From Strigamia acuminata (taxonomy: Eukaryota): a stretch of DNA of 64,000 nucleotides. The position numbers were made by a program, and so were the translations under genes. The notes under the pieces were generated by a model. The model was given only the letters and a program-made list of their open reading frames with translations, ran no database searches and was not told the DNA's origin. Within the stretch, counting starts at the first letter, position 1. The number at the start of each line of letters is the position of its first letter. Location: contig OX442314.1 in assembly GCA_949358305.1 (NCBI GenBank), forward strand, positions 3,658,001 to 3,722,000, read 5' to 3'. Below are positions 1 to 64,000 of the stretch, piece by piece.

Positions 1-352
1 AAATTAAACTTTGATCGTTTTCCCTATTATGCACATTTTTTGTTCCGAGTGGCAATGTCCGGTACGCGCGCGTCCGTCCCCTCCCTCTTTCTACCCGGAC
101 ACCAAGACCCGGTGGACGATAGGTTGTGTGGACACTCGAATATTCGGGGTTCGGTCCTTTGCATTTATTCATAATGAAGACTCTTCTTACGTACAACTTA
201 GCGTTATTTTTTTTCCCGCGTGTATTGTTTGCCGTCAACATGTTTAAAGTGCGTGCCGACTCGATCAGCGACCAAATAAGCGGAGTTGTAAACCCACGCC
301 AAATTGAACGACTGCGGAAATATCGTCGCCAGTCCACGCATGCTCCACTTGG

Positions 353-386
<34 letters not shown>

Positions 387-811
387 GCTCACCCACTCAC
401 TCGCTTTCTCTCGCTCTCACTCTCGCTCTCGCTCAAGCTCTCGTCGACACCACGTTGCAGTGAAGCACGAAGCTTCGCTTCAATTGTCGCCATTTTTAAA
501 TCGAGCTAGAGCCGGGCAAAGACAGTTTGCGTTTGCAGTTGCGTGTTTTGTTTCGTTTCGTTAAACGTGAGTGAGCGAGCGAGTGAACGAGCGAATGAGC
601 CAAGTGTTTTGTGGTATCATTTGTCAATTATTCCCGCCCAATTATGCACGTATTGTATCCGTGAGCGCGCGCAGAAAAAATTTGTTTGTTTGGTCATTGT
701 TGCTAACAGAAAATGAAGCTCAATTTAATAACCCATTTGTTTTTGTTTTTTTTGTTTTTTTTTCTTTTTCTTTTGATTTTATCTATCGCGTTTTTTTCGT
801 TTTCAGAGACC

Positions 812-1498
812 ATGATGACAGGAACATGGAAGGTGAAAGGGGAAGGGGAAACATCGTCCATCTCGACGCCCGTTCTCCGTGCGACGCGGACTAGAACCAC
901 ATCGCCGTCGTCGACTGCCGCTATCGCGTCGGTACCGCTCGATCCCGCTTTGTCCAAGCGTCCAGGCAGGCAGAAAAGGGGTAAACTGACGCTGATCAAG
1001 AGGGTACGCGCCACGTCTTGGGTTTTATTTATTTGCTTATTCTCTTTTTTTTTTTTTTTTCTCCCTTTCCCTTTCCAGTCGCGAAGAGAGACATCATTGC
1101 CGCCGCCGTCTTCACCTTCGGTGCTGCGGGAAGAGAGATTGGCAACAAGGGTCGAGGCGGTGATAACAGAAAAAATGGAGAATGTGGTGAAGAATGTGGT
1201 GAAGAATGTGGTGGAGAATGTGGCGGAGAATGTGGTGGAGAAGGTTATGGCGAAGCGAATGGAGAAGGTGTTGGCGGAGCAACTGGACAAAGTGGTTGCG
1301 GAGCGAATGGAGAAAGCGGCGAGATGGCGGGAAAAGAAGACGAAGACGTTGTGCGTGTTGAAGTCGGTGGGGAAGAAGCTAGAGGCGGTGCAGGCGGAGG
1401 TGAAGGAAATGGAGATGGACATGGTGGACATGATGGAGGAGGAAGATGGCTGTGGTTACGAAGGACTCGATGATAACGGTGATGAAAAGGAGTGGTAG
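812..1498 (+). CDS. Unknown protein (~203 aa): Ser/Thr/Arg-rich N-terminus, coiled-coil and acidic C-terminus; exons 812-1003, 1079-1498
   Basis: Acceptor TTTCAG ends at 806 before the ATG. A 75-nt GT..CCAG intron with poly-T (1004-1078) accounts for the Phe-rich stretch in ORF 713..1498. The second exon is purine-rich with ENVV/KNVV repeats. Confidence 0.65.
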   Translation: MMTGTWKVKGEGETSSISTPVLRATRTRTTSPSSTAAIASVPLDPALSKRPGRQKRGKLTLIKRVRATSWVLFICLFSFFFFFLPFPFQSRRETSLPPPSSPSVLREERLATRVEAVITEKMENVVKNVVKNVVENVAENVVEKVMAKRMEKVLAEQLDKVVAERMEKAARWREKKTKTLCVLKSVGKKLEAVQAEVKEMEMDMVDMMEEEDGCGYEGLDDNGDEKEW

Positions 1499-3744
1499 GG
1501 AGAAGGGGTGATGGGCCCTGGAGACGATGGTTACGATGTGACCGACAGTGACCACAACCAAGATTCTATCAAATAAATAGATAAATAAATTGACAAGTGT
1601 ACTCATAATTGTTGTATAGATTCTTTCGATCGAATAAACATTGTTTTAATATAGTTGTTGTCACGGTTCATACTTTGGCGAAAGCATGTCTGGCGATGGC
1701 AAGGGGCGCACGAGTGGCTACTCGCATGTCGTCCCCTGGGACATGCAGACTCGCTCTCGGACCTCAGGACTCATATTGTCGTCTGGCTCGCGTAGACAGC
1801 GTAGACAGCGATGGGGCAAGAAGTCTGGGAGATAAAGTTAAAATCTGAAACTGCAAATTTTTCACAAAACATTTGTTTCAATCGGTCCCAACGACGATAA
1901 TCTAATTAACAGTTGGAGCGCAAACCACGAAACCGATTCGACGATTGTGGGATTAAACTTTCATTGTCTTCCATGGGTATTTTTTATTCCACAGGGTGTC
2001 CCACGCGCGCGTGTCTACTCCTTTCTCTTTTCTCCGTCCGGGGACCCATTTCCAATCAAACTTTTTTTGTCCGGCGCCCAAAAGCCCGGACAGATCCACG
2101 AAATCCGCAGCGAAATCACGAGCTTGGGGTCGGCGTATAGGTCGCACGCATCTCCCGAGGATTAAATATATAAACAATTAAACTAGTGTTTTTGCACAAT
2201 TATTTGGAACAAACAATCGCTATAACCAAACAATACCAACGCCGTGAAAGCGTACGGGAGCGCGTATCTGAACATCCCGGCACCAATGTACCACCATGAA
2301 CGCGACACCCTTAACGATACGCGCGTTTAAATGTGACCCAATGCGCGATAAGACACGTGACGCATCATTTTCACCACGTATTGTGACATTTACGAAATTT
2401 ACGGTATTTACGGGACGAGTGAAGGAATCTAATCAACTCGATCTTATTTTAGAACAAGTTATTGGGGGCTGCCAATGCTGGCTGCCCGTATTCTGCGTGG
2501 CGAGAAGATAGGACCCCGTCCTTTTTGCGCGCCAATACCCTCGGAATGTTTGTGGTGGAGTGGTCCCTACTCTGAAGTAAGCGTGTCTGGTCTCGATCGA
2601 CCTAGAGGCGCTTGCAAATCCACCGAACGCAATGACACAAACTCACGTCGAAAGCGATGGCGCGAGACGCCGGAAAGACAAAATTAAAATATGAAACGAC
2701 GGATATTTTGCAAAACTCTTATTCTAGTCGGTCACTGCGAAGGTAATCTTAGTGACGACCGAAGTACGGGGGTAGATTTTATTCTGTTTTGTGTCTGTCT
2801 GGTACCGATCACCCACCCATCACCCACCCGTCTCCGATCATCGGGCACCTATGAGCGATAAACGCTCCCCTCCACGCTTGGCATGTCGCGCCTCGACAGT
2901 TCGCGGATCGAACCTGAATTCGAATCCGAATTTTGCGTTCTCTTTATCGTTTCAACGTTACGAGGGTTTCTTTTTATCAAAAACGATTACATTTTCAATT
3001 CTCGTCGGTAATTAACTGCGTTCCGGGCACTTTGCGGACGTTTATCCACGTTGACAAACATCATCGTCGACGCCCAATTCGAAAACCCGTGTCACACTCA
3101 CCCGCATCGCATCACGCGCGTCATCGCGTGTAGGAACGCGCGTATCGAAAACAACGTTGTGGTAGCTTGGATTTATTTTGGAACAATTTGTCGGGGCTGT
3201 CGGCGCGCATCGGTCGCCAACTGCCCCGTGTTCTCCGACGAACCCACTTTGGAGTATATTTCGACGAACCAGGGAGTGTTCGTGGCGGAGCAGAACAACC
3301 GTATCAAATCGATTCAGGAAATTTCGACCGAAACCCTCGGATCTCCATGATGGCTCGAAGCGAACGAATTCAAAGTGTCTGCAAACTCGTCGAACGCGAT
3401 TATACAAACTCGCATCGCTTACGATGGTGCAACGTGTACCGCGAGTTGAAATTTAAATCGTAAACCGATCGGAGCGTTCGCGATCTTCGTTTCGGACAAC
3501 ACCCAGTTCTATAATCTAATTAATCGTTGGGACACTCGACGTGGAATCGGTTCCACCGTCGATAAATCAATTTCTATATTTCGAGGATTTTTATTTAACT
3601 CCGCGCGAGCGCCTGTGTGATGTAATTTCTCACAACCGCCACGCCATCTGACGTAACCCGTGTCTCATTTGCATCCAAATCAAGTTCAGACACGATACAA
3701 GACTGTTTTCCGCGTCTCGTTGGCGTTCCTCGCAACATTGAACC

Positions 3745-4288
3745 ATGTTCCAGGTAATTCCAGAAACAGATACGAATTGTTTCGTATAATTTTTAATCTA
3801 AAACTTCTCTTATTCAGCCGAAACCGCTTGAACCCACGAACGAACATCCCTTGCTCAAGGTGAAGATAGGGAATCTCGCGCGTAATGCCCTGGTAATCGA
3901 GTGGTCGCGCTTCTGCGCCATCGACGAACGTTTATTCGAAGAAACGGGCTACCCTCGGGACAGTATCCGCGAACTAGACGACGACGACGATAGACACCGG
4001 TACCTAAAAAACATCGTTGGTGACCATTTCCAAATAATTGGACAGATCAAGATGAACGTCGAGTGGGTGAATCGAGGCACCGAAACCAACTTCATCGTCG
4101 TGACGAAAGAAAGAACTCTCGTCTTGGGGATGCGTTTCCTTTGGGACTCGAATATGTCTTGCGCGCGGTTTGATCGATTCTTCAAAGACCGTAAACTTGG
4201 CGTCACCATCCCATTCGAGTATGGATTTGTTCCATGGACAAATTTGTACTTTGTCGAATATCCAGATAAAATGTACAAGTGTCAATAA
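3745..4288 (+). CDS. Retropepsin/DDI1-like aspartic-protease-fold protein lacking the D-[ST]-G motif (~159 aa); exons 3745-3753, 3818-4288
   Basis: ATG TTC CAG|GTAATT..TTCAG|CCG joins in frame to ORF 3851..4288. The pattern PLLKVKIG-x5-ALV..., IIGQIKMNV, NFIVV, LVLGMRFL follows the retropepsin layout, but ALVIEWS replaces ALVDSGA. AATAAA overlaps the stop. Confidence 0.6.
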
Positions 4289-5960
4289 ATGGCAATCCTA
4301 TGTGTGAATGGGGTAAAAAATGTGGGAAAAAAATGTTATACAAATAAATAACTGTCGTTTTCGCGTAACTTTTTCGGCGTTATTCCACCATATAATCGTC
4401 GCTTCAATGTATCGTTGTTTCATCGTTTCGTTTTATTCCGTTTTATTTGTTTATTTGTTTTTATTTTTATTTTTATTTATTTATTTATTTTATTTTATTT
4501 TTTTTTTTTTTTTATAACATTCTGCAAACTGTAAAAACTGTAAAAACTTTAAATATAGATATTTCAGTGAACAGCGAGTTTGTTTTTATTTTAGACTAGA
4601 TGGGATACCTGGGTCGAAACGAATTAGGTCGAAACGGGATTTCGACTTTAGTCATTTCGACCTTAGTATGGAATCCCGGGTGCTCATAGTATTCGAAAAT
4701 TAAGTAAAGTAAAGTAAAGTTTAGTCATCTTCTTTGGATATTTTTTTTACTCCGTTTGGCGTCTTGCGCGCGCGCTTGTTTGCTCCCTTCTCCCTTCTCC
4801 GCCTCGAATTTCGTCCCCGGTCGGTCGTTTTCACCCGACACCCAAAAGTCCAATCCCGACGAACGGATCCACGAATTCCGTCGTGAAATCGCGAACACGT
4901 CGTCAACGCACAGGCCACGCGCGTATCACGAGGAACAAATAAATAAACAATTAAATGGGTGTTTTTGCACAATTATTTGAAATAAACACGCTTTATAGGT
5001 GTGTCTGTCTGTGGGCTTATTTTGGAACAAGTTGTTGGGGCTGCCGACACTCGTCGGTGCCAGCTGCCCCGCATTCACCGTAGGTGAGGCGCTCGTTGCC
5101 GCAATGGTCGCCGCAATGGTCGCCGGAATGTTCGTGGTGGAGCAGAACACCCGTGGGTGGGAAATACCGTTTCAAATCGATTCAGGAAATTTCGACCGAA
5201 ACCCTCGGATCTCCATGATGGCTCGAAGCGAACGAATTCAAAGTGTATGCAAACTCGTCGAACGCGATTATACAAACTCGCATCGTCTACGATGGTGCAA
5301 CGTGTACTGCGAGTTGAAATTAAAATGGTAAACCGATCGGGGCGTTCGCGATCTTCGACTCAGACGGCACCCAATTCGATAATCTAATTAATCGTTGGGG
5401 CACTCGTCGTGGAATTAGTTCCACTGTCGATAAATCGATTTATATATTTCAAGGACTTTTATTCAACTCCGCTCGAGCGTTTGTGCGCAGGACTTTGTAC
5501 CTGGTCACGTGGCCTGTAATGTAATTTCCCAGAACCGCCACGCCACCCGACGTAAGCCGTGCCCTTCGATGGACGCCAAAGTGTCCATTCGATGCGGATT
5601 TTTGCGTTTCCCGCGTTAAAAGGTGTCCTATAAATTCCGAAACCAAGTTAATCTTGATTTACTTGTCTACGTGGATCTCCCCATATATTTTGTTTTCCAA
5701 TTTCAATGTGGGAAAGTTTGTCGGTTGCAATTTTTCTCGCGCGCACGGCAATCACGAAAAAATCTCCGACGGTAACGCACTCTGACGGTAATTGTTTTAA
5801 ATTAAAAAAAAAAAAAATTAGATAGATAGATAGATAGATAGATAGGATAAAAATTAAAACAAAATAAAGAAGGGTTGAATTTCTCGGACCATCATCATTG
5901 TCGCCCAGCAGTCAGTCAGTCTCTTTCTTTCCTTTTTTCTGCACAAAGCAAACGTAAGAT

Positions 5961-6038
5961 CGCGGAAGCGAGACTCGAACCCAGAGTCCACGGCTCCATG
6001 CGGCAGGTAGTCCTGCCCACTCGACCACTCTGGGTCGA
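5961..6038 (-). ncRNA. tRNA-derived / Pol III type-2 promoter element (SINE head or small RNA)
   Basis: A-box TGGTCGAGTGG (6027-6017) and B-box GGTTCGAGTC (5981-5972). Stems CCCAGAGT/ACTCTGGG and GGCAGG-ACTA-CCTGCC. No canonical cloverleaf. Confidence 0.55.
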
Positions 6039-6348
6039 TTATAAATTGTGCTAAAATATAGAAAAGAAGAGAAACAGATAAATAAATAAAATAAATAAAA
6101 TAAAGACGTATATTTAATCACCCGATGAGATGTTTTTTTTACAATGAGAAACAAAATATACGCAATATAAACAAACAATACGAGACAATGAGATGGGGGA
6201 TTGTTGTTTTTATCCCATAAGAGTTGTGTCACATCTTTGACAATTGAAAAAAAAAAAAAATAAATGAATAAATAAAATTAAAAACAAAAACAAAAACTAA
6301 ATCAATCAAACAAACAAACAAACGAGAGTGGGAATAAACCGTCTCCTC

Positions 6349-6939
6349 TTATAATTCCATCGAAAGATCGGAACCACCAATTGCCTCTTCAGCGCCTTCG
6401 TCATCATCGTCGTCAACGACATCCTCTATCCAACCCATCGTTCCCTCCATCGCCTTCCACCATTTTTCCTCTGCTTCTTCAAATGTTTTCTCAAATTCCT
6501 CCATCGTCGCCTTCACCATTTTCTTGAGTCTTTGTTCCGTCCTGTCTATCAACTCCTCAATTCTCTCCTCTAGTCCCTCCATCATTTTTTCGACCCTTTC
6601 CTCCGTCGCCGCCATTGCCGTCTCCTGGACCTTCGTCTGTCTTCGACCGAGCGACTGGAGAAAGAGAGAAAAGAACGAATAAATATAAAAAAAAAATAAA
6701 AAAAAAAAAAAGGTCAAATAAAAAAGACAAAAGAGTAAATATCGGAATGGGACACATACCCCCTTGATCTTCGTGGGATCATTAGTTTTTCGCTCGCGTG
6801 CATCATGCACGGAACTACTGGCGGCGCTTAAGTTTGGCGTGTGGCTCCACGCCTCCATGAAGTCGATGCGTTCCAAAAGGACGACGGGTGACAGATGCGA
6901 CTTTGTGGACGGCTTTTCTCCTCTCTTTCCTTTTTCCAT
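6349..6939 (-). CDS. Unknown coiled-coil/acidic protein (~161 aa); exons 6939-6760, 6654-6349
   Basis: 105-nt GTATGT..CCAG intron after ...IKG. The last exon is Glu/Lys/Met-rich and helical with an acidic tail. Same architecture as 812-1498. Confidence 0.65.
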   Translation of the reverse strand: MEKGKRGEKPSTKSHLSPVVLLERIDFMEAWSHTPNLSAASSSVHDARERKTNDPTKIKGVCVPFRYLLFCLFYLTFFFFLFFFYIYSFFSLFLQSLGRRQTKVQETAMAATEERVEKMMEGLEERIEELIDRTEQRLKKMVKATMEEFEKTFEEAEEKWWKAMEGTMGWIEDVVDDDDDEGAEEAIGGSDLSMEL

Positions 6940-7111
6940 ATTTTCTTCGATGTGAAAAAAAAGATAAAAATTAAAATCGCAACAAAAAGAACCAAAACGT
7001 GGGACGTCGAATAAAACATCCGCGCACATATTGTTCGCGCAAGTCTACGCGCGTACATGTACGTGTTGGACGTGGTACATTTGATGCCTACCGCGGAACA
7101 ATGCGAGAAAA

Positions 7112-7229
7112 CACGAGAAAATACGAAGTTCTCGTATTTTCTCGGTTTTACTTCCATTTGGTTAATTCTTACCTTTGGTTTCAATACAATTTATCTTATT
7201 TCAGAAGTCTGCGAGACACATATAAAAAG

Positions 7230-7261
<32 letters not shown>

Positions 7262-7457
7262 GTTTATTTCTAATTAAATGAGAAAAATCTTATATATAGG
7301 CTTAACCCACCATGCAATAAGAAACAGACGAAAAAATCTTCTTTTTATTCGTGTCTTGTAGTTTTCTGAAATGAGATAAATTGCATTGAAACGTAACATA
7401 AGAATTAATCAAATGAAAGCAAAACCGAGAAAAAGTGAGAATCTTGTATTTTCTCGT
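7112..7457. repeat. Diverged inverted repeat (~130-bp arms, MITE-like)
   Basis: 7112-7240 (..TTTTCTCGGTTTTACTTCCATTTGGTTAATTCTTA..) is the reverse complement, with mismatches, of 7330-7457 (..TAAGAATTAATCAAATGAAAGCAAAACCGAGAAAA..). Confidence 0.7.
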
Positions 7458-8006
7458 TGTACGACAAAGTCGGTTCGCGTTACACGAGTTTTTCAAAGTA
7501 CCGTGGCCCTGGTACACGATACCGTCTCGGTTTTAAAACGGCACCGCGGTCCCGACGCTCACCTGCCGCAAAAAGCAATGCAGTCCAGGGCCGCGAACCG
7601 CGTGTAAAAACGCCAACTGACGAGTGTTTACCGGGAAAATGGTTAATTTACCTCTAATCGTTCCACTTGTTCACTTGTTCACGACACGGGGTCCACACTA
7701 CTGATGGCGAGCGCGCGAGTGATTCGACGCGGCATCTGGCGACAACCATGGAATCCCGCGCGTGATGCGACGTTGTTTGTTTATTTTTGTCTATTTTATT
7801 TATTTATTTGTTTATTTATATATTTATGTTTATTTGTTTATTCATCTATTTGTTTCACGATGCTTTCAAATTTTTATTTTTTTGTAACTCCGCTCACCAA
7901 GCAGCGTCGTTATCGAAATCCGCCATACCTGACCGCTGATTCCGCGCCGCCACGTGCTTCGCTGCTGAGCAAGTTGAAAGTATTTATGCCGTTTATCTAT
8001 TTATCA

Positions 8007-8039
<33 letters not shown>

Positions 8040-8302
8040 CCAATCAACCAATTGACAACGACAACAATTGTTTCAACAATCCGACCATTCGTCCGCTTGT
8101 GTCTAAACGAGTGGAAGCGTGGAGAGGCGCGGAATTCGTCGCCATATTCTCGCTTGCCAGAAATGAAAAGAGAATAATTCGGTTTATCATTGTTTGATTG
8201 ATCTGTGGTTTTATTCACCTTCCTTTCCTTTTCATTGATTGTGTTTTGCTGTTCAATTCTCGTTTGTATTTAATTTACGGTAATCTAATTTTTACATTTC
8301 AG

Positions 8303-9350
8303 ATGGAGAACGGAAAGAACGTCATCTGGGGTGAAGTGCGCCCGGGCACGAGGTGAGAGTGGTTGGTCGATCGATTGGTTTTATTTATTCGACACATTTT
8401 ATTTTATTTCATTTTATTTTTATTTTATTTTTAAGGGGCCCATCGCGATTGTCGTTTGGGAAAAAGAACGTGAATAACCCCATCATTTGGGGTGAAATGC
8501 GCCCGGGCACGAGGTGAGAGTGGTTGGTCGATCGATTGGTTTTATTTATTCGACACATTTTATTTTATTTCATTTTATTTTTATTTTATTTTTAAGGGGC
8601 CCATCGCGATTGTCGTTTGGGAAAAAGAACGTGAATAACCCCATCATTTGGGGTGAAATGCGCCCGGGCACAAGGTGAGAGTGATTGGTCGATCGATTGG
8701 TTTTATTTATTTGACACTTTTTATTTCATTCTATTTTATTTTTATTTTATTTTTAAGGGGTTCGTCGCGATCGCCACCTTCGACGAGGTCGCCGCAGACC
8801 ATCTATGTGCGGCCCGGGGAATTTGGTAATAACATATTCTTCGGGCCGAGGCGCTATGTGCCAGAGTGAGTAAAGCAATTTATGGTCGATTCGTCGGTCG
8901 CGATTTGATTAATCATTTTTTTTTTTTTCCATAGTAACTTACCATGGTTGCCACCTATGCGTGCCAATAATTTCCAATGCAACAGGCGCCACGCGCGGGA
9001 TCGCCCAACACCACCGACGCATGGGTGGTCGGATATCCCAAGATCCACCCGAAACTATGTGTTTCAATTCTGCACAACTTGCTACCAGTTTGGTGGTTGC
9101 AACCCGTTCGTCACCAGTTACCAGTCACCAGTCACCCGCGACCGCCACCAGTTCGTCGCGCTATATCTACCTGTCCAGTTAGTTAATTAATTATTCTTTT
9201 TATCATTCTTTTTTTTTTTTTTTGTTTGTTTGTTTGTTTGTTTGTTTGTTTGTTTGTTTGTTTGTTTGTTTGATATATATATATATACATATATTTTTTT
9301 TTCTTCCTCTTAGTGGGACATCGTTATCAAACGTAGCGCCATCGGCGTAA
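8303..9350 (+). CDS. Unknown microexon gene; exons 8303-8352, 8436-8513, 8597-8674, 8758-8865, 8935-9105, 9314-9350 (last intron uncertain)
   Basis: All introns are GT-AG and phase 2, and the frame stays open: MENGKNVIWGEVRPGTR-GPSRLSFGKKNVNNPIIWGEMRPGTR(x2)-GSSRSPP...FCTTCYQFGGCNP. The exon+intron unit is a 161-bp tandem repeat. Confidence 0.6.
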
Positions 9351-9517
9351 TTTTTCATTTTTTATTGTATTTTGTTCGTTTGTGGTTTATAATTTAAATA
9401 AAAATTGAATTTGAGATAAGTGGCCACGATTGATTGGGTTTATTTGATCGCAAAAAAAAAAAAAATTTAATTCGAATGAATCTATCGGTGTTAAAAACGA
9501 CACGACCGGTTTGTTAG

Positions 9518-10075
9518 TTAGCCGATTGGTGAACAATTTGCGAAACACGCGCGACACGTGGGGGCGTATTTCTCGGCACCCCCTATCACCACGACGTCTT
9601 CTTCGCCCGACGTCCGCTTCGTGAACGCGGCTTCCCCTCGACACCGGTAGCACGTTGCCTTCAGCTTCACGATGTGCTCTGATTTCGGGAGCAAATCGCA
9701 GACTTGACCGAACGGGTTCAACTTGAAATCCCCATCGAGGGCCGCGATTACCACAGTCTTTCCTTTCTCTGCCATTTCTTGACAGAATTGTACCAAGTCC
9801 TCGAAAAACTGGCCCTCGTCAATCCCGATAATCCCGAAATTTTCGGATTGTCTTCGGGCTTCCGCGAGGTTTTCGACGGCGCGCGCCGCTCTCGATTTTC
9901 CGTCACGAGCGACGATTTCTCCGGGAATGTGGCGGTTGTCGATTTTGGGCTTCAATAACAACGCTTCTTCTCCTTCTAGGCGCCTCAAGAGTTCAGTTGT
10001 TTTCCCTGCAAACATCGGGCCCACTATTAACTGGATATTGCCTCGTGGTCGATCCTCGATGGCCGACGTCGACAT
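9518..10075 (-). CDS. tk: Thymidine kinase, type II (TK1/poxvirus-like), intronless, 185 aa
   Basis: P-loop GPMFAGKTTEL, IGIDEGQFF, AALDGDF..PF, zinc site CYRC...CRAC, lasso IGGAEKY. Confidence 0.96.
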   Translation of the reverse strand: MSTSAIEDRPRGNIQLIVGPMFAGKTTELLRRLEGEEALLLKPKIDNRHIPGEIVARDGKSRAARAVENLAEARRQSENFGIIGIDEGQFFEDLVQFCQEMAEKGKTVVIAALDGDFKLNPFGQVCDLLPKSEHIVKLKATCYRCRGEAAFTKRTSGEEDVVVIGGAEKYAPTCRACFANCSPIG

Positions 10076-12494
10076 CTCGTCTTGTTGCGTCTACCATCGA
10101 GGAAAAAGAGAAAGAATTTAAACGAATAAATGAAAAACGAAAAACTGACAAAATCGTGAGTCCGACTGCAAAACTAAAATTGGATAGAGATCGAGAACAA
10201 AATGGCGGTGATAGTGGTGTAACCACGGGGATTCCCGCCCGTGCTCGCGCATCGACCCGTTCTGGTTCATTTAGTTAGTTGGTCGGTCGGTTTAATTGAC
10301 GAGTCGGTCAAATTGTTGGAGATTCTTCCCCTTTTTCTATTTTGAAAATTGACTAGGTTTGCTTACCGTGCAAACGAAACTCGATATAGCGAATGAACCA
10401 ATGCGTACAAGTGCGCGAAGCAAAGCGCGGTATGGTAGGAAAGCTTTAGCCCGTCGCTCGCTGCAAAGACGCGAGAATACGACGCGACACTCGGTGACAC
10501 AAATTAGAAATTAAGAAAAAAAAATAAATAAATAAATAAAGAAATAAAAAAAAAAAAAATAAAGAAATAAAAAATAAATAAATAAATAAATAAATAAAGA
10601 GAGAGAGAGGGATTCTTTCCCATTCTCTTCTCTGCGTTTTCTCTTTTCCTCTTCGTTTCTTCGCGCGCATCCACGAGAGAAGCACACATCGGTTTGGGAT
10701 TCGAAAGATTCGAAAGATTCATGGGATTCGGATGGGATTAGGAAGCCATTGCCAGAGATTCGGTCGAACGTCGTCCCCCTCGCATTGTTTTCGCCACTGG
10801 CTGTGTAGCTTATTTTTGATTTGTTATTGTGACTGACCAGAAGGCCAGTCTGAGACCGAGAGGGGCGTGCAGCGTGCAAATGGGACGCATATAGGCACTG
10901 GCGACAGAAGAACTCGGGTACCGCGCCACTCGGTGGGTACTGTGCCGCCCGACCGAGCGGCGACGGCCCCTCGCTCTGCTCTCGGTCTGAAGGCTTTCGC
11001 AAAATGCAGCGGACGCGGTGATTAGAACTCGCGTCGACTCCGACGGGACGTCAACTCTGGAAGGTAAAATTAAAATATGAAACGGCGGATATTTTACGAA
11101 ACTTTTGTTCCAGTCGGTTGCTACGAAGATAATCTCGTTAATCATTGGAATACGAACCGCGGAACCGGTTCCAAGATCCGAAATTTAAACTTTAATCGTC
11201 CGCTCGTTGTCGATCGCCAGGCACCTATAAGTGATAAACGCGTCCTTTTCATTTTCTTGTCGCGTCTCGGGAGTTTGTGGATCTATAACCTGGCCTAATC
11301 TGACCTAATTCGAATCTGAGTTTGGATCTGAATTCTGCGTTTGCTTTATCGTTTCAACATTATGAGAGTTTCCTTTTATTAAACAATTATATTTTTAATT
11401 CTACTTGCTATTTAACTGCGTCCCGGTGCGTTGCCATAAGCACCGGACACCTTCGGACATTTATCCACGTTGGTGAACATTATTATCGATGCCGGTGTCA
11501 AAAATCCATGTCGCGCTTACATACATCGCACCTCGCATATTATCGCGCGTGGGAATGCGTTCACGCGTGTGCATGGCAAACAAAGACACGCTCATGCGAG
11601 CACATTGTCGAGGACTTCGCTCACGATCGCGCACTGACACCAGAACGTGTTGCATCAAAATATTGAAATTTTCTACGACCAGATGCCGAATCTGTCATGT
11701 GCAAAGAGAGTGTGTGTAAACGAACGGACAAATAAATAAATAAATAAATAGATAAACCAAGTGTTTTTCATAACTGTTTGTTTGTTTGTACCGGCGGAAC
11801 GTTGTGATGTCGATGTGAGAGTTTATTTTGGAAGAATTTGTTGGGACTGTCGACGCTCGTCGGTGCCAACTGCCCCGGCTGACCAACGACTGAACAATAG
11901 AGTGGTTGCGCAACCCGAATGCAGACTTTTGTGACCGAAACCCCCCGGATTTCCGCGAGGGCTCGAATCAGTCCCGGTTGGTCTGAAGGTGTTAGTAGAT
12001 CCATCGGATGCAGTGACCGAAATTCAATGGGTGACGAACGACGATAGAGGGGGAGGATCGAATTACTCCCCGGCAATCATCGTCGAAATGGAGAACCCAA
12101 TTCGCTTATTCACTCGACAATTTGTGTCGTTTTACGAGCTTTATTGTTGATGTTTCGCGCGTGCACGTGTGTGTCTGTGTGTGGCATTTTACAACGGAGT
12201 GGCATCGACGTGTCCATTGGTTGACTCGAGTTCCAACCGTCCCCAACGCCTCGTAAAAATCGACACCGATTTTATGACTTTGAACGACTTTATCGCTAAC
12301 ATTTCCATCTGGTTCCCCGTAACGACGTTTCGACCATTGCTCCCCCCACACTCCAATTCAAAATTTAATAAGAAATTGTCAAACTTTTCAAATTCTATGA
12401 TAAAAGTTGAGTGTTTTTATTGTTTACAAAATAAAAACGAAAAATAGAAAAATAAAATAAAAAAAGATTCACAATCGACTCGTCACATCGCCGA

Positions 12495-13196
12495 TTACGC
12501 GCCTGGTTGTGGGTCACTGAGGAAGAGATCAAATTGAATAAACTAAGTGAACAAACTGATGGACGGGCGGACAAATTGAAACGTTGAACCGAATTAATTA
12601 CCTCGACGCCGGACGCCCTGGCAACATCGGTTCGGTGGCCGCGAAACGCGCTAGCATCCTGGCGCGCCCGCGGGATTGACTTGAAAAATAGAAAATAAAA
12701 TAAAATAAATATAAATAAATAAATCAATTCGAATCAAACCAACCAATCGGTGAAACAAAACGAAACAAAAACAAAAACAAAACGTTGAATCGAATTAACT
12801 CACATCGGCATCGGACGTCCCGGTCCCATCAACTGGGCGCCCGCGAAGCGAACAAACAGTACGGAACGTCCGCGAGGATGGCTTAAAAAATAAATAAATA
12901 AATAAATAAATAAATAAATGAATAAATAAATCAAACGAGACGTTTGACCGAATTACATCGGTTCCGGAGTCGCGCGCTGGAATGGCGCAACCCGCATGAT
13001 GGGTCGAATGTGACCGGGTTCGGTCCACTGCCACGATGACGACTGGGGCGGATCAATTGGCTGACAACTGAATAAACAAAGAAATAAAGAAATGAAGAAA
13101 CAGATAAACGAACGATCGATCGAAACCGGTCGGTCGAATCTCTCACCTTGCATCATCGCCGTCGTTGTTGTGGTCGTTTTTCTCGTTTTTGTTCAT
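12495..13196 (-). CDS. Unknown Pro/Arg-rich microexon gene (~112 aa); exons 13196-13147, 13067-12957, 12881-12804, 12679-12602, 12516-12495
   Basis: Four GT-AG introns, all phase 2, give an open frame MNKNEKNDHNNDGDDASCQPIDPP...IHPRGRSVLFVRFAGAQLMGPGRPMP-IQSRGRARMLARFAATEPMLPGRPAS-SDPQPGA*. The two 78-nt exons are homologous to each other. Confidence 0.6.
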
Positions 13197-14308
13197 CGTC
13201 TGGAACATAGAAATTAAATTAAAGTCGAATGCAAAGGAAAATAAAATAACGGCTAAGAAAAAATAAAAAATTTCAAGTCACGAGTCTGTCAAATGAGCGA
13301 GCGAGCGGTGCCCGACCGAACCAATGCAGGCGTTCGTGTTTGCACGCGCGTGTTAATTGATACGTTGTCGAGAGAGGCGTAGAGATAATCGAGGGTTGTT
13401 TTTTTTTTCAATTTGTCGATCGATTGACTGATAAATGTGACGGTAGAACGGTCAACTACTCACTTTTTGGAAGATGGAAACACGACGTTGTCTGTCCCGC
13501 GCGTGATCACTATCGATGCATAGAGCGACACCAAGTGACATAATCCGGAAACATGGCGGCTGTCTGTCTCCATCCTCTCGGCACACGGTTCCACGCGGCG
13601 GGTATCTCCGTCCACTCGACCAATCGTCGTATTCGTTGTTATCCTTTTTCCTTTTTTTTTTTCTTTTTTTTTCTTTCTTTTTTTTTCTTTTTTTCTTTTT
13701 TAGGCGAGTAAATAAAACTGACTGAAATAAAAATTCCCATCCATCCACCCATTTCGTTTTGTTTTTTAACGTGACGATTCTGAGTAATTACGTCACACCG
13801 TGTACCCCAACCATTAATCAGATTATCACGATAGATGTCGCGTGAAATGAGATTGTGAACGCTTAAACTGGTCTATGGTTTAAATTCCATTCCGCGATGC
13901 ACGGCGCGCCATCGTAAAGGCTTTTATTCAACTAGACACGAACGTTTAGCGTGTTGGATCAAACGTCCGGTCACGCGACCTGTGATGTAATTACTCGGAA
14001 CCACTGCGCAGCCCGGTGGAACTCGTGTCCTTTAATGGATACCAAAATGTTCGTCCGATGCGATCACTTGACGTTTCCCGCGTTAAAAAGTGACCCAATA
14101 AATTCCGGAACCAGATTAATCATGTTTTATCTATCTATATGCGTCTAACCGTATATTTTGTTTTTTTTAATTTTAACGTGGAAAAGTTCGTTAATCATAA
14201 TATTCGACACCTACATGTCAAACTTGGAAAATCCGCGGCGGTGGCGCATTCTGGCGACAATCCGCGAAACCCCGTGAATAGCTTGTTTTCGACTTGTCAT
14301 TTTTATAA

Positions 14309-14341
<33 letters not shown>

Positions 14342-14441
14342 GTTATTATTATTATTATTATTATTTAATTAGAAGTGTGACCCGTCACGTGTTACCACCG
14401 CCATTGTTATCACCGGGTGTCGTGTCGGTTCATTCGTCAAA

Positions 14442-15395
14442 ATGGACGCACCATGCGCTTCGTCCACAGAGGTGAGTTGTTAAATCTCTGTCTATGAATT
14501 GTTATTTTGTCAATTGGCCGTATTCACATTTTGCGTGCACAAAACGCACGTATACGCCATGTTGCCCGCGTGAACATCTGAATTGTCGTTGTTTTCATCG
14601 CTAAACGAAACGATCAATTTGATGAATGTACAAATGAGTTTAATGAATTTTATAAAATTAAGCGAACGAGCGAGATTAACAAATAAATAAACAAATGGGT
14701 GTTTGTTTGGAGATAATTCATTTCGTACAACGCGCTATCAATCAATCAATTACCCGCTATACGGTGAAACTGTAACGCTCCTCTCTCGTTCGTGTTTCGG
14801 TCTCCTTTCTCTCCTCCTCTCTTCGCGTTCGTATCTCAATTTAATTTATTTTAATTTAATTTAATTTAATTTATTTATTTATTTATTTCTCTCTTTACAG
14901 ATGTCAATCATCGCCGGGAATGAGGCACCGACCCGACCACAGTCGCCGCAATCGCAACCATCGTCACCAAGAACGCCGCAGACGCCGAAGCGCCCTTTTG
15001 AGACGGGGAATACGACGCCAGTTAAAGGGGTATCCCGTTGAGATTCCTATTATTTATTCTTTTTTTCGTTTATTTTTTTTCCCCCTTTCCTTTTCCAGTC
15101 GTCCACCGCTTCCACTCCGCGTGCGCCGACGGGTAGGTTGAAGACGGTGGATCTTATACTTCGAAGAGTGACGAAGGAGGAGGAACGAGAGGAGGAGGAG
15201 CGAAAGAAGGGACGCAACAGAGACGATTCCATGTGGATCGAGACGCTCCCAGATGGAGATGTTCTTTTGTCGGGTTCAGTGGTGAGCGCGTTAGTCCGTG
15301 TGGGTGTGGTAAGAGTCATACCAGAAGAAAACGAAGGAGACGGTGACGAAGCTCAGAGAAAGAATCGAGAGTCTGGCAAAGAAGACGCGGGATAA
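14442..15395 (+). CDS. Unknown low-complexity/charged protein (~151 aa); exons 14442-14471, 14901-15029, 15099-15395
   Basis: GTGAGT..TTACAG and GTATCC..TTCCAG introns. Open frame MDAPCASSTE-MSIIAG...TPVKG-SSTAST...RLKTVDLILRRV. The second junction mirrors the genes at 812 and 6939. Confidence 0.55.
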
Positions 15396-15546
15396 GAAAA
15401 AATTGATCGTGTATTTGTAATAATGATAACAATAAAGATGATTAATGTGGATTTTTTTTTTTTTTTTTTTGTAAAAAAAAAATAAAAGCAAATGGGGAAG
15501 AGTCGGACAATGCAAATTATGAGAAAAAAATAAAATTAAATAAAAA

Positions 15547-16126
15547 CTAATGTTCATTGACGCCACCTCCATCATTTCCGGCGGGCGCTTGGTAATCGTG
15601 TGCCTCCGCCCAATGAGTGACGAGATCCCCGGGAGAGGGCGTCTCCGCACAAAACGGACAGCGTCGCCCGTTGAGTCGGTGCACTCGTTTCAACGCCTAA
15701 GAAGAAAGGGGAAAAAATAAAAATACGAATTAGTTAACTAGTGTGTGAGTGAAGAGGATAATTGGACACTCACCGATGCCAGACAGACGGGCTCGCGCGA
15801 GAATTTTTTCAACAGCCCTCGGACGAAATCATTCGCGTCCTTGTGGATGTTGTGTCGCTGTCGCTGGTGGCGAAAGACGTCGACGCAGAAGAATCCGTCC
15901 GGTCCTGAGGCACGTGGGGCGGGGGGGGGGGGGGAAGAAAAAGAAAAAAAAAATTAAAATAAAATTAAAAAATATTTATGTATATAAAATAAATAAAACA
16001 TATGGAATAAAAGATATAAAATAATAAGTAAATAAATAAACGTTTCTTACTATCGGGGTGTTTATCATCGCATAGAGCGCAGGAGTATGACCTGCCGCCA
16101 CCCTCCTCTTGTGGTGCTTCCGCCAT
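15547..16126 (-). CDS. Small two-finger C2H2-type zinc-finger protein (~118 aa); exons 16126-16051, 15904-15774, 15696-15547
   Basis: Spliced translation (GTAAG..CAG, GTGAGT..TAG): MAEAPQ..YSCALCDDKHPDRPDGFFCVDVFRHQRQRH...RRCPFCAETPSPGDLVTHWAEAH..*. Not present as a single ORF in the track. Confidence 0.75.
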
Positions 16127-16168
16127 TTTCCTTTTGTTTGTGAGACGAGTAAACAACTGAAAATAAAT

Positions 16169-16224
<56 letters not shown>

Positions 16225-17099
16225 TGATTGTGGTCGTGGGCGTGGTCCATTGACCGAGAAATCACACAAAGCATCAAACTTACTTACCAACGAACACGAG
16301 GTGGCAGTGAGGATCAGACGGAAGATGAAACGCGCGCGTTTGATATAAGCTGCCGAACCAAAGTGTGTGTATGTCGTGAGCGGCTGATGTGACATCTGGT
16401 GGCAGTCCGAGAACGATTTAAGTTTGAACTATGGAGCGTCGGCAAATGAACGGGTCTCTCTCGTTGGCAATCCTCGTTGTTCCGACGAATCCTGCTATCG
16501 CCGTCTTTGTGGTCCTCGTCACGGTCGTCGTTTTTATTTAACTCGAAACGAACGTTAATACTAAGTTTCCAATGTGCGTAGACGCGCGTGATTCGCGCGT
16601 GATTTGCGCGTTTTCCACATGTGGTGCCCCCGTCACGCGTGAATACAAAACGTCGACCCAATAAATTCCGAAATTGGGCTAATCTTGTTTTATTCGCCCA
16701 TGTGCGCTTACCCATATATTTTGTTTTTCAGTTTGTGGAAAAGTTCATTGCCTGTGGTTTTCGGCGCGTACATGGCAAACGCGGGAAAATTTGCGGTGGT
16801 AGCGCGCTTTGGTGGCAATAAAAAAAAAAAACACCATAATGTTAAAAATGGAAATCCCGTGCAGAAGCTTATTTTTGAACAAATTGTTTGGGGCTGCCGG
16901 TGCTTGTCGGCGCCAGCTGCCCCGTATTCTGTACAGAGAGACGTTCAAAAGAACATCTATTAACTCATACAGTAGAAAAACCACAGAAGTGAGTAAAACA
17001 ATCGCGGAAAACCAAAACCCTCCGGATTTCCGCGAGGGCCAGGATTGGTCTGGATTACTGGAATCACTCTCGAAGCCCGTCGAATGCGTTGATGGAGAT

Positions 17100-20000
17100 T
17101 CGCACCAACTACGACAGCGCGTGGCAACCGGAAGGTGAAATTAAAATATAAAACGGCGGATATTTTACAAAACTTTTGTATCGGTCGTTTGGTACAAAGA
17201 TAATGTGATTAACTATTGGAATACGAACCGCGAAACCGATACCACGATCCGAAATTTAAACTTTAATCGTCCACCCATTGTCGATCGCCAGACATCTATA
17301 AGCGATAGGTGCGCCCTTTTCATTTTCGTGTCGCTCCCCCAGAGTTTGTGGGTCTAACCTGACCTAATCTTACCCAATTCGAATCTGAATTTGAATCTAA
17401 ATTTTGCGTTTTTATTATCGTTTCAATATTATACGAGTTTCTTTTTATTAAACAATTACATTTTCAATTCTCGTTGGTAGTTAATTGCGCCCTGGTGCGT
17501 TGCCATAAACACCGGACACTTTGTGGACATATATCCACGTTGACGGACATCAGCATCGCATCACACGCATTATCGCGCGCGCGAACGCGCTCGTGCGAGT
17601 ATGTACGCCGTCAGGGACTTCGCTTCGCGGTCGCGCATCGACGTCGAAACATGCCGTATCGGTGTGCGGACGTTTTCTATGCCCACAACGAACCGAATCT
17701 GTCGGACGCGAGTAGAATGCGCGTCACGAGGTCTAGACTAACGGATGAGTGTCGATGTGGGAGCTTATTTTTGGGACGAGTCGTCGGGGTTGCCGCCGCC
17801 TTCGCCACCGCTCAACGAGCCCAACTGTCACTATTCGTCGGGATGGATGCGTTTTGTTCCCGACTTATTTATCTATTTATTAATTTTTTTCTTTTTTTTT
17901 TGACCGGCCCGAAGGCCAGTCTGAGACCGAGAGGCAGGCGGGAGACGCGTATCGCCGTTGGATCCAACAGCATCATAGAGTGCAAAGAGTTAACCGCTGA
18001 CCTCGAAAGGAAACTAGCAAACAAGCTGTACGATCGATTGGTCTAAAAATGCTCACAAAACCCATCGAGTGCAGTGATATAAACTCGCGTCGACTACGTT
18101 GGTGCAGCGTGTATTGCGAGATGAAATTTAAATCGTAAACCAATTGAGACGTTCACGATCTTGTTTCACGCAACATCTACCACGAAAATCTAATTAATGA
18201 CTGGATCACATGACACAAAATTAATTCTACGACCGGGAAATCGATTTCTATTTTTTAAAGACTTTTATTTAACTCGGCGCGAGATTCTACCTACAAACGA
18301 TAAACGCATCCTTTTTATTTTCTTGTTGTCGTCTCGAGAGTCTGTGGATCTACAACCTGGCCTAATCTGACCTAATTCAAATCTAAATTTGAATCTGAAT
18401 TTTGCGTTTTCTTTATTGTTTCAACATTATACGAGTTTCCTTTTGTTAAACAATTATGTTTTGAATTTTCGTAAGTGGTTGGTTAATTGCGTCCCGGTGC
18501 GTTGCCATAAACACAAAGCACTCTGCGGACATTTATCCACGTTGCCGGACATTATTATCGACGCCCGCGTCGAAAGACCGTGTCGAGCTCATCGGCATCG
18601 CATCACACGCAATATCGCGCGCGCGAACGCGCTTGTGCGAGTATGTACGTCGTCGGGGACTCGGCTTCGCGGTCGCGCATCGACGTCGAAACATGCCGTA
18701 TCGGTGTGCGGATGTTTTCTATGCCCACAACGAACCGAATCTGTCGGACGCGAGTAGAATGCACGTCAAGAGGTTTAGACTAACGGATGAGTGTCGATGT
18801 GGGAGCTTATTTTTGGGACGAGTCGTCGGGGTTGCCGCTGCCACCACCGCCACCGTCCAGCGACCCCAACCGCCTTTATTCGCCGACTCGTTTATTTATT
18901 TATTTATTTATTTATTTGTTTATTTTTTTTGACCGGCCCGAAGGCCAGTCTGAGACCGAGAGAGCGAGGAAGGCGTTCAAGAAGGACGCCTACAGCCACT
19001 GGAAGCGAGAACCCGGCTACCACGCCGCCCGGCGGGTACTGAGCCGCTCGACCGAGCGGCGGGCCCGAGTTCCGCTGGCGATCTGAAAGTGTTGGCAAAA
19101 CCCATCGAACGTGTTGAGGAAGACTCCGATCGACTGGGACGGCGCGAGACCCCCGGGAGATGGAAATAAAATACGAAACAACGGATTCCCTACAAATTTT
19201 TTTTCCCGGTAAATTACGACGAAGATAATCTAATTAACGGTTAAAGTACGAACCGCAGAGTCGGTGCCACGACCGGAGAATTAAAACTTTAATCGTCTTT
19301 CTTTTTCGGGTGATATTTTTTTTATCCCGTATCGATCGCTACATCGGACACGGGTAGAATGCACGCGACCGCGCGCACATTTAAATAAACGAACGGGTGC
19401 CGATACGAGAGCTTATTTTTTGGGACGAGTCGTCGGGGTTGCCGTCGCCGCCGTCGCTCAACGACCCCAGCCGCATCTATTCGCCGGGAAGGATACGTTC
19501 TATTTTCGGATTTATTTATTTATTTATTTATTTTGACCGGCCCGAAGGCCAGTCTGAGAGACACGGGATGAACGCGCACAAATGCCACATCATCGACCGG
19601 ACGCTGAAGCATCGACCGTTTACTCGGTCGAGGAAATTTTAAACTATATAACCATCGACCGGTCAGTTGGGGAGGCGCGCCCGGTACTATACGAGACGGT
19701 CCGCCCCGATCTGAAAACGCTCGCCGAACCCGCAGAACGCGTTCGGTGAGACTCGCGTCGACTACGACGACGCGAGACTCCCGGAAAGTGAAAATAAAAT
19801 ACGAAACGATTGATTTTCTGTAAAAATTTTATTATGACGAGTTGCGACGAAGATAACCTAATTATCGGTTAAAGCACGGACCGCAAAGTCGGTCCCACGA
19901 CCGAAGAATTAAAATTTTAATCGTCTTTCTTTTTTCGTGTGATTTTTTTTTACTCCGCACCGATCGCCACGTCGGACACGGGTAGAATGCACGCAACCGC

Positions 20001-20761
20001 ACGCGCGCTGCGAGGTTTAGACGGACGAAGAAATGCCGGTGCGGGAGCTTATTTTCGGGGCGAGCCGTCGGGGCTGCCGCTGCCGTCGCCGCTCAACGAC
20101 ACCATTTGCCCCTATTCTCGTCGGGACGGGCGCGTTCTATTTCCGATTTATTTGTTTCTTCATTTATTTATTATTTTGACCGGCCCGAAGGCCAGTCTGA
20201 GACCGAGACCGCTTAGATCATTTTGGGCGGGTAGAAGTCCTACCGCACCATCGGCCGACGATCGGACGGAGAAGCGCGCATACCGCACCATCGACCGATG
20301 GTCGGATAGAGGCGCGCATGTACTCGAGTCTCGATCTGAAAAACGTCCGCAAAGTCTATTGGATGCGATGACCGAGACTCGCGTCGACTGCGACGGTACA
20401 TGGTCCCCGGGAAATGATTTAAAAATGTAAAACGACTGTTATTTTGTAAAACTTTTATTCGAATCTGCCACAACGAAGATAAAATGATTAACGGTTGGAA
20501 GGCGAGCCGCGAAACCAGTTCTACGACGGGGGAATTAAAATTTTAACCGTTTTTCTTTTTCGGGTGATTTTTTTTTACTCCGCACCGATCGCCACGCCGG
20601 ACACGGGTAGAATGCACGCGACCGCACGCGCGCTGCGAGGTTTAGACGGACGAAGGAATGCTGGTGCGGGAGCTTATTTCCGGGGCGAGTCGTCGGGGCT
20701 GTCGTTGCTGTCGCCACCGCCGCCGCTCAGCGACCCCAGTTGCCCCAATTTTACGGCCAAT

Positions 20762-20800
<39 letters not shown>

Positions 20801-21260
20801 TTTTGACCGGCCCGAAGGCCAGTCTGAGAGACACGGGATGAACGCGCACAAATGCCACATCATCGACCGGACGCTGAAGCATCGACCGTTTACTCGGTCG
20901 AGGAAATTTTAAACTATACAACCATCGACCGGTCAGTTGGGGAGGCGCGCCCGGTACTATACGAGACGGTCCGCCCCGATCTGAAAACGCTCGCCGAACC
21001 CGCAGAACGCGTTGGGTGAGACTCGCGTCGACTGCGACGACGCGAGACTCCCGGAAAGTGAAAATAAAATACGAAACGATTGATTTTCTGTAAAAATTTT
21101 ATTATGACGAGTTGCAACGAAGATAACCTAATTAATGACTGGAGCACACGGCGCGAAATTAATCCTATGATCGGGAAATGCATTTATATTTTTTAAAGAC
21201 TCTGGTTTGACCAGGCACGAACGTTTATGTACGAGATCCAACGTCCGATCACGTGACATG
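17100..21260. repeat. Tandem array of diverged ~600-1030-bp modules, each with an invariant hairpin
   Basis: GACCGGCCCGAAGGCCAGTC at 17902, 18931, 19535, 20178 and 20805. Shared blocks include GAGCTTATTTT.GGG.CGAG, ACTCGCGTCGACT and GATAA.CTAATTA. 19513-19860 is near-identical to 20783-21130. Confidence 0.85.
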
Positions 21261-21665
21261 TGATATATTTCGCAAAACCACCACGCCGTTTCTCCAAATT
21301 AGGTTTTCACGAAACTCGATTCTATTTTTACCCACGTGGTCACGTGCCCTTCCCGATATCAAAATCGCGTTTTAGCGAAACCCGAAGTTTCGTTTTTAAT
21401 CGGCTGTTTTTGTTGGACACGAAGAAGCGTTATAGCGCGATCGCGCTAAGCGAGATTTGTAAAGTTGAGGATGCGTTACAACGCGTTTTCAAAAAACGGT
21501 TTGCCAAGAATGATAAAACACGCGCGATCGTGCGGATTGTACGAATAGGTGAAATCCGCAGAATCCGCCACGAGACTGCGAACAGGGGGTCAAGGTATAG
21601 GCCGCCGTAATGTTAAATATAGGGTCCCTTTCGCACTCCGCGAAATCCGCATGCGCGCCATAGGG

Positions 21666-23031
21666 TTAGGTACTACTCTTTTCAAAGCAGTGTGACATGC
21701 AATGCCATTCAACCTTGAAATTCGTAAAACTTCATCTAAAAGAGTGGATCCAGCTTCCCATTCTCCATCGAATAAAGCGGGTTTGATGTGATTCCATCTA
21801 ATAGTTCTTTCATCAACTAGATCGTGAGTCCAGTTGTTGGCAGTGTATTGTGCAATTTTTTGTCGTAATGCTATGTCAGCATTATCTGCAGTAGCGTCAG
21901 ATCGATCAGAAGATCGACGATCAGCTAATAATCGATCAATTTTCTCAGCAGTGTAATAATGAGTATTACGCCGAGAAGAATGGCCTCGATGTCGACGTCG
22001 ATGAGATCGATGTCGATTATCGCGTTCTTGTTGCGCATTCACATCAGAATCCGACCTTGAATCAGATTGTGAATTTGAAGGCGTGTTGAAATGTGGTGTT
22101 TCAGGTGGGTCGGGTGGGTCGCTGTCATCATCTGGCGGTCGACGTCCACCTCCAGGTGGTCCATCTCCGTGTCCATCTGGATTTCCTCCATCTGGTGGAT
22201 TTCTTCTATGCTGACCCCCACCTGGCGGGCTTTCATGTCCGTCGGGTGGTTCGCGTGCTGGATTCATTTCTCGTCGACTTCTTTTCGACGAATCTTGCTG
22301 TTGAGCCAGTGGTATCGTTCGGGCAACGTGAATGCCTGTTTCATGTTGCCTATTTCGATCATCTACCATTCCCAACAGTCGGTCACTATTGTGAAAAATC
22401 GGGTTTCGATTACCAGGGAGCGGATTGCGATCAGCTCTCCGTTCCTCAGAATCCGAAGGACGTTTTCTTTTTGAGCGATGGCGACGACGCGAACGATGGT
22501 CGTCATCACTCGATAATCCAGATTGGCTACTTAACTCTGAAACAACAGAAATTGTTATTGTTTCGGGAGTCAAAATAGGAACAGTTGGCGCAGCCATTTC
22601 TGGTTGCACCAATTGGTCAGTATAATTTCTTGCTTGCAAACGATCTTTCATCTCTGCAAGCTCTTCTTGAGCGCGCAACAAATCAGCTCGGAGAATTTCA
22701 TTCTCATTTATTTGATTTTGCGATTCTTCTGGTTGCAATCGCTTAGCAGGGCCGCTAGATTTGACTTGTCCGCTCGTACTGGGTTGATCCAGTGAGTGGA
22801 AAATCTCATCTTCACGCTTAGCTATTTTGCTTTCGCGAGTACGCTGTGTTTTAGCACGTGTGTCTAATTCAGCAGCATATCTCACTAGTTGATTATGATT
22901 GCGTTGGTAGTGATCTGCCAAATCAATCAACTCTTTATTTTTCTGCTCTAACTTACTTTTGGTAAGTTCGAGCTGTCTTCGCGCCTCTTGGTGTGAGCGA
23001 ATTGAAAGTTCATTTCTAGTATTCATCTTAG
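21666..23031 (-). pseudogene. Gag-like gene, middle fragment (interrupted on both sides by transposon ends)
   Basis: ORF 21590..23026 has a coiled coil, a Gly/Pro/Asp low-complexity region, then KPALFDGEW..ISRLNG resembling the start of a Ty3/gypsy capsid domain. The last ~25 aa are read-through into the transposon end. Confidence 0.65.
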
Positions 23032-24049
23032 CCTTATGGCGCGCATGCGGATTTCTCGGAGTGCGAAAGGGACCCTATTTTTAACATTACGGCGGCCTAT
23101 ACCTTGACCCCCTGTTCGCAGTCTCATGGCTGATTTTGCGGATTTCACTTATTTGTATATTCCGCTTGATCGCGCGCGTTTTATCAACCTTGGGAAAGCC
23201 GCTTTCTCAAATTTGCAAATTCCACATTGTGTGAACATGCTACAACGCTTCTGTGCGCGTCAATAAAAAAAAAAACCGATTAGAAATAAAATTCAGGGTT
23301 TTGTTAAAATAAAAATTATACAATATAATCAGTCTATAATGCTTCTATAATGCTGTTGGTTTAATCAGCACATTGTAATCGTGTGAAAACACGCGCGCTC
23401 GCAATAATACATTACCCAATGTACTTGCACTGGCATGGACCCATCAGTGCGCACTTTCCCGTGCGTGCTGCTTGCACTATTTACATCAATTGTTGCTCCA
23501 CAGGTTGCGCGACCTGCCGGGCAGTTAAGACGTACTAGAATAACCTCAGGATTTGATAAAACCTGATTTTTGGATGACACTAAGTAAATGGCAGTGAATG
23601 TGAGATGTGAGATACACGATGAATTTAATAAAATTTATATTTCCTAATCATGGGATTGGTTTCACGTTTCATAATCCAACAATTAAGTAGAATATCATTA
23701 TTGCAATTGATTAAAACAAATTTTTTTTACAAATTCTTTGGTTTTACATTTTAAATTTATTTTCCAATAGTTGGCACCATCGCAATTGCTGCGAGTTTAA
23801 AACACTGCATTCAGCAGAATTTACTGCACTTTCAAATCAAGGCCAGGCATACCTACTGCAAAGTAATGTATAAACCATAAAGAAGCCTTTGATTCGGAAT
23901 TGCCTGTAGGTAATTCTGCGCTGGTCTCCAATGGAAATGTCCGCGCCGGTCTTCCGTGCACGGGAAGTCCACAGAAAGTCCGTGCATTCCGTGCGCTGGG
24001 AGTCCGTGCGTCGTACCGCGTGATCTTGCATTGTTTTTTGTGGGCTTTT

Positions 24050-27000
24050 CCTGATTAGGATTACTTCCTTTTTAACTCTTGAAGAATTAAGTTTGTTTTT
24101 TTTGCTCCAAAACGTCCCAAAACGCCTGAAAATCGCGCAACTCGAGGCAAAACATTACAGTGTGTATTCAAATCAAAACTAGCTACAAATACATGCTGAA
24201 ATTAGCTAAATTTTCAAATTTTTTGGCTTTCAAGAAGTAATGGAAACATTTGACATAACGTGGATCAGTTGCATTCAAAAACTAAAATATTTTGTGTTTT
24301 ACTTCAATTTTAAACTAAAAATGATGTCATTTTCTGTTTAAACCCCTGTTAAAGCTTGAAATACATTTTAACTAAAAGAAATAAGTTTGTTTTTTTCTTC
24401 GGCAGTGACGTGTACACACGAGCACGCCTGAGAACGCCAAAAAATGCTAAAAAACGCTCAAAAACGCCTGAAAATCGCGCAACTCGAGGCAAAACATTAA
24501 TTTTTCATCTTTATTTCAACTTTTGTGACGTTTAAAATTGTGTTCTCATGTTTTTTGCCTCAAGTTGCATTGTCATCTGGCGTTTTGGAGTGTTTTTATG
24601 TGTTCGCAGGCGTTCGCAGGCGTTTTTTGGCGTTGTCACTCACTCAAGTGGCCAATTTTAGCATTTTCCGTAGTAAAAATGGCCGTTTTTCGTCAAAATG
24701 GCCATTTTTAGCCATTTTTCAGAGTAAAAATGTTTTTTTTTCACCGTTTTTATAGTAAAATGGCCATTTTTAGTCGTTTTTTTAATCAAAAATGGCCGTT
24801 TTTATCGTTGAAACGTTATTAAAATGTAACGTTTCAATGGCGTTTTGATCTCGCCTCATTTCCGGTTTTGAAAATTAATAAACGCCCCGGCGTTTATTCG
24901 AGGCAACACCCAACTTGGGCTTTTATTCGCGTCGCACCGCATCATCATCTCACCTTGCCTCCCGTCTTGAAAATTTATAAACGCCCCGGCGTTTATTCAA
25001 GGCAAACCATTGTTTATGTAAGTTTTTCCTGATTAGGGTTACTTCCTTTAGAAGAAACACGTTTATTTCTTCTCGCTTAATCTTGAGTCGTGATCTCGCC
25101 TCGTTTCTGGTCTTAAAAATTAATAAACACCCCGGCTTTTATTCAAGGCAATACGGTACGTTTATGAAACCCAACTTGGGCTTTCATTTTAAAAAAAGCG
25201 CGTGTTCTTACGTCGAACTAAGAGATACAGGTGAATTAGCAACGCCTAATTTGATTTAATAAATAAAGCAAACAACATCTCGCCTCACTTCTGGCGTTTG
25301 TTCGAGGCAAGCCATTGTTTTTGCATTTTTTTTCCTGATTAGGGTTACTTCCTTTTTAACTCTTGAAGAAATAAGTATGTTTTTTTTACTCGGCAGTGAC
25401 GTGTACGCGCGAGTACGCCTGAGAACGCCAAAAAATACTCCAAAACGCCTGAAAATCGTGCAACTCGAGGCAAAACATTAATTGTTTATTTTTGTTTCAA
25501 CTTTTGTAACGTTTACAATTGTGTTCTCATGTTTTTTGCCTCAAGTTGCATTGTCATTTTGCGTTTTGGGGCGTTTTTAGGCATTTTTAGGCATTTGCGG
25601 GCGTTCTTGGGCGTTTTTTGGCGTTGTCATTCAATCAAATGGCCATTTTTAGCCATTTTTAGCCATTTTTCATAGAAAAATGGTCATTTTTAGCCGTTTT
25701 TCATCCAAAATGGCCGTTTTTCATCCAAAAGGGCCGTTTTTCATCCAAAATGGAATAATTGTTGTGTCCGGATTTTATGTCATTTATTGTCTTAATTAAA
25801 GTTAACAAAGTGTCTTTAATTTTTGCTTTTCTTGAATTTCAGCTTTTTAGATATTTTTACATATTAAACTTTCATTTTTTGTGATTTATTAAAAGTTACA
25901 GTGTTTTCATGAATTTTAGTGTCTATGATATTGATATTATCTTTATTCATTGCTATTTAAAGTTTTATTACTTCTCTGTGTCTTATTTCTTTAATTCTTG
26001 CTCATTTTGTGTGATTTTGGATGATTTTTAGTGCATCCGTCGATTTACAGATCACTTGCGTAAGACGCGTGACGTCATATTTCTTAATCTAGTTCGGTTG
26101 TGTTCAAACTTCTAACCTTTTGTTTGGACCTTATTCTTGTGTTATGGATAGGTTTTAGAATTGATTTAGACTAATTTGGGGGTGATCTGTCGATTGGTTT
26201 GCTTTATTTTTGTCCCGGAACGGTCGTTTTGTCGTTTCGAGCGTTTGTTGTCGGTACGCACTTGTGCGCTGCTGACCGAGTTCATTCCGTTCGGCAAACG
26301 ATTATTTTCAAGTGTTCTTTTAATAAATAGTGCTTTTGTTGTAGGAAATTACATTTCCTAATGTTATTTTATTCAATACAGTGTGTATTCTTGATTTTAT
26401 TCTTGTGTTGAAATTCAAATGTCGTGTTTTGCCGCTCTAGCGGATTTGAAGTGGGCGCCATGTTGGATTTCCCCGCTAATTTCTTTATTTATCCATTTCA
26501 TTTGTCTTTTTGAAAATGAATAAACGCCCCGGCGTTTATGCGAGGCAAGCCATAGTTTTTGTAGGTTCTTTCCTGATTAGGGTTACTTGTGACGTGCACG
26601 CGCGAGCTCGCCTGAGGACGCCAAAAAAAGCTCAAAAACGCCCCAAAACGCCTGAAAATCGCGCAACTCGAAGCAAAAAATTACAGTTTGAATTCAAATC
26701 AAAACTAACCACAAATACATGCTACAATTAGGTAAATTTTCAAATTTTTTATCAATAAATGATGACTTTCAAGAAGTATGACAACATTTGACAAAATTTA
26801 GACCAGTTGCATTTAAAAACTAAAATATTTTGTGTTTTACTTCAATTTTAAACCAAAAATGACGTCATTTTTTGTTTAAACCGGCGTTTATTTGAGGCAA
26901 ACACGCCGCTGAGAACGCCAAAAAATGCTCAAAAACACTCCAAAAGACCTGAAAATCGCGCAACTTGAGGCAAAAAATTAATTTTTCATCTTTGTTTCAA

Positions 27001-29290
27001 CTTTTGTGACGTTTAAAATTGTGTTTTCAAGTTTTATGCCTCAAGTTGCATTGTCATCTGGCGTTTTGGGGCGTTTTGGGGCGTTCGCAGGCGTTTGCAC
27101 GCGTTTTTTGGCGTTGTCACTGACTCAAGTGGCCATTTTTAGCCAATTTTCGAAGTAAAAATGGCCTTTTTTTATTAAAATGGCCATTTTCAGCCATTTG
27201 TCATAGTAAAAATGGCCATTTTCAGCCATTTTTTATAGTAAAAATGGCCATTTTTCATCCAAAATGGCCGTTTTTCATCCAAAATGACCATTTTTATCAT
27301 TGACACGCTATAAAAATGTAACGTTTCAATGGCGTTTTGACGGAACCGGTAAGTTTTGAAATTTCCCGTGTCCCGTTATTGTGACTCCTCGTCCGGTTTC
27401 TCAGAACCGAAACCCTAATACAGGTGAATTAGTGACGCCTAATTTGTTTTAACAAATAAAGCAAACAACATCTCGCCTCACTTCCAGTCTTGAAAATTAG
27501 TAAACGCCCCGGCGTTTATTCGAGGCAAGCCGTTGTTTTTACAGTAATTTCCTGGTTAGGGTTATTTTTTTTTTAACTCTTGAAGAAATAAGTTTGTTTT
27601 TTTCTCGCCTGCACGCGCGAGCTCGCATGAGAATGCTAAAAAATAAGCAAAAACGTTCTAAAACGCCCCAAAACGCTTCAAAATGCTCCAAAAAGCCTGA
27701 AAATCGTGCCACTCAAAGCAAAAAATTATGTTCGCATGTTTTTTGCCTCAAGTTGCACGGTTATCTGGCGTTTTGGTGCGTTCTTGGGGCGTTTTGGTGC
27801 GTTCTTGGGGCGTTTTCGGGCGTTTTTTTGGCGTTGTCACTCACTCCCACACTTTGCTGTCTTGTTTATTACAATTTGGTTTAGCTGTTGTATTTATTTT
27901 TATTTGTTTTATGGTTATTTAATGTGTTTTTGTAGCATTCAAAATGTTTTGTTGCCTAATTTCTCGTTTTGGCGCCAACTGTTTGTTTGACAACGCCGTG
28001 TCAGAATTTAGGGATGATTCTGCTTTGGTTTCTAATTAAAAAAAAAATGTTGTTTTAATTTCAATTGTAACTGCTTATTATAACGTTATTATTAGTATTT
28101 TGTAAAGGTTCATTCTTTTTCCATGTTAATAAAAAATGAAGTAACTTTCGGTGAAAAAAAAAACAGTTAAATGCGGATCAAAATTAAACACACACGAGAA
28201 GTTTAATAAACGTCCCGGCGTTTATTCGAGGCAATACGGTACATTTGTGAAACCCAACTTGGAACCCGAAAATAACGTGGGGCCGTCTGAACACCTGGAT
28301 TTGAATTTTCGTCTACGCGCGCGCCGACGCATGGGGAATGCGGGGTGGGGTTCCTTCCCAGTGTTCCGAACGAGTCAATTTCACCCCGAAAATATCCCGA
28401 AATTGCTGATACATGCATTTCGAGCCAGAAATATTGATCTTCATGTAAATTTTGATTGTTTAGCTTTTTTTTGAAATTTTACAAATTTTTCTCATCTCCT
28501 GCCTTCCTCGCTCATTTAACACCAAAATGGCCTGCATTGAGGATTTTTCCCATAATCCTTTTCACACGTATGGAGCGCAAACAGTCGCAATAAATGAAAT
28601 CAGCGGAATTCGGCCTTGAGTTTGCGACGCCATCTTGAATACGAGTAACAGCACAGTATGGTGTCAATTATTCGAACTGATCGTAAGGCATGGGACAAAA
28701 ATTGATTAAAAACGAACAAACATGATTAAAAATCAACAAAAATCGACTGAAATCGGACAATAATCAATTCAGAATGACAAATAACGATTAAAATTGGCAA
28801 AAATTGTCACAAATAGAGAAAAACCGATTAAAAATCAGCAAGAAACCAATAGAAATTGATAAAATCAAATAAAAATTAACAAATATCCATTTTGTTTGCT
28901 TTTAAACAAATTAAGAACTTTGAAAACACACGACAATTTTAAACAGTAAACACCGGGGTCAAATAAGCGCCGCTACTCGTTTAAACACCGGGGAGGTGTT
29001 AGTGAAGTGCCTCGAGTGGAGAAATTAATAAACGCTCGAGGCACCACGGTAGGCTTATTAAACACAAAATATGAAACGCTCGATCTTCAACAGGCGCACA
29101 CGCCCGAGAACACCTCGGCATGCCTCAGCACTCTCCAAGAAACGAGAAAAACCAAGGCAAAAAAAAAAAAAATACACCAAAATTAGGACTAAAATCAAAC
29201 ACACATGGGGCCCGGAAGATTGATAACATCCCGGCATATATTCAAGGCAGTACGCCATGTTTTTTCCACCATTTTGTAAGTTTATTTCAA
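24050..29290. repeat. Mosaic of pogo/Tc2-like TIR relics and AAAATGGCC-type minisatellites (repeated at +18040)
   Basis: Recurrent palindrome AATAAACGCC-CC-GGCGTTTATT followed by CGAGGCAA(TACGGTA), i.e. CCGTA-starting TIRs on the minus strand, at ~24877, 24977, 25122, 26519, 27501, 28205. Confidence 0.6.
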
Positions 29291-29526
29291 TATTCATAAA
29301 GTTTATTGCTTTTTGTATCATTAGTAGTATTCCCTTGTGTGATGTGGTTTTATAAATATCACACACAACTGCTTCTGCTGTTTTCTTCACGTTTATGCTT
29401 CGTGTATGCACGTGAAGCCCTCGCACATCTTTTGAGCACCTGTACACATTTGGACACGCTCAAGGTGCTACATCGCGCGCTCAAACGCACTAGATCGCGC
29501 GCGCAAACGCGCTACATCACGCATAT

Positions 29527-29918
29527 TAGGGATAAGAACAGACCGGGATAGGGACTGGACTGGTAATGTTTGCCCTATGCGGATACGGGACGGGACGGGA
29601 TTACAGTTGCTAAATTCGTACTGCGAGGCGGAGACAATTTTCTAATTCCAGTTGTTATTTATCACTATTAAGCCTAATATTGAGCCTGATAATGCTAAAA
29701 TAAAGTAAATAAACAACAACAACAAACTCATTATTAAAAGTAAATTACACTGTATGACCAAAATATTGTTGTTTCTTTACTTTATTTTAGCATTATTAGG
29801 CCTAATATTAGGCTTAATACTGATTTATTTCAATTATGCAATCATACGCGCGTATTACGCTAACGTAATGGACCCGGGACGGGTCGGGACCCGAAAATTG
29901 GTCCCGTTCTCATCCCTA
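29527..29918. mobile_element. hAT-like MITE (392 bp)
   Basis: TIR TAGGGATAAGAAC / GTTCTCATCCCTA, 8-bp TSD ACGCATAT on both sides, internal inverted repeats. Confidence 0.85.
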
Positions 29919-30134
29919 ACGCATATATATATCGCAGACATATCGCGCCCACGACAAAGCACAAACCCATGGCAGTCACCAAAGAATATTTACGCCGCTT
30001 CCACGCACGTTTTATTTTCTCACAGGCCTCTACACATTTAACTTGCGCGCGCACTTGCTACGTGCTCGTGTGGTCACAATAAATACCTAATTTTCATTAA
30101 AATAACGAATGAACGAAATCACTTCAACCACACT

Positions 30135-33100
30135 TGCTACGGTCGACGCATCGACGGCGATTCGCATGCGTTACCCCAAATACCGATCAAAAATCGCAGA
30201 AAACACTAATCCCGACCCAAAAACCGCCAAAATTACCCTCAACACACCCCAACAACCTTCCACCACTTAAATTACACCGGAAAAAAAACAATTTCAAACC
30301 GAAAAATCAACAAAAAAGGCCAAAAAAATATTGCAAACAAAGAGAAAAGATCAATTATCGAGGCAAATCCCCACCACAAAACAACGCATCGCCGGTAAAC
30401 ACTTAAGCGTACAGTGCACAACACTACTGTTTATTTTCAATGATCCAATAAATAAAATTTGAAACAAAGTTGAGTGGAATTGTACGTTTCTTGTATATTA
30501 AAGTTTTTATTTTGTTTGTTTACACTTAATTTTTTTTTTCCATCATAGAATGGCGACTCGATACTTTTGTAGCTCGAATTCACTTCGTAAACGTAATCGG
30601 TGTTCATCACGCGTCAATGCGCTCGTGCAATAGTATAGGCGCGCATACGATTTGATGCGCGCAAAACTTGCAAAACTTGCACGGAATTTGGGCAATTTTT
30701 GACAATTTTCAGCAGATTTTTGCCTGTATTTGACAAATTTCAGAAGATTTTTGCCTATATTTGACAAATTTCAGAAGATTTCCTCAATCCTCAAACATTT
30801 GCTGAAATTTCTCATAAAATTTCTAAAATTAATTGAAATTTGTCTGAAATTTGTCTGCAATTTGTCAAATATTGTCAAAAATCCGTGGAAATTTGTCAAA
30901 TACTGGCAAAAATCCATGTAAATTTGTCAAAAATTGCCATAATTCGGTGCAAATTGTGTTAGACATTGGAAAAATTTATTTTAACGCTTCCAACGCGCCA
31001 GTAAATCGCGCGTGCACACGCGTGAATTTTTCGTCATAGTTGGATGCGCGCAAACCTCACGTAACTTGCGCCAAAATTTGGCAATTTTTGACAAATTTCA
31101 GCAGATTTTTGCCAGTATTTGACAAATTTCCACTGATTTTTGACAATATTTGACCCAACAACTGCGCCACGTTCCAGGCGCCGGTTTAGGCATTTTAGAC
31201 CCGTTTTAGACCGTTTTAGATGGCGAAAACGTTCTCTCCATCATTTTCTACCCCTGGGTGAGGTTTTCAGCGTTCATGATTGATGAAAAAGCTGTTTTCT
31301 AACTAGCTGTCCCATTGCTAGTTTTGGCGTCAGGTTTTAGCAACCTTCCGATCCGACTCTGTCGTCTGCACGAATTCCAAGACCGTTTTAGGGTTAATTT
31401 GAGTCAAATAATTCATTCTGGGGGTTGTTTTGGGTTTTTTACAAGTGTGTTTTTGTAGTTTTTATTGGTTTCAAACATTGTCAATTCTTTATACAAGTGT
31501 AACTTTCATTTCTCTGTATTTTGAGAACTTTGCATTGCAGCAAAGTTCATTTCTTGCCCCTTAATTATTGTGTAATTGTTGGTTTTCAAGCCCGTTTTTT
31601 AACAATAACTTTATTTGAAGTGCCTATTGTTTCAGGCACGTGCTTCCACGTGCCTTTTATTGTTGAGCAATTTCTTGGGCAGTTGCGCTCCTGTTGCTAG
31701 CATTGCCGCGCGTTCTCCGCGCGCGTACTCGCGTTTCGCATCACACACATTCGGATTCGATGGCCTATCGCGGCGGCACATTGTGTGGCATAGCGCGGCA
31801 CGTTGCAATTACGTGACGTGGCACGTTGCTGTTACGTGACGCGATAGCCAGTATTTAAGCAGGGGATTCCATCATCGTTTACACAAATGCGCATTGCAAC
31901 GTGGAGGCGCATTCGAGTCCTTTTCCCAAGCGAAATCGTATTTGATTCGCTTTTGAATCGAATACGAGTTTTGTCCTTTTTCAACGCGAAATCGTATTTG
32001 ATTCGCTTTCGAATCGAATACGAGTTTTGCCCTTTCTCAACGCAAAATCGTATTTGATTCGCATCCGAATCAAATACGAGATTTGTCCTTTTTCAAAGCG
32101 AAATCGTATTCGATTCGCTGTCGAATCGTATATGAGATGGTCGATTTTTGTTTCCCGGACTTTGATTCGTATTCGAGTTGTTACGAGTTCGTATTTTGAT
32201 CGTATTCGTATTCGAATCGAATTCGAATCGTATTCGAATCGAATACGAATCGAATTCGAGTCGTATTCGAGATGGTCGATGATTTCCACTCGCTCGTATA
32301 CGCGTTGTATACGAGCTCGTATTTTGATCGTAATCGTAAACAAATCGTTTACAAGTCGTATACAAGTTGTATACGACGTGTATACACCTCGTATACGAAC
32401 GAAGTTTGTGAAAACACAATTTCCAAATAAGACGTATGTGACTACTATGTGTTTTCATGTCGTAGTAAGTATCCGGTGGATTTTCCAAACTTCGTTCGTA
32501 TACGAGGTGTATACACGTCGTATACAACTTGTATACGACTTGTAAACGATTCGTTTACGATTACGATCAAAATACGAGCTCGTATACAACGCGTATACGA
32601 GCGAGTGGAAATCATCGACCATCTCGAATACGACTCGAATTCGATTCGTATTCGATTCGAATACGATTCGAATTCGATTCGAATACGAATACGATCAAAA
32701 TACGAACTCGTAACAACTCGAATACGAATCAAAGTCCGGGAAACAAAAATCATCGACCATCTCGTATACGATTCGAAAGCGAATCGAATACGATTTCGCG
32801 TTGAGAAAAGGCAAAACTCGTATTCGATTCGGATGCGAATCGAATACGATTTCGCGTTGAAAAAGGATAAAACTCGTATTCGATTCGAAAGCGAATCGAA
32901 TACGATTTCGTGTTGAAAAAAGGCAAAACTCGTATTCGATTCGGATGCGAATCGAATACGATTTCGCGTTGAAAAAGGACAAAACTCGTATTCGATACAA
33001 AAGCGAATCGCATACGATTTCGCGTTGAAAAAGGACAAAACTCGTATTCGATTCGAAAGCGAATCGAATACGATTTCGCGTTGAAAAAGGACAAAACTCG

Positions 33101-34938
33101 TATTCGATTCGAAAGCGAATCGAATACGATTTCGCTTGGGAAAAGGACTCGAATGCGCCTCCACGTTGCAATGCGCATTTGTGTAAACGATGATGGAATC
33201 CCCTGCTTAAATACTGGCTATCGCGTCACGTAACAGCAACGTGCCACGTCACGTAATTGCAACGTGCCGCGCTATGCCACACAATGTGCCGCCGCGATAG
33301 GCCATCGAACCCGAATGTGTGTGATGCGAAACGCGCGAGTACACGCGCGGAGAACGCGCGGCAATGCTAGCAACAGGAGCGCAACTGCCCAAGAAATTGC
33401 TCAACAATAAAAGGCACGTGGAAGCACGTGCCTGAAACAATAGGCACTTCAAATAAAGTTATTGTTAAAAAAACGGGCTTGAAAACCAACAATTACACAA
33501 TAATTAAGGGGCAAGAAATGAACTTTGCTGCAATGCAAAGTTCTCAAAATACAGAGAAATGAAAGTTACACTTGTATAAAGAATTGACAATGTTTGAAAC
33601 CAATAAAAACTACAAAAACACACTTGTAAAAAACCCAAAACAACCCCCAGAATGAATTATTTGACTCAAATTAACCCTAAAACAGTCTTGGAGGTCGTGC
33701 AGACGACAGAGTCGGATCGGAAGGTTGCTAAAACCTGACGCCAAAACTAGCAATGGGACAGCTAGTTAGAAAACAGCTTTTTCATCGATCATGAACGCTG
33801 AAAACCTCACCCAGGGGTAGAAAATGATGGAGAGAACGTTTTCGCCATCTAAAACGGTCTAAAACGGGTCTAAAATGCCTAAACCGGCGCCTGGAACGTG
33901 GCGCAGTTGTTGGGTCAAATATTGTCAAAAATCAGTGGAAATTTGTCAAATACTGGCAAAAATCTGCTGAAATTTGTCAAAAATTGCCAAATTTTGGCGC
34001 AAGTTACGTGAGGTTTGCGCGCATCCAACTATGACGAAAAATCCATGCGTGTGCACGCGCGATTTACTGGCGCGTTGGAAGCGTTAAAATAAATTTTTCC
34101 AATATCTAACACAATTTGCACCGAATTATGGCAATTTTTGACAAATTTACATGGATTTTTGCCAGTATTTGACAAATTTCCACGGATTTTTGACAATATT
34201 TGACAAATTGCAGACAAATTTCAGACAAATTTCAATTAATTTTAGAAATTTTATGAGAAATTTCAGCAAATGTTTGAGGATTGAGGAAATCTTCTGAAAT
34301 TTGTCAAATATAGGCAAAAATCTTCTGAAATTTGTCAAATACAGGCAAAAATCTGCTGAAATTTGTCAAAAATTGCCCAAATTCCGTGCAAGTTTTGCAA
34401 GTTTTGCGCGCATCAAATCGTATGCGCGCCTATACTATTGCACGAGCGCATTGACGCGTGATGAACACCGACCACGTTTACGAAGTGAATTCGAGCTACA
34501 AAAGTATCGAGTCGCCATTCTATGATGGAAAAAAAAAATTAAGTGTAAACAAACAAAATAAAAACTTTAATATACAAGAAACGTACAATTCCACTCAACT
34601 TTGTTTCAAATTTTATTTATTGGATCATTGAAAATAAACAGTAGTGTTGTGCACTGTACGCTTAAGTGTATACCGGCGATGCGTTGTTTTGTGGTGGGGA
34701 TTTGCCTCGATAATTGATCTTTTCTCTTTGTTTGCAATATTTTTTTGGCCTTTTTTGTTGATTTTTCGGTTTGAAATTGTTTTTTTCCGGTGTAATTTAA
34801 GTGGTGGAAGGTTGTTGGCGTGTGTTGAGGGTAATTTTGGCGGTTTTTGGGTCGGGATTAGTGTTTTCTGCGATTTTTTATCGGTATTTGGGGTTTGATG
34901 CAGCGGATAGCGCATGTGAATCGCCGTCGACCGTAGCA
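30135..34938. repeat. ~4.8-kb foldback palindrome with a 77-bp central spacer (32409-32485); extra tandem arm copy at ~34945-36240
   Basis: 30135-32408 is the reverse complement of 32486-34938 (mirror ORFs 30730+/34147-, 31615+/33249-). The inner arms contain 56-bp hairpin repeats. Confidence 0.92.
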
Positions 34939-36418
34939 TTAGCAATTGCAACCTGCCGCGCTATGCCACACAATGTGCCGCCGCGATAGGCCATCGAATC
35001 CGAATGTGTGTGATGCGAAACGCGAGTACGCGCGCGGAGAACGCGCGGCAATGCTAGCAACAGGAGCGCAACTGCCCAAGAAATTGCTCAACAATAAAAG
35101 GCACGTGGAAGCACGTGCCTGAAACAATAGGCACTTCAAATAAAGTTATTGTTAAAAAAACGGGCTTGAAAACCAACAATTACACAATAATTAAGGGGCA
35201 AGAAATGAACTTTGCTGCAATGCAAAGTTCTCAAAATACAGAGAAATGAAAGTTACACTTGTATAAAGAATTGACAATGTTTGAAACCAATAAAAACTAC
35301 AAAAACACACTTGTAAAAACCCAAAACAACCCCCAGAATAAATTATTTGACTCAAATTAACCCTAAAACGGTCTTGGAGGTCGTGCAGACGACAGAGTCA
35401 GATCGGGAGGTTGCTAAAACCTGACGCCAAAACTAGCAAAGGGACAGCTAGTTAGAAAACAGCTTTTTCATCAAACATGAACGCTGAAAACCTCACCCAA
35501 GGGTAGAAAATGATGGAGAGAACGTTTTCGCCATCTAAAACGGTCTAAAACGGGTCTAAAATGCCTAAACCGGCGCCTGGAACGTGGCGCAGTTGTTGGG
35601 TCAAATATTGTCAAAAATCAGTGGAAATTTGTCAAATATAGGCAAAAATCTGCTGAAATTTGTCAAAAATTGACCAAATTCCGTGCAAGTTTTGCAAGTT
35701 TTGTGCGCATCAAGCCATGCGCGCCTATACTATTGCACGAGCGCATTGACGCGTGATGAAAACCGACCACGTTTACGAAGTGAATTCGAGCTACAAAAGT
35801 ATCGAATCGCCATTCTAGTATGGAACAAAAAAAATTAAGTGGAAACAAACAAAATAAAAACTTTAATATACGAGAAACGTACAATTCCACTCAACTTTGT
35901 TTCAAATTTTATTTATTGGATCATTAAAAATAAACAGTAGTGTTGTGCACTGTACACTTAAATGTATACCGCAGTACAAGTACCGCGGTCCCGGTACTGC
36001 ACCGGTACACGTGAAAACGCGAGTTTCTCAAATTTAAAAAGTTGATGTCGGCGGCGATGCGTTGTTTTGTGGTGAGAATTTGCCTCGAGAATTGATCTTA
36101 TCTCTTTGTTTGCAATATTTTTTTTGGCATTCTTTGTTGATTTTTCGGTTTGAATTTGTTTTTTTCCGGTGTAATTTGAGTGGTGGAAGGTTGTTGGGGT
36201 GTGTTGAGGGCAATTTTGGTTATTTGTTGATTTTTAATTGATTTAATCGTTTTCTGTTTGTTTTTGCTGGTTTTTAATCGATTTTTCTGTATTTTTGGTC
36301 AATTTTTACCAATTGTAATTGTTATTTGTCATTCTGAATTGATTATTGTCCGATTTTATTCGATTATTGTCAGATTTCAGTCGATTTTTGTCGATTTCTA
36401 ATCAATGTTTATACATTT

Positions 36419-37239
36419 TGTCGCGTCCTACTTTGTATAGGTTTAAATAGCGCTAACGTGTAATACTTTACCTGTGATCAATTATGCAAATACCCAAATG
36501 AATACCAAATGTATGTAAATAAACAGTTAATTTATTCACCAGGCTTTATGCCTTTAAAATACACTCAGTAATAATTCTAGAGTCGACGTGGTCAGCGTCG
36601 AACAAAGGATTTCTCAAGATGGCGTCGTCGATTCCGCGTGGTCGGCGGAACAAAGGCGGCGTCTCGAGTTGTCGTTAATTCGTCACGGATTCGTCTTCAC
36701 GGACGCGGTGGAATGCTCTCTCGAGTCTTCTATCCGTGCCTGTTGTCTAGGTTTTGGTTTAGCGTCGCAGAGGCCTCGTCTAGGAACTTTGGGGTTCCTT
36801 ACAAAGCACTCGGACACTCACTTCGGCGAATAATCGTCTGGGCGATTATTCTGGGTGATTTCACAAGGGCTATTCTCGTGCTTTCGCAGGAATAGCTCGC
36901 AAGTGACTTCGTGAGAGTTACAGTTTGCACTTTACTCAGCGATCCTCGATCAATCCTAACTTGTAGTTGAAGTTGGCCTGACGGTGAGGTAGTTGCTGTG
37001 TTCTTGGTGTCGTTTGTGTAAGTTCTGACTTTAGGCGGGAAACACAGCCTTTTATGCAGTGGGGTGAAGGGCCGGCGATCAACCAATGGGGGCTGACCAC
37101 CAGCCGCTTCCTCCCCCTCGGGGCACACACCTGCCATGGGGAGGTGGAGCCAACTCGGGGGGGAACGACTCTTCAATCACAGTGACTCAGAGGACAAGTA
37201 TCCGCTCTGGGGGGACACTTATCCAACTGGGTCACCACA
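36419..37239 (-). mobile_element. Solo LTR (821 bp), gypsy-like
   Basis: TG...CA ends, 4-bp TSD ATTT, empty site in unit 2 (ATACATTTCTTATC at ~54863), AATAAA on the minus strand near its 3' end. Confidence 0.88.
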
Positions 37240-37979
37240 ATTTCTTATCAAGTTTTGTATATTTTTGTTGATTTTTAATCATATTTGTTCCTTTTTAATC
37301 AAAGTCGAAAACGAGTTGTAAATGCGTTCGTATGCGACGCGAACGCGTATTGGAGTCGATTCCAAGTTCGTATTCCATCGCAAACGCGCATTTGAGACGT
37401 TAACGAGTTTATCTTTTTCACTCTCGCTTGATCCCCCTTTATCGCGCCTCATTGCTCCTGTGAAAAAAAATATATGAGAATGCACAGAAATGAACCTTCC
37501 AATACTTACATGAAAATTGGCAACCTTGACACAAAACAGTCTATCGACACTCCCAACACCACCCCGGACATTTTTCGGAAGAGTTTGGTCCACCCGGAAT
37601 CCGCAGAATAGTCTCCCCCGAAATGCGGATTTCGCGGACGCCAATCCGCGAAAAGGATAAAAAATTTCCAATGTATAAACTTTATTTCTGTTTTCAGTTT
37701 CCTGATATGATTAAAGAAAATCCTAAATATTATTTCCAAACATTTATCAAATTCTTTTCAAAAGCAGTTGTGGAGGCGTCTACTACGAACGTGTCATCGT
37801 GGGCGTCAAATTTGAATATTTTTAACTTTCTGCGTTTGCACGAATTCGCAGAATTCGTCCACTGGCATCGTGGCGACGCATGGTCGACATTTTGTATTCA
37901 TATGTGACGCGCACTCTATTTACTCACGTAGAACACACGAATCGCGCGCGTCAACGCGCACATGTAAATTTAGTTTCAC

Positions 37980-40657
37980 TGAATCGCGTACGAGTTTTTC
38001 CCTTTTTCAACGCGAAATCGTATTCGACTCGCTTTCTAGTCGAGTACGAATTTTGCCCTTCTTCAACGCGAAATCGTATTCGACTCGCTTTCTAGTCGAG
38101 TACGAATTTTGCCCTTCTTCAATGCGAAATCGTATTCGACTCGTTTTCGAGTCAAATGCGAATTTTGCCCTTCTTCAACGCGAAATCGTATTCGACTCGT
38201 TTTCGAGTCGAGTACGAATTTTGCCCTTTTTCAACGCGAAATCGTATTCGACTCGTTTTCGAGTCGAATGCGAATTTTGCCCTTCTTCAACGCGAAATCG
38301 TATTCGACTCGTTTTCGAGTCGAATGCGAATTTTGCCCTTCTTCAACGCGAAATCGTATTCGACTCGTTTTCGAGTCGAGTACGAATTTTGCCCTTCTTC
38401 AATGCGAAATCGTATTCGACTCGTTTTCGAGTCAAATGCGAATTTTGCCCTTCTTCAACGCGAAATCGTATTCGACTCGTTTTCGAGTCGAGTACGAGTT
38501 TTGCCCTTCTTCAACGCGAAATCGTATTCGACTCGTTTTCGAGTCAAATACGAGTTTTGCCCTTCTTCAACGCGAAATCGTATTCGACTCGTTTTCGAGT
38601 CGAATACGAGATAGTCGATGACCCGTTCCCGGACTTTGACTCGTACGACTCGTATTCGAGATGTATTCGAGATGTATTCGAATCGTATTCGAGTCGCATT
38701 CGAGATGGTCGATGATTTCCACTCGCTCGTATACGCGTTGTATACGAGCTCGTATTTTGATCGTAATCGTAAACGAATCGTTTACAAGTCGTATACAAGT
38801 TGTATACGACGTGTATACACCTCGTATACGAACGAAGTTTGGAAAATCCACCGGATACTTACTACGACATGAAAACACATAGTAGTCACATACGTCTTAT
38901 TTGGAAATTGTGTTTTCACAAACTTCGTTCGTATACGAGGTGTATACACGTCGTATACAACTCGTATACGACTTGTAAACGATTCGTTTACGATTACGAT
39001 CAAAATACGAGCTCGTATACAACGCGTATACGAGCGAGTGGAAATCATCGACCATCTCGAATACGACTCGAATTCGATTCGTATTCGATTCGAATACGAC
39101 TCGAAAACGAGTCGAATACGAATTTTGCCCTTCTTCAACGCGAAATCGTATTCGACTCGTTTTCGAATCGTATACGAGATGGTCGATTTTTGTTTCCCGG
39201 GCTTTGATTCGTATTCGAGTTGTTACGAATCGAATTCGAATCGTATTCGAATCGAATACGAATCGAATTCGAGTCGTATTCGAGATGGTCGATGATTTCC
39301 ACTCGCTCGTATACGCGTTGTATACGAGCTCGTATTTTGATCGTAATCGTAAACGAATCGTTTACAAGTCGTATACGAGTTGTATACGACGTGTATACAC
39401 CTCGTATACGAACGAAGTTTGTGAAAACACAATTTCCAAATAAGACGTATGTGACTACTATGTGTTTTCATGTCGTAGTAAGTATCCGGTGGATTTTCCA
39501 AACTTCGTTCGTATACGAGGTGTATACACGTCGTATACAACTTGTATACGACTTGTAAACGATTCGTTTACGATTACGATCAAAATACGAGCTCGTATAC
39601 AACGGGTATACGAGCGAGTGGAAATCATCGACCATCTCGAATGCGACTCGAATACGATTCGAATACATCTCGAATACATCTCGAATACGAGTCGTACGAG
39701 TCAAAGTCCGGGAACGGGTCATCGACTATCTCGTATTCGACTCGAAAACGAGTCGAATACGATTTCGCGTTGAAGAAGGGCAAAACTCGTATTTGACTCG
39801 AAAACGAGTCGAATACGATTTCGCGTTGAAGAAGGGCAAAACTCGTATTCGACTCGAAAACGAGTCGAATACGATTTCGCGTTGAAGAAGGGCAAAATTC
39901 GCATTCGACTCGAAAACGAGTCGAATACGATTTCGCGTTGAAGAAGGGCAAAACTCGCATTCGACTCGAAAACGAGTCGAATACGATTTCGCGTTGAAGA
40001 AGGGCAAAACTCGCATTCGACTCGAAAACGAGTCGAATACGATTTCGCGTTGAAGAAGGGCAAAACTCGCATTCGACTCGAAAACGAGTCGAATACGATT
40101 TCGCGTTGAAGAAGGGCAAAACTCGCATTCGACTCGAAAACGAGTCGGATACGATTTGGCGTTGAAGAAGGGCAAAATTCGCATTCGACTCGAAAACGAG
40201 TCGAATACGATTTCGCGTTGAAGAAGGGCAAAATTCGCATTCGACTCGAAAACGAGTCGAATACGATTTCGCGTTGAAGAAGGGCAAAACTCGTATTCGA
40301 CTCGAAAACGAGTCGGATACGATTTCGCGTTGAAGAAGGGCAAAATTCGCATTCGACTCGAAAACGAGTCGAATACGATTTCGCGTTGAAGAAGGACAAA
40401 ATTCGCATTCGACTCGAAAACGAGTCGAATACGATTTCGCGTTGAAGAAGGGCAAAATTCGCATTCGACTCGAAAACGAGTCGAATACGATTTCGCGTTG
40501 AAGAAGGACAAAATTCGCATTCGACTCGAAAACGAGTCGAATACGATTTCGCGTTGAAGAAGGACAAAATTCGCATTCGACTCGAAAACGAGTCGAATAC
40601 GATTTCGCGTTGAAGAAGGGCAAAATTCGTACTCGACTAGAAAGCGAGTCGAATACG
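37980..40657. repeat. Foldback array of 56-bp hairpin repeats with two oppositely oriented core spacers
   Basis: Unit CTTCTTCAACGCGAAATCGTATTCGACTCGTTTTCGAGTCGAATGCGAATTTTGCC, forward at ~37990-38600 and reverse at ~39730-40657. Spacers at ~38842 and ~39422. Confidence 0.92.
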
Positions 40658-40659
40658 AG

Positions 40660-41018
40660 ATCATTTTTTGATCTGGGTCGTGAATGCGTCCGTATGTCAC
40701 GCGAACGCGTGTTGGAGTCGATTCCGAGTTCGTATTCCATCTTGAACGCGCATTGGAGACGTAAACCAGTTTATTTTACCCACTCTCGCTCGATCCCGCT
40801 TCATCGCTCCTTGTCGCTCCTGTGAAAAAAAATACATGAGAATGTGCAGAAATGAACCTTCCAATACTCACATGAAAATTGACAACCTTGACACAAAACA
40901 GTCTATTGACACTCCCAACACCACCCCGGACATTTTCCGGAAGAGTTTGGTCCACCCGGAATCCCCAGAATAGTCGCCCCCGAAATGCGGATTTCGCGGA
41001 AGCCAATCCGCGAAAAGG
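40660..41018 (+). mobile_element. Internal, diverged right end of the piggyBac-like family (followed by ATAT)
   Basis: Colinear with 37300-37656 and 54930-55283, with scattered substitutions. Ends CCAATCCGCGAAAAGG. Confidence 0.85.
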
Positions 41019-44000
41019 ATATGTTTTTAGCGGCGCGCCGACGCGTCCGCCACGCCCGTCTGGAGAGCTTAACCTTATGGCGCGCATGCGGATTTCTCGG
41101 AGTGCGAAAGGGACCCTATTTTTAACATTACGGCGGCCTATACCTTGACCCCCTGTTCGCAGTCTCATGGCTGATTTTGCGGATTTCACTTATTTGTATA
41201 TTCCGCACGATCGCGCGCGTTTTATCAACCTTGGGAAAGCCGCTTTCTCAAATTTGCAAATTCCACATTGTGTGAACATGCTACAACGCTTCTGTGCGCG
41301 TCAATAAAAAAAAAACCGATTAGAAATGAAATTCAGGGTTTTGTTAAAATAAAAATTATACAATATAATCAGTCTATAATGCTTCTATAATGCTGTTGGT
41401 TTAATCAGCACATTGTAATCGTGTGAAAACACGCGCGCTCGCAATAATACATTACCCAATGTACTTGCACTGGCATGGACCCATCAGTGCGCACTTTCCC
41501 GTGCGTGCTGCTTGCACTATTTACATCAATTGTTGCTCCACAGGTTGCGCGACCTGCCGGGCAGTTAAGACGTACTAGAATAACCTCAGGATTTGATAAA
41601 ACCTGATTTTTGGATGACACTAAGTAAATGGCAGTGAATGTGAGATGTGAGATACACGATGAATTTAATAAAATTTATATTTCCTAATCATGGGATTGGT
41701 TTCACGTTTCATAATCCAACAATTAAGTAGAATATCATTATTGCAATTGATTAAAACAAATTTTTTTTACAAATTCTTTGGTTTTACATTTTAAATTTAT
41801 TTTCCAATAGTTGGCACCATCGCAATTGCTGCGAGTTTAAAACACTGCATTCAGCAGAATTTACTGCACTTTCAAATCAAGGCCAGGCATACCTACTGCA
41901 AAGTAATGTATAAACCATAAAGAAGCCTTTGATTCGGAATTGCCTGTAGGTAATTCTGCGCTGGTCTCCAATGGAAATGTCCGCGCCGGTCTTCCGTGCA
42001 CGGGAAGTCCACAGAAAGTCCGTGCATTCCGTGCGCTGGGAGTCCGTGCGTCGTACCGCGTGATCTTGCATTGTTTTTTGTGGGCTTTTCCTGATTAGGA
42101 TTACTTCCTTTTTAACTCTTGAAGAATTAAGTTTGTTTTTTTTGCTCCAAAACGTCCCAAAACGCCTGAAAATCGCGCAACTCGAGGCAAAACATTACAG
42201 TGTGTATTCAAATCAAAACTAGCTACAAATACATGCTGAAATTAGCTAAATTTTCAAATTTTTTGGCTTTCAAGAAGTAATGGAAACATTTGACATAACG
42301 TGGATCAGTTGCATTCAAAAACTAAAATATTTTGTGTTTTACTTCAATTTTAAACTAAAAATGATGTCATTTTCTGTTTAAACCCCTGTTAAAGCTTGAA
42401 ATACATTTTAACTAAAAGAAATAAGTTTGTTTTTTTCTTCGGCAGTGACGTGTACACACGAGCACGCCTGAGAACGCCAAAAAATGCTAAAAAACGCTCA
42501 AAAACGCCTGAAAATCGCGCAACTCGAGGCAAAACATTAATTTTTCATCTTTATTTCAACTTTTGTGACGTTTAAAATTGTGTTCTCATGTTTTTTGCCT
42601 CAAGTTGCATTGTCATCTGGCGTTTTGGAGTGTTTTTATGTGTTCGCAGGCGTTCGCAGGCGTTTTTTGGCGTTGTCACTCACTCAAGTGGCCAATTTTA
42701 GCATTTTCCGTAGTAAAAATGGCCGTTTTTCGTCAAAATGGCCATTTTTAGCCATTTTTCAGAGTAAAAATGTTTTTTTTTCACCGTTTTTATAGTAAAA
42801 TGGCCATTTTTAGTCGTTTTTTTAATCAAAAATGGCCGTTTTTATCGTTGAAACGTTATTAAAATGTAACGTTTCAATGGCGTTTTGATCTCGCCTCATT
42901 TCCGGTTTTGAAAATTAATAAACGCCCCGGCGTTTATTCGAGGCAACACCCAACTTGGGCTTTTATTCGCGTCGCACCGCATCATCATCTCACCTTGCCT
43001 CCCGTCTTGAAAATTTATAAACGCCCCGGCGTTTATTCAAGGCAAACCATTGTTTATGTAAGTTTTTCCTGATTAGGGTTACTTCCTTTAGAAGAAACAC
43101 GTTTATTTCTTCTCGCTTAATCTTGAGTCGTGATCTCGCCTCGTTTCTGGTCTTAAAAATTAATAAACACCCCGGCTTTTATTCAAGGCAATACGGTACG
43201 TTTATGAAACCCAACTTGGGCTTTCATTTTAAAAAAAGCGCGTGTTCTTACGTCGAACTAAGAGATACAGGTGAATTAGCAACGCCTAATTTGATTTAAT
43301 AAATAAAGCAAACAACATCTCGCCTCACTTCTGGCGTTTGTTCGAGGCAAGCCATTGTTTTTGCATTTTTTTTCCTGATTAGGGTTACTTCCTTTTTAAC
43401 TCTTGAAGAAATAAGTATGTTTTTTTTACTCGGCAGTGACGTGTACGCGCGAGTACGCCTGAGAACGCCAAAAAATACTCCAAAACGCCTGAAAATCGTG
43501 CAACTCGAGGCAAAACATTAATTGTTTATTTTTGTTTCAACTTTTGTAACGTTTACAATTGTGTTCTCATGTTTTTTGCCTCAAGTTGCATTGTCATTTT
43601 GCGTTTTGGGGCGTTTTTAGGCATTTTTAGGCATTTGCGGGCGTTCTTGGGCGTTTTTTGGCGTTGTCATTCAATCAAATAGCCATTTTTAGCCATTTTT
43701 ACCCATTTTTCATAGAAAAATGGTCATTTTTAGCCGTTTTTCATCCAAAATGGCCGTTTTTCATCCAAAAGGGCCGTTTTTCATCCAAAATGGAATAATT
43801 GTTGTGTCCGGATTTTATGTCATTTATTGTCTTAATTAAAGTTAACAAAGTGTCTTTAATTTTTGCTTTTCTTGAATTTCAGCTTTTTAGATATTTTTAC
43901 ATATTAAACTTTCATTTTTTGTGATTTATTAAAAGTTACAGTGTTTTCATGAATTTTAGTGTCTATGATATTGATATTATCTTTATTCATTGCTATTTAA

Positions 44001-47000
44001 AGTTTTATTACTTCTCTGTGTCTTATTTCTTTAATTCTTGCTCATTTTGTGTGATTTTGGATGATTTTTAGTGCATCCGTCGATTTACAGATCACTTGCG
44101 TAAGACGCGTGACGTCATATTTCTTAATCTAGTTCGGTTGTGTTCAAACTTCTAACCTTTTGTTTGGACCTTATTCTTGTGTTATGGATAGGTTTTAGAA
44201 TTGATTTAGACTAATTTGGGGGTGATCTGTCGATTGGTTTGCTTTATTTTTGTCCCGGAACGGTCGTTTTGTCGTTTCGAGCGTTTGTTGTCGGTACGCA
44301 CTTGTGCGCTGCTGACCGAGTTCATTCCGTTCGGCAAACGATTATTTTCAAGTGTTCTTTTAATAAATAGTGCTTTTGTTGTAGGAAATTACATTTCCTA
44401 ATGTTATTTTATTCAATACAGTGTGTATTCTTGATTTTATTCTTGTGTTGAAATTCAAATGTCGTGTTTTGCCGCTCTAGCGGATTTGAAGTGGGCGCCA
44501 TGTTGGATTTCCCCGCTAATTTCTTTATTTATCCATTTCATTTGTCTTTTTGAAAATGAATAAACGCCCCGGCGTTTATGCGAGGCAAGCCATAGTTTTT
44601 GTAGGTTCTTTCCTGATTAGGGTTACTTGTGACGTGCACGCGCGAGCTCGCCTGAGGACGCCAAAAAAAGCTCAAAAACGCCCCAAAACGCCTGAAAATC
44701 GCGCAACTCGAAGCAAAAAATTACAGTTTGAATTCAAATCAAAACTAACCACAAATACATGCTACAATTAGGTAAATTTTCAAATTTTTTATCAATAAAT
44801 GATGACTTTCAAGAAGTATGACAACATTTGACAAAATTTAGACCAGTTGCATTTAAAAACTAAAATATTTTGTGTTTTACTTCAATTTTAAACCAAAAAT
44901 GACGTCATTTTTTGTTTAAACCGGCGTTTATTTGAGGCAAACACGCCGCTGAGAACGCCAAAAAATGCTCAAAAACACTCCAAAAGACCTGAAAATCGCG
45001 CAACTTGAGGCAAAAAATTAATTTTTCATCTTTGTTTCAACTTTTGTGACGTTTAAAATTGTGTTTTCAAGTTTTATGCCTCAAGTTGCATTGTCATCTG
45101 GCGTTTTGGGGCGTTTTGGGGCGTTCGCAGGCGTTTGCACGCGTTTTTTGGCGTTGTCACTCACTCAAGTGGCCATTTTTAGCCAATTTTCGAAGTAAAA
45201 ATGGCCTTTTTTTATTAAAATGGCCATTTTCAGCCATTTGTCATAGTAAAAATGGCCATTTTCAGCCATTTTTTATAGTAAAAATGGCCATTTTTCATCC
45301 AAAATGGCCGTTTTTCATCCAAAATGACCATTTTTATCATTGACACGCTATAAAAATGTAACGTTTCAATGGCGTTTTGACGGAACCGGTAAGTTTTGAA
45401 ATTTCCCGTGTCCCGTTATTGTGACTCCTCGTCCGGTTTCTCAGAACCGAAACCCTAATACAGGTGAATTAGTGACGCCTAATTTGTTTTAACAAATAAA
45501 GCAAACAACATCTCGCCTCACTTCCAGTCTTGAAAATTAGTAAACGCCCCGGCGTTTATTCGAGGCAAGCCGTTGTTTTTACAGTAATTTCCTGGTTAGG
45601 GTTATTTTTTTTTTAACTCTTGAAGAAATAAGTTTGTTTTTTTCTCGCCTGCACGCGCGAGCTCGCATGAGAATGCTAAAAAATAAGCAAAAACGTTCTA
45701 AAACGCCCCAAAACGCTTCAAAATGCTCCAAAAAGCCTGAAAATCGTGCCACTCAAAGCAAAAAATTATGTTCGCATGTTTTTTGCCTCAAGTTGCACGG
45801 TTATCTGGCGTTTTGGTGCGTTCTTGGGGCGTTTTGGTGCGTTCTTGGGGCGTTTTCGGGCGTTTTTTTGGCGTTGTCACTCACTCCCACACTTTGCTGT
45901 CTTGTTTATTACAATTTGGTTTAGCTGTTGTATTTATTTTTATTTGTTTTATGGTTATTTAATGTGTTTTTGTAGCATTCAAAATGTTTTGTTGCCTAAT
46001 TTCTCGTTTTGGCGCCAACTGTTTGTTTGACAACGCCGTGTCAGAATTTAGGGATGATTCTGCTTTGGTTTCTAATTAAAAAAAAAATGTTGTTTTAATT
46101 TCAATTGTAACTGCTTATTATAACGTTATTATTAGTATTTTGTAAAGGTTCATTCTTTTTCCATGTTAATAAAAAATGAAGTAACTTTCGGTGAAAAAAA
46201 AAACAGTTAAATGCGGATCAAAATTAAACACACACGAGAAGTTTAATAAACGTCCCGGCGTTTATTCGAGGCAATACGGTACATTTGTGAAACCCAACTT
46301 GGAACCCGAAAATAACGTGGGGCCGTCTGAACACCTGGATTTGAATTTTCGTCTACGCGCGCGCCGACGCATGGGGAATGCGGGGTGGGGTTCCTTCCCA
46401 GTGTTCCGAACGAGTCAATTTCACCCCGAAAATATCCCGAAATTGCTGATACATGCATTTCGAGCCAGAAATATTGATCTTCATGTAAATTTTGATTGTT
46501 TAGCTTTTTTTTGAAATTTTACAAATTTTTCTCATCTCCTGCCTTCCTCGCTCATTTAACACCAAAATGGCCTGCATTGAGGATTTTTCCCATAATCCTT
46601 TTCACACGTATGGAGCGCAAACAGTCGCAATAAATGAAATCAGCGGAATTCGGCCTTGAGTTTGCGACGCCATCTTGAATACGAGTAACAGCACAGTATG
46701 GTGTCAATTATTCGAACTGATCGTAAGGCATGGGACAAAAATTGATTAAAAACGAACAAACATGATTAAAAATCAACAAAAATCGACTGAAATCGGACAA
46801 TAATCAATTCAGAATGACAAATAACGATTAAAATTGGCAAAAATTGTCACAAATAGAGAAAAACCGATTAAAAATCAGCAAGAAACCAATAGAAATTGAT
46901 AAAATCAAATAAAAATTAACAAATATCCATTTTGTTTGCTTTTAAACAAATTAAGAACTTTGAAAACACACGACAATTTTAAACAGTAAACACCGGGGTC

Positions 47001-47566
47001 AAATAAGCGCCGCTACTCGTTTAAACACCGGGGAGGTGTTAGTGAAGTGCCTCGAGTGGAGAAATTAATAAACGCTCGAGGCACCACGGTAGGCTTATTA
47101 AACACAAAATATGAAACGCTCGATCTTCAACAGGCGCACACGCCCGAGAACACCTCGGCATGCCTCAGCACTCTCCAAGAAACGAGAAAAACCAAGGCAA
47201 AAAAAAAAAAAATACACCAAAATTAGGACTAAAATCAAACACACATGGGGCCCGGAAGATTGATAACATCCCGGCATATATTCAAGGCAGTACGCCATGT
47301 TTTTTCCACCATTTTGTAAGTTTATTTCAATATTCATAAAGTTTATTGCTTTTTGTATCATTAGTAGTATTCCCTTGTGTGATGTGGTTTTATAAATATC
47401 ACACACAACTGCTTCTGCTGTTTTCTTCACGTTTATGCTTCGTGTATGCACGTGAAGCCCTCGCACATCTTTTGAGCACCTGTACACATTTGGACACGCT
47501 CAAGGTGCTACATCGCGCGCTCAAACGCACTAGATCGCGCGCGCAAACGCGCTACATCACGCATAT

Positions 47567-47958
47567 TAGGGATAAGAACAGACCGGGATAGGGACTGGAC
47601 TGGTAATGTTTGCCCTATGCGGATACGGGACGGGACGGGATTACAGTTGCTAAATTCGTACTGCGAGGCGGAGACAATTTTCTAATTCCAGTTGTTATTT
47701 ATCACTATTAAGCCTAATATTGAGCCTGATAATGCTAAAATAAAGTAAATAAACAACAACAACAAACTCATTATTAAAAGTAAATTACACTGTATGACCA
47801 AAATATTGTTGTTTCTTTACTTTATTTTAGCATTATTAGGCCTAATATTAGGCTTAATACTGATTTATTTCAATTATGCAATCATACGCGCGTATTACGC
47901 TAACGTAATGGACCCGGGACGGGTCGGGACCCGAAAATTGGTCCCGTTCTCATCCCTA
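47567..47958. mobile_element. hAT-like MITE, duplicate of 29527-29918
   Basis: Same TIRs and ACGCATAT TSD. Confidence 0.85.
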
Positions 47959-48174
47959 ACGCATATATATATCGCAGACATATCGCGCCCACGACAAAGC
48001 ACAAACCCATGGCAGTCACCAAAGAATATTTACGCCGCTTCCACGCACGTTTTATTTTCTCACAGGCCTCTACACATTTAACTTGCGCGCGCACTTGCTA
48101 CGTGCTCGTGTGGTCACAATAAATACCTAATTTTCATTAAAATAACGAATGAACGAAATCACTTCAACCACACT

Positions 48175-51100
48175 TGCTACGGTCGACGCATCGACGGCGA
48201 TTCGCATGCGTTACCCCAAATACCGATAAAAAATCGCAGAAAACACTAATCCCGACCCAAAAACCGCCAAAATTACCCTCAACACACGCCAACAACCTTC
48301 CACCACTTAAATTACACCGGAAAAAAACAATTTCAAACCGAAAAATCAACAAAAAAGGCCAAAAAAATATTGCAAACAAAGAGAAAAGATCAATTATCGA
48401 GGCAAATCCCCACCACAAAACAACGCATCGCCGGTATACACTTAAGCGTACAGTGCACAACACTACTGTTTATTTTCAATGATCCAATAAATAAAATTTG
48501 AAACAAAGTTGAGTGGAATTGTACGTTTCTTGTATATTAAAGTTTTTATTTTGTTTGTTTACACTTAATTTTTTTTTTCCATCATAGAATGGCGACTCGA
48601 TACTTTTGTAGCTCGAATTCACTTCGTAAACGTGGTCGGTGTTCATCACGCGTCAATGCGCTCGTGCAATAGTATAGGCGCGCATACGATTTGATGCGCG
48701 CAAAACTTGCAAAACTTGCACGGAATTTGGGCAATTTTTGACAAATTTCAGCAGATTTTTGCCTGTATTTGACAAATTTCAGAAGATTTTTGCCTATATT
48801 TGACAAATTTCAGAAGATTTCCTCAATCCTCAAACATTTGCTGAAATTTCTCATAAAATTTCTAAAATTAATTGAAATTTGTCTGAAATTTGTCTGGAAT
48901 TTGTCAAATATTGTCAAAAATCCGTGGAAATTTGTCAAATACTGGCAAAAATCCATGTAAATTTGTCAAAAATTGCCATAATTCGGTGCAAATTGTGTTA
49001 GATATTGGAAAAATTTATTTTAACGCTTCCAACGCGCCAGTAAATCGCGCGTGCACACGCATGGATTTTTCGTCATAGTTGGATGCGCGCAAACCTCACG
49101 TAACTTGCGCCAAAATTTGGCAATTTTTGACAAATTTCAGCAGATTTTTGCCAGTATTTGACAAATTTCCACTGATTTTTGACAATATTTGACCCAACAA
49201 CTGCGCCACGTTCCAGGCGCCGGTTTAGGCATTTTAGACCCGTTTTAGACCGTTTTAGATGGCGAAAACGTTCTCTCCATCATTTTCTACCCCTGGGTGA
49301 GGTTTTCAGCGTTCATGATTGATGAAAAAGCTGTTTTCTAACTAGCTGTCCCATTGCTAGTTTTGGCGTCAGGTTTTAGCAACCTTCCGATCCGACTCTG
49401 TCGTCTGCACGACCTCCAAGACTGTTTTAGGGTTAATTTGAGTCAAATAATTCATTCTGGGGGTTGTTTTGGGTTTTTTACAAGTGTGTTTTTGTAGTTT
49501 TTATTGGTTTCAAACATTGTCAATTCTTTATACAAGTGTAACTTTCATTTCTCTGTATTTTGAGAACTTTGCATTGCAGCAAAGTTCATTTCTTGCCCCT
49601 TAATTATTGTGTAATTGTTGGTTTTCAAGCCCGTTTTTTAACAATAACTTTATTTGAAGTGCCTATTGTTTCAGGCACGTGCTTCCACGTGCCTTTTATT
49701 GTTGAGCAATTTCTTGGGCAGTTGCGCTCCTGTTGCTAGCATTGCCGCGCGTTCTCCGCGCGCGTACTCGCGCGTTTCGCATCACACACATTCGGGTTCA
49801 ATGGCCTATCGCGGCGGCACATTGTGTGGCATAGCGCGGCACGTTGCAATTACGTGACGTGGCACGTTGCTGTTACGTGACGCGATAGCCAGTATTTAAG
49901 CAGGGGATTCCATCATCGTTTACACAAATGCGCATTGCAACGTGGAGGCGCATTCGAGTCCTTTTCCCAAGCGTTGAAAAAGGACAAAACTCGTATTCGA
50001 TTCGAAAGCGAATCGAATACGATTTTTGTCCTTTTTCAACGCAAAATTGTATTCGATTCGCTTTCGAATCGAATACGAATTTTGCCCTTCTTCAACGCGA
50101 AATCGTATTCGACTCGTTTTCGAGTCGAATGCGAATTTTGCCCTTCTTCAACGCGAAATCGTATTCGACTCGTTTTCGAGTCGAGTACGAATTTTGCCCT
50201 TCTTCAACGCGAAATCGTATTCGACTCGTTTTCGAGTCGAATGCGAATTTTGCCCTTCTTCAATGCGAAATCGTATTCGACTCGTTTTCGAGTCGAATGC
50301 GAATTTTGCCCTTCTTCAACGCGAAATCGTATTCGACTCGTTTTCGAGTCGAATGCGAATTTTGCCCTTCTTCAACGCGAAATCGTATTCGACTCGTTTT
50401 CGAGTCGAATGCGAATTTTGCCCTTCTTCAACGCGAAATCGTATTCGACTCGTTTTCGAGTCGAATGCGAATTTTGCCCTTCTTCAACGCGAAATCGTAT
50501 TCGACTCGTTTTCGAGTCGAATGCGAATTTTGCCCTTTCTCAACGCAAAATCGTATTCGACTCGTTTTCGAGTCGAATGCGAATTTTGCCCTTCTTCAAC
50601 GCGAAATCGTATTCGACTCGTTTTCGAGTCGAATGCGAATTTTGCCCTTTCTCAACGCAAAATCGTATTCGACTCGTTTTCGAGTCGAATGCGAATTTTG
50701 CCCTTCTTCAACGCGAAATCGTATTCGACTCGTTTTCGAGTCGAGTACGAATTTTGCCCTTCTTCAACGCAAAATCGTATTCGACTCGTTTTCGAGTCGA
50801 GTACGAATTTTGCCCTTTCTTTCTCAACGCGAAATCGTATTCGACTCGTTTTCGAGTCGAATACGAGATAGTCGATGACCCGTTCCCGGACTTTGACTCG
50901 TACGACTCGTATTCGAGATGTATTCGAGATGTATTCGAATCGTATTCGAGTCGCATTCGAGATGGTCGATGATTTCCACTCGCTCGTATACGCGTTGTAT
51001 ACGAGCTCGTATTTTGATCGTAATCGTAAACGAATCGTTTACAAGTCGTATACAAGTTGTATACGACGTGTATACACCTCGTATACGAACAAAGTTTGGA

Positions 51101-54100
51101 AAATCCACCGGACACTTACTACGACATGAAAACACATAGTAGTCACATACGTCTTATTTGGAAATTGTGTTTTCACAAACTTCGTTCGTATACGAGGTGT
51201 ATACACGTCGTATACGACTTGTATACGACTTGTAAACGATTCGTTTACGATTACGATCAAAATACGAGCTCGTATACAACGCGTATACGAGCGAGTGGAA
51301 ATCATCGACCATCTCGAATACGACTCGAATTCGATTAGTATTCGATTCGAATACGATTCGAATTCGATTCGAATACGAATACGATCAAAATACGAACTCG
51401 TAACAACTCGAATACGAGATAGTCGATGACCCGTTCCCGGACTTTGACTCGTACGACTCGTATTCGAGATGTATTCGAGATGTATTCGAATCGTATTCGA
51501 GTCGCATTCGAGATGGTCGATGATTTCCACTCGCTCGTATACGCGTTGTATACGAGCTCGTATTTTGATCGTAATCGTAAACGAATCGTTTACAAGTCGT
51601 ATACAAGTCGTATACGACGTGTATACACCTCGTATACGAACGAAGTTTGGAAAATCCACCGGATACTTACTACGACATGAAAACACATAGTAGTCACATA
51701 CGTCTTATTTGGAAATTGTGTTTTCACAAACTTCGTTCGTATACGAGGTGTATACACGTCGTATACGACTTGTATACGACTTGTAAACGATTCGTTTACG
51801 ATTACGATCAAAATACGAGCTCGTATACAACGCGTATACGAGCGAGTGGAAATCATCGACCATCTCGAATACGACTCGAATTCGATTAGTATTCGATTCG
51901 AATACGATTCGAATTCGATTCGAATACGAATACGATCAAAATACGAACTCGTAACAACTCGAATACGAGATAGTCGATGACCCGTTCCCGGACTTTGACT
52001 CGTACGACTCGTATTCGAGATGTATTCGAGATGTATTCGAATCGTATTCGAGTCGCATTCGAGATGGTCGATGATTTCCACTCGCTCGTATACGCGTTGT
52101 ATACGAGCTCGTATTTTGATCGTAATCGTAAACGAATCGTTTACAAGTCGTATACAAGTCGTATACGACGTGTATACACCTCGTATACGAACGAAGTTTG
52201 GAAAATCCACCGGATACTTACTACGACATGAAAACACATAGTAGTCACATACGTCTTATTTGGAAATTGTGTTTTCACAAACTTCGTTCGTATACGAGGT
52301 GTATACACGTCGTATACGACTTGTATACGACTTGTAAACGATTCGTTTACGATTACGATCAAAATACGAGCTCGTATACAACGCGTATACGAGCGAGTGG
52401 AAATCATCGACCATCTCGAATACGACTCGAATTCGATTCGTATTCGATTCGAATACGATTCGAATTCGATTCGAATACGAATACGATCAAAATACGAACT
52501 CGTAACAACTCGAATACAAATCAAAGTCCGGGAAACAAAAATCGACCATCTCGTATACGATTCGAAAGCGAATCGAATACGATTTCGCGTTGAAGAAGGG
52601 CAAAATTCGTACTCGACTCGAAAACGAGTCGAATACGATTTCGCGTTGAAGAAGGGCAAAATTCGCATTCGACTCGAAAACGAGTCGAATACGATTTTGC
52701 GTTGAGAAAGGGCAAAATTCGCATTCGACTCGAAAACGAGTCGAATACGATTTCGCGTTGAAGAAGGGCAAAATTCGCATTCGACTCGAAAACGAGTCGA
52801 ATACGATTTCGCGTTGAAGAAGGGCAAAATTCGCATTCGACTCGAAAACGAGTCGAATACGATTTCGCGTTGAAGAAGGGCAAAATTCGCATTCGACTCG
52901 AAAACGAGTCGAATACGATTTCGCGTTGAAGAAGGGCAAAATTCGCATTCGACTCGAAAACGAGTCGAATACGATTTCGCATTGAAGAAGGGCAAAATTC
53001 GCATTCGACTCGAAAACGAGTCGAATACGATTTCGCGTTGAAGAAGGGCAAAATTCGTACTCGACTCGAAAACGAGTCGAATACGATTTCGCGTTGAAGA
53101 AGGGCAAAATTCGCATTCGACTCGAAAACGAGTCGAATACGATTTCGCGTTGAAGAAGGGCAAAATTCGTATTCGATTCGAAAGCGAATCGAATACAATT
53201 TTGCGTTGAAAAAGGACAAAAATCGTATTCGATTCGCTTTCGAATCGAATACGAGTTTTGTCCTTTTTCAACGCTTGGGAAAAGGACTCGAATGCGCCTC
53301 CACGTTGCAATGCGCATTTGTGTAAACGATGATGGAATCCCCTGCTTAAATACTGGCTATCGCGTCACGTAACAGCAACGTGCCACGTCACGTAATTGCA
53401 ACGTGCCGCGCTATGCCACACAATGTGCCGCCGCGATAGGCCATTGAACCCGAATGTGTGTGATGCAAAACGCGCGAGTACGCGCGCGGAGAACGCGCGG
53501 CAATGCTAGCAACAGGAGCGCAACTGCCCAAGAAATTGCTCAACAATAAAAGGCACGTGGAAGCACGTGCCTGAAACAATAGGCACTTCAAATAAAGTTA
53601 TTGTTAAAAAAACGGGCTTGAAAACCAACAATTACACAATAATTAAGGGGCAAGAAATGAACTTTGCTGCAATGCAAAGTTCTCAAAATACAGAGAAATG
53701 AAAGTTACACTTGTATAAAGAATTGACAATGTTTGAAACCAATAAAAACTACAAAAACACACTTGTAAAAACCCAAAACAACCCCCAGAATAAATTATTT
53801 GACTCAAATTAACCCTAAAACGGTCTTGGAGGTCGTGCAGACGACAGAGTCAGATCGGGAGGTTGCTAAAACCTGACGCCAAAACTAGCAAAGGGACAGC
53901 TAGTTAGAAAACAGCTTTTTCATCAAACATGAACGCTGAAAACCTCACCCAAGGGTAGAAAATGATGGAGAGAACGTTTTCGCCATCTAAAACGGTCTAA
54001 AACGGGTCTAAAATGCCTAAACCGGCGCCTGGAACGTGGCGCAGTTGTTGGGTCAAATATTGTCAAAAATCAGTGGAAATTTGTCAAATATAGGCAAAAA

Positions 54101-54670
54101 TCTGCTGAAATTTGTCAAAAATTGACCAAATTCCATGCAAGTTTTGCAAGTTTTGTGCGCATCAAGCCATGCGCGCCTATACTATTGCACGAGCGCATTG
54201 ACGCGTGATGAAAACCGACCACGTTTACGAAGTGAATTCGAGCTACAAAAGTATCAAATCGCCATTCTAGTATGGAACAAAAAAAATTAAGTGGAAACAA
54301 ACAAAATAAAAACTTTAATATACGAGAAACGTACAATTCCACTCAACTTTGTTTCAAATTTTATTTATTGGATCATTAAAAATAAACAGTAGTGTTGTGC
54401 ACTGTACACTTAAATGTATACCGCAGTACAAGTACCGCGGTCCCGGTACTGCACCGGTACACGTGAAAACGCGAGTTTCTCAAATTTAAAAAGTTGATGT
54501 CGGCGGCGATGCGTTGTTTTGTGGTGAGAATTTGCCTCGAGAATTGATCTTATCTCTTTGTTTGCAATATTTTTTTTGGCATTCTTTGTTGATTTTTCGG
54601 TTTGAATTTGTTTTTTTCCGGTGTAATTTGAGTGGTGGAAGGTTGTTGGGGTGTGTTGAGGGCAATTTTG
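48175..54670. repeat. Foldback palindrome of unit 2 with expanded 56-bp arrays and a core repeated three times at 551-bp period
   Basis: Forward array ~50035-50865, reverse array ~52555-53210. Core spacers at ~51099, 51650 and 52201. Confidence 0.9.
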
Positions 54671-55283
54671 GTTATTTGTTGATTTTTAATTGATTTAATC
54701 GTTTTCTGTTTGTTTTTGCTGGTTTTTAATCGATTTTTCTGTATTTTTGGTCAATTTTTACCAATTGTAATTGTTATTTGTCATTCTGAATTGATTATTG
54801 TCCGATTTTATTCGATTATTGTCAGATTTCAGTCGATTTTTGTCGATTTCTAATCAATGTTTATACATTTCTTATCAAGTTTTGTATATTTTTGTTGATT
54901 TTTAATCATATTTGTTCCTTTTTAATCAAAGTCGAAAACGAGTTGTAAATGCGTTCGTATGCGACGCGAACGCGTATTGGAGTCGATTCCAAGTTCGTAT
55001 TCCATCGCGAACGCGCATTTGAGACGTAAACGAGTTTATCTTTTTCACTCTCGCTTGATCCCCCTTTATCGCGCCTCATTGCTCCTGTGAAAAAAAATAT
55101 ATGAGAATGCACAGAAATGAACCTTCCAATACTTACATGAAAATTGGCAACCTTGACACAAAACAGTCTATCGACACTCCCAACACCACCCCGGACATTT
55201 TTCGGAAGAGTTTGGTCCACCCGGAATCCGCAGAATAGTCTCCCCCGAAATGCGGATTTCGCGGACGCCAATCCGCGAAAAGG

Positions 55284-55864
55284 TTAGAAAGATCTTCCAC
55301 TTCACTTTTTAATCTGTATTCTCTAGCTTTTTGGGCTAGAAATTCCTCATTTTGTCGATTGAGTTCCATATGTTGGAGCTCAACCTCCGCTTTTTGTTGT
55401 TGAAGCTCAGCTTCTTTTCGTTCCATTTCAAATTGTAAATTTGAAATGGCACGATCAGTGTGAAGTCGTATCATGGCGCGATGAATCTCTTCCACCGTCA
55501 TGTCGTCCGTTATTTGGGCGCCATCCTGGCGTGCTTGATTTCTCAAAGCATCCAGCATGGTCATGCGAGGAGGTGATTCGTGAGACGATTCACTTTCCAT
55601 TTCACGTAACGTATTTTCCACTTCCTCCAGTGGAAGTGGCGGGAGTTCTTGTTCGTGAGAACTCGCACTCGATGCGCTCAGGGCTCGAGCAACTTCATTT
55701 TCAGCATCCTTAAGTTGTTTCGGATCTGGAACTGGTGTTATTTCCTTGGAAATAATTTTCTCCACAAGCATTTCAGGCTCGAGAGCCGGCAAAACCGTCG
55801 CTGCTCGTTTCTGAGTGCTTGGTCGACCTCGCTGTCGTTTTACAATTTGCATTGGCGTCGCCAT
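55284..55864 (-). pseudogene. Gag-like gene, N-terminal fragment (194 codons up to the insertion)
   Basis: MATPMQIVKRQRGRP...coiled coil...EVEDLS, continuing in frame at 23027 once the insertion is removed. Confidence 0.7.
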
Positions 55865-56259
55865 TTTGTCAAATTGAAAAAGAACAATGGAAATAAAGGA
55901 TCTTTTTGCAAAAATCGGATTTTAACAATCAAAACAATCCCGGACGGGCCCCCAAGTGCGGCGATCCGGGTTTTTACTTATTAAATTATGTAAATTCAAT
56001 AAGCAATCGTCGGTGAGATGCCGTACAGGACTTCTACTCTGTGGCTAAATGGTTGTCTAGGGGAATGATTTTTACACGGAGAGTAAAAGGAAAAATTAGA
56101 TTGTTTTAATCGTTCTAAATACACTCGATAAATGCAAAGGGAAAATAATAATAATAATGTAATGACTGGGTCGATCTGGCTTCTCTTTGTACTTGGACAC
56201 TCACAGTTCACCGTTGGCTCCAAAATGGCGTCGATGGCGTCGTGTGAGCGCGGGATTTT

Positions 56260-56462
56260 AGCGGAGTAAACTCAACGCTAAAATACGTTGCTAAAATATT
56301 CTAAAATCCTCGCGGAGCAAGCTCAACACGAGAATACGTCTTGCACACAGCGGTTTGATTATTACGGAGCAAGCTCGACGTAACAATCCGTCTTAACACA
56401 AATCGCTTTGTGGAGTTAAACTCGACACAAAGCCTTCAAATTGACAGAGCAAGCTCAATGTC
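56260..56462. repeat. Five spaced GAG(C/T)AA(G/A)CTC(A/G)A motifs in the leader upstream of the gag-like ORF
   Basis: Copies at ~56264, 56315, 56367, 56413 and 56447, 35-50 bp apart. Confidence 0.5.
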
Positions 56463-57029
56463 AATTCACACACAGAAATGGCTTAAATTACGCGTAGTAA
56501 TTCAAGCAGAAGGGCGCTATTCCGTACAGTTGGCACGGACCAGCAATGAATCTCGATTCTTCCAATATCACAGATCACACTTAGCGAGTTTGGGCATAAG
56601 TTTGACACGGTTGTGAAAGGTTTGGAAGCAGGATCAAGAGTGCGGGAAGAGTGGGCCAAAACCGTTTGGCTCACTCCTGAATCTGCTCAGAAAAGCTGCG
56701 CAGATGACGAGTTGCACAAAGATCACACACGGCCGCCTTCGGCTCGTGTGCAACAATTGAGCCGGGCACGCGCGAGGGGAAGGGATGCTCCGCCCAGGCA
56801 CACGCCTAGCAGCATCATCAAAGCAATGCACGCAGCAGCGCGATTGGTTGACGCTGTTGCTGGGCCAAAACTTGCTGCAAAACACAATATTATTTGGGTA
56901 ATATTGTGTCTTGTTTTATATTTTATTAATGTATGTTTTATTTCAATTTACATTGAAACAAAACATATAAGCTTGTTGAATATGTTTATAAGACAATTTG
57001 GAAATATGGTGCGCACTCAAATAGGAATA

Positions 57030-57362
57030 TTTGAGGTCACCACAACCCACACAGGCCAAAAGCGTATTCACTTTTTCCTTGTCGTCGACGATTTTATTGC
57101 AGGAGAAAACGCATTCGATTTGCATTAAATACGTTTCCCAGTCGTCGAGTGGGTTATACTTTTCGGGTGCCGCAACCAAAGGCATTTTCGAGCGGTAAAG
57201 TCGGTAAAAACGAGCAAAAACTTACAGTCAAAGTTCAGGCCTAACGGTCAACGCGTGGTCAAAGACACGTGGTCGGTGGCGAAAAGTTCATCAAAAGATC
57301 CAAAAAAAGCACAAAAGTTCGTAAGTTGCTGGATTCAGTCAAATACTCATCTCTCGTCGCCA
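57030..57362 (-). pseudogene. Truncated Mag-clade-like gypsy gag start with primer-binding site
   Basis: PBS-like TGGCGACGAGAG (57362-57351), then MPLVAAPEKYNPLDDWETYLMQIECVFSCNKIVDDKEKVNTLLACVG, typical of that gag N-terminus. Confidence 0.65.
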
Positions 57363-57367
57363 GTTAA

Positions 57368-58311
57368 TGTGTTCTTTGGTCTCGATGAATTGTTTTAAAG
57401 TTGTAATTATGTGGAAGTTGGTTATGAAGCAGCCATGTTGTAGGTGAAAATTAACATAAGTGATTTATTCAACAGAATTGTACAGGGGGCGCTGCGGAAG
57501 GCAAGCGCGTCATAAAATAACAATAAACAAAATGGAGTTCGGACACTCCAAAGACAGAAATGAAATAAAGCGTGAGCTGGTGAAACTCACGCTAAACAAA
57601 GGAAATATTTTGGGCGCGAGTTTGTCACGTACACCAAAATGGCGAGGCGAACTCGTCGAGACAAATTTCGTCGCTCGTTCGATGGTTTCAACTGTAGACT
57701 CCGGAGGAAAGCTCACGGTGGTCCACAGTTTCTACGATGGTTCACGGGCAAACGTTGGTGCTATGCCAGCAACGATGAGTCTTGGAACAAGTCGGACGAG
57801 ACTCACAATAACCGGTAGTGAGCGGTTTTCTCGGGCGTTACCCGAGATTCGTGTAAGTGCGGGTAACCGACGATGGCGGTTACACGCAAAGCGCAAATGA
57901 GGCTGGTTCCACCGATAATACAGTGGAAACAGCAATAATGAATTTCAACTCACCAAACTAACACTATCAATACTTGAAGATCGGGTTTTGTTCCTATTCG
58001 AAGCAGTGATGTTGTGTTCTTGTTGGTGATGTGGTCGAGAGTGAGTCTGCCGCCAAAATTTGGGGCTTTTATGCACTCTCTGGTCTGGCGCACAAAATAT
58101 GCTCAGAGTGCTGATTCTGGTGCAATACAGGATGTATTACATCATCATCATCACTCTGATGTAATGTTTTGGCCCAAAAGAGGGTAAAGTGTGCCTGGGG
58201 GATTTCCGCTCCCAAGTCACACTTTTGGCGTGTGCCGCATTAAATAAATAATTAGACAATTATTTAAGTGGCGACAATGGTTTTAGGCGACTTAAAACCA
58301 GGGTCACCACA
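57368..58311 (-). mobile_element. Probable LTR
   Basis: The minus strand starts TGTGGTGACCC (same 11 nt as the solo LTR end at 37239), ends CACA five bases before the PBS, and has AATAAA ~100 bp from its 3' end. No partner LTR or TSD seen. Confidence 0.5.
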
Positions 58312-59246
58312 ATTGATACCGAGTTCCAAATCCACAAATGTTACCAATTCACTCCAAATTAATGATCTAATTTATTCTGCAATTTTTGCAGATATTTTTC
58401 AGGTTTGGAATTTCAAATTGGGTTATTTTTTTGGCCATCATAATCCAAAATCCACCATTCTTCCATTGTTCTTTAAACTTTAAACTAACAGGAATAATAA
58501 TGGTTGATTGTCAAGGCATCCCAATCTAATAAGTTTTTTTCTCTTGGCTAAATTTTGTTCTGTTTAATCGGCTTAATTAACTTATTAATTAGCTTTTTTT
58601 AATTTTAATTCCGATTTTTTAAAACTAACTCTTGATCGTTGAGTGTGCCTCTTCATTTATTCTATTAAAGACTATGCAGGCAATGCCTACTACAAGGGGC
58701 ACCAGTAGTACATCACATAAATCAGTTACCAGTATGTTAAAATACCAGTTTTAACGGCTACAGGTATTAACCCTTGTTGGATGAAATATTTGACATTTAA
58801 TCTGACAATTTACATTCAAAAAGAAAATTAAGAATAAATGCATATAATGCAATAGCATTTTTATCTCGTCTTCATACACAAAGTCATTTTTCTAGTGTAG
58901 TCCTACCTGGATCTCTTTTTGGATACCGAAACTAGATGTTTTAGCAGTGCTTAGCTGTAAAACAAAGAAGAAGAAAAGGATCGTTACAGGAAAACAATTT
59001 TCCTAAAAAATCCATCACAAACTATTTTGAAATGTCAACAACAGCTCTATTGTTTCATTGCTCAACTCAATATCCACAAAGAGCAGGTGCTAGGCTATTT
59101 GTAATTCATTTACAAAATTAAGCCACACTTTAATTGGCAAATACAATGTGTATATAAACACCACACAACACTAGACAAAACACCACAAATTTGCCAAGCT
59201 GCCACAATCGTTTCTCTGTGTTTATTGCCCGTCACTACATAGCAGA

Positions 59247-60120
59247 ATGTTCAACTTCTATTGTCATTTCATTCTCATCTTGACCGTTATTTATACAACC
59301 GCTGCAACTGATGAAGATGTAAGTTAATTTTACACAATTAATTTACTAATTTATAGTTTTATTTACTTATTTATTTATTATCAAGACTTGTGATGTGACA
59401 GAAAAGACTAAGGAGGTGATTTGCAAAGTTTTGGAAAAGAGATTCACTCAAGACGATGGCAAAGTATTCATTAAAAATTTCAAAACACAAATATTGCAGT
59501 AAGTCAAGTATAAATTTGTTTTTAAAAATTTTATACAGCTCAGCAAGTATGTCTGTGGCTGTGTAGAAGGCATCATAAAATCGAAAGTAAATCCCAAAGC
59601 CAAAAAAACAAAACTTAATCGTAATTACGACTTCTATTTTCTATATTTCAGCCCGACCTTTGCGATACGAAAAGTTATGATTATTCAGCAGCACCCAAGT
59701 GTGGAAAATTTTTCAAATCGGTATGTTGGAGTTAAAAGCACCTTTAATGAAATTTTTATTACAAGTATTTCTATTGGCAACTATTGTTTGAATTTACCGT
59801 GTCTAGAAAGAGTTTAAAGAAGTTAACAGCAACAGAAGCATGCTCGTCGATTATTTTGTTGACGTTATGTTCAAAAAGAGCTTTAAAGTTTGTACCGAAA
59901 GCGAGGACAAAGTGGTTGAACAAGCAGTTTCACTTTACCAGCCTGGATTAGCTTCAGACACTTTAAGTAAACGAGAAATATCTCTATTCGTCGTTGTTAA
60001 CTCATCACTTTTTATTTCATTCTAGGTTACTTGGTTGAAAAGTCATTTAAACCTAAACAGGTAGAATTATATCTGGACTGTTACCATCAACTGATGGAAT
60101 TGGATGCCGGAGCTGAATAG
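59247..60120 (+). CDS. Secreted cysteine-rich protein (173 aa); exons 59247-59318, 59386-59463, 59539-59586, 59652-59720, 59807-59966, 60026-60120
   Basis: Signal-peptide-like MFNFYCHFILILTVIYTTAA. Five 59-86-nt GT-AG introns keep the frame to TAG. TATA box at ~59151 and AATAAA at ~60187. Confidence 0.8.
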
Positions 60121-61029
60121 TAGACTTTGTTTGATTAAAATTCTTGGTATTTTGTGTGTGAATTTGTGTGCGGAAAGTGAATCAAGAATAAATTGAATAC
60201 AAAAAGAATTTTATTTGTTATATAAATTAATTTCCAAAACAATTTCAAATGGCGACAACAACTCTATAAACTTAAATCTCACTACGTGCAAGGGTTGTAT
60301 TATTTTTAACTCGCTTACGACATTAATTCATAGATTCATTGCCAAATTTAATGCATATACAGTATAAACATCTTACTCTAACAGAGGGATGCTGTATGGT
60401 TGCAATCAATTTTTTAAAAAAGTGTGTGTGGTTAGTTTTATTAAGGATTTAATTAAGAAATGGCAAGTTAAAAATTTTGTGATATTGTAATGTGTGGATT
60501 TGCCACTAGATGGAATGTAACAGGTGCTCGAGAGGGCATTCTGGATTAGTACGCAATGGAATTTCTCTGGATTCGTGTATGCTTTTGTTTTGTGGTGATC
60601 TCAAAGTGTTATCACCATTTAGGAAGTAAATTTATTTATTTCCGAAATTAATTTGACTTGGCACACGCCAAGTCAGATCATGAGACCAAGGGGAAGTAAA
60701 CTTCCCTAGGCACATCTCACCCCAGGTTGTCCGGGGTTAAACGGTAATTAACCGTTATGGTGCAACAAATCCTTTGTTGCACCAGATTACACTAATTGCG
60801 CATCTGTGCAATTTCGAAGAGTGCCCGGCTCACGTCAACGCTTCAAACGGGACTCTTGAATCTAAATCTAAACATACAACACACTTTGTCATTGCTCTGT
60901 AAAATACGAGTACTGACCGTGTTAGTTTGATTAGATTCGAGACATCCTGCTTGCATAGTACTAATTCAATGGTGTTCTACAACTTTGTAATTGGAAATTT
61001 TGCTGTATCTTGAACGGTTTAAAAGTTAA

Positions 61030-61187
61030 GAAGTGAATGACCTTGAAGATGATCTTCCAGGTCAAATTTAAGGTGACCAGTGGATAGCCCACCATCGACT
61101 TCCTATATGCCTACATCAATAGAATCGATATATCTTCGGTCATTTTCAAGAAAAAAAAGTGTTTCCAGACTTTTGACTCACCCTGTA
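61030..61187 (-). mobile_element. Tc1/mariner-like MITE end relic
   Basis: The minus strand reads TA|CAGGGTGAGTCAAAAGT, with an internal TGACC..GGTCA palindrome. No partner TIR found. Confidence 0.4.
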
Positions 61188-61436
61188 AGCTTGTATTTAC
61201 GTATATCATTGTATAATCCTGTTAATAAATACATTGTGTTTCTTTCGTATAATAACCGTATTTTTATTCCTAAAATTACCCCTAGACATCTCAGGCCGCA
61301 TTCGATTTAACTCAAAGTCTCTTGTAGCATTCACCTGCGGTAACTTGTTTAATTTAGTAGAAATTATTCAAGTAAAACCCGGATCGCAGCAGTTTAATGC
61401 GGAAAATTACAAATTTGACACAATAAGAAAAAAAAA

Positions 61437-63506
61437 TTAATTAATTTCATCGATATAAGTTGCCCTTAACTCTTTAATTTCGTTTGGACCAAACCCGAAT
61501 CGTGCGCATATCGCATCGATTTGGATTCCGGCCTCATCATCTTGCAAAATGTAGGCGCGTTGAAACGGCAAGCACCGCATGCAGTAACTCGCGTCGGGGA
61601 AATTGTCGAAGCACGAGTTCACAAACCCTTCTAGTATCGACATCTGTCTGCGCTCGGGCAAGAACGCGGACGCACTGTAAGCCATACAACGGCAAAATTG
61701 CTTGAAAACCACCATTTCGTCGTCCGGCGAAACACTTGTTCGCAAACTATCCTTATCCAGTTTTCCTGCTTGACGAGCATCCATAATCCGAGAGATTTTG
61801 TCAAAACAAGCCGAGATCTTTCTCCTTTCGCTCCCTGTGTTGTCGCTCAACAACAATGCAGTTGTTTCAAAGTTCTGTTGAAAATGAAAGGACAGTGAAT
61901 CCAAACTATCTTTGAGCTCGCACTCGTTCAGTTCTTCGGACACAGTTTCTGGAAGCCAATTCCGGAATCTTTCAATGATTTCCTCCACCGGCTCCCAATT
62001 GGTGAAGTGGTAGAGGAGAATCGATTTTTTCAGCTCATTGGTCGTAATTCCGTCGGTGTCATCTGAAAAAGTGAAGAGGAAAAACCTGTCGAGTCTCGCC
62101 CACCGGCTCTCGTCGTTTTCGTCGCGAAGAACGGCGTATCCTATGGCGGACGCAAAGTGGGAACACTGTAACTTGAAAATCGCCATTTGTTCGCTCGTCG
62201 TTATATACTTTTTAGCCGCTGACTCGTAAAAATCCCAATGCAAATTGCCTTCAGCGTGATTAGTATAATAGAACTCTGCGATGCATTTGGACAAAATGCG
62301 CCTCCTCCGTTCGACACTCGCGTCGTTGAACATCAAGTGCAGGTTGTCGAAATCCCGATTCTTACACAAGCTGAGGAAAATGAACCAATGTTTAATGCCG
62401 AATTGGGTGCTCTTCATTTCGAGCGGAGCATTTTTCCAAAAACGAAACATACACTCCTCCATCTCGCACGATTGTTTCCAATAAATTTGCTTAGTTTTAC
62501 AGATCATGGTATTAAAGTCGTAACTAGACGCGATCACATTGAGAACGCGGCTCAACATGGGCGCGAACGAGTCCCTCACGTCCGACAAATGCATGAGCAA
62601 AGGCAACACGCATCTCAATCCATAGTCCGAGTACAAAATGGCCGTCAGTTGTCGGTCGTCCATTTCGGCGAGCAGGAAGTTGGTGATGCCCATCTCGAAA
62701 GTGCAGAAACAATCGTCGCTGTGTTTGTCGTGGTCTTCGGGGTTTGGCTCGTAATTGAAGTGATCGATCAAGTCCTCCAAGGCACTTTCGCTTTGGATGA
62801 GTCGCTCGACGATCTCGTTTCTTTCGAGCGGACTCATGAGCGACCACACGTACTCCACGCCGCATTGGTTTGTCTTGTCTACGAACAGGAAAAACATTTT
62901 CCATTTCTCGTCGCGAGTGGGATTATTATTATTAATCATCGTCCTTTTCCAGAATTTATACATCATACTTTTCAAGTTGGTTTCCTTTTGCTTGTCGAAA
63001 CGTATTCGTAAACTGTCGGCGTGTTCGTTCCAAATATCTCGGACGACGTCTGCGACGCAACACACGACGGCGACGGCGAATCTCGACATCATTTTCAAAC
63101 ATTGCAAGCGTGAAATAACTCGTGCTGTTTCGGCCGCGTCTAGTTGACCGTGGACTGTCCATTGCGAGCATTGGATGATGCTTTTCGCACATTTCACGTC
63201 GATGGAGTTGACGCCGTTGAAAACCACTCTGACTAAAAATCTCAGCAAATCCCACAATTGCTTTCCAACGTGCCTAACACACGCATCCAACATTGGTTTT
63301 ATAATCACCGGAATGGCGAAAGCGTGTACTCGATTACAAAGTGTTTGTTGCAAGTCTAACCATTGGTTCTTGTGAATCTCCGTCGTGAATTTATTGCAAG
63401 TGGTCAGAATAAGAGAAATATCGTTATCTTTGTATTTCCATAATAAAAGCGAAGATTTCACGAGCGAAATGTGTGTTAGAGTCGGCAAATCCAAAACGGA
63501 CTTCAT
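61437..63506 (-). CDS. Intronless uncharacterised protein, 689 aa, probably helical
   Basis: 2-kb open frame with normal composition in an AT-rich flank. No catalytic motif recognised. The N-terminal LPTLTHISLVK loosely resembles a BC-box. Confidence 0.85.
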   Translation of the reverse strand: MKSVLDLPTLTHISLVKSSLLLWKYKDNDISLILTTCNKFTTEIHKNQWLDLQQTLCNRVHAFAIPVIIKPMLDACVRHVGKQLWDLLRFLVRVVFNGVNSIDVKCAKSIIQCSQWTVHGQLDAAETARVISRLQCLKMMSRFAVAVVCCVADVVRDIWNEHADSLRIRFDKQKETNLKSMMYKFWKRTMINNNNPTRDEKWKMFFLFVDKTNQCGVEYVWSLMSPLERNEIVERLIQSESALEDLIDHFNYEPNPEDHDKHSDDCFCTFEMGITNFLLAEMDDRQLTAILYSDYGLRCVLPLLMHLSDVRDSFAPMLSRVLNVIASSYDFNTMICKTKQIYWKQSCEMEECMFRFWKNAPLEMKSTQFGIKHWFIFLSLCKNRDFDNLHLMFNDASVERRRRILSKCIAEFYYTNHAEGNLHWDFYESAAKKYITTSEQMAIFKLQCSHFASAIGYAVLRDENDESRWARLDRFFLFTFSDDTDGITTNELKKSILLYHFTNWEPVEEIIERFRNWLPETVSEELNECELKDSLDSLSFHFQQNFETTALLLSDNTGSERRKISACFDKISRIMDARQAGKLDKDSLRTSVSPDDEMVVFKQFCRCMAYSASAFLPERRQMSILEGFVNSCFDNFPDASYCMRCLPFQRAYILQDDEAGIQIDAICARFGFGPNEIKELRATYIDEIN

Positions 63507-64000
63507 GGATGTAATCCGAATTTTTCAAACTGAATTTCAAAGCAATAAAAATGTTAAAATGTACCGTACTCAACGGATAATTTTGAAAACCCAAAGTCAC
63601 TTAATCCTGTTTCTTGATTTTCGACATGTTTTCTCGCTACAATGGACACTTGTAACAGATTTGTTGTTTTATTGTCAACATAAATTGTTACACTCAAAAA
63701 CGGTTTGGTTGTTTTAACTAAATATATGGTTGGCTGAGAGACAACTAAACATTTAGTTAAAGACAACTTTAGAATTTTTGTTGCTTCAACTGAATTTAAT
63801 AAGGGAAACTAAATTTTTAGTCTGCTCTTAAGCCTACTTAAGTTTTCCAACAATCTGTAATCAATGTAAATTCAATATCATGTCTTTTTTTATTCTTTTT
63901 ATTTCTATCTCACACAACCAAAAATTAAATAAAATGCAATACCTCAACAATTTTTGTGCGTAAAACCTATAAAAAAGTGAATAAAACCAACAGTTCCTCC

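Follow-up and report, generated by a model that had tools for sequence, protein, structure and literature searches.

The window analyzed here is a 64,000-nucleotide stretch of Strigamia acuminata contig OX442314.1 (positions 3,658,001 to 3,722,000, forward strand). Within it, a left-facing transposon terminus at 21665 closes an interior of small predicted genes and repeats, and a 32-kb element with related ends lies further right. The features are as follows:

134..232, minus: Hsp90 middle-domain fragment of about 30 codons, in frame 2-352
812..1498, plus: predicted gene A, 203 aa, 2 exons; basic N-terminal part, coiled-coil-like acidic C-terminal part
1799..21194, plus: ~210-bp module, 12 copies, 47-90% identical (median 62%)
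2092..2170, minus: decayed copy of the subterminal end region, in live-end orientation, outer ~60 bp missing
3745..4288, plus: predicted retropepsin-like gene, 159 aa (gene model with an atlas match)
4867..4925, minus: second decayed copy of the subterminal end region
6349..6939, minus: predicted gene B, 161 aa, 2 exons; intron context as in A and C
8303..9350, plus: predicted microexon gene F, 197 aa, 6 exons; introns all phase 2, exon-intron unit triplicated
9518..10075, minus: thymidine kinase, TK1 type, 185 aa, coding region intronless (Pfam E 1.2e-52)
12495..13196, minus: predicted microexon gene E, 112 aa, 5 exons; introns all phase 2, one exon duplicated
14442..15395, plus: predicted gene C, 151 aa, 3 exons (gene model)
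15547..16126, minus: predicted gene D, 118 aa, 3 exons; two C2H2-like finger patterns
16300..21290, no strand: array of larger duplicated units without gene models; 19510-19864 and 20780-21134, the youngest pair, are 98.9% identical
21370..21665, minus: transposon end with CCCT terminus and subterminal ATGCGGATTTC motif, in one family with the ends at 23032 and 41073
21666..21669, plus: TTAG target 4-mer, duplicate expected left of the window
21670..23031, minus: middle piece of a multi-copy gag-like open reading frame (ORF), the landing site; this end interrupts it at 21669 and the 32-kb element at 23031

Read inward from 21665 on the minus strand, the terminus is CCCTATGGCGCG, with TTAG at 21666-21669. 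The 19-nt end motif occurs three times in the 64 kb (21647-21665 on the minus strand, 23032 and 41073), against a chance mean of 0.01. Identity to the end at 23032 is 88.5% over 183 bp, and to the end at 41073 it is 77% over 302 bp. The terminus starts with CCCT and the sister ends with CCTT, both of which agree with the CCY(T) start of the piggyBac superfamily. Similarly, all six occurrences of ATGCGGATTTC in the window lie at a left or right end, as expected of piggyBac subterminal repeats. In the excerpted literature, CCYT is the piggyBac end motif (PMC10175614) and TTAG a rare target among piggyBac-like elements (PMC10813416); a CCYT end on TTAG thus fits piggyBac rules. We also considered telomere targeting and rejected it, as TAACC results from any TTAA joined to a CC end.

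For the 32-kb element the TTAG duplication is real, and four contigs from run X1 and three from X3 pass from 23031 directly into the sequence of 55288. Its two ends agree at only 8 of the first 12 bases, compared with piggyBac inverted repeats of 12-19 bp. The family assignment is therefore drawn from end motif and target only.

We also compared the terminus with contigs from public runs X1, X2 and X3. Record 17 of X3, from a second study, is 635 nt long, carries 2 differences and has a depth of 1763, where contigs of the repeated ORF in X3 range from 1366 to 2289 (depth is not copy number). It covers 21035-21668, the only sequence physically joined to the end in this independent run, and halts at the target after TTA, the behavior expected of an end with varied flanks. 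Among the 24 of 2551 pieces listed, no contig bridges the junction. An assembly artefact is unlikely: three runs from two studies contain 64-74% of sampled words from 13000-22500, although the run richest in these words may come from the source sample. Run X6 gave zero cover, and X3 gave zero cover at 23179-23255, possibly a filter effect.

On the other side of the target, two contigs in X2 and one in X3 exit the window exactly at 21669 into other sequence, indicating that sister copies of the ORF continue past this point. Their 4-mer at the site differs from TTAG by one base, and the empty target of the 21665 copy was not seen among them. Just upstream of the ORF start lies a motif that resembles a tRNA-Pro primer site. 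Several homology searches with the ORF piece returned no match (the search among longer proteins is weak evidence) and so do not confirm the gag identity proposed in the first-pass annotation. The same annotation had placed a leftward terminus of the 32-kb element's family at 21665, cutting the ORF at TTAG, and the motif, the identities and the contigs bear this out.

The family's right end is CCTTTTCGCGG-like when read on the plus strand. There is no such partner in 1-21665: all three right-end matches fall in the 32-kb element, and a right-end profile search of the interior gave a best E of 1.1. An insert longer than 21.6 kb, as first proposed, agrees with this result, although its size is itself deduced from the missing partner.

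What ties the interior to this family of ends is the ~210-bp module by the terminus, which is repeated through the interior and in each sister left end, together with the decayed end copies. The modules start at 1799, 2608, 3372, 5240, 10990, 13793 (inverted), 17061, 18047, 19086, 19714, 20340 and 20984. Each sister left end contains one homologous copy, 596-801 bp inside, with the same orientation relative to the terminus; no copy occurs in 55-64 kb. The decayed end copy at 2092..2170 has a profile E of 0.009 and scores 43, against a maximum of 32 in 500 shuffles; the copy at 4867..4925 has a profile E of 0.08 and scores 37, against a maximum of 31 in 500 shuffles.

The CpG observed/expected ratio of the interior is 1.63, compared with 0.73 in 58.3-61.4 kb, and the interior contains 22 microsatellites of at least 16 nt, compared with none in the remaining window. 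The contrast originally drawn with 58.3-64 kb holds in this sense, but the ratio rises to 1.16 across all of 58.3-64 kb, and the 32-kb element is CpG-rich as well (1.50 in 23032-37657). An Rfam search of 1-24000 found no family and a tRNA search found none.

Eight stop-free gene models occupy 18% of the bases, all within 0.8-16.1 kb. The description of a gene-dense interior with at least eight small genes stands as to the number of predicted models, with the qualification that 16.3-21.6 kb is a repeat array without models. Sixteen predicted GT-AG introns lead to stop-free frames, with a GC content of 0.56 in exons and 0.28 in introns; a crude splice-signal count is weak (5 real, against a shuffled mean of 1.3 and maximum of 5). 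Genes A, B and C are low-complexity genes with a common intron context. A family search with A gave nothing significant, and neither did protein comparison among the three (best E about 0.1). The last exon of gene D matches zf-Di19 at E 0.0013, below the curated cut-off. The Hsp90 fragment matches Pfam HSP90 at E 5e-5, also below the curated cut-off, and 26 Hsp90-family PDB sequences with a best E of 4e-5; it is likely captured host sequence.

The retropepsin-like protein was recognized through an atlas match (0.94), with its 10 best matches all in one clan. It shares 141-163 of 256 atlas features, fewer than the 170 typical of the same family. Sequence searches, including one of 1.84 billion representatives, found no relative, and low-confidence single-sequence models (pLDDT 40-48) gave no fold match with E up to 0.001 (best Z 4.4). 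At the expected position of the catalytic motif, which we take to be D-T/S-G in retropepsins, the protein has ALVIEWS. Because of this replacement, the predicted product is likely inactive as a protease.

The thymidine kinase retains the P-loop, DEGQF and the zinc-site cysteines. It is at most 50% identical to any of the best 120 of 681 matches, and its branch is long (1.4, compared with a median of 0.32). In trees that kept 52 of the 69 viral matches, after dropping those shorter than 141 residues, with stops or exactly duplicated, the kinase neither grouped with any viral clade at support nor was placed with arthropod kinases. An AU test did not reject a host origin (p 0.27); this test and the later trees used 50 hand-picked rows, with insects thinly sampled (one named insect). 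The P-loop variant GPMFAGKTT appears in 6 of the best 120 protein matches and in 4 of 59 viral matches.

Neither a piggyBac DDD transposase nor a viral core gene, both suggested by the first-pass annotation as things to look for, was found in 238 of the 240 frames of at least 52 aa in the visible arm. The longest stop-free frame is 263 aa. Among 10 frames compared with PHROGs, the kinase alone matched, and in stop-to-stop Pfam scans no frame besides the kinase and the Hsp90 fragment reached E 0.002. Reverse transcriptase, integrase and a continuation of the ORF were likewise not found in the interior.

A piggyBac-type end that cuts a repeated gene, 12 repeats linked to that end, a kinase and seven other predicted genes together suggest one arm of a large gene-carrying element. 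We therefore favor, with some reservation, the interpretation that 1-21665 is one arm of a large, probably multi-copy DNA transposon of the cut-and-paste type, from the piggyBac superfamily, which grew in the manner of Pokey to more than twice its length. The original proposal of a giant gene-carrying element with piggyBac-type ends gains support from the module, the decayed ends and the contig that joins 21035-21668 to the terminus.

That proposal had also allowed for a virus-transposon hybrid, in which an endogenous large DNA virus, integrating through piggyBac-type ends, would contribute the interior as its accessory-gene end; its core genes would lie left of the window and the modules would be origin-like repeats. 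Thymidine kinase is common in large DNA viruses (69 viral loci). The kinase here has no coding introns, is long-branched and was not placed with arthropod kinases, some viral matches share its GPMFAGKTT variant, and dispersed repeats alternate with compact genes. In the excerpted account of endogenous nimaviruses, intron-bearing eukaryote-like genes are present and some members have a DDE transposase and terminal inverted repeats (PMC10871703). However, the visible part has no viral core gene in the frames searched, its coding share is low and its genes are predicted to be spliced; the kinase joins no viral clade at support, and the 19-nt end motif has 0 matches in viral and metagenome contigs. 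In addition, the module recurs in the sister elements, where searches of their sequence found no gene family, which argues that it belongs to the transposon end. Teratorn itself, as reported for medaka, lacks a thymidine kinase (PMC5601938). We consider the hybrid unlikely. It is also doubtful that the locus is a first arthropod counterpart of Teratorn. In that case an unknown lineage of large DNA viruses would have turned transposon by way of piggyBac-type ends; a spliced arm would hold its accessory genes (kinase, dead protease, zinc fingers), and long non-autonomous satellites would be using its ends.

Two further readings dispense with a single large mobile unit or with a DNA element altogether. 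A short or one-ended element at 21665 might have caused an adjacent deletion or rearrangement, so that 1-21 kb would be a fixed nest in which old fragments of this family lie among fast-evolving host genes. Neither a partner end nor a second target is seen in the window, the modules are old by their median identity, the inner end copies lack termini, the 32-kb element is likewise composite, with several ends, and the AU test does not speak against a host origin of the kinase. Against this, 11 of the 12 modules point the same way, as do both decayed ends, unlike independent insertions, and CpG observed/expected is uniform over the 21.6 kb (1.54-1.72). Few Pfam matches and a protease-like protein without a relative among so many representatives would be unusual for a run of host genes, and a contig from a second study links the end with interior sequence. 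Such a nest seems to us rather improbable. It is highly improbable that the genes are cargo of an LTR retroelement that owns the gag-like ORF, with the DNA-transposon end incidental. A retropepsin-like gene does lie downstream of that ORF, but on the opposite strand, spliced and without the catalytic motif, and the interior yielded none of the retroelement genes sought. Introns on both strands and modules derived from the end indicate a DNA element instead.

If the large piggyBac-type element is the correct reading, it would have landed on TTAG within the repeated gag-like ORF, carrying eight predicted small genes. A putative DDD transposase, encoded left of the window or in trans, would bind the asymmetric ends through a shared GCGGATTT-type subterminal motif, excise the unit and insert it at TTAA or TTAG. 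The arm may have grown as the region near the end was duplicated again and again and recombined unequally, which would have multiplied the ~210-bp module and enclosed foreign DNA among its copies; the 5' region of Pokey is described as growing in this way. The kinase, the retroelement protease and Hsp90 would be captured pieces that, like the small spliced genes, later diverged and duplicated inside the element. More speculatively, the kinase might provide additional dTMP when the element is repaired or copied.

Pokey of Daphnia is the closest layout analogy. As excerpted (PMC3849761), it has imperfect short terminal repeats, a TTAA-type target, 2-5 copies of a 200-bp repeat derived from the rDNA spacer in one non-coding arm, up to 3.6 kb of captured host DNA between repeats, non-autonomous relatives and a length of up to 9.8 kb. 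Our arm, with 12 modules and with genes and an Hsp90 fragment between them, resembles it in layout only; it spans at least 21.6 kb, its repeats are old, it has eight predicted intact genes and no transposase was found in its visible part. The earlier statement that no such kind of element is described is accordingly too strong for the architecture, though Pokey is far smaller. Our literature search, mostly open-access and outside Repbase and Dfam, found no description of such an element.

Other known systems share fewer of these traits. Ordinary piggyBac-like elements have a terminal C-C motif, subterminal direct or palindromic repeats and rare non-TTAA sites (TTAG, ATAT, ATAA), but those in the excerpted surveys are 1.2-9.5 kb long with a single transposase ORF (PMC5381638, PMC10813416). 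Teratorn, a fish piggyBac-alloherpesvirus fusion, likewise has CCYT ends, a 4-bp target and a very large gene-bearing interior; its excerpted accounts give it herpesvirus core genes such as polymerase, terminase and capsid, 18-bp inverted repeats and no thymidine kinase, and report it from teleosts only (PMC5601938, PMC10175614, PMC6431247). The visible arm, by contrast, has a kinase, many predicted introns and no core gene found. Endogenous nimaviruses of crustaceans are giant integrated arthropod elements whose intron-bearing eukaryote-like genes include heat-shock-protein homologues, one lineage having a DDE transposase. In the same excerpts, they have nimavirus core genes and use tyrosine recombinases or Ginger2 to target telomere repeats, 28S rDNA or AT repeats (PMC10871703). 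None of these was seen here, where the flank is a coding ORF.

In the excerpts of two surveys, natural piggyBac-like elements stay below 10 kb, and the larger known case is the fish virus fusion. If our interpretation is correct, giant transposons that carry cargo would have a parallel in an animal: an element of more than 21 kb, with a 32-kb sister, that keeps spliced genes of its own together with an enzyme of nucleotide salvage. Dated repeats and decayed ends would then allow the growth of such elements to be traced, and the transposase of this one, if found, would be a natural large-cargo enzyme that tolerates TTAG.

Reading inward on the minus strand from position 21665, the transposon end has the sequence CCCTATGGCGCG, and positions 21666-21669 are TTAG. 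Over 183 bp it matches the left end at 23032 of the neighbouring 32-kb element (23032-55283) with 88.5% identity, and the two have in common a 19-nt end motif that occurs three times in the 64 kb, against a chance expectation of 0.01. The first-pass annotation had placed this terminus in the 32-kb element's family, and these matches bear it out. Each left end and each right end carries one copy of an 11-nt motif, which makes six in the window. The right-end motif occurs three times, always within the 32-kb element, and a right-end profile search of 1-21665 found no partner for 21665. piggyBac elements are defined by CCYT ends and TTAA targets (excerpts of PMC10175614). TTAG is listed as a rare piggyBac target (PMC10813416, in part), as are ATAT and ATAA (PMC5381638, in part), which two inner right ends in the window abut. 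The piggyBac assignment is less firm because the sister element's left and right ends agree at only 8/12 bases and no transposase was seen in the visible arm.

The sister element is composite, with left ends at 23032 (TTAG) and 41073 (TTAA) and right ends at 37656 (ATAA), 41018 (ATAT) and 55283 (TTAG). Its segment 23027-32250 recurs at 41068-50304 with 98.7% identity, and it contains a 4.8-kb palindrome (30151-34930) as well as arrays of a 56-bp satellite. None of its seven longer non-satellite frames matched a Pfam family. About 820 bp of the first unit (36419-37239), possibly a solo LTR, are missing from the second. Elsewhere, an intronless, CpG-rich 695-aa ORF (61437-63524; CpG o/e 1.49) resembles unnamed arthropod protein clusters (atlas 0.95, low recognition) and is the single clue to the host group.

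The junction region (20830-23255) was compared with public contigs from three sequencing runs (X1, X2 and X3; one organism, two studies), in which 64-74% of sampled words from 13000-22500 were present. Among 24 listed of 2551 pieces, seven contigs (four X1, three X3) join 23031 to the sequence at 55288, demonstrating for the 32-kb element both the empty site and the duplicated TTAG. Three others among these 24 (two X2, one X3) depart from the window at 21669, where their 4-mer is one base off TTAG. Sister copies of the multi-copy "gag-like" ORF therefore continue at the point where the end cuts it. The ORF is interrupted as proposed, and its gag identity is unconfirmed, as protein and profile searches returned no gag homology. 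Its continuation past 21669 is not in the window, as first noted. In the same 24 pieces, contigs of all three runs agree over ~75 bp at the start of the left end (23032-23106) and then diverge, which points to a putative third family of elements sharing this terminus. Upstream of the ORF start, a TG...CA-bounded stretch (55938-56399), likely the 5' LTR, adjoins a motif resembling a tRNA-Pro primer-binding site.

The interior behind the terminus belongs to the end's family, since an end-linked module and decayed end copies run through it.

Features of the interior
812-1498, plus strand: predicted gene A
2092-2170: decayed subterminal copy (profile E 0.009; scores above all 500 shuffles)
3745-4288, plus strand: predicted retropepsin-like 159-aa gene
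4867-4925: decayed subterminal copy (profile E 0.08; scores above all 500 shuffles)
6349-6939, minus strand: predicted gene B
8303-9350, plus strand: predicted gene F
9518-10075, minus strand: thymidine kinase
12495-13196, minus strand: predicted gene E
14442-15395, plus strand: predicted gene C
15547-16126, minus strand: predicted gene D

A profile of the ~210-bp module found 14 copies. Twelve lie in 1799-21194, 11 of them pointing the same way, each sister left end holds one, and 55-64 kb holds none. Counted inward from the terminus, the module occupies 471-681 bp at the end at 21665 and 596-801 bp at the sister end, identically oriented towards the terminus. Among interior copies, pairwise identity is 47-90% (66 pairs, median 62%), and for the youngest of the larger duplicates it is 98.9%, so duplication is both old and ongoing. 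Internal repeats cover ~46% of 1-21.7 kb (64 direct versus 6 inverted pairs). The interior is CpG- and microsatellite-rich as described, with CpG o/e of 1.54-1.72 throughout and 22 microsatellites versus none elsewhere in the window. Between genes B and F lies a 345-bp imperfect inverted repeat (7113-7457; 75%), possibly a small foldback insertion. The final 30 bp of the family right end have a weak match at 14244-14270 (score 29 versus a maximum of 28 in 500 shuffles), which is wrongly oriented for a partner of 21665. The minus strand carries six copies of an 8-bp hairpin (10839, 17906, 18935, 19539, 20182, 20809), in most of which the loop is UUCG; an A-rich tail follows, and the arrangement resembles a retroposon 3' signal. 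The copy at 10839 has two one-sided changes that keep all pairs, and five of six copies fold with z of -2.0 to -3.6.

The "at least eight small genes" reported earlier correspond to eight stop-free predicted models, whose introns are GT-AG in 16/16 cases. Exon GC is 0.56 versus 0.28 in introns; a crude control on splice signals gave a weak result (5 real, against 1.3 on average and at most 5 in shuffled sequence). The models occupy 18% of the arm, none beyond 16.1 kb. Genes A, B and C have a common intron context and no significant protein similarity to one another; D has two C2H2-like patterns, and in E and F every intron is phase 2 and exons are duplicated. Pfam scans covered 238 of the arm's 240 stop-to-stop frames of at least 52 aa (longest 263 aa), and only the kinase and a 30-codon Hsp90 fragment near position 180, absent from the first account, attained E 0.002. 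The thymidine kinase is full-length (E 1.2e-52) and shares no more than 50% identity with any of the best 120 listed of its 681 matches. It forms a long branch, unplaced in two trees, and forcing it into a cockroach-containing clade was not rejected (AU p 0.27).

We consider it probable that the interior forms one arm of a large element of the piggyBac superfamily. A virus-transposon hybrid is unlikely; its core genes would have to lie beyond the window. Teratorn, the piggyBac-virus precedent, is reported to lack thymidine kinase (PMC5601938), unlike this arm, while endogenous nimaviruses show that a virus of arthropods may acquire introns, genes like those of its host and a DDE transposase (excerpts of PMC10871703). 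Somewhat less likely still is a fixed nest of transposon fragments interspersed with host genes. One X3 contig among the 24 pieces covers 21035-21668 with two differences and stops at the target; its depth of 1763 is close to the 1366-2289 of the repeated ORF's main contigs, although depth is not copy number. We infer that the end at 21665 is multi-copy with varied flanks. It is very improbable that the genes are retroelement cargo: the predicted 159-aa protein, although its language-model features resemble those of retropepsins, lacks the catalytic motif expected of a retropepsin, and Pfam scans of interior frames found no gag or pol family. Protein sequence searches found no relatives of this protein, and fold modelling gave no usable model.

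The anatomy of this probable piggyBac-superfamily element is unusual and well supported, and its decisive parts lie outside the window. Surveyed piggyBac-like elements span 1.2-9.5 kb (PMC10813416, PMC5381638; both in part), and the portion consulted of a giant-transposon review names Teratorn as the sole natural giant with piggyBac ends (PMC6431247). The main text of an endogenous DNA virus survey does not contain the term piggyBac (10.1101/2025.04.19.649669), and the literature searched, mostly at listing level, yielded no description matching such an element. A DDD transposase would carry out transposition, with a far end that should exist and the arm moving as one unit. Because the module and decayed ends lie in the interior, the arm may have grown as end-proximal repeats expanded and foreign DNA was captured. 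Pokey, with imperfect 12- or 16-bp ends, a total length of up to 9.8 kb, and a 5' arm carrying two to five copies of a 200-bp repeat plus acquired host DNA, is by analogy a precedent for such growth (PMC3849761, in part).

Follow-up and report, generated by a model that had tools for sequence, protein, structure and literature searches.

The window, a 64,000-nucleotide stretch of the Strigamia acuminata genome (GCA_949358305.1, contig OX442314.1, positions 3,658,001 to 3,722,000 of the forward strand), harbors a nested compound of transposon-like elements that is confirmed as a real feature by the mapping of its ends. Three left ends (21665 on the minus strand, 23032 and 41073 on the plus strand) and three right ends (37656, 41018, and 55283) were recovered across the window at 30-, 20-, and 14-nt stringency, which bears out the left-right-right-left-right architecture described in the initial annotation (Table 1). 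A 16-nt motif common to the ends occurs seven times with up to three mismatches, versus 0.89 expected occurrences, and six of the seven occurrences are these ends. The motif takes the direct, not the inverted, sense at left and right ends. In inverted orientation, left and right ends match perfectly over 4 bp and at 8 of their first 10 bases.

The tetramers adjacent to the ends read, on the plus strand, TTAG (21666), TTAG (23028), ATAA (37657), ATAT (41019), TTAA (41069), and TTAG (55284). The TTAG at 21666 corresponds to CTAA in the own sense of the element that starts at the third left end. These letters agree with the earlier reading of unmatched inner tetramers and a single matching outermost pair (TTAG), and the 54-bp distance given for the segment between 41018 and 41073 was likewise correct. 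It had further been counted that five of the six tetramers are not TTAA. The count holds, but since the outer TTAG enters it twice, the six tetramers represent only five insertion sites.

Table 1. Features of the compound, its target site, and the neighboring left end, in window coordinates.
Feature	Position	Strand	Basis
Third left end (L3), sister family, CTAA site, pointing out of the window	21370..21665	-	End mapping, motif
Host ORF, 3′ part, 453 codons, interrupted a second time by the third left end	21668..23026	-	ORF
Left TTAG copy, outer target duplication	23028..23031	+	End mapping; codon phase equal to right copy
Unit A, 14,625 bp, non-coding, left end CCTTATGG to right end ...GAAAAGG	23032..37656	+	End mapping
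Solo-LTR-like insertion, 821 bp, TG...CA, ATTT on both sides, unit A only	36419..37239	.	Sequence
Interior of abundant sister element M (324 bp; the ~320-bp linker of the initial annotation)	37657..37980	+	Public contigs
M core: 56-bp repeat in palindromic arrays that surround a ~550-bp core, itself duplicated	37981..40658	.	Repeat analysis
Right end of M, 9-bp subterminal hairpin	40677..41018	+	Alignment to A/B right ends
GC-rich spacer, 54 bp, ATAT...TTAA, between right and left end, multi-copy, two variants	41019..41072	+	Public contigs
Unit B, 14,211 bp, M-type arrays and core	41073..55283	+	End mapping, alignment
Right TTAG copy, outer target duplication	55284..55287	+	End mapping, tetramer reading
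Host ORF, 5′ part, ~210 codons, likely gag-like	55289..55918	-	ORF

Both copies of the outer TTAG take up the same codon positions within two long minus-strand ORFs (GC 0.44 and 0.45; CpG ratio 1.14 and 1.15, versus 1.5 and 1.8 in the units). At 1500 random non-element positions, at least 200 open minus-strand codons were found upstream in ~4.7% and downstream in ~4.6% of cases. By simple arithmetic, the chance of such an ORF pair together with a one-in-three phase match is below 1 in 1000, and two random tetramers agree 0.5% of the time. One long minus-strand frame is split by the outer TTAG pair with the same codon phase on both sides, which makes this pair a true target duplication. Therefore, the 32,252 bp from 23032 to 55283 occupy one target site, at which three gene-less transposon pieces are stacked. 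The host ORF matches no family in a Pfam search at E ≤ 0.001, and searches with its 3′ part, one of them limited to longer proteins, returned no protein homolog. The interrupted ORF is probably gag-like, and an 18-mer just upstream of it (55937-55954) resembles a tRNA-Pro primer-binding site. Because of this 18-mer, the ORF may be the gag of an LTR retroelement.

Outside the arrays, 10,759 bases of units A and B align, with 29 differences (99.7% identity). The two units had separate histories, because the solo-LTR-like insertion with its ATTT duplication is found in A only. Unit A contains degenerate repeats and a palindrome of 56-bp arrays with long inverted arms. Its extra inverted arm is near-perfect. 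In both units, foldback-like cores (30150-36418 and 48190-54870) have long inverted arms that enclose 56-bp arrays together with a palindromic centre of ~550 bp; the centre is present once in A, twice in M, and three times in B. The right end carries a 9-bp subterminal hairpin (z −2.6 and −3.2), and its inner part contains a diverged 56-bp unit (74%). None of 56 frames matches a Pfam family (B outside the arrays, the unique part of M, and the LTR-like piece, with A covered through B), and judged from their sequence the elements are non-autonomous.

The segment that separates A from B begins with a piece of another element. At 90% identity to its counterparts in A and B (34 differences over 342 positions versus A), the right end of M belongs to a sister family. 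Three public runs of one organism (X1, X2, and X3; two studies, three of the five runs listed, one of which may be the source sample) contain the stretch; the contigs described for the M interior are among the 18 loose ends listed out of 63 and the 24 pieces listed out of 3641. A 634-nt contig of X1 (depth 1451.6) is identical to the window over 37657-38001 and then continues for 289 nt into sequence that is not a right end; X3 has the same loose end. A second X1 contig with the right end of M (depth 1456.8) is joined to 40660 and extends 15 nt further. The depth of the X1 contig that matches unit B at 41388-41900 (363.6) is about one quarter of that of the M contigs. Because the contig over 37657-38001 runs on, and because its depth equals that of the right-end contig, the middle piece represents the 3′ portion of M, an abundant sister element that the right end of A has cut at ATAA. 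The junction at 37656/37657 was probably made by a transposase, since the cut coincides with the final base of the A right end and with an ATAA, TTAA-like tetramers being found at 9 of 321 nearby positions. No contig among those listed extends across the junction with 31 nt of sequence to either side. A motif built from the sequence upstream of M's cut found only a chance-level match in the window. At 16560-16658 lies a related stretch that the M interior matches at 69% over 100 nt.

The 54-bp spacer between M and B is present in the public runs as well, in contigs among 18 of 102 loose ends and 24 of 2390 pieces. A 103-nt contig of X1 with a depth of 776 covers 40993-41095 and contains a right-end tip, the whole spacer, and a left-end tip. 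It shows six differences, five of them within 41047-41058, and thus represents a variant spacer and not that of the window; with only 26 and 23 nt of the ends, it falls below the 31-nt bridging rule. The variant base at 41047 accounts for 776 of 776 in X1, 12,650 of 16,250 in X3, and 25,164 of 72,355 in X2. Both versions are therefore deep in X2 and X3. The spacer is an old, amplified, multi-copy joint, because it is flanked by a right and a left end, at high depth and in two variants. If the diverged contigs at depths of 35 (X1) and 63 (X3) are single-copy, such joints number in the tens, depth not being the same as copy number. In X1, a third type of right end (depth 804) and left end (754) comes near the depth of the joint, which hints that this third end-type family is nearly always in tandem. 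The ATAT of the spacer is one old event copied many times and not a fresh target choice. The spacer may originally have been host DNA that separated two insertions 50 bp apart; no donor was found in viral or prokaryote collections or in Rfam. A secondary structure in the spacer was rejected (z −0.91). Beyond the joint, X1 has no coverage at 41248-41373. At 41073-41471, a further family in X1 and X3 carries a 222-bp deletion (41161 to 41384) and after 41471 jumps into sequence that resembles the interior of the unit. How deep the families are relative to one another varies strongly from one public run to the next.

The enclosed 3,416 bp are thus sister element and spacer, not host genes. The initial annotation had regarded both linkers as DNA carried from earlier sites and had seen in the pairing of distal ends a route to cargo capture. 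Neither linker supports a capture of host DNA: the 324-bp one is the interior of a high-depth sister element, and the 54-bp one is a multi-copy joint with a second variant. Together with the lack of Pfam matches in the 56 frames, cargo capture is left as a possibility only, because no host gene is carried. The comparison with bacterial composite transposons that had been drawn is apt for two near-identical elements in direct orientation under a single outer duplication; it fails for the content, as the block has neither passenger genes nor a transposase by Pfam.

The five target sites TTAG, CTAA, ATAA, ATAT, and TTAA are all of the form NTAN, with the central TA kept (chance about 4e-7). Relaxed target sites had been claimed from the start and are upheld here, with four of the five sites being non-TTAA; the kind is already known. 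For Pokey, the targets are listed as TTAA at 88%, TTAT at 6%, ATAA at 5%, and CTAA at 1%, with 12% non-TTAA in all and an invariant central TA (PMC3849761), and piggyBac is described to use TTAT and TTAG in yeast (PMC3064801). Target choice here may be more relaxed than in Pokey, because four non-TTAA sites out of five have a probability of 0.0009 at the Pokey rate, for a small, non-independent sample from one window. In their first bases the termini agree with the piggyBac superfamily, whose termini are described to start with CCYT (PMC10175614): all six ends read CCTT or CCCT inward. Terminal inverted repeats of the superfamily measure about 12-19 bp, with a span from 4 to 24 bp listed (PMC10813416); the perfect match here is 4 bp. 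Target duplications of the superfamily have four bases and are mostly TTAA; the outer duplication here has four bases, but only one of the five sites is TTAA. A consensus of right-end loose ends from X2 (five contigs, agreement 0.74) begins with TTAA. A 2-bp TA duplication was rejected, since near-identical ends carry different bases inside the TA, which mirror the flank outside. By analogy, the block would work like a non-autonomous piggyBac/Pokey macrotransposon served by a presumed piggyBac-type transposase. Viral and metagenome collections contained no match to the end patterns.

How the block was assembled can be explained in several ways. The explanation placed first here, to which we assign about an even chance, is that A inserted in the M of a common M-spacer-B tandem and that the outer ends then paired, so that the block moved whole. 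The tandem with its right-end/spacer/left-end joint would already have been common beforehand. A copy of unit A would have inserted at an ATAA inside the M of such a tandem. Subsequently, a transposase from elsewhere would pair the left end of A with the right end of B, skipping the inner ends, and the A-M-B block would insert at TTAG as one unit. The left part of M and the second ATAA would remain at the donor site, and the cargo of the block would be sister-element DNA. The initial annotation had likewise let the transposase pair any left end with a distal right end. The single TTAG site and the transposase-like junction between A and M speak for this pairing; a capture of host DNA is not supported.

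Precedents are described for other elements. Engineered piggyBac vectors with two pairs of ends integrate whole in insects, presumably via their outer ends (PMC3030938), maize Ds-Ac macrotransposons of up to 100 kb move (PMC3260210), and ~23% of mPok copies stand in tandem with another Pokey element (PMC3849761). We found no reason for the inner ends to be skipped, and two piggyBac-type observations would count against the proposal: excision is described as not blocked by non-TTAA flanks (PMC7351741), and the inner repeats of Teratorn were used more than the outer ones in an assay (PMC5601938). Against end-skipping is also that the M interior runs unbroken into other sequence in X1. Neither a second copy of the A-M-B compound nor a donor site came to light in the sequence covered, and we infer movement as a unit from this one locus only. 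A ratchet in which poor flanks inactivate the inner ends was considered and rejected, since piggyBac excises from non-TTAA flanks (PMC7351741, PMC3064801).

The same structure could be built by recombination, because exchange between element copies is evident in their arrays, cores, and arms. The arrays and core of B are 98-99% identical to those of M and about 96% to those of A, and the extra arm of A is closer to the left arm of B (4 differences over 1616 positions) than to its own arm (14 over 1613). A lone A/B unit at TTAG would then have received the M-spacer and the second unit in place by ectopic recombination or gap repair, with the inner junctions inherited from the donor. No 32-kb transposition would be required, the 99.7% identity of A and B offers ample substrate, and for KolobokP multimers unequal crossover and circle re-integration with an unchanged outer duplication have been proposed (PMC9587614). 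This route takes one event more than end-skipping, and the transposase-made junction of A with ATAA is still required. We consider it rather unlikely.

Decidedly improbable is a sequence of insertions followed by an adjacent deletion, in which A and an M-spacer-B tandem entered the same TTAG in succession and the right end of A then attacked the ATAA in M on the same molecule, deleting the left part of M. Tandem insertion at an occupied site is described as common for Pokey/mPok (PMC3849761) and for P and hobo (10.1101/158386), and a one-sided piggyBac deletion bounded by TTAA is reported from fission yeast (PMC3064801). The third left end likewise stands without a partner, and without the rest of the host ORF, in the window. 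Three steps would be needed, two of them at one non-canonical TTAG. Very unlikely is an assembly chimera, in which the assembler crossed near-identical 14-kb repeats to another locus and back: units of 99.7% identity with long palindromic arrays are difficult to assemble and none of the public contigs listed spans the compound, but the inner junctions are base-precise and lie at NTAN sites, the spacer joint is present in independent public runs, A and B are distinguished by array type and by the solo-LTR-like insertion with its own duplication, and the junctions would still have to exist somewhere.

Several known systems resemble the block in part. Pokey and mPok, members of the piggyBac superfamily in Daphnia (PMC3849761), share NTAN-type targets, non-autonomous derivatives, and frequent tandems. 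In contrast to Pokey, no 28S rDNA site is involved here (Rfam matched neither the window nor the spacer region), the units are non-coding and 14 kb in size, and the partners stand 54 bp apart instead of on one shared TTAA. Furthermore, four of the five sites are non-TTAA, and ATAT is absent from the Pokey table (PMC3849761). The L-R...L-R layout recalls two-pair piggyBac vectors (PMC3030938), with the differences that the block is natural, that a third, left-truncated element lies inside, and that its movement would have to be deduced. In maize Ac/Ds macrotransposons and compound Ds-l4, the termini of separate elements bound one unit and the enclosed DNA consists largely of other transposons (PMC3260210, PMC4270019). 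Ac/Ds elements are hAT transposons, however, and their movement and gene-fragment capture are documented in maize, whereas no gene is enclosed here. Teratorn is also a large piggyBac-type composite with inner and outer ends (PMC10175614, PMC5601938), but it has a transposase and a herpesvirus genome, and the block has neither by Pfam. KolobokP combines composite-like direct repeats that have their own ends with multimers under one outer duplication (PMC9587614); its termini are 5′-RR...YY-3′ and its repeats of 450-660 bp surround a coding region, whereas the termini here are CC...GG. In satellite-seeding transposon dimers, a head-to-tail joint can likewise be amplified to many identical copies (10.1101/158386). 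The joints of these dimers consist of the target duplication alone, while the joint here comprises 54 bp with unlike tetramers on each side.

In the literature covered, which leaves most subscription papers outside, a natural, non-autonomous piggyBac-like compound whose spacer joint has been amplified was not found. The locus is a natural sequence-level record of animal cut-and-paste elements piling into a 32-kb unit; this process has been documented chiefly in maize genetics and with engineered vectors. If the favored formation is true, transposon biologists and vector builders would both take an interest in an enzyme of the piggyBac type whose targets are mostly NTAN and which moves tens of kilobases.

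The third left end, which points leftward out of the window, belongs to a further element, for which no partner right end was found within the window. Left ends of its type are deep in X1 (depth 1763). Either the element exceeds 21.6 kb and takes in a dispersed repeat along with a thymidine kinase and small coiled-coil genes, or a deletion has removed the tail of the host element. A broader view, which we hold to be improbable, is that the compound is the usual mobile unit. The right-end/54-bp/left-end joint would then predate the split of the sister families and have been passed through tens of copies, growth would proceed by the recruitment of distal ends at NTAN, and the same ends could bound gene-carrying giants such as the element at 21665 (>21.6 kb, with an intronless thymidine kinase and small genes).

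None of 80 frames from window positions 1-21665 matches a reverse transcriptase or integrase. A 163-aa frame at 3797-4288 on the plus strand has no Pfam match and by eye resembles a retropepsin fragment. At 2-352 on the minus strand, a weak match to Hsp90 (E 5e-05) lies under the Pfam cut-off. An ORF of 695 aa at 61437-63524 on the minus strand may belong to an unnamed arthropod protein family; its nearest Atlas clusters are 95-100% eukaryotic and mostly arthropod, a weak lead given its low recognition score. About 11 same-sense copies of a degenerate dispersed repeat are spread over 1900-21300, with tandem units of ~630 bp at 19000-21200, and the same repeat accounts for the sequence directly inward of the third left end. 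The uninterrupted thymidine kinase ORF at 9521-10090 on the minus strand (Pfam TK, E 1e-52) is ~45% identical to its best viral matches and scores nearly equally against several solved kinases.
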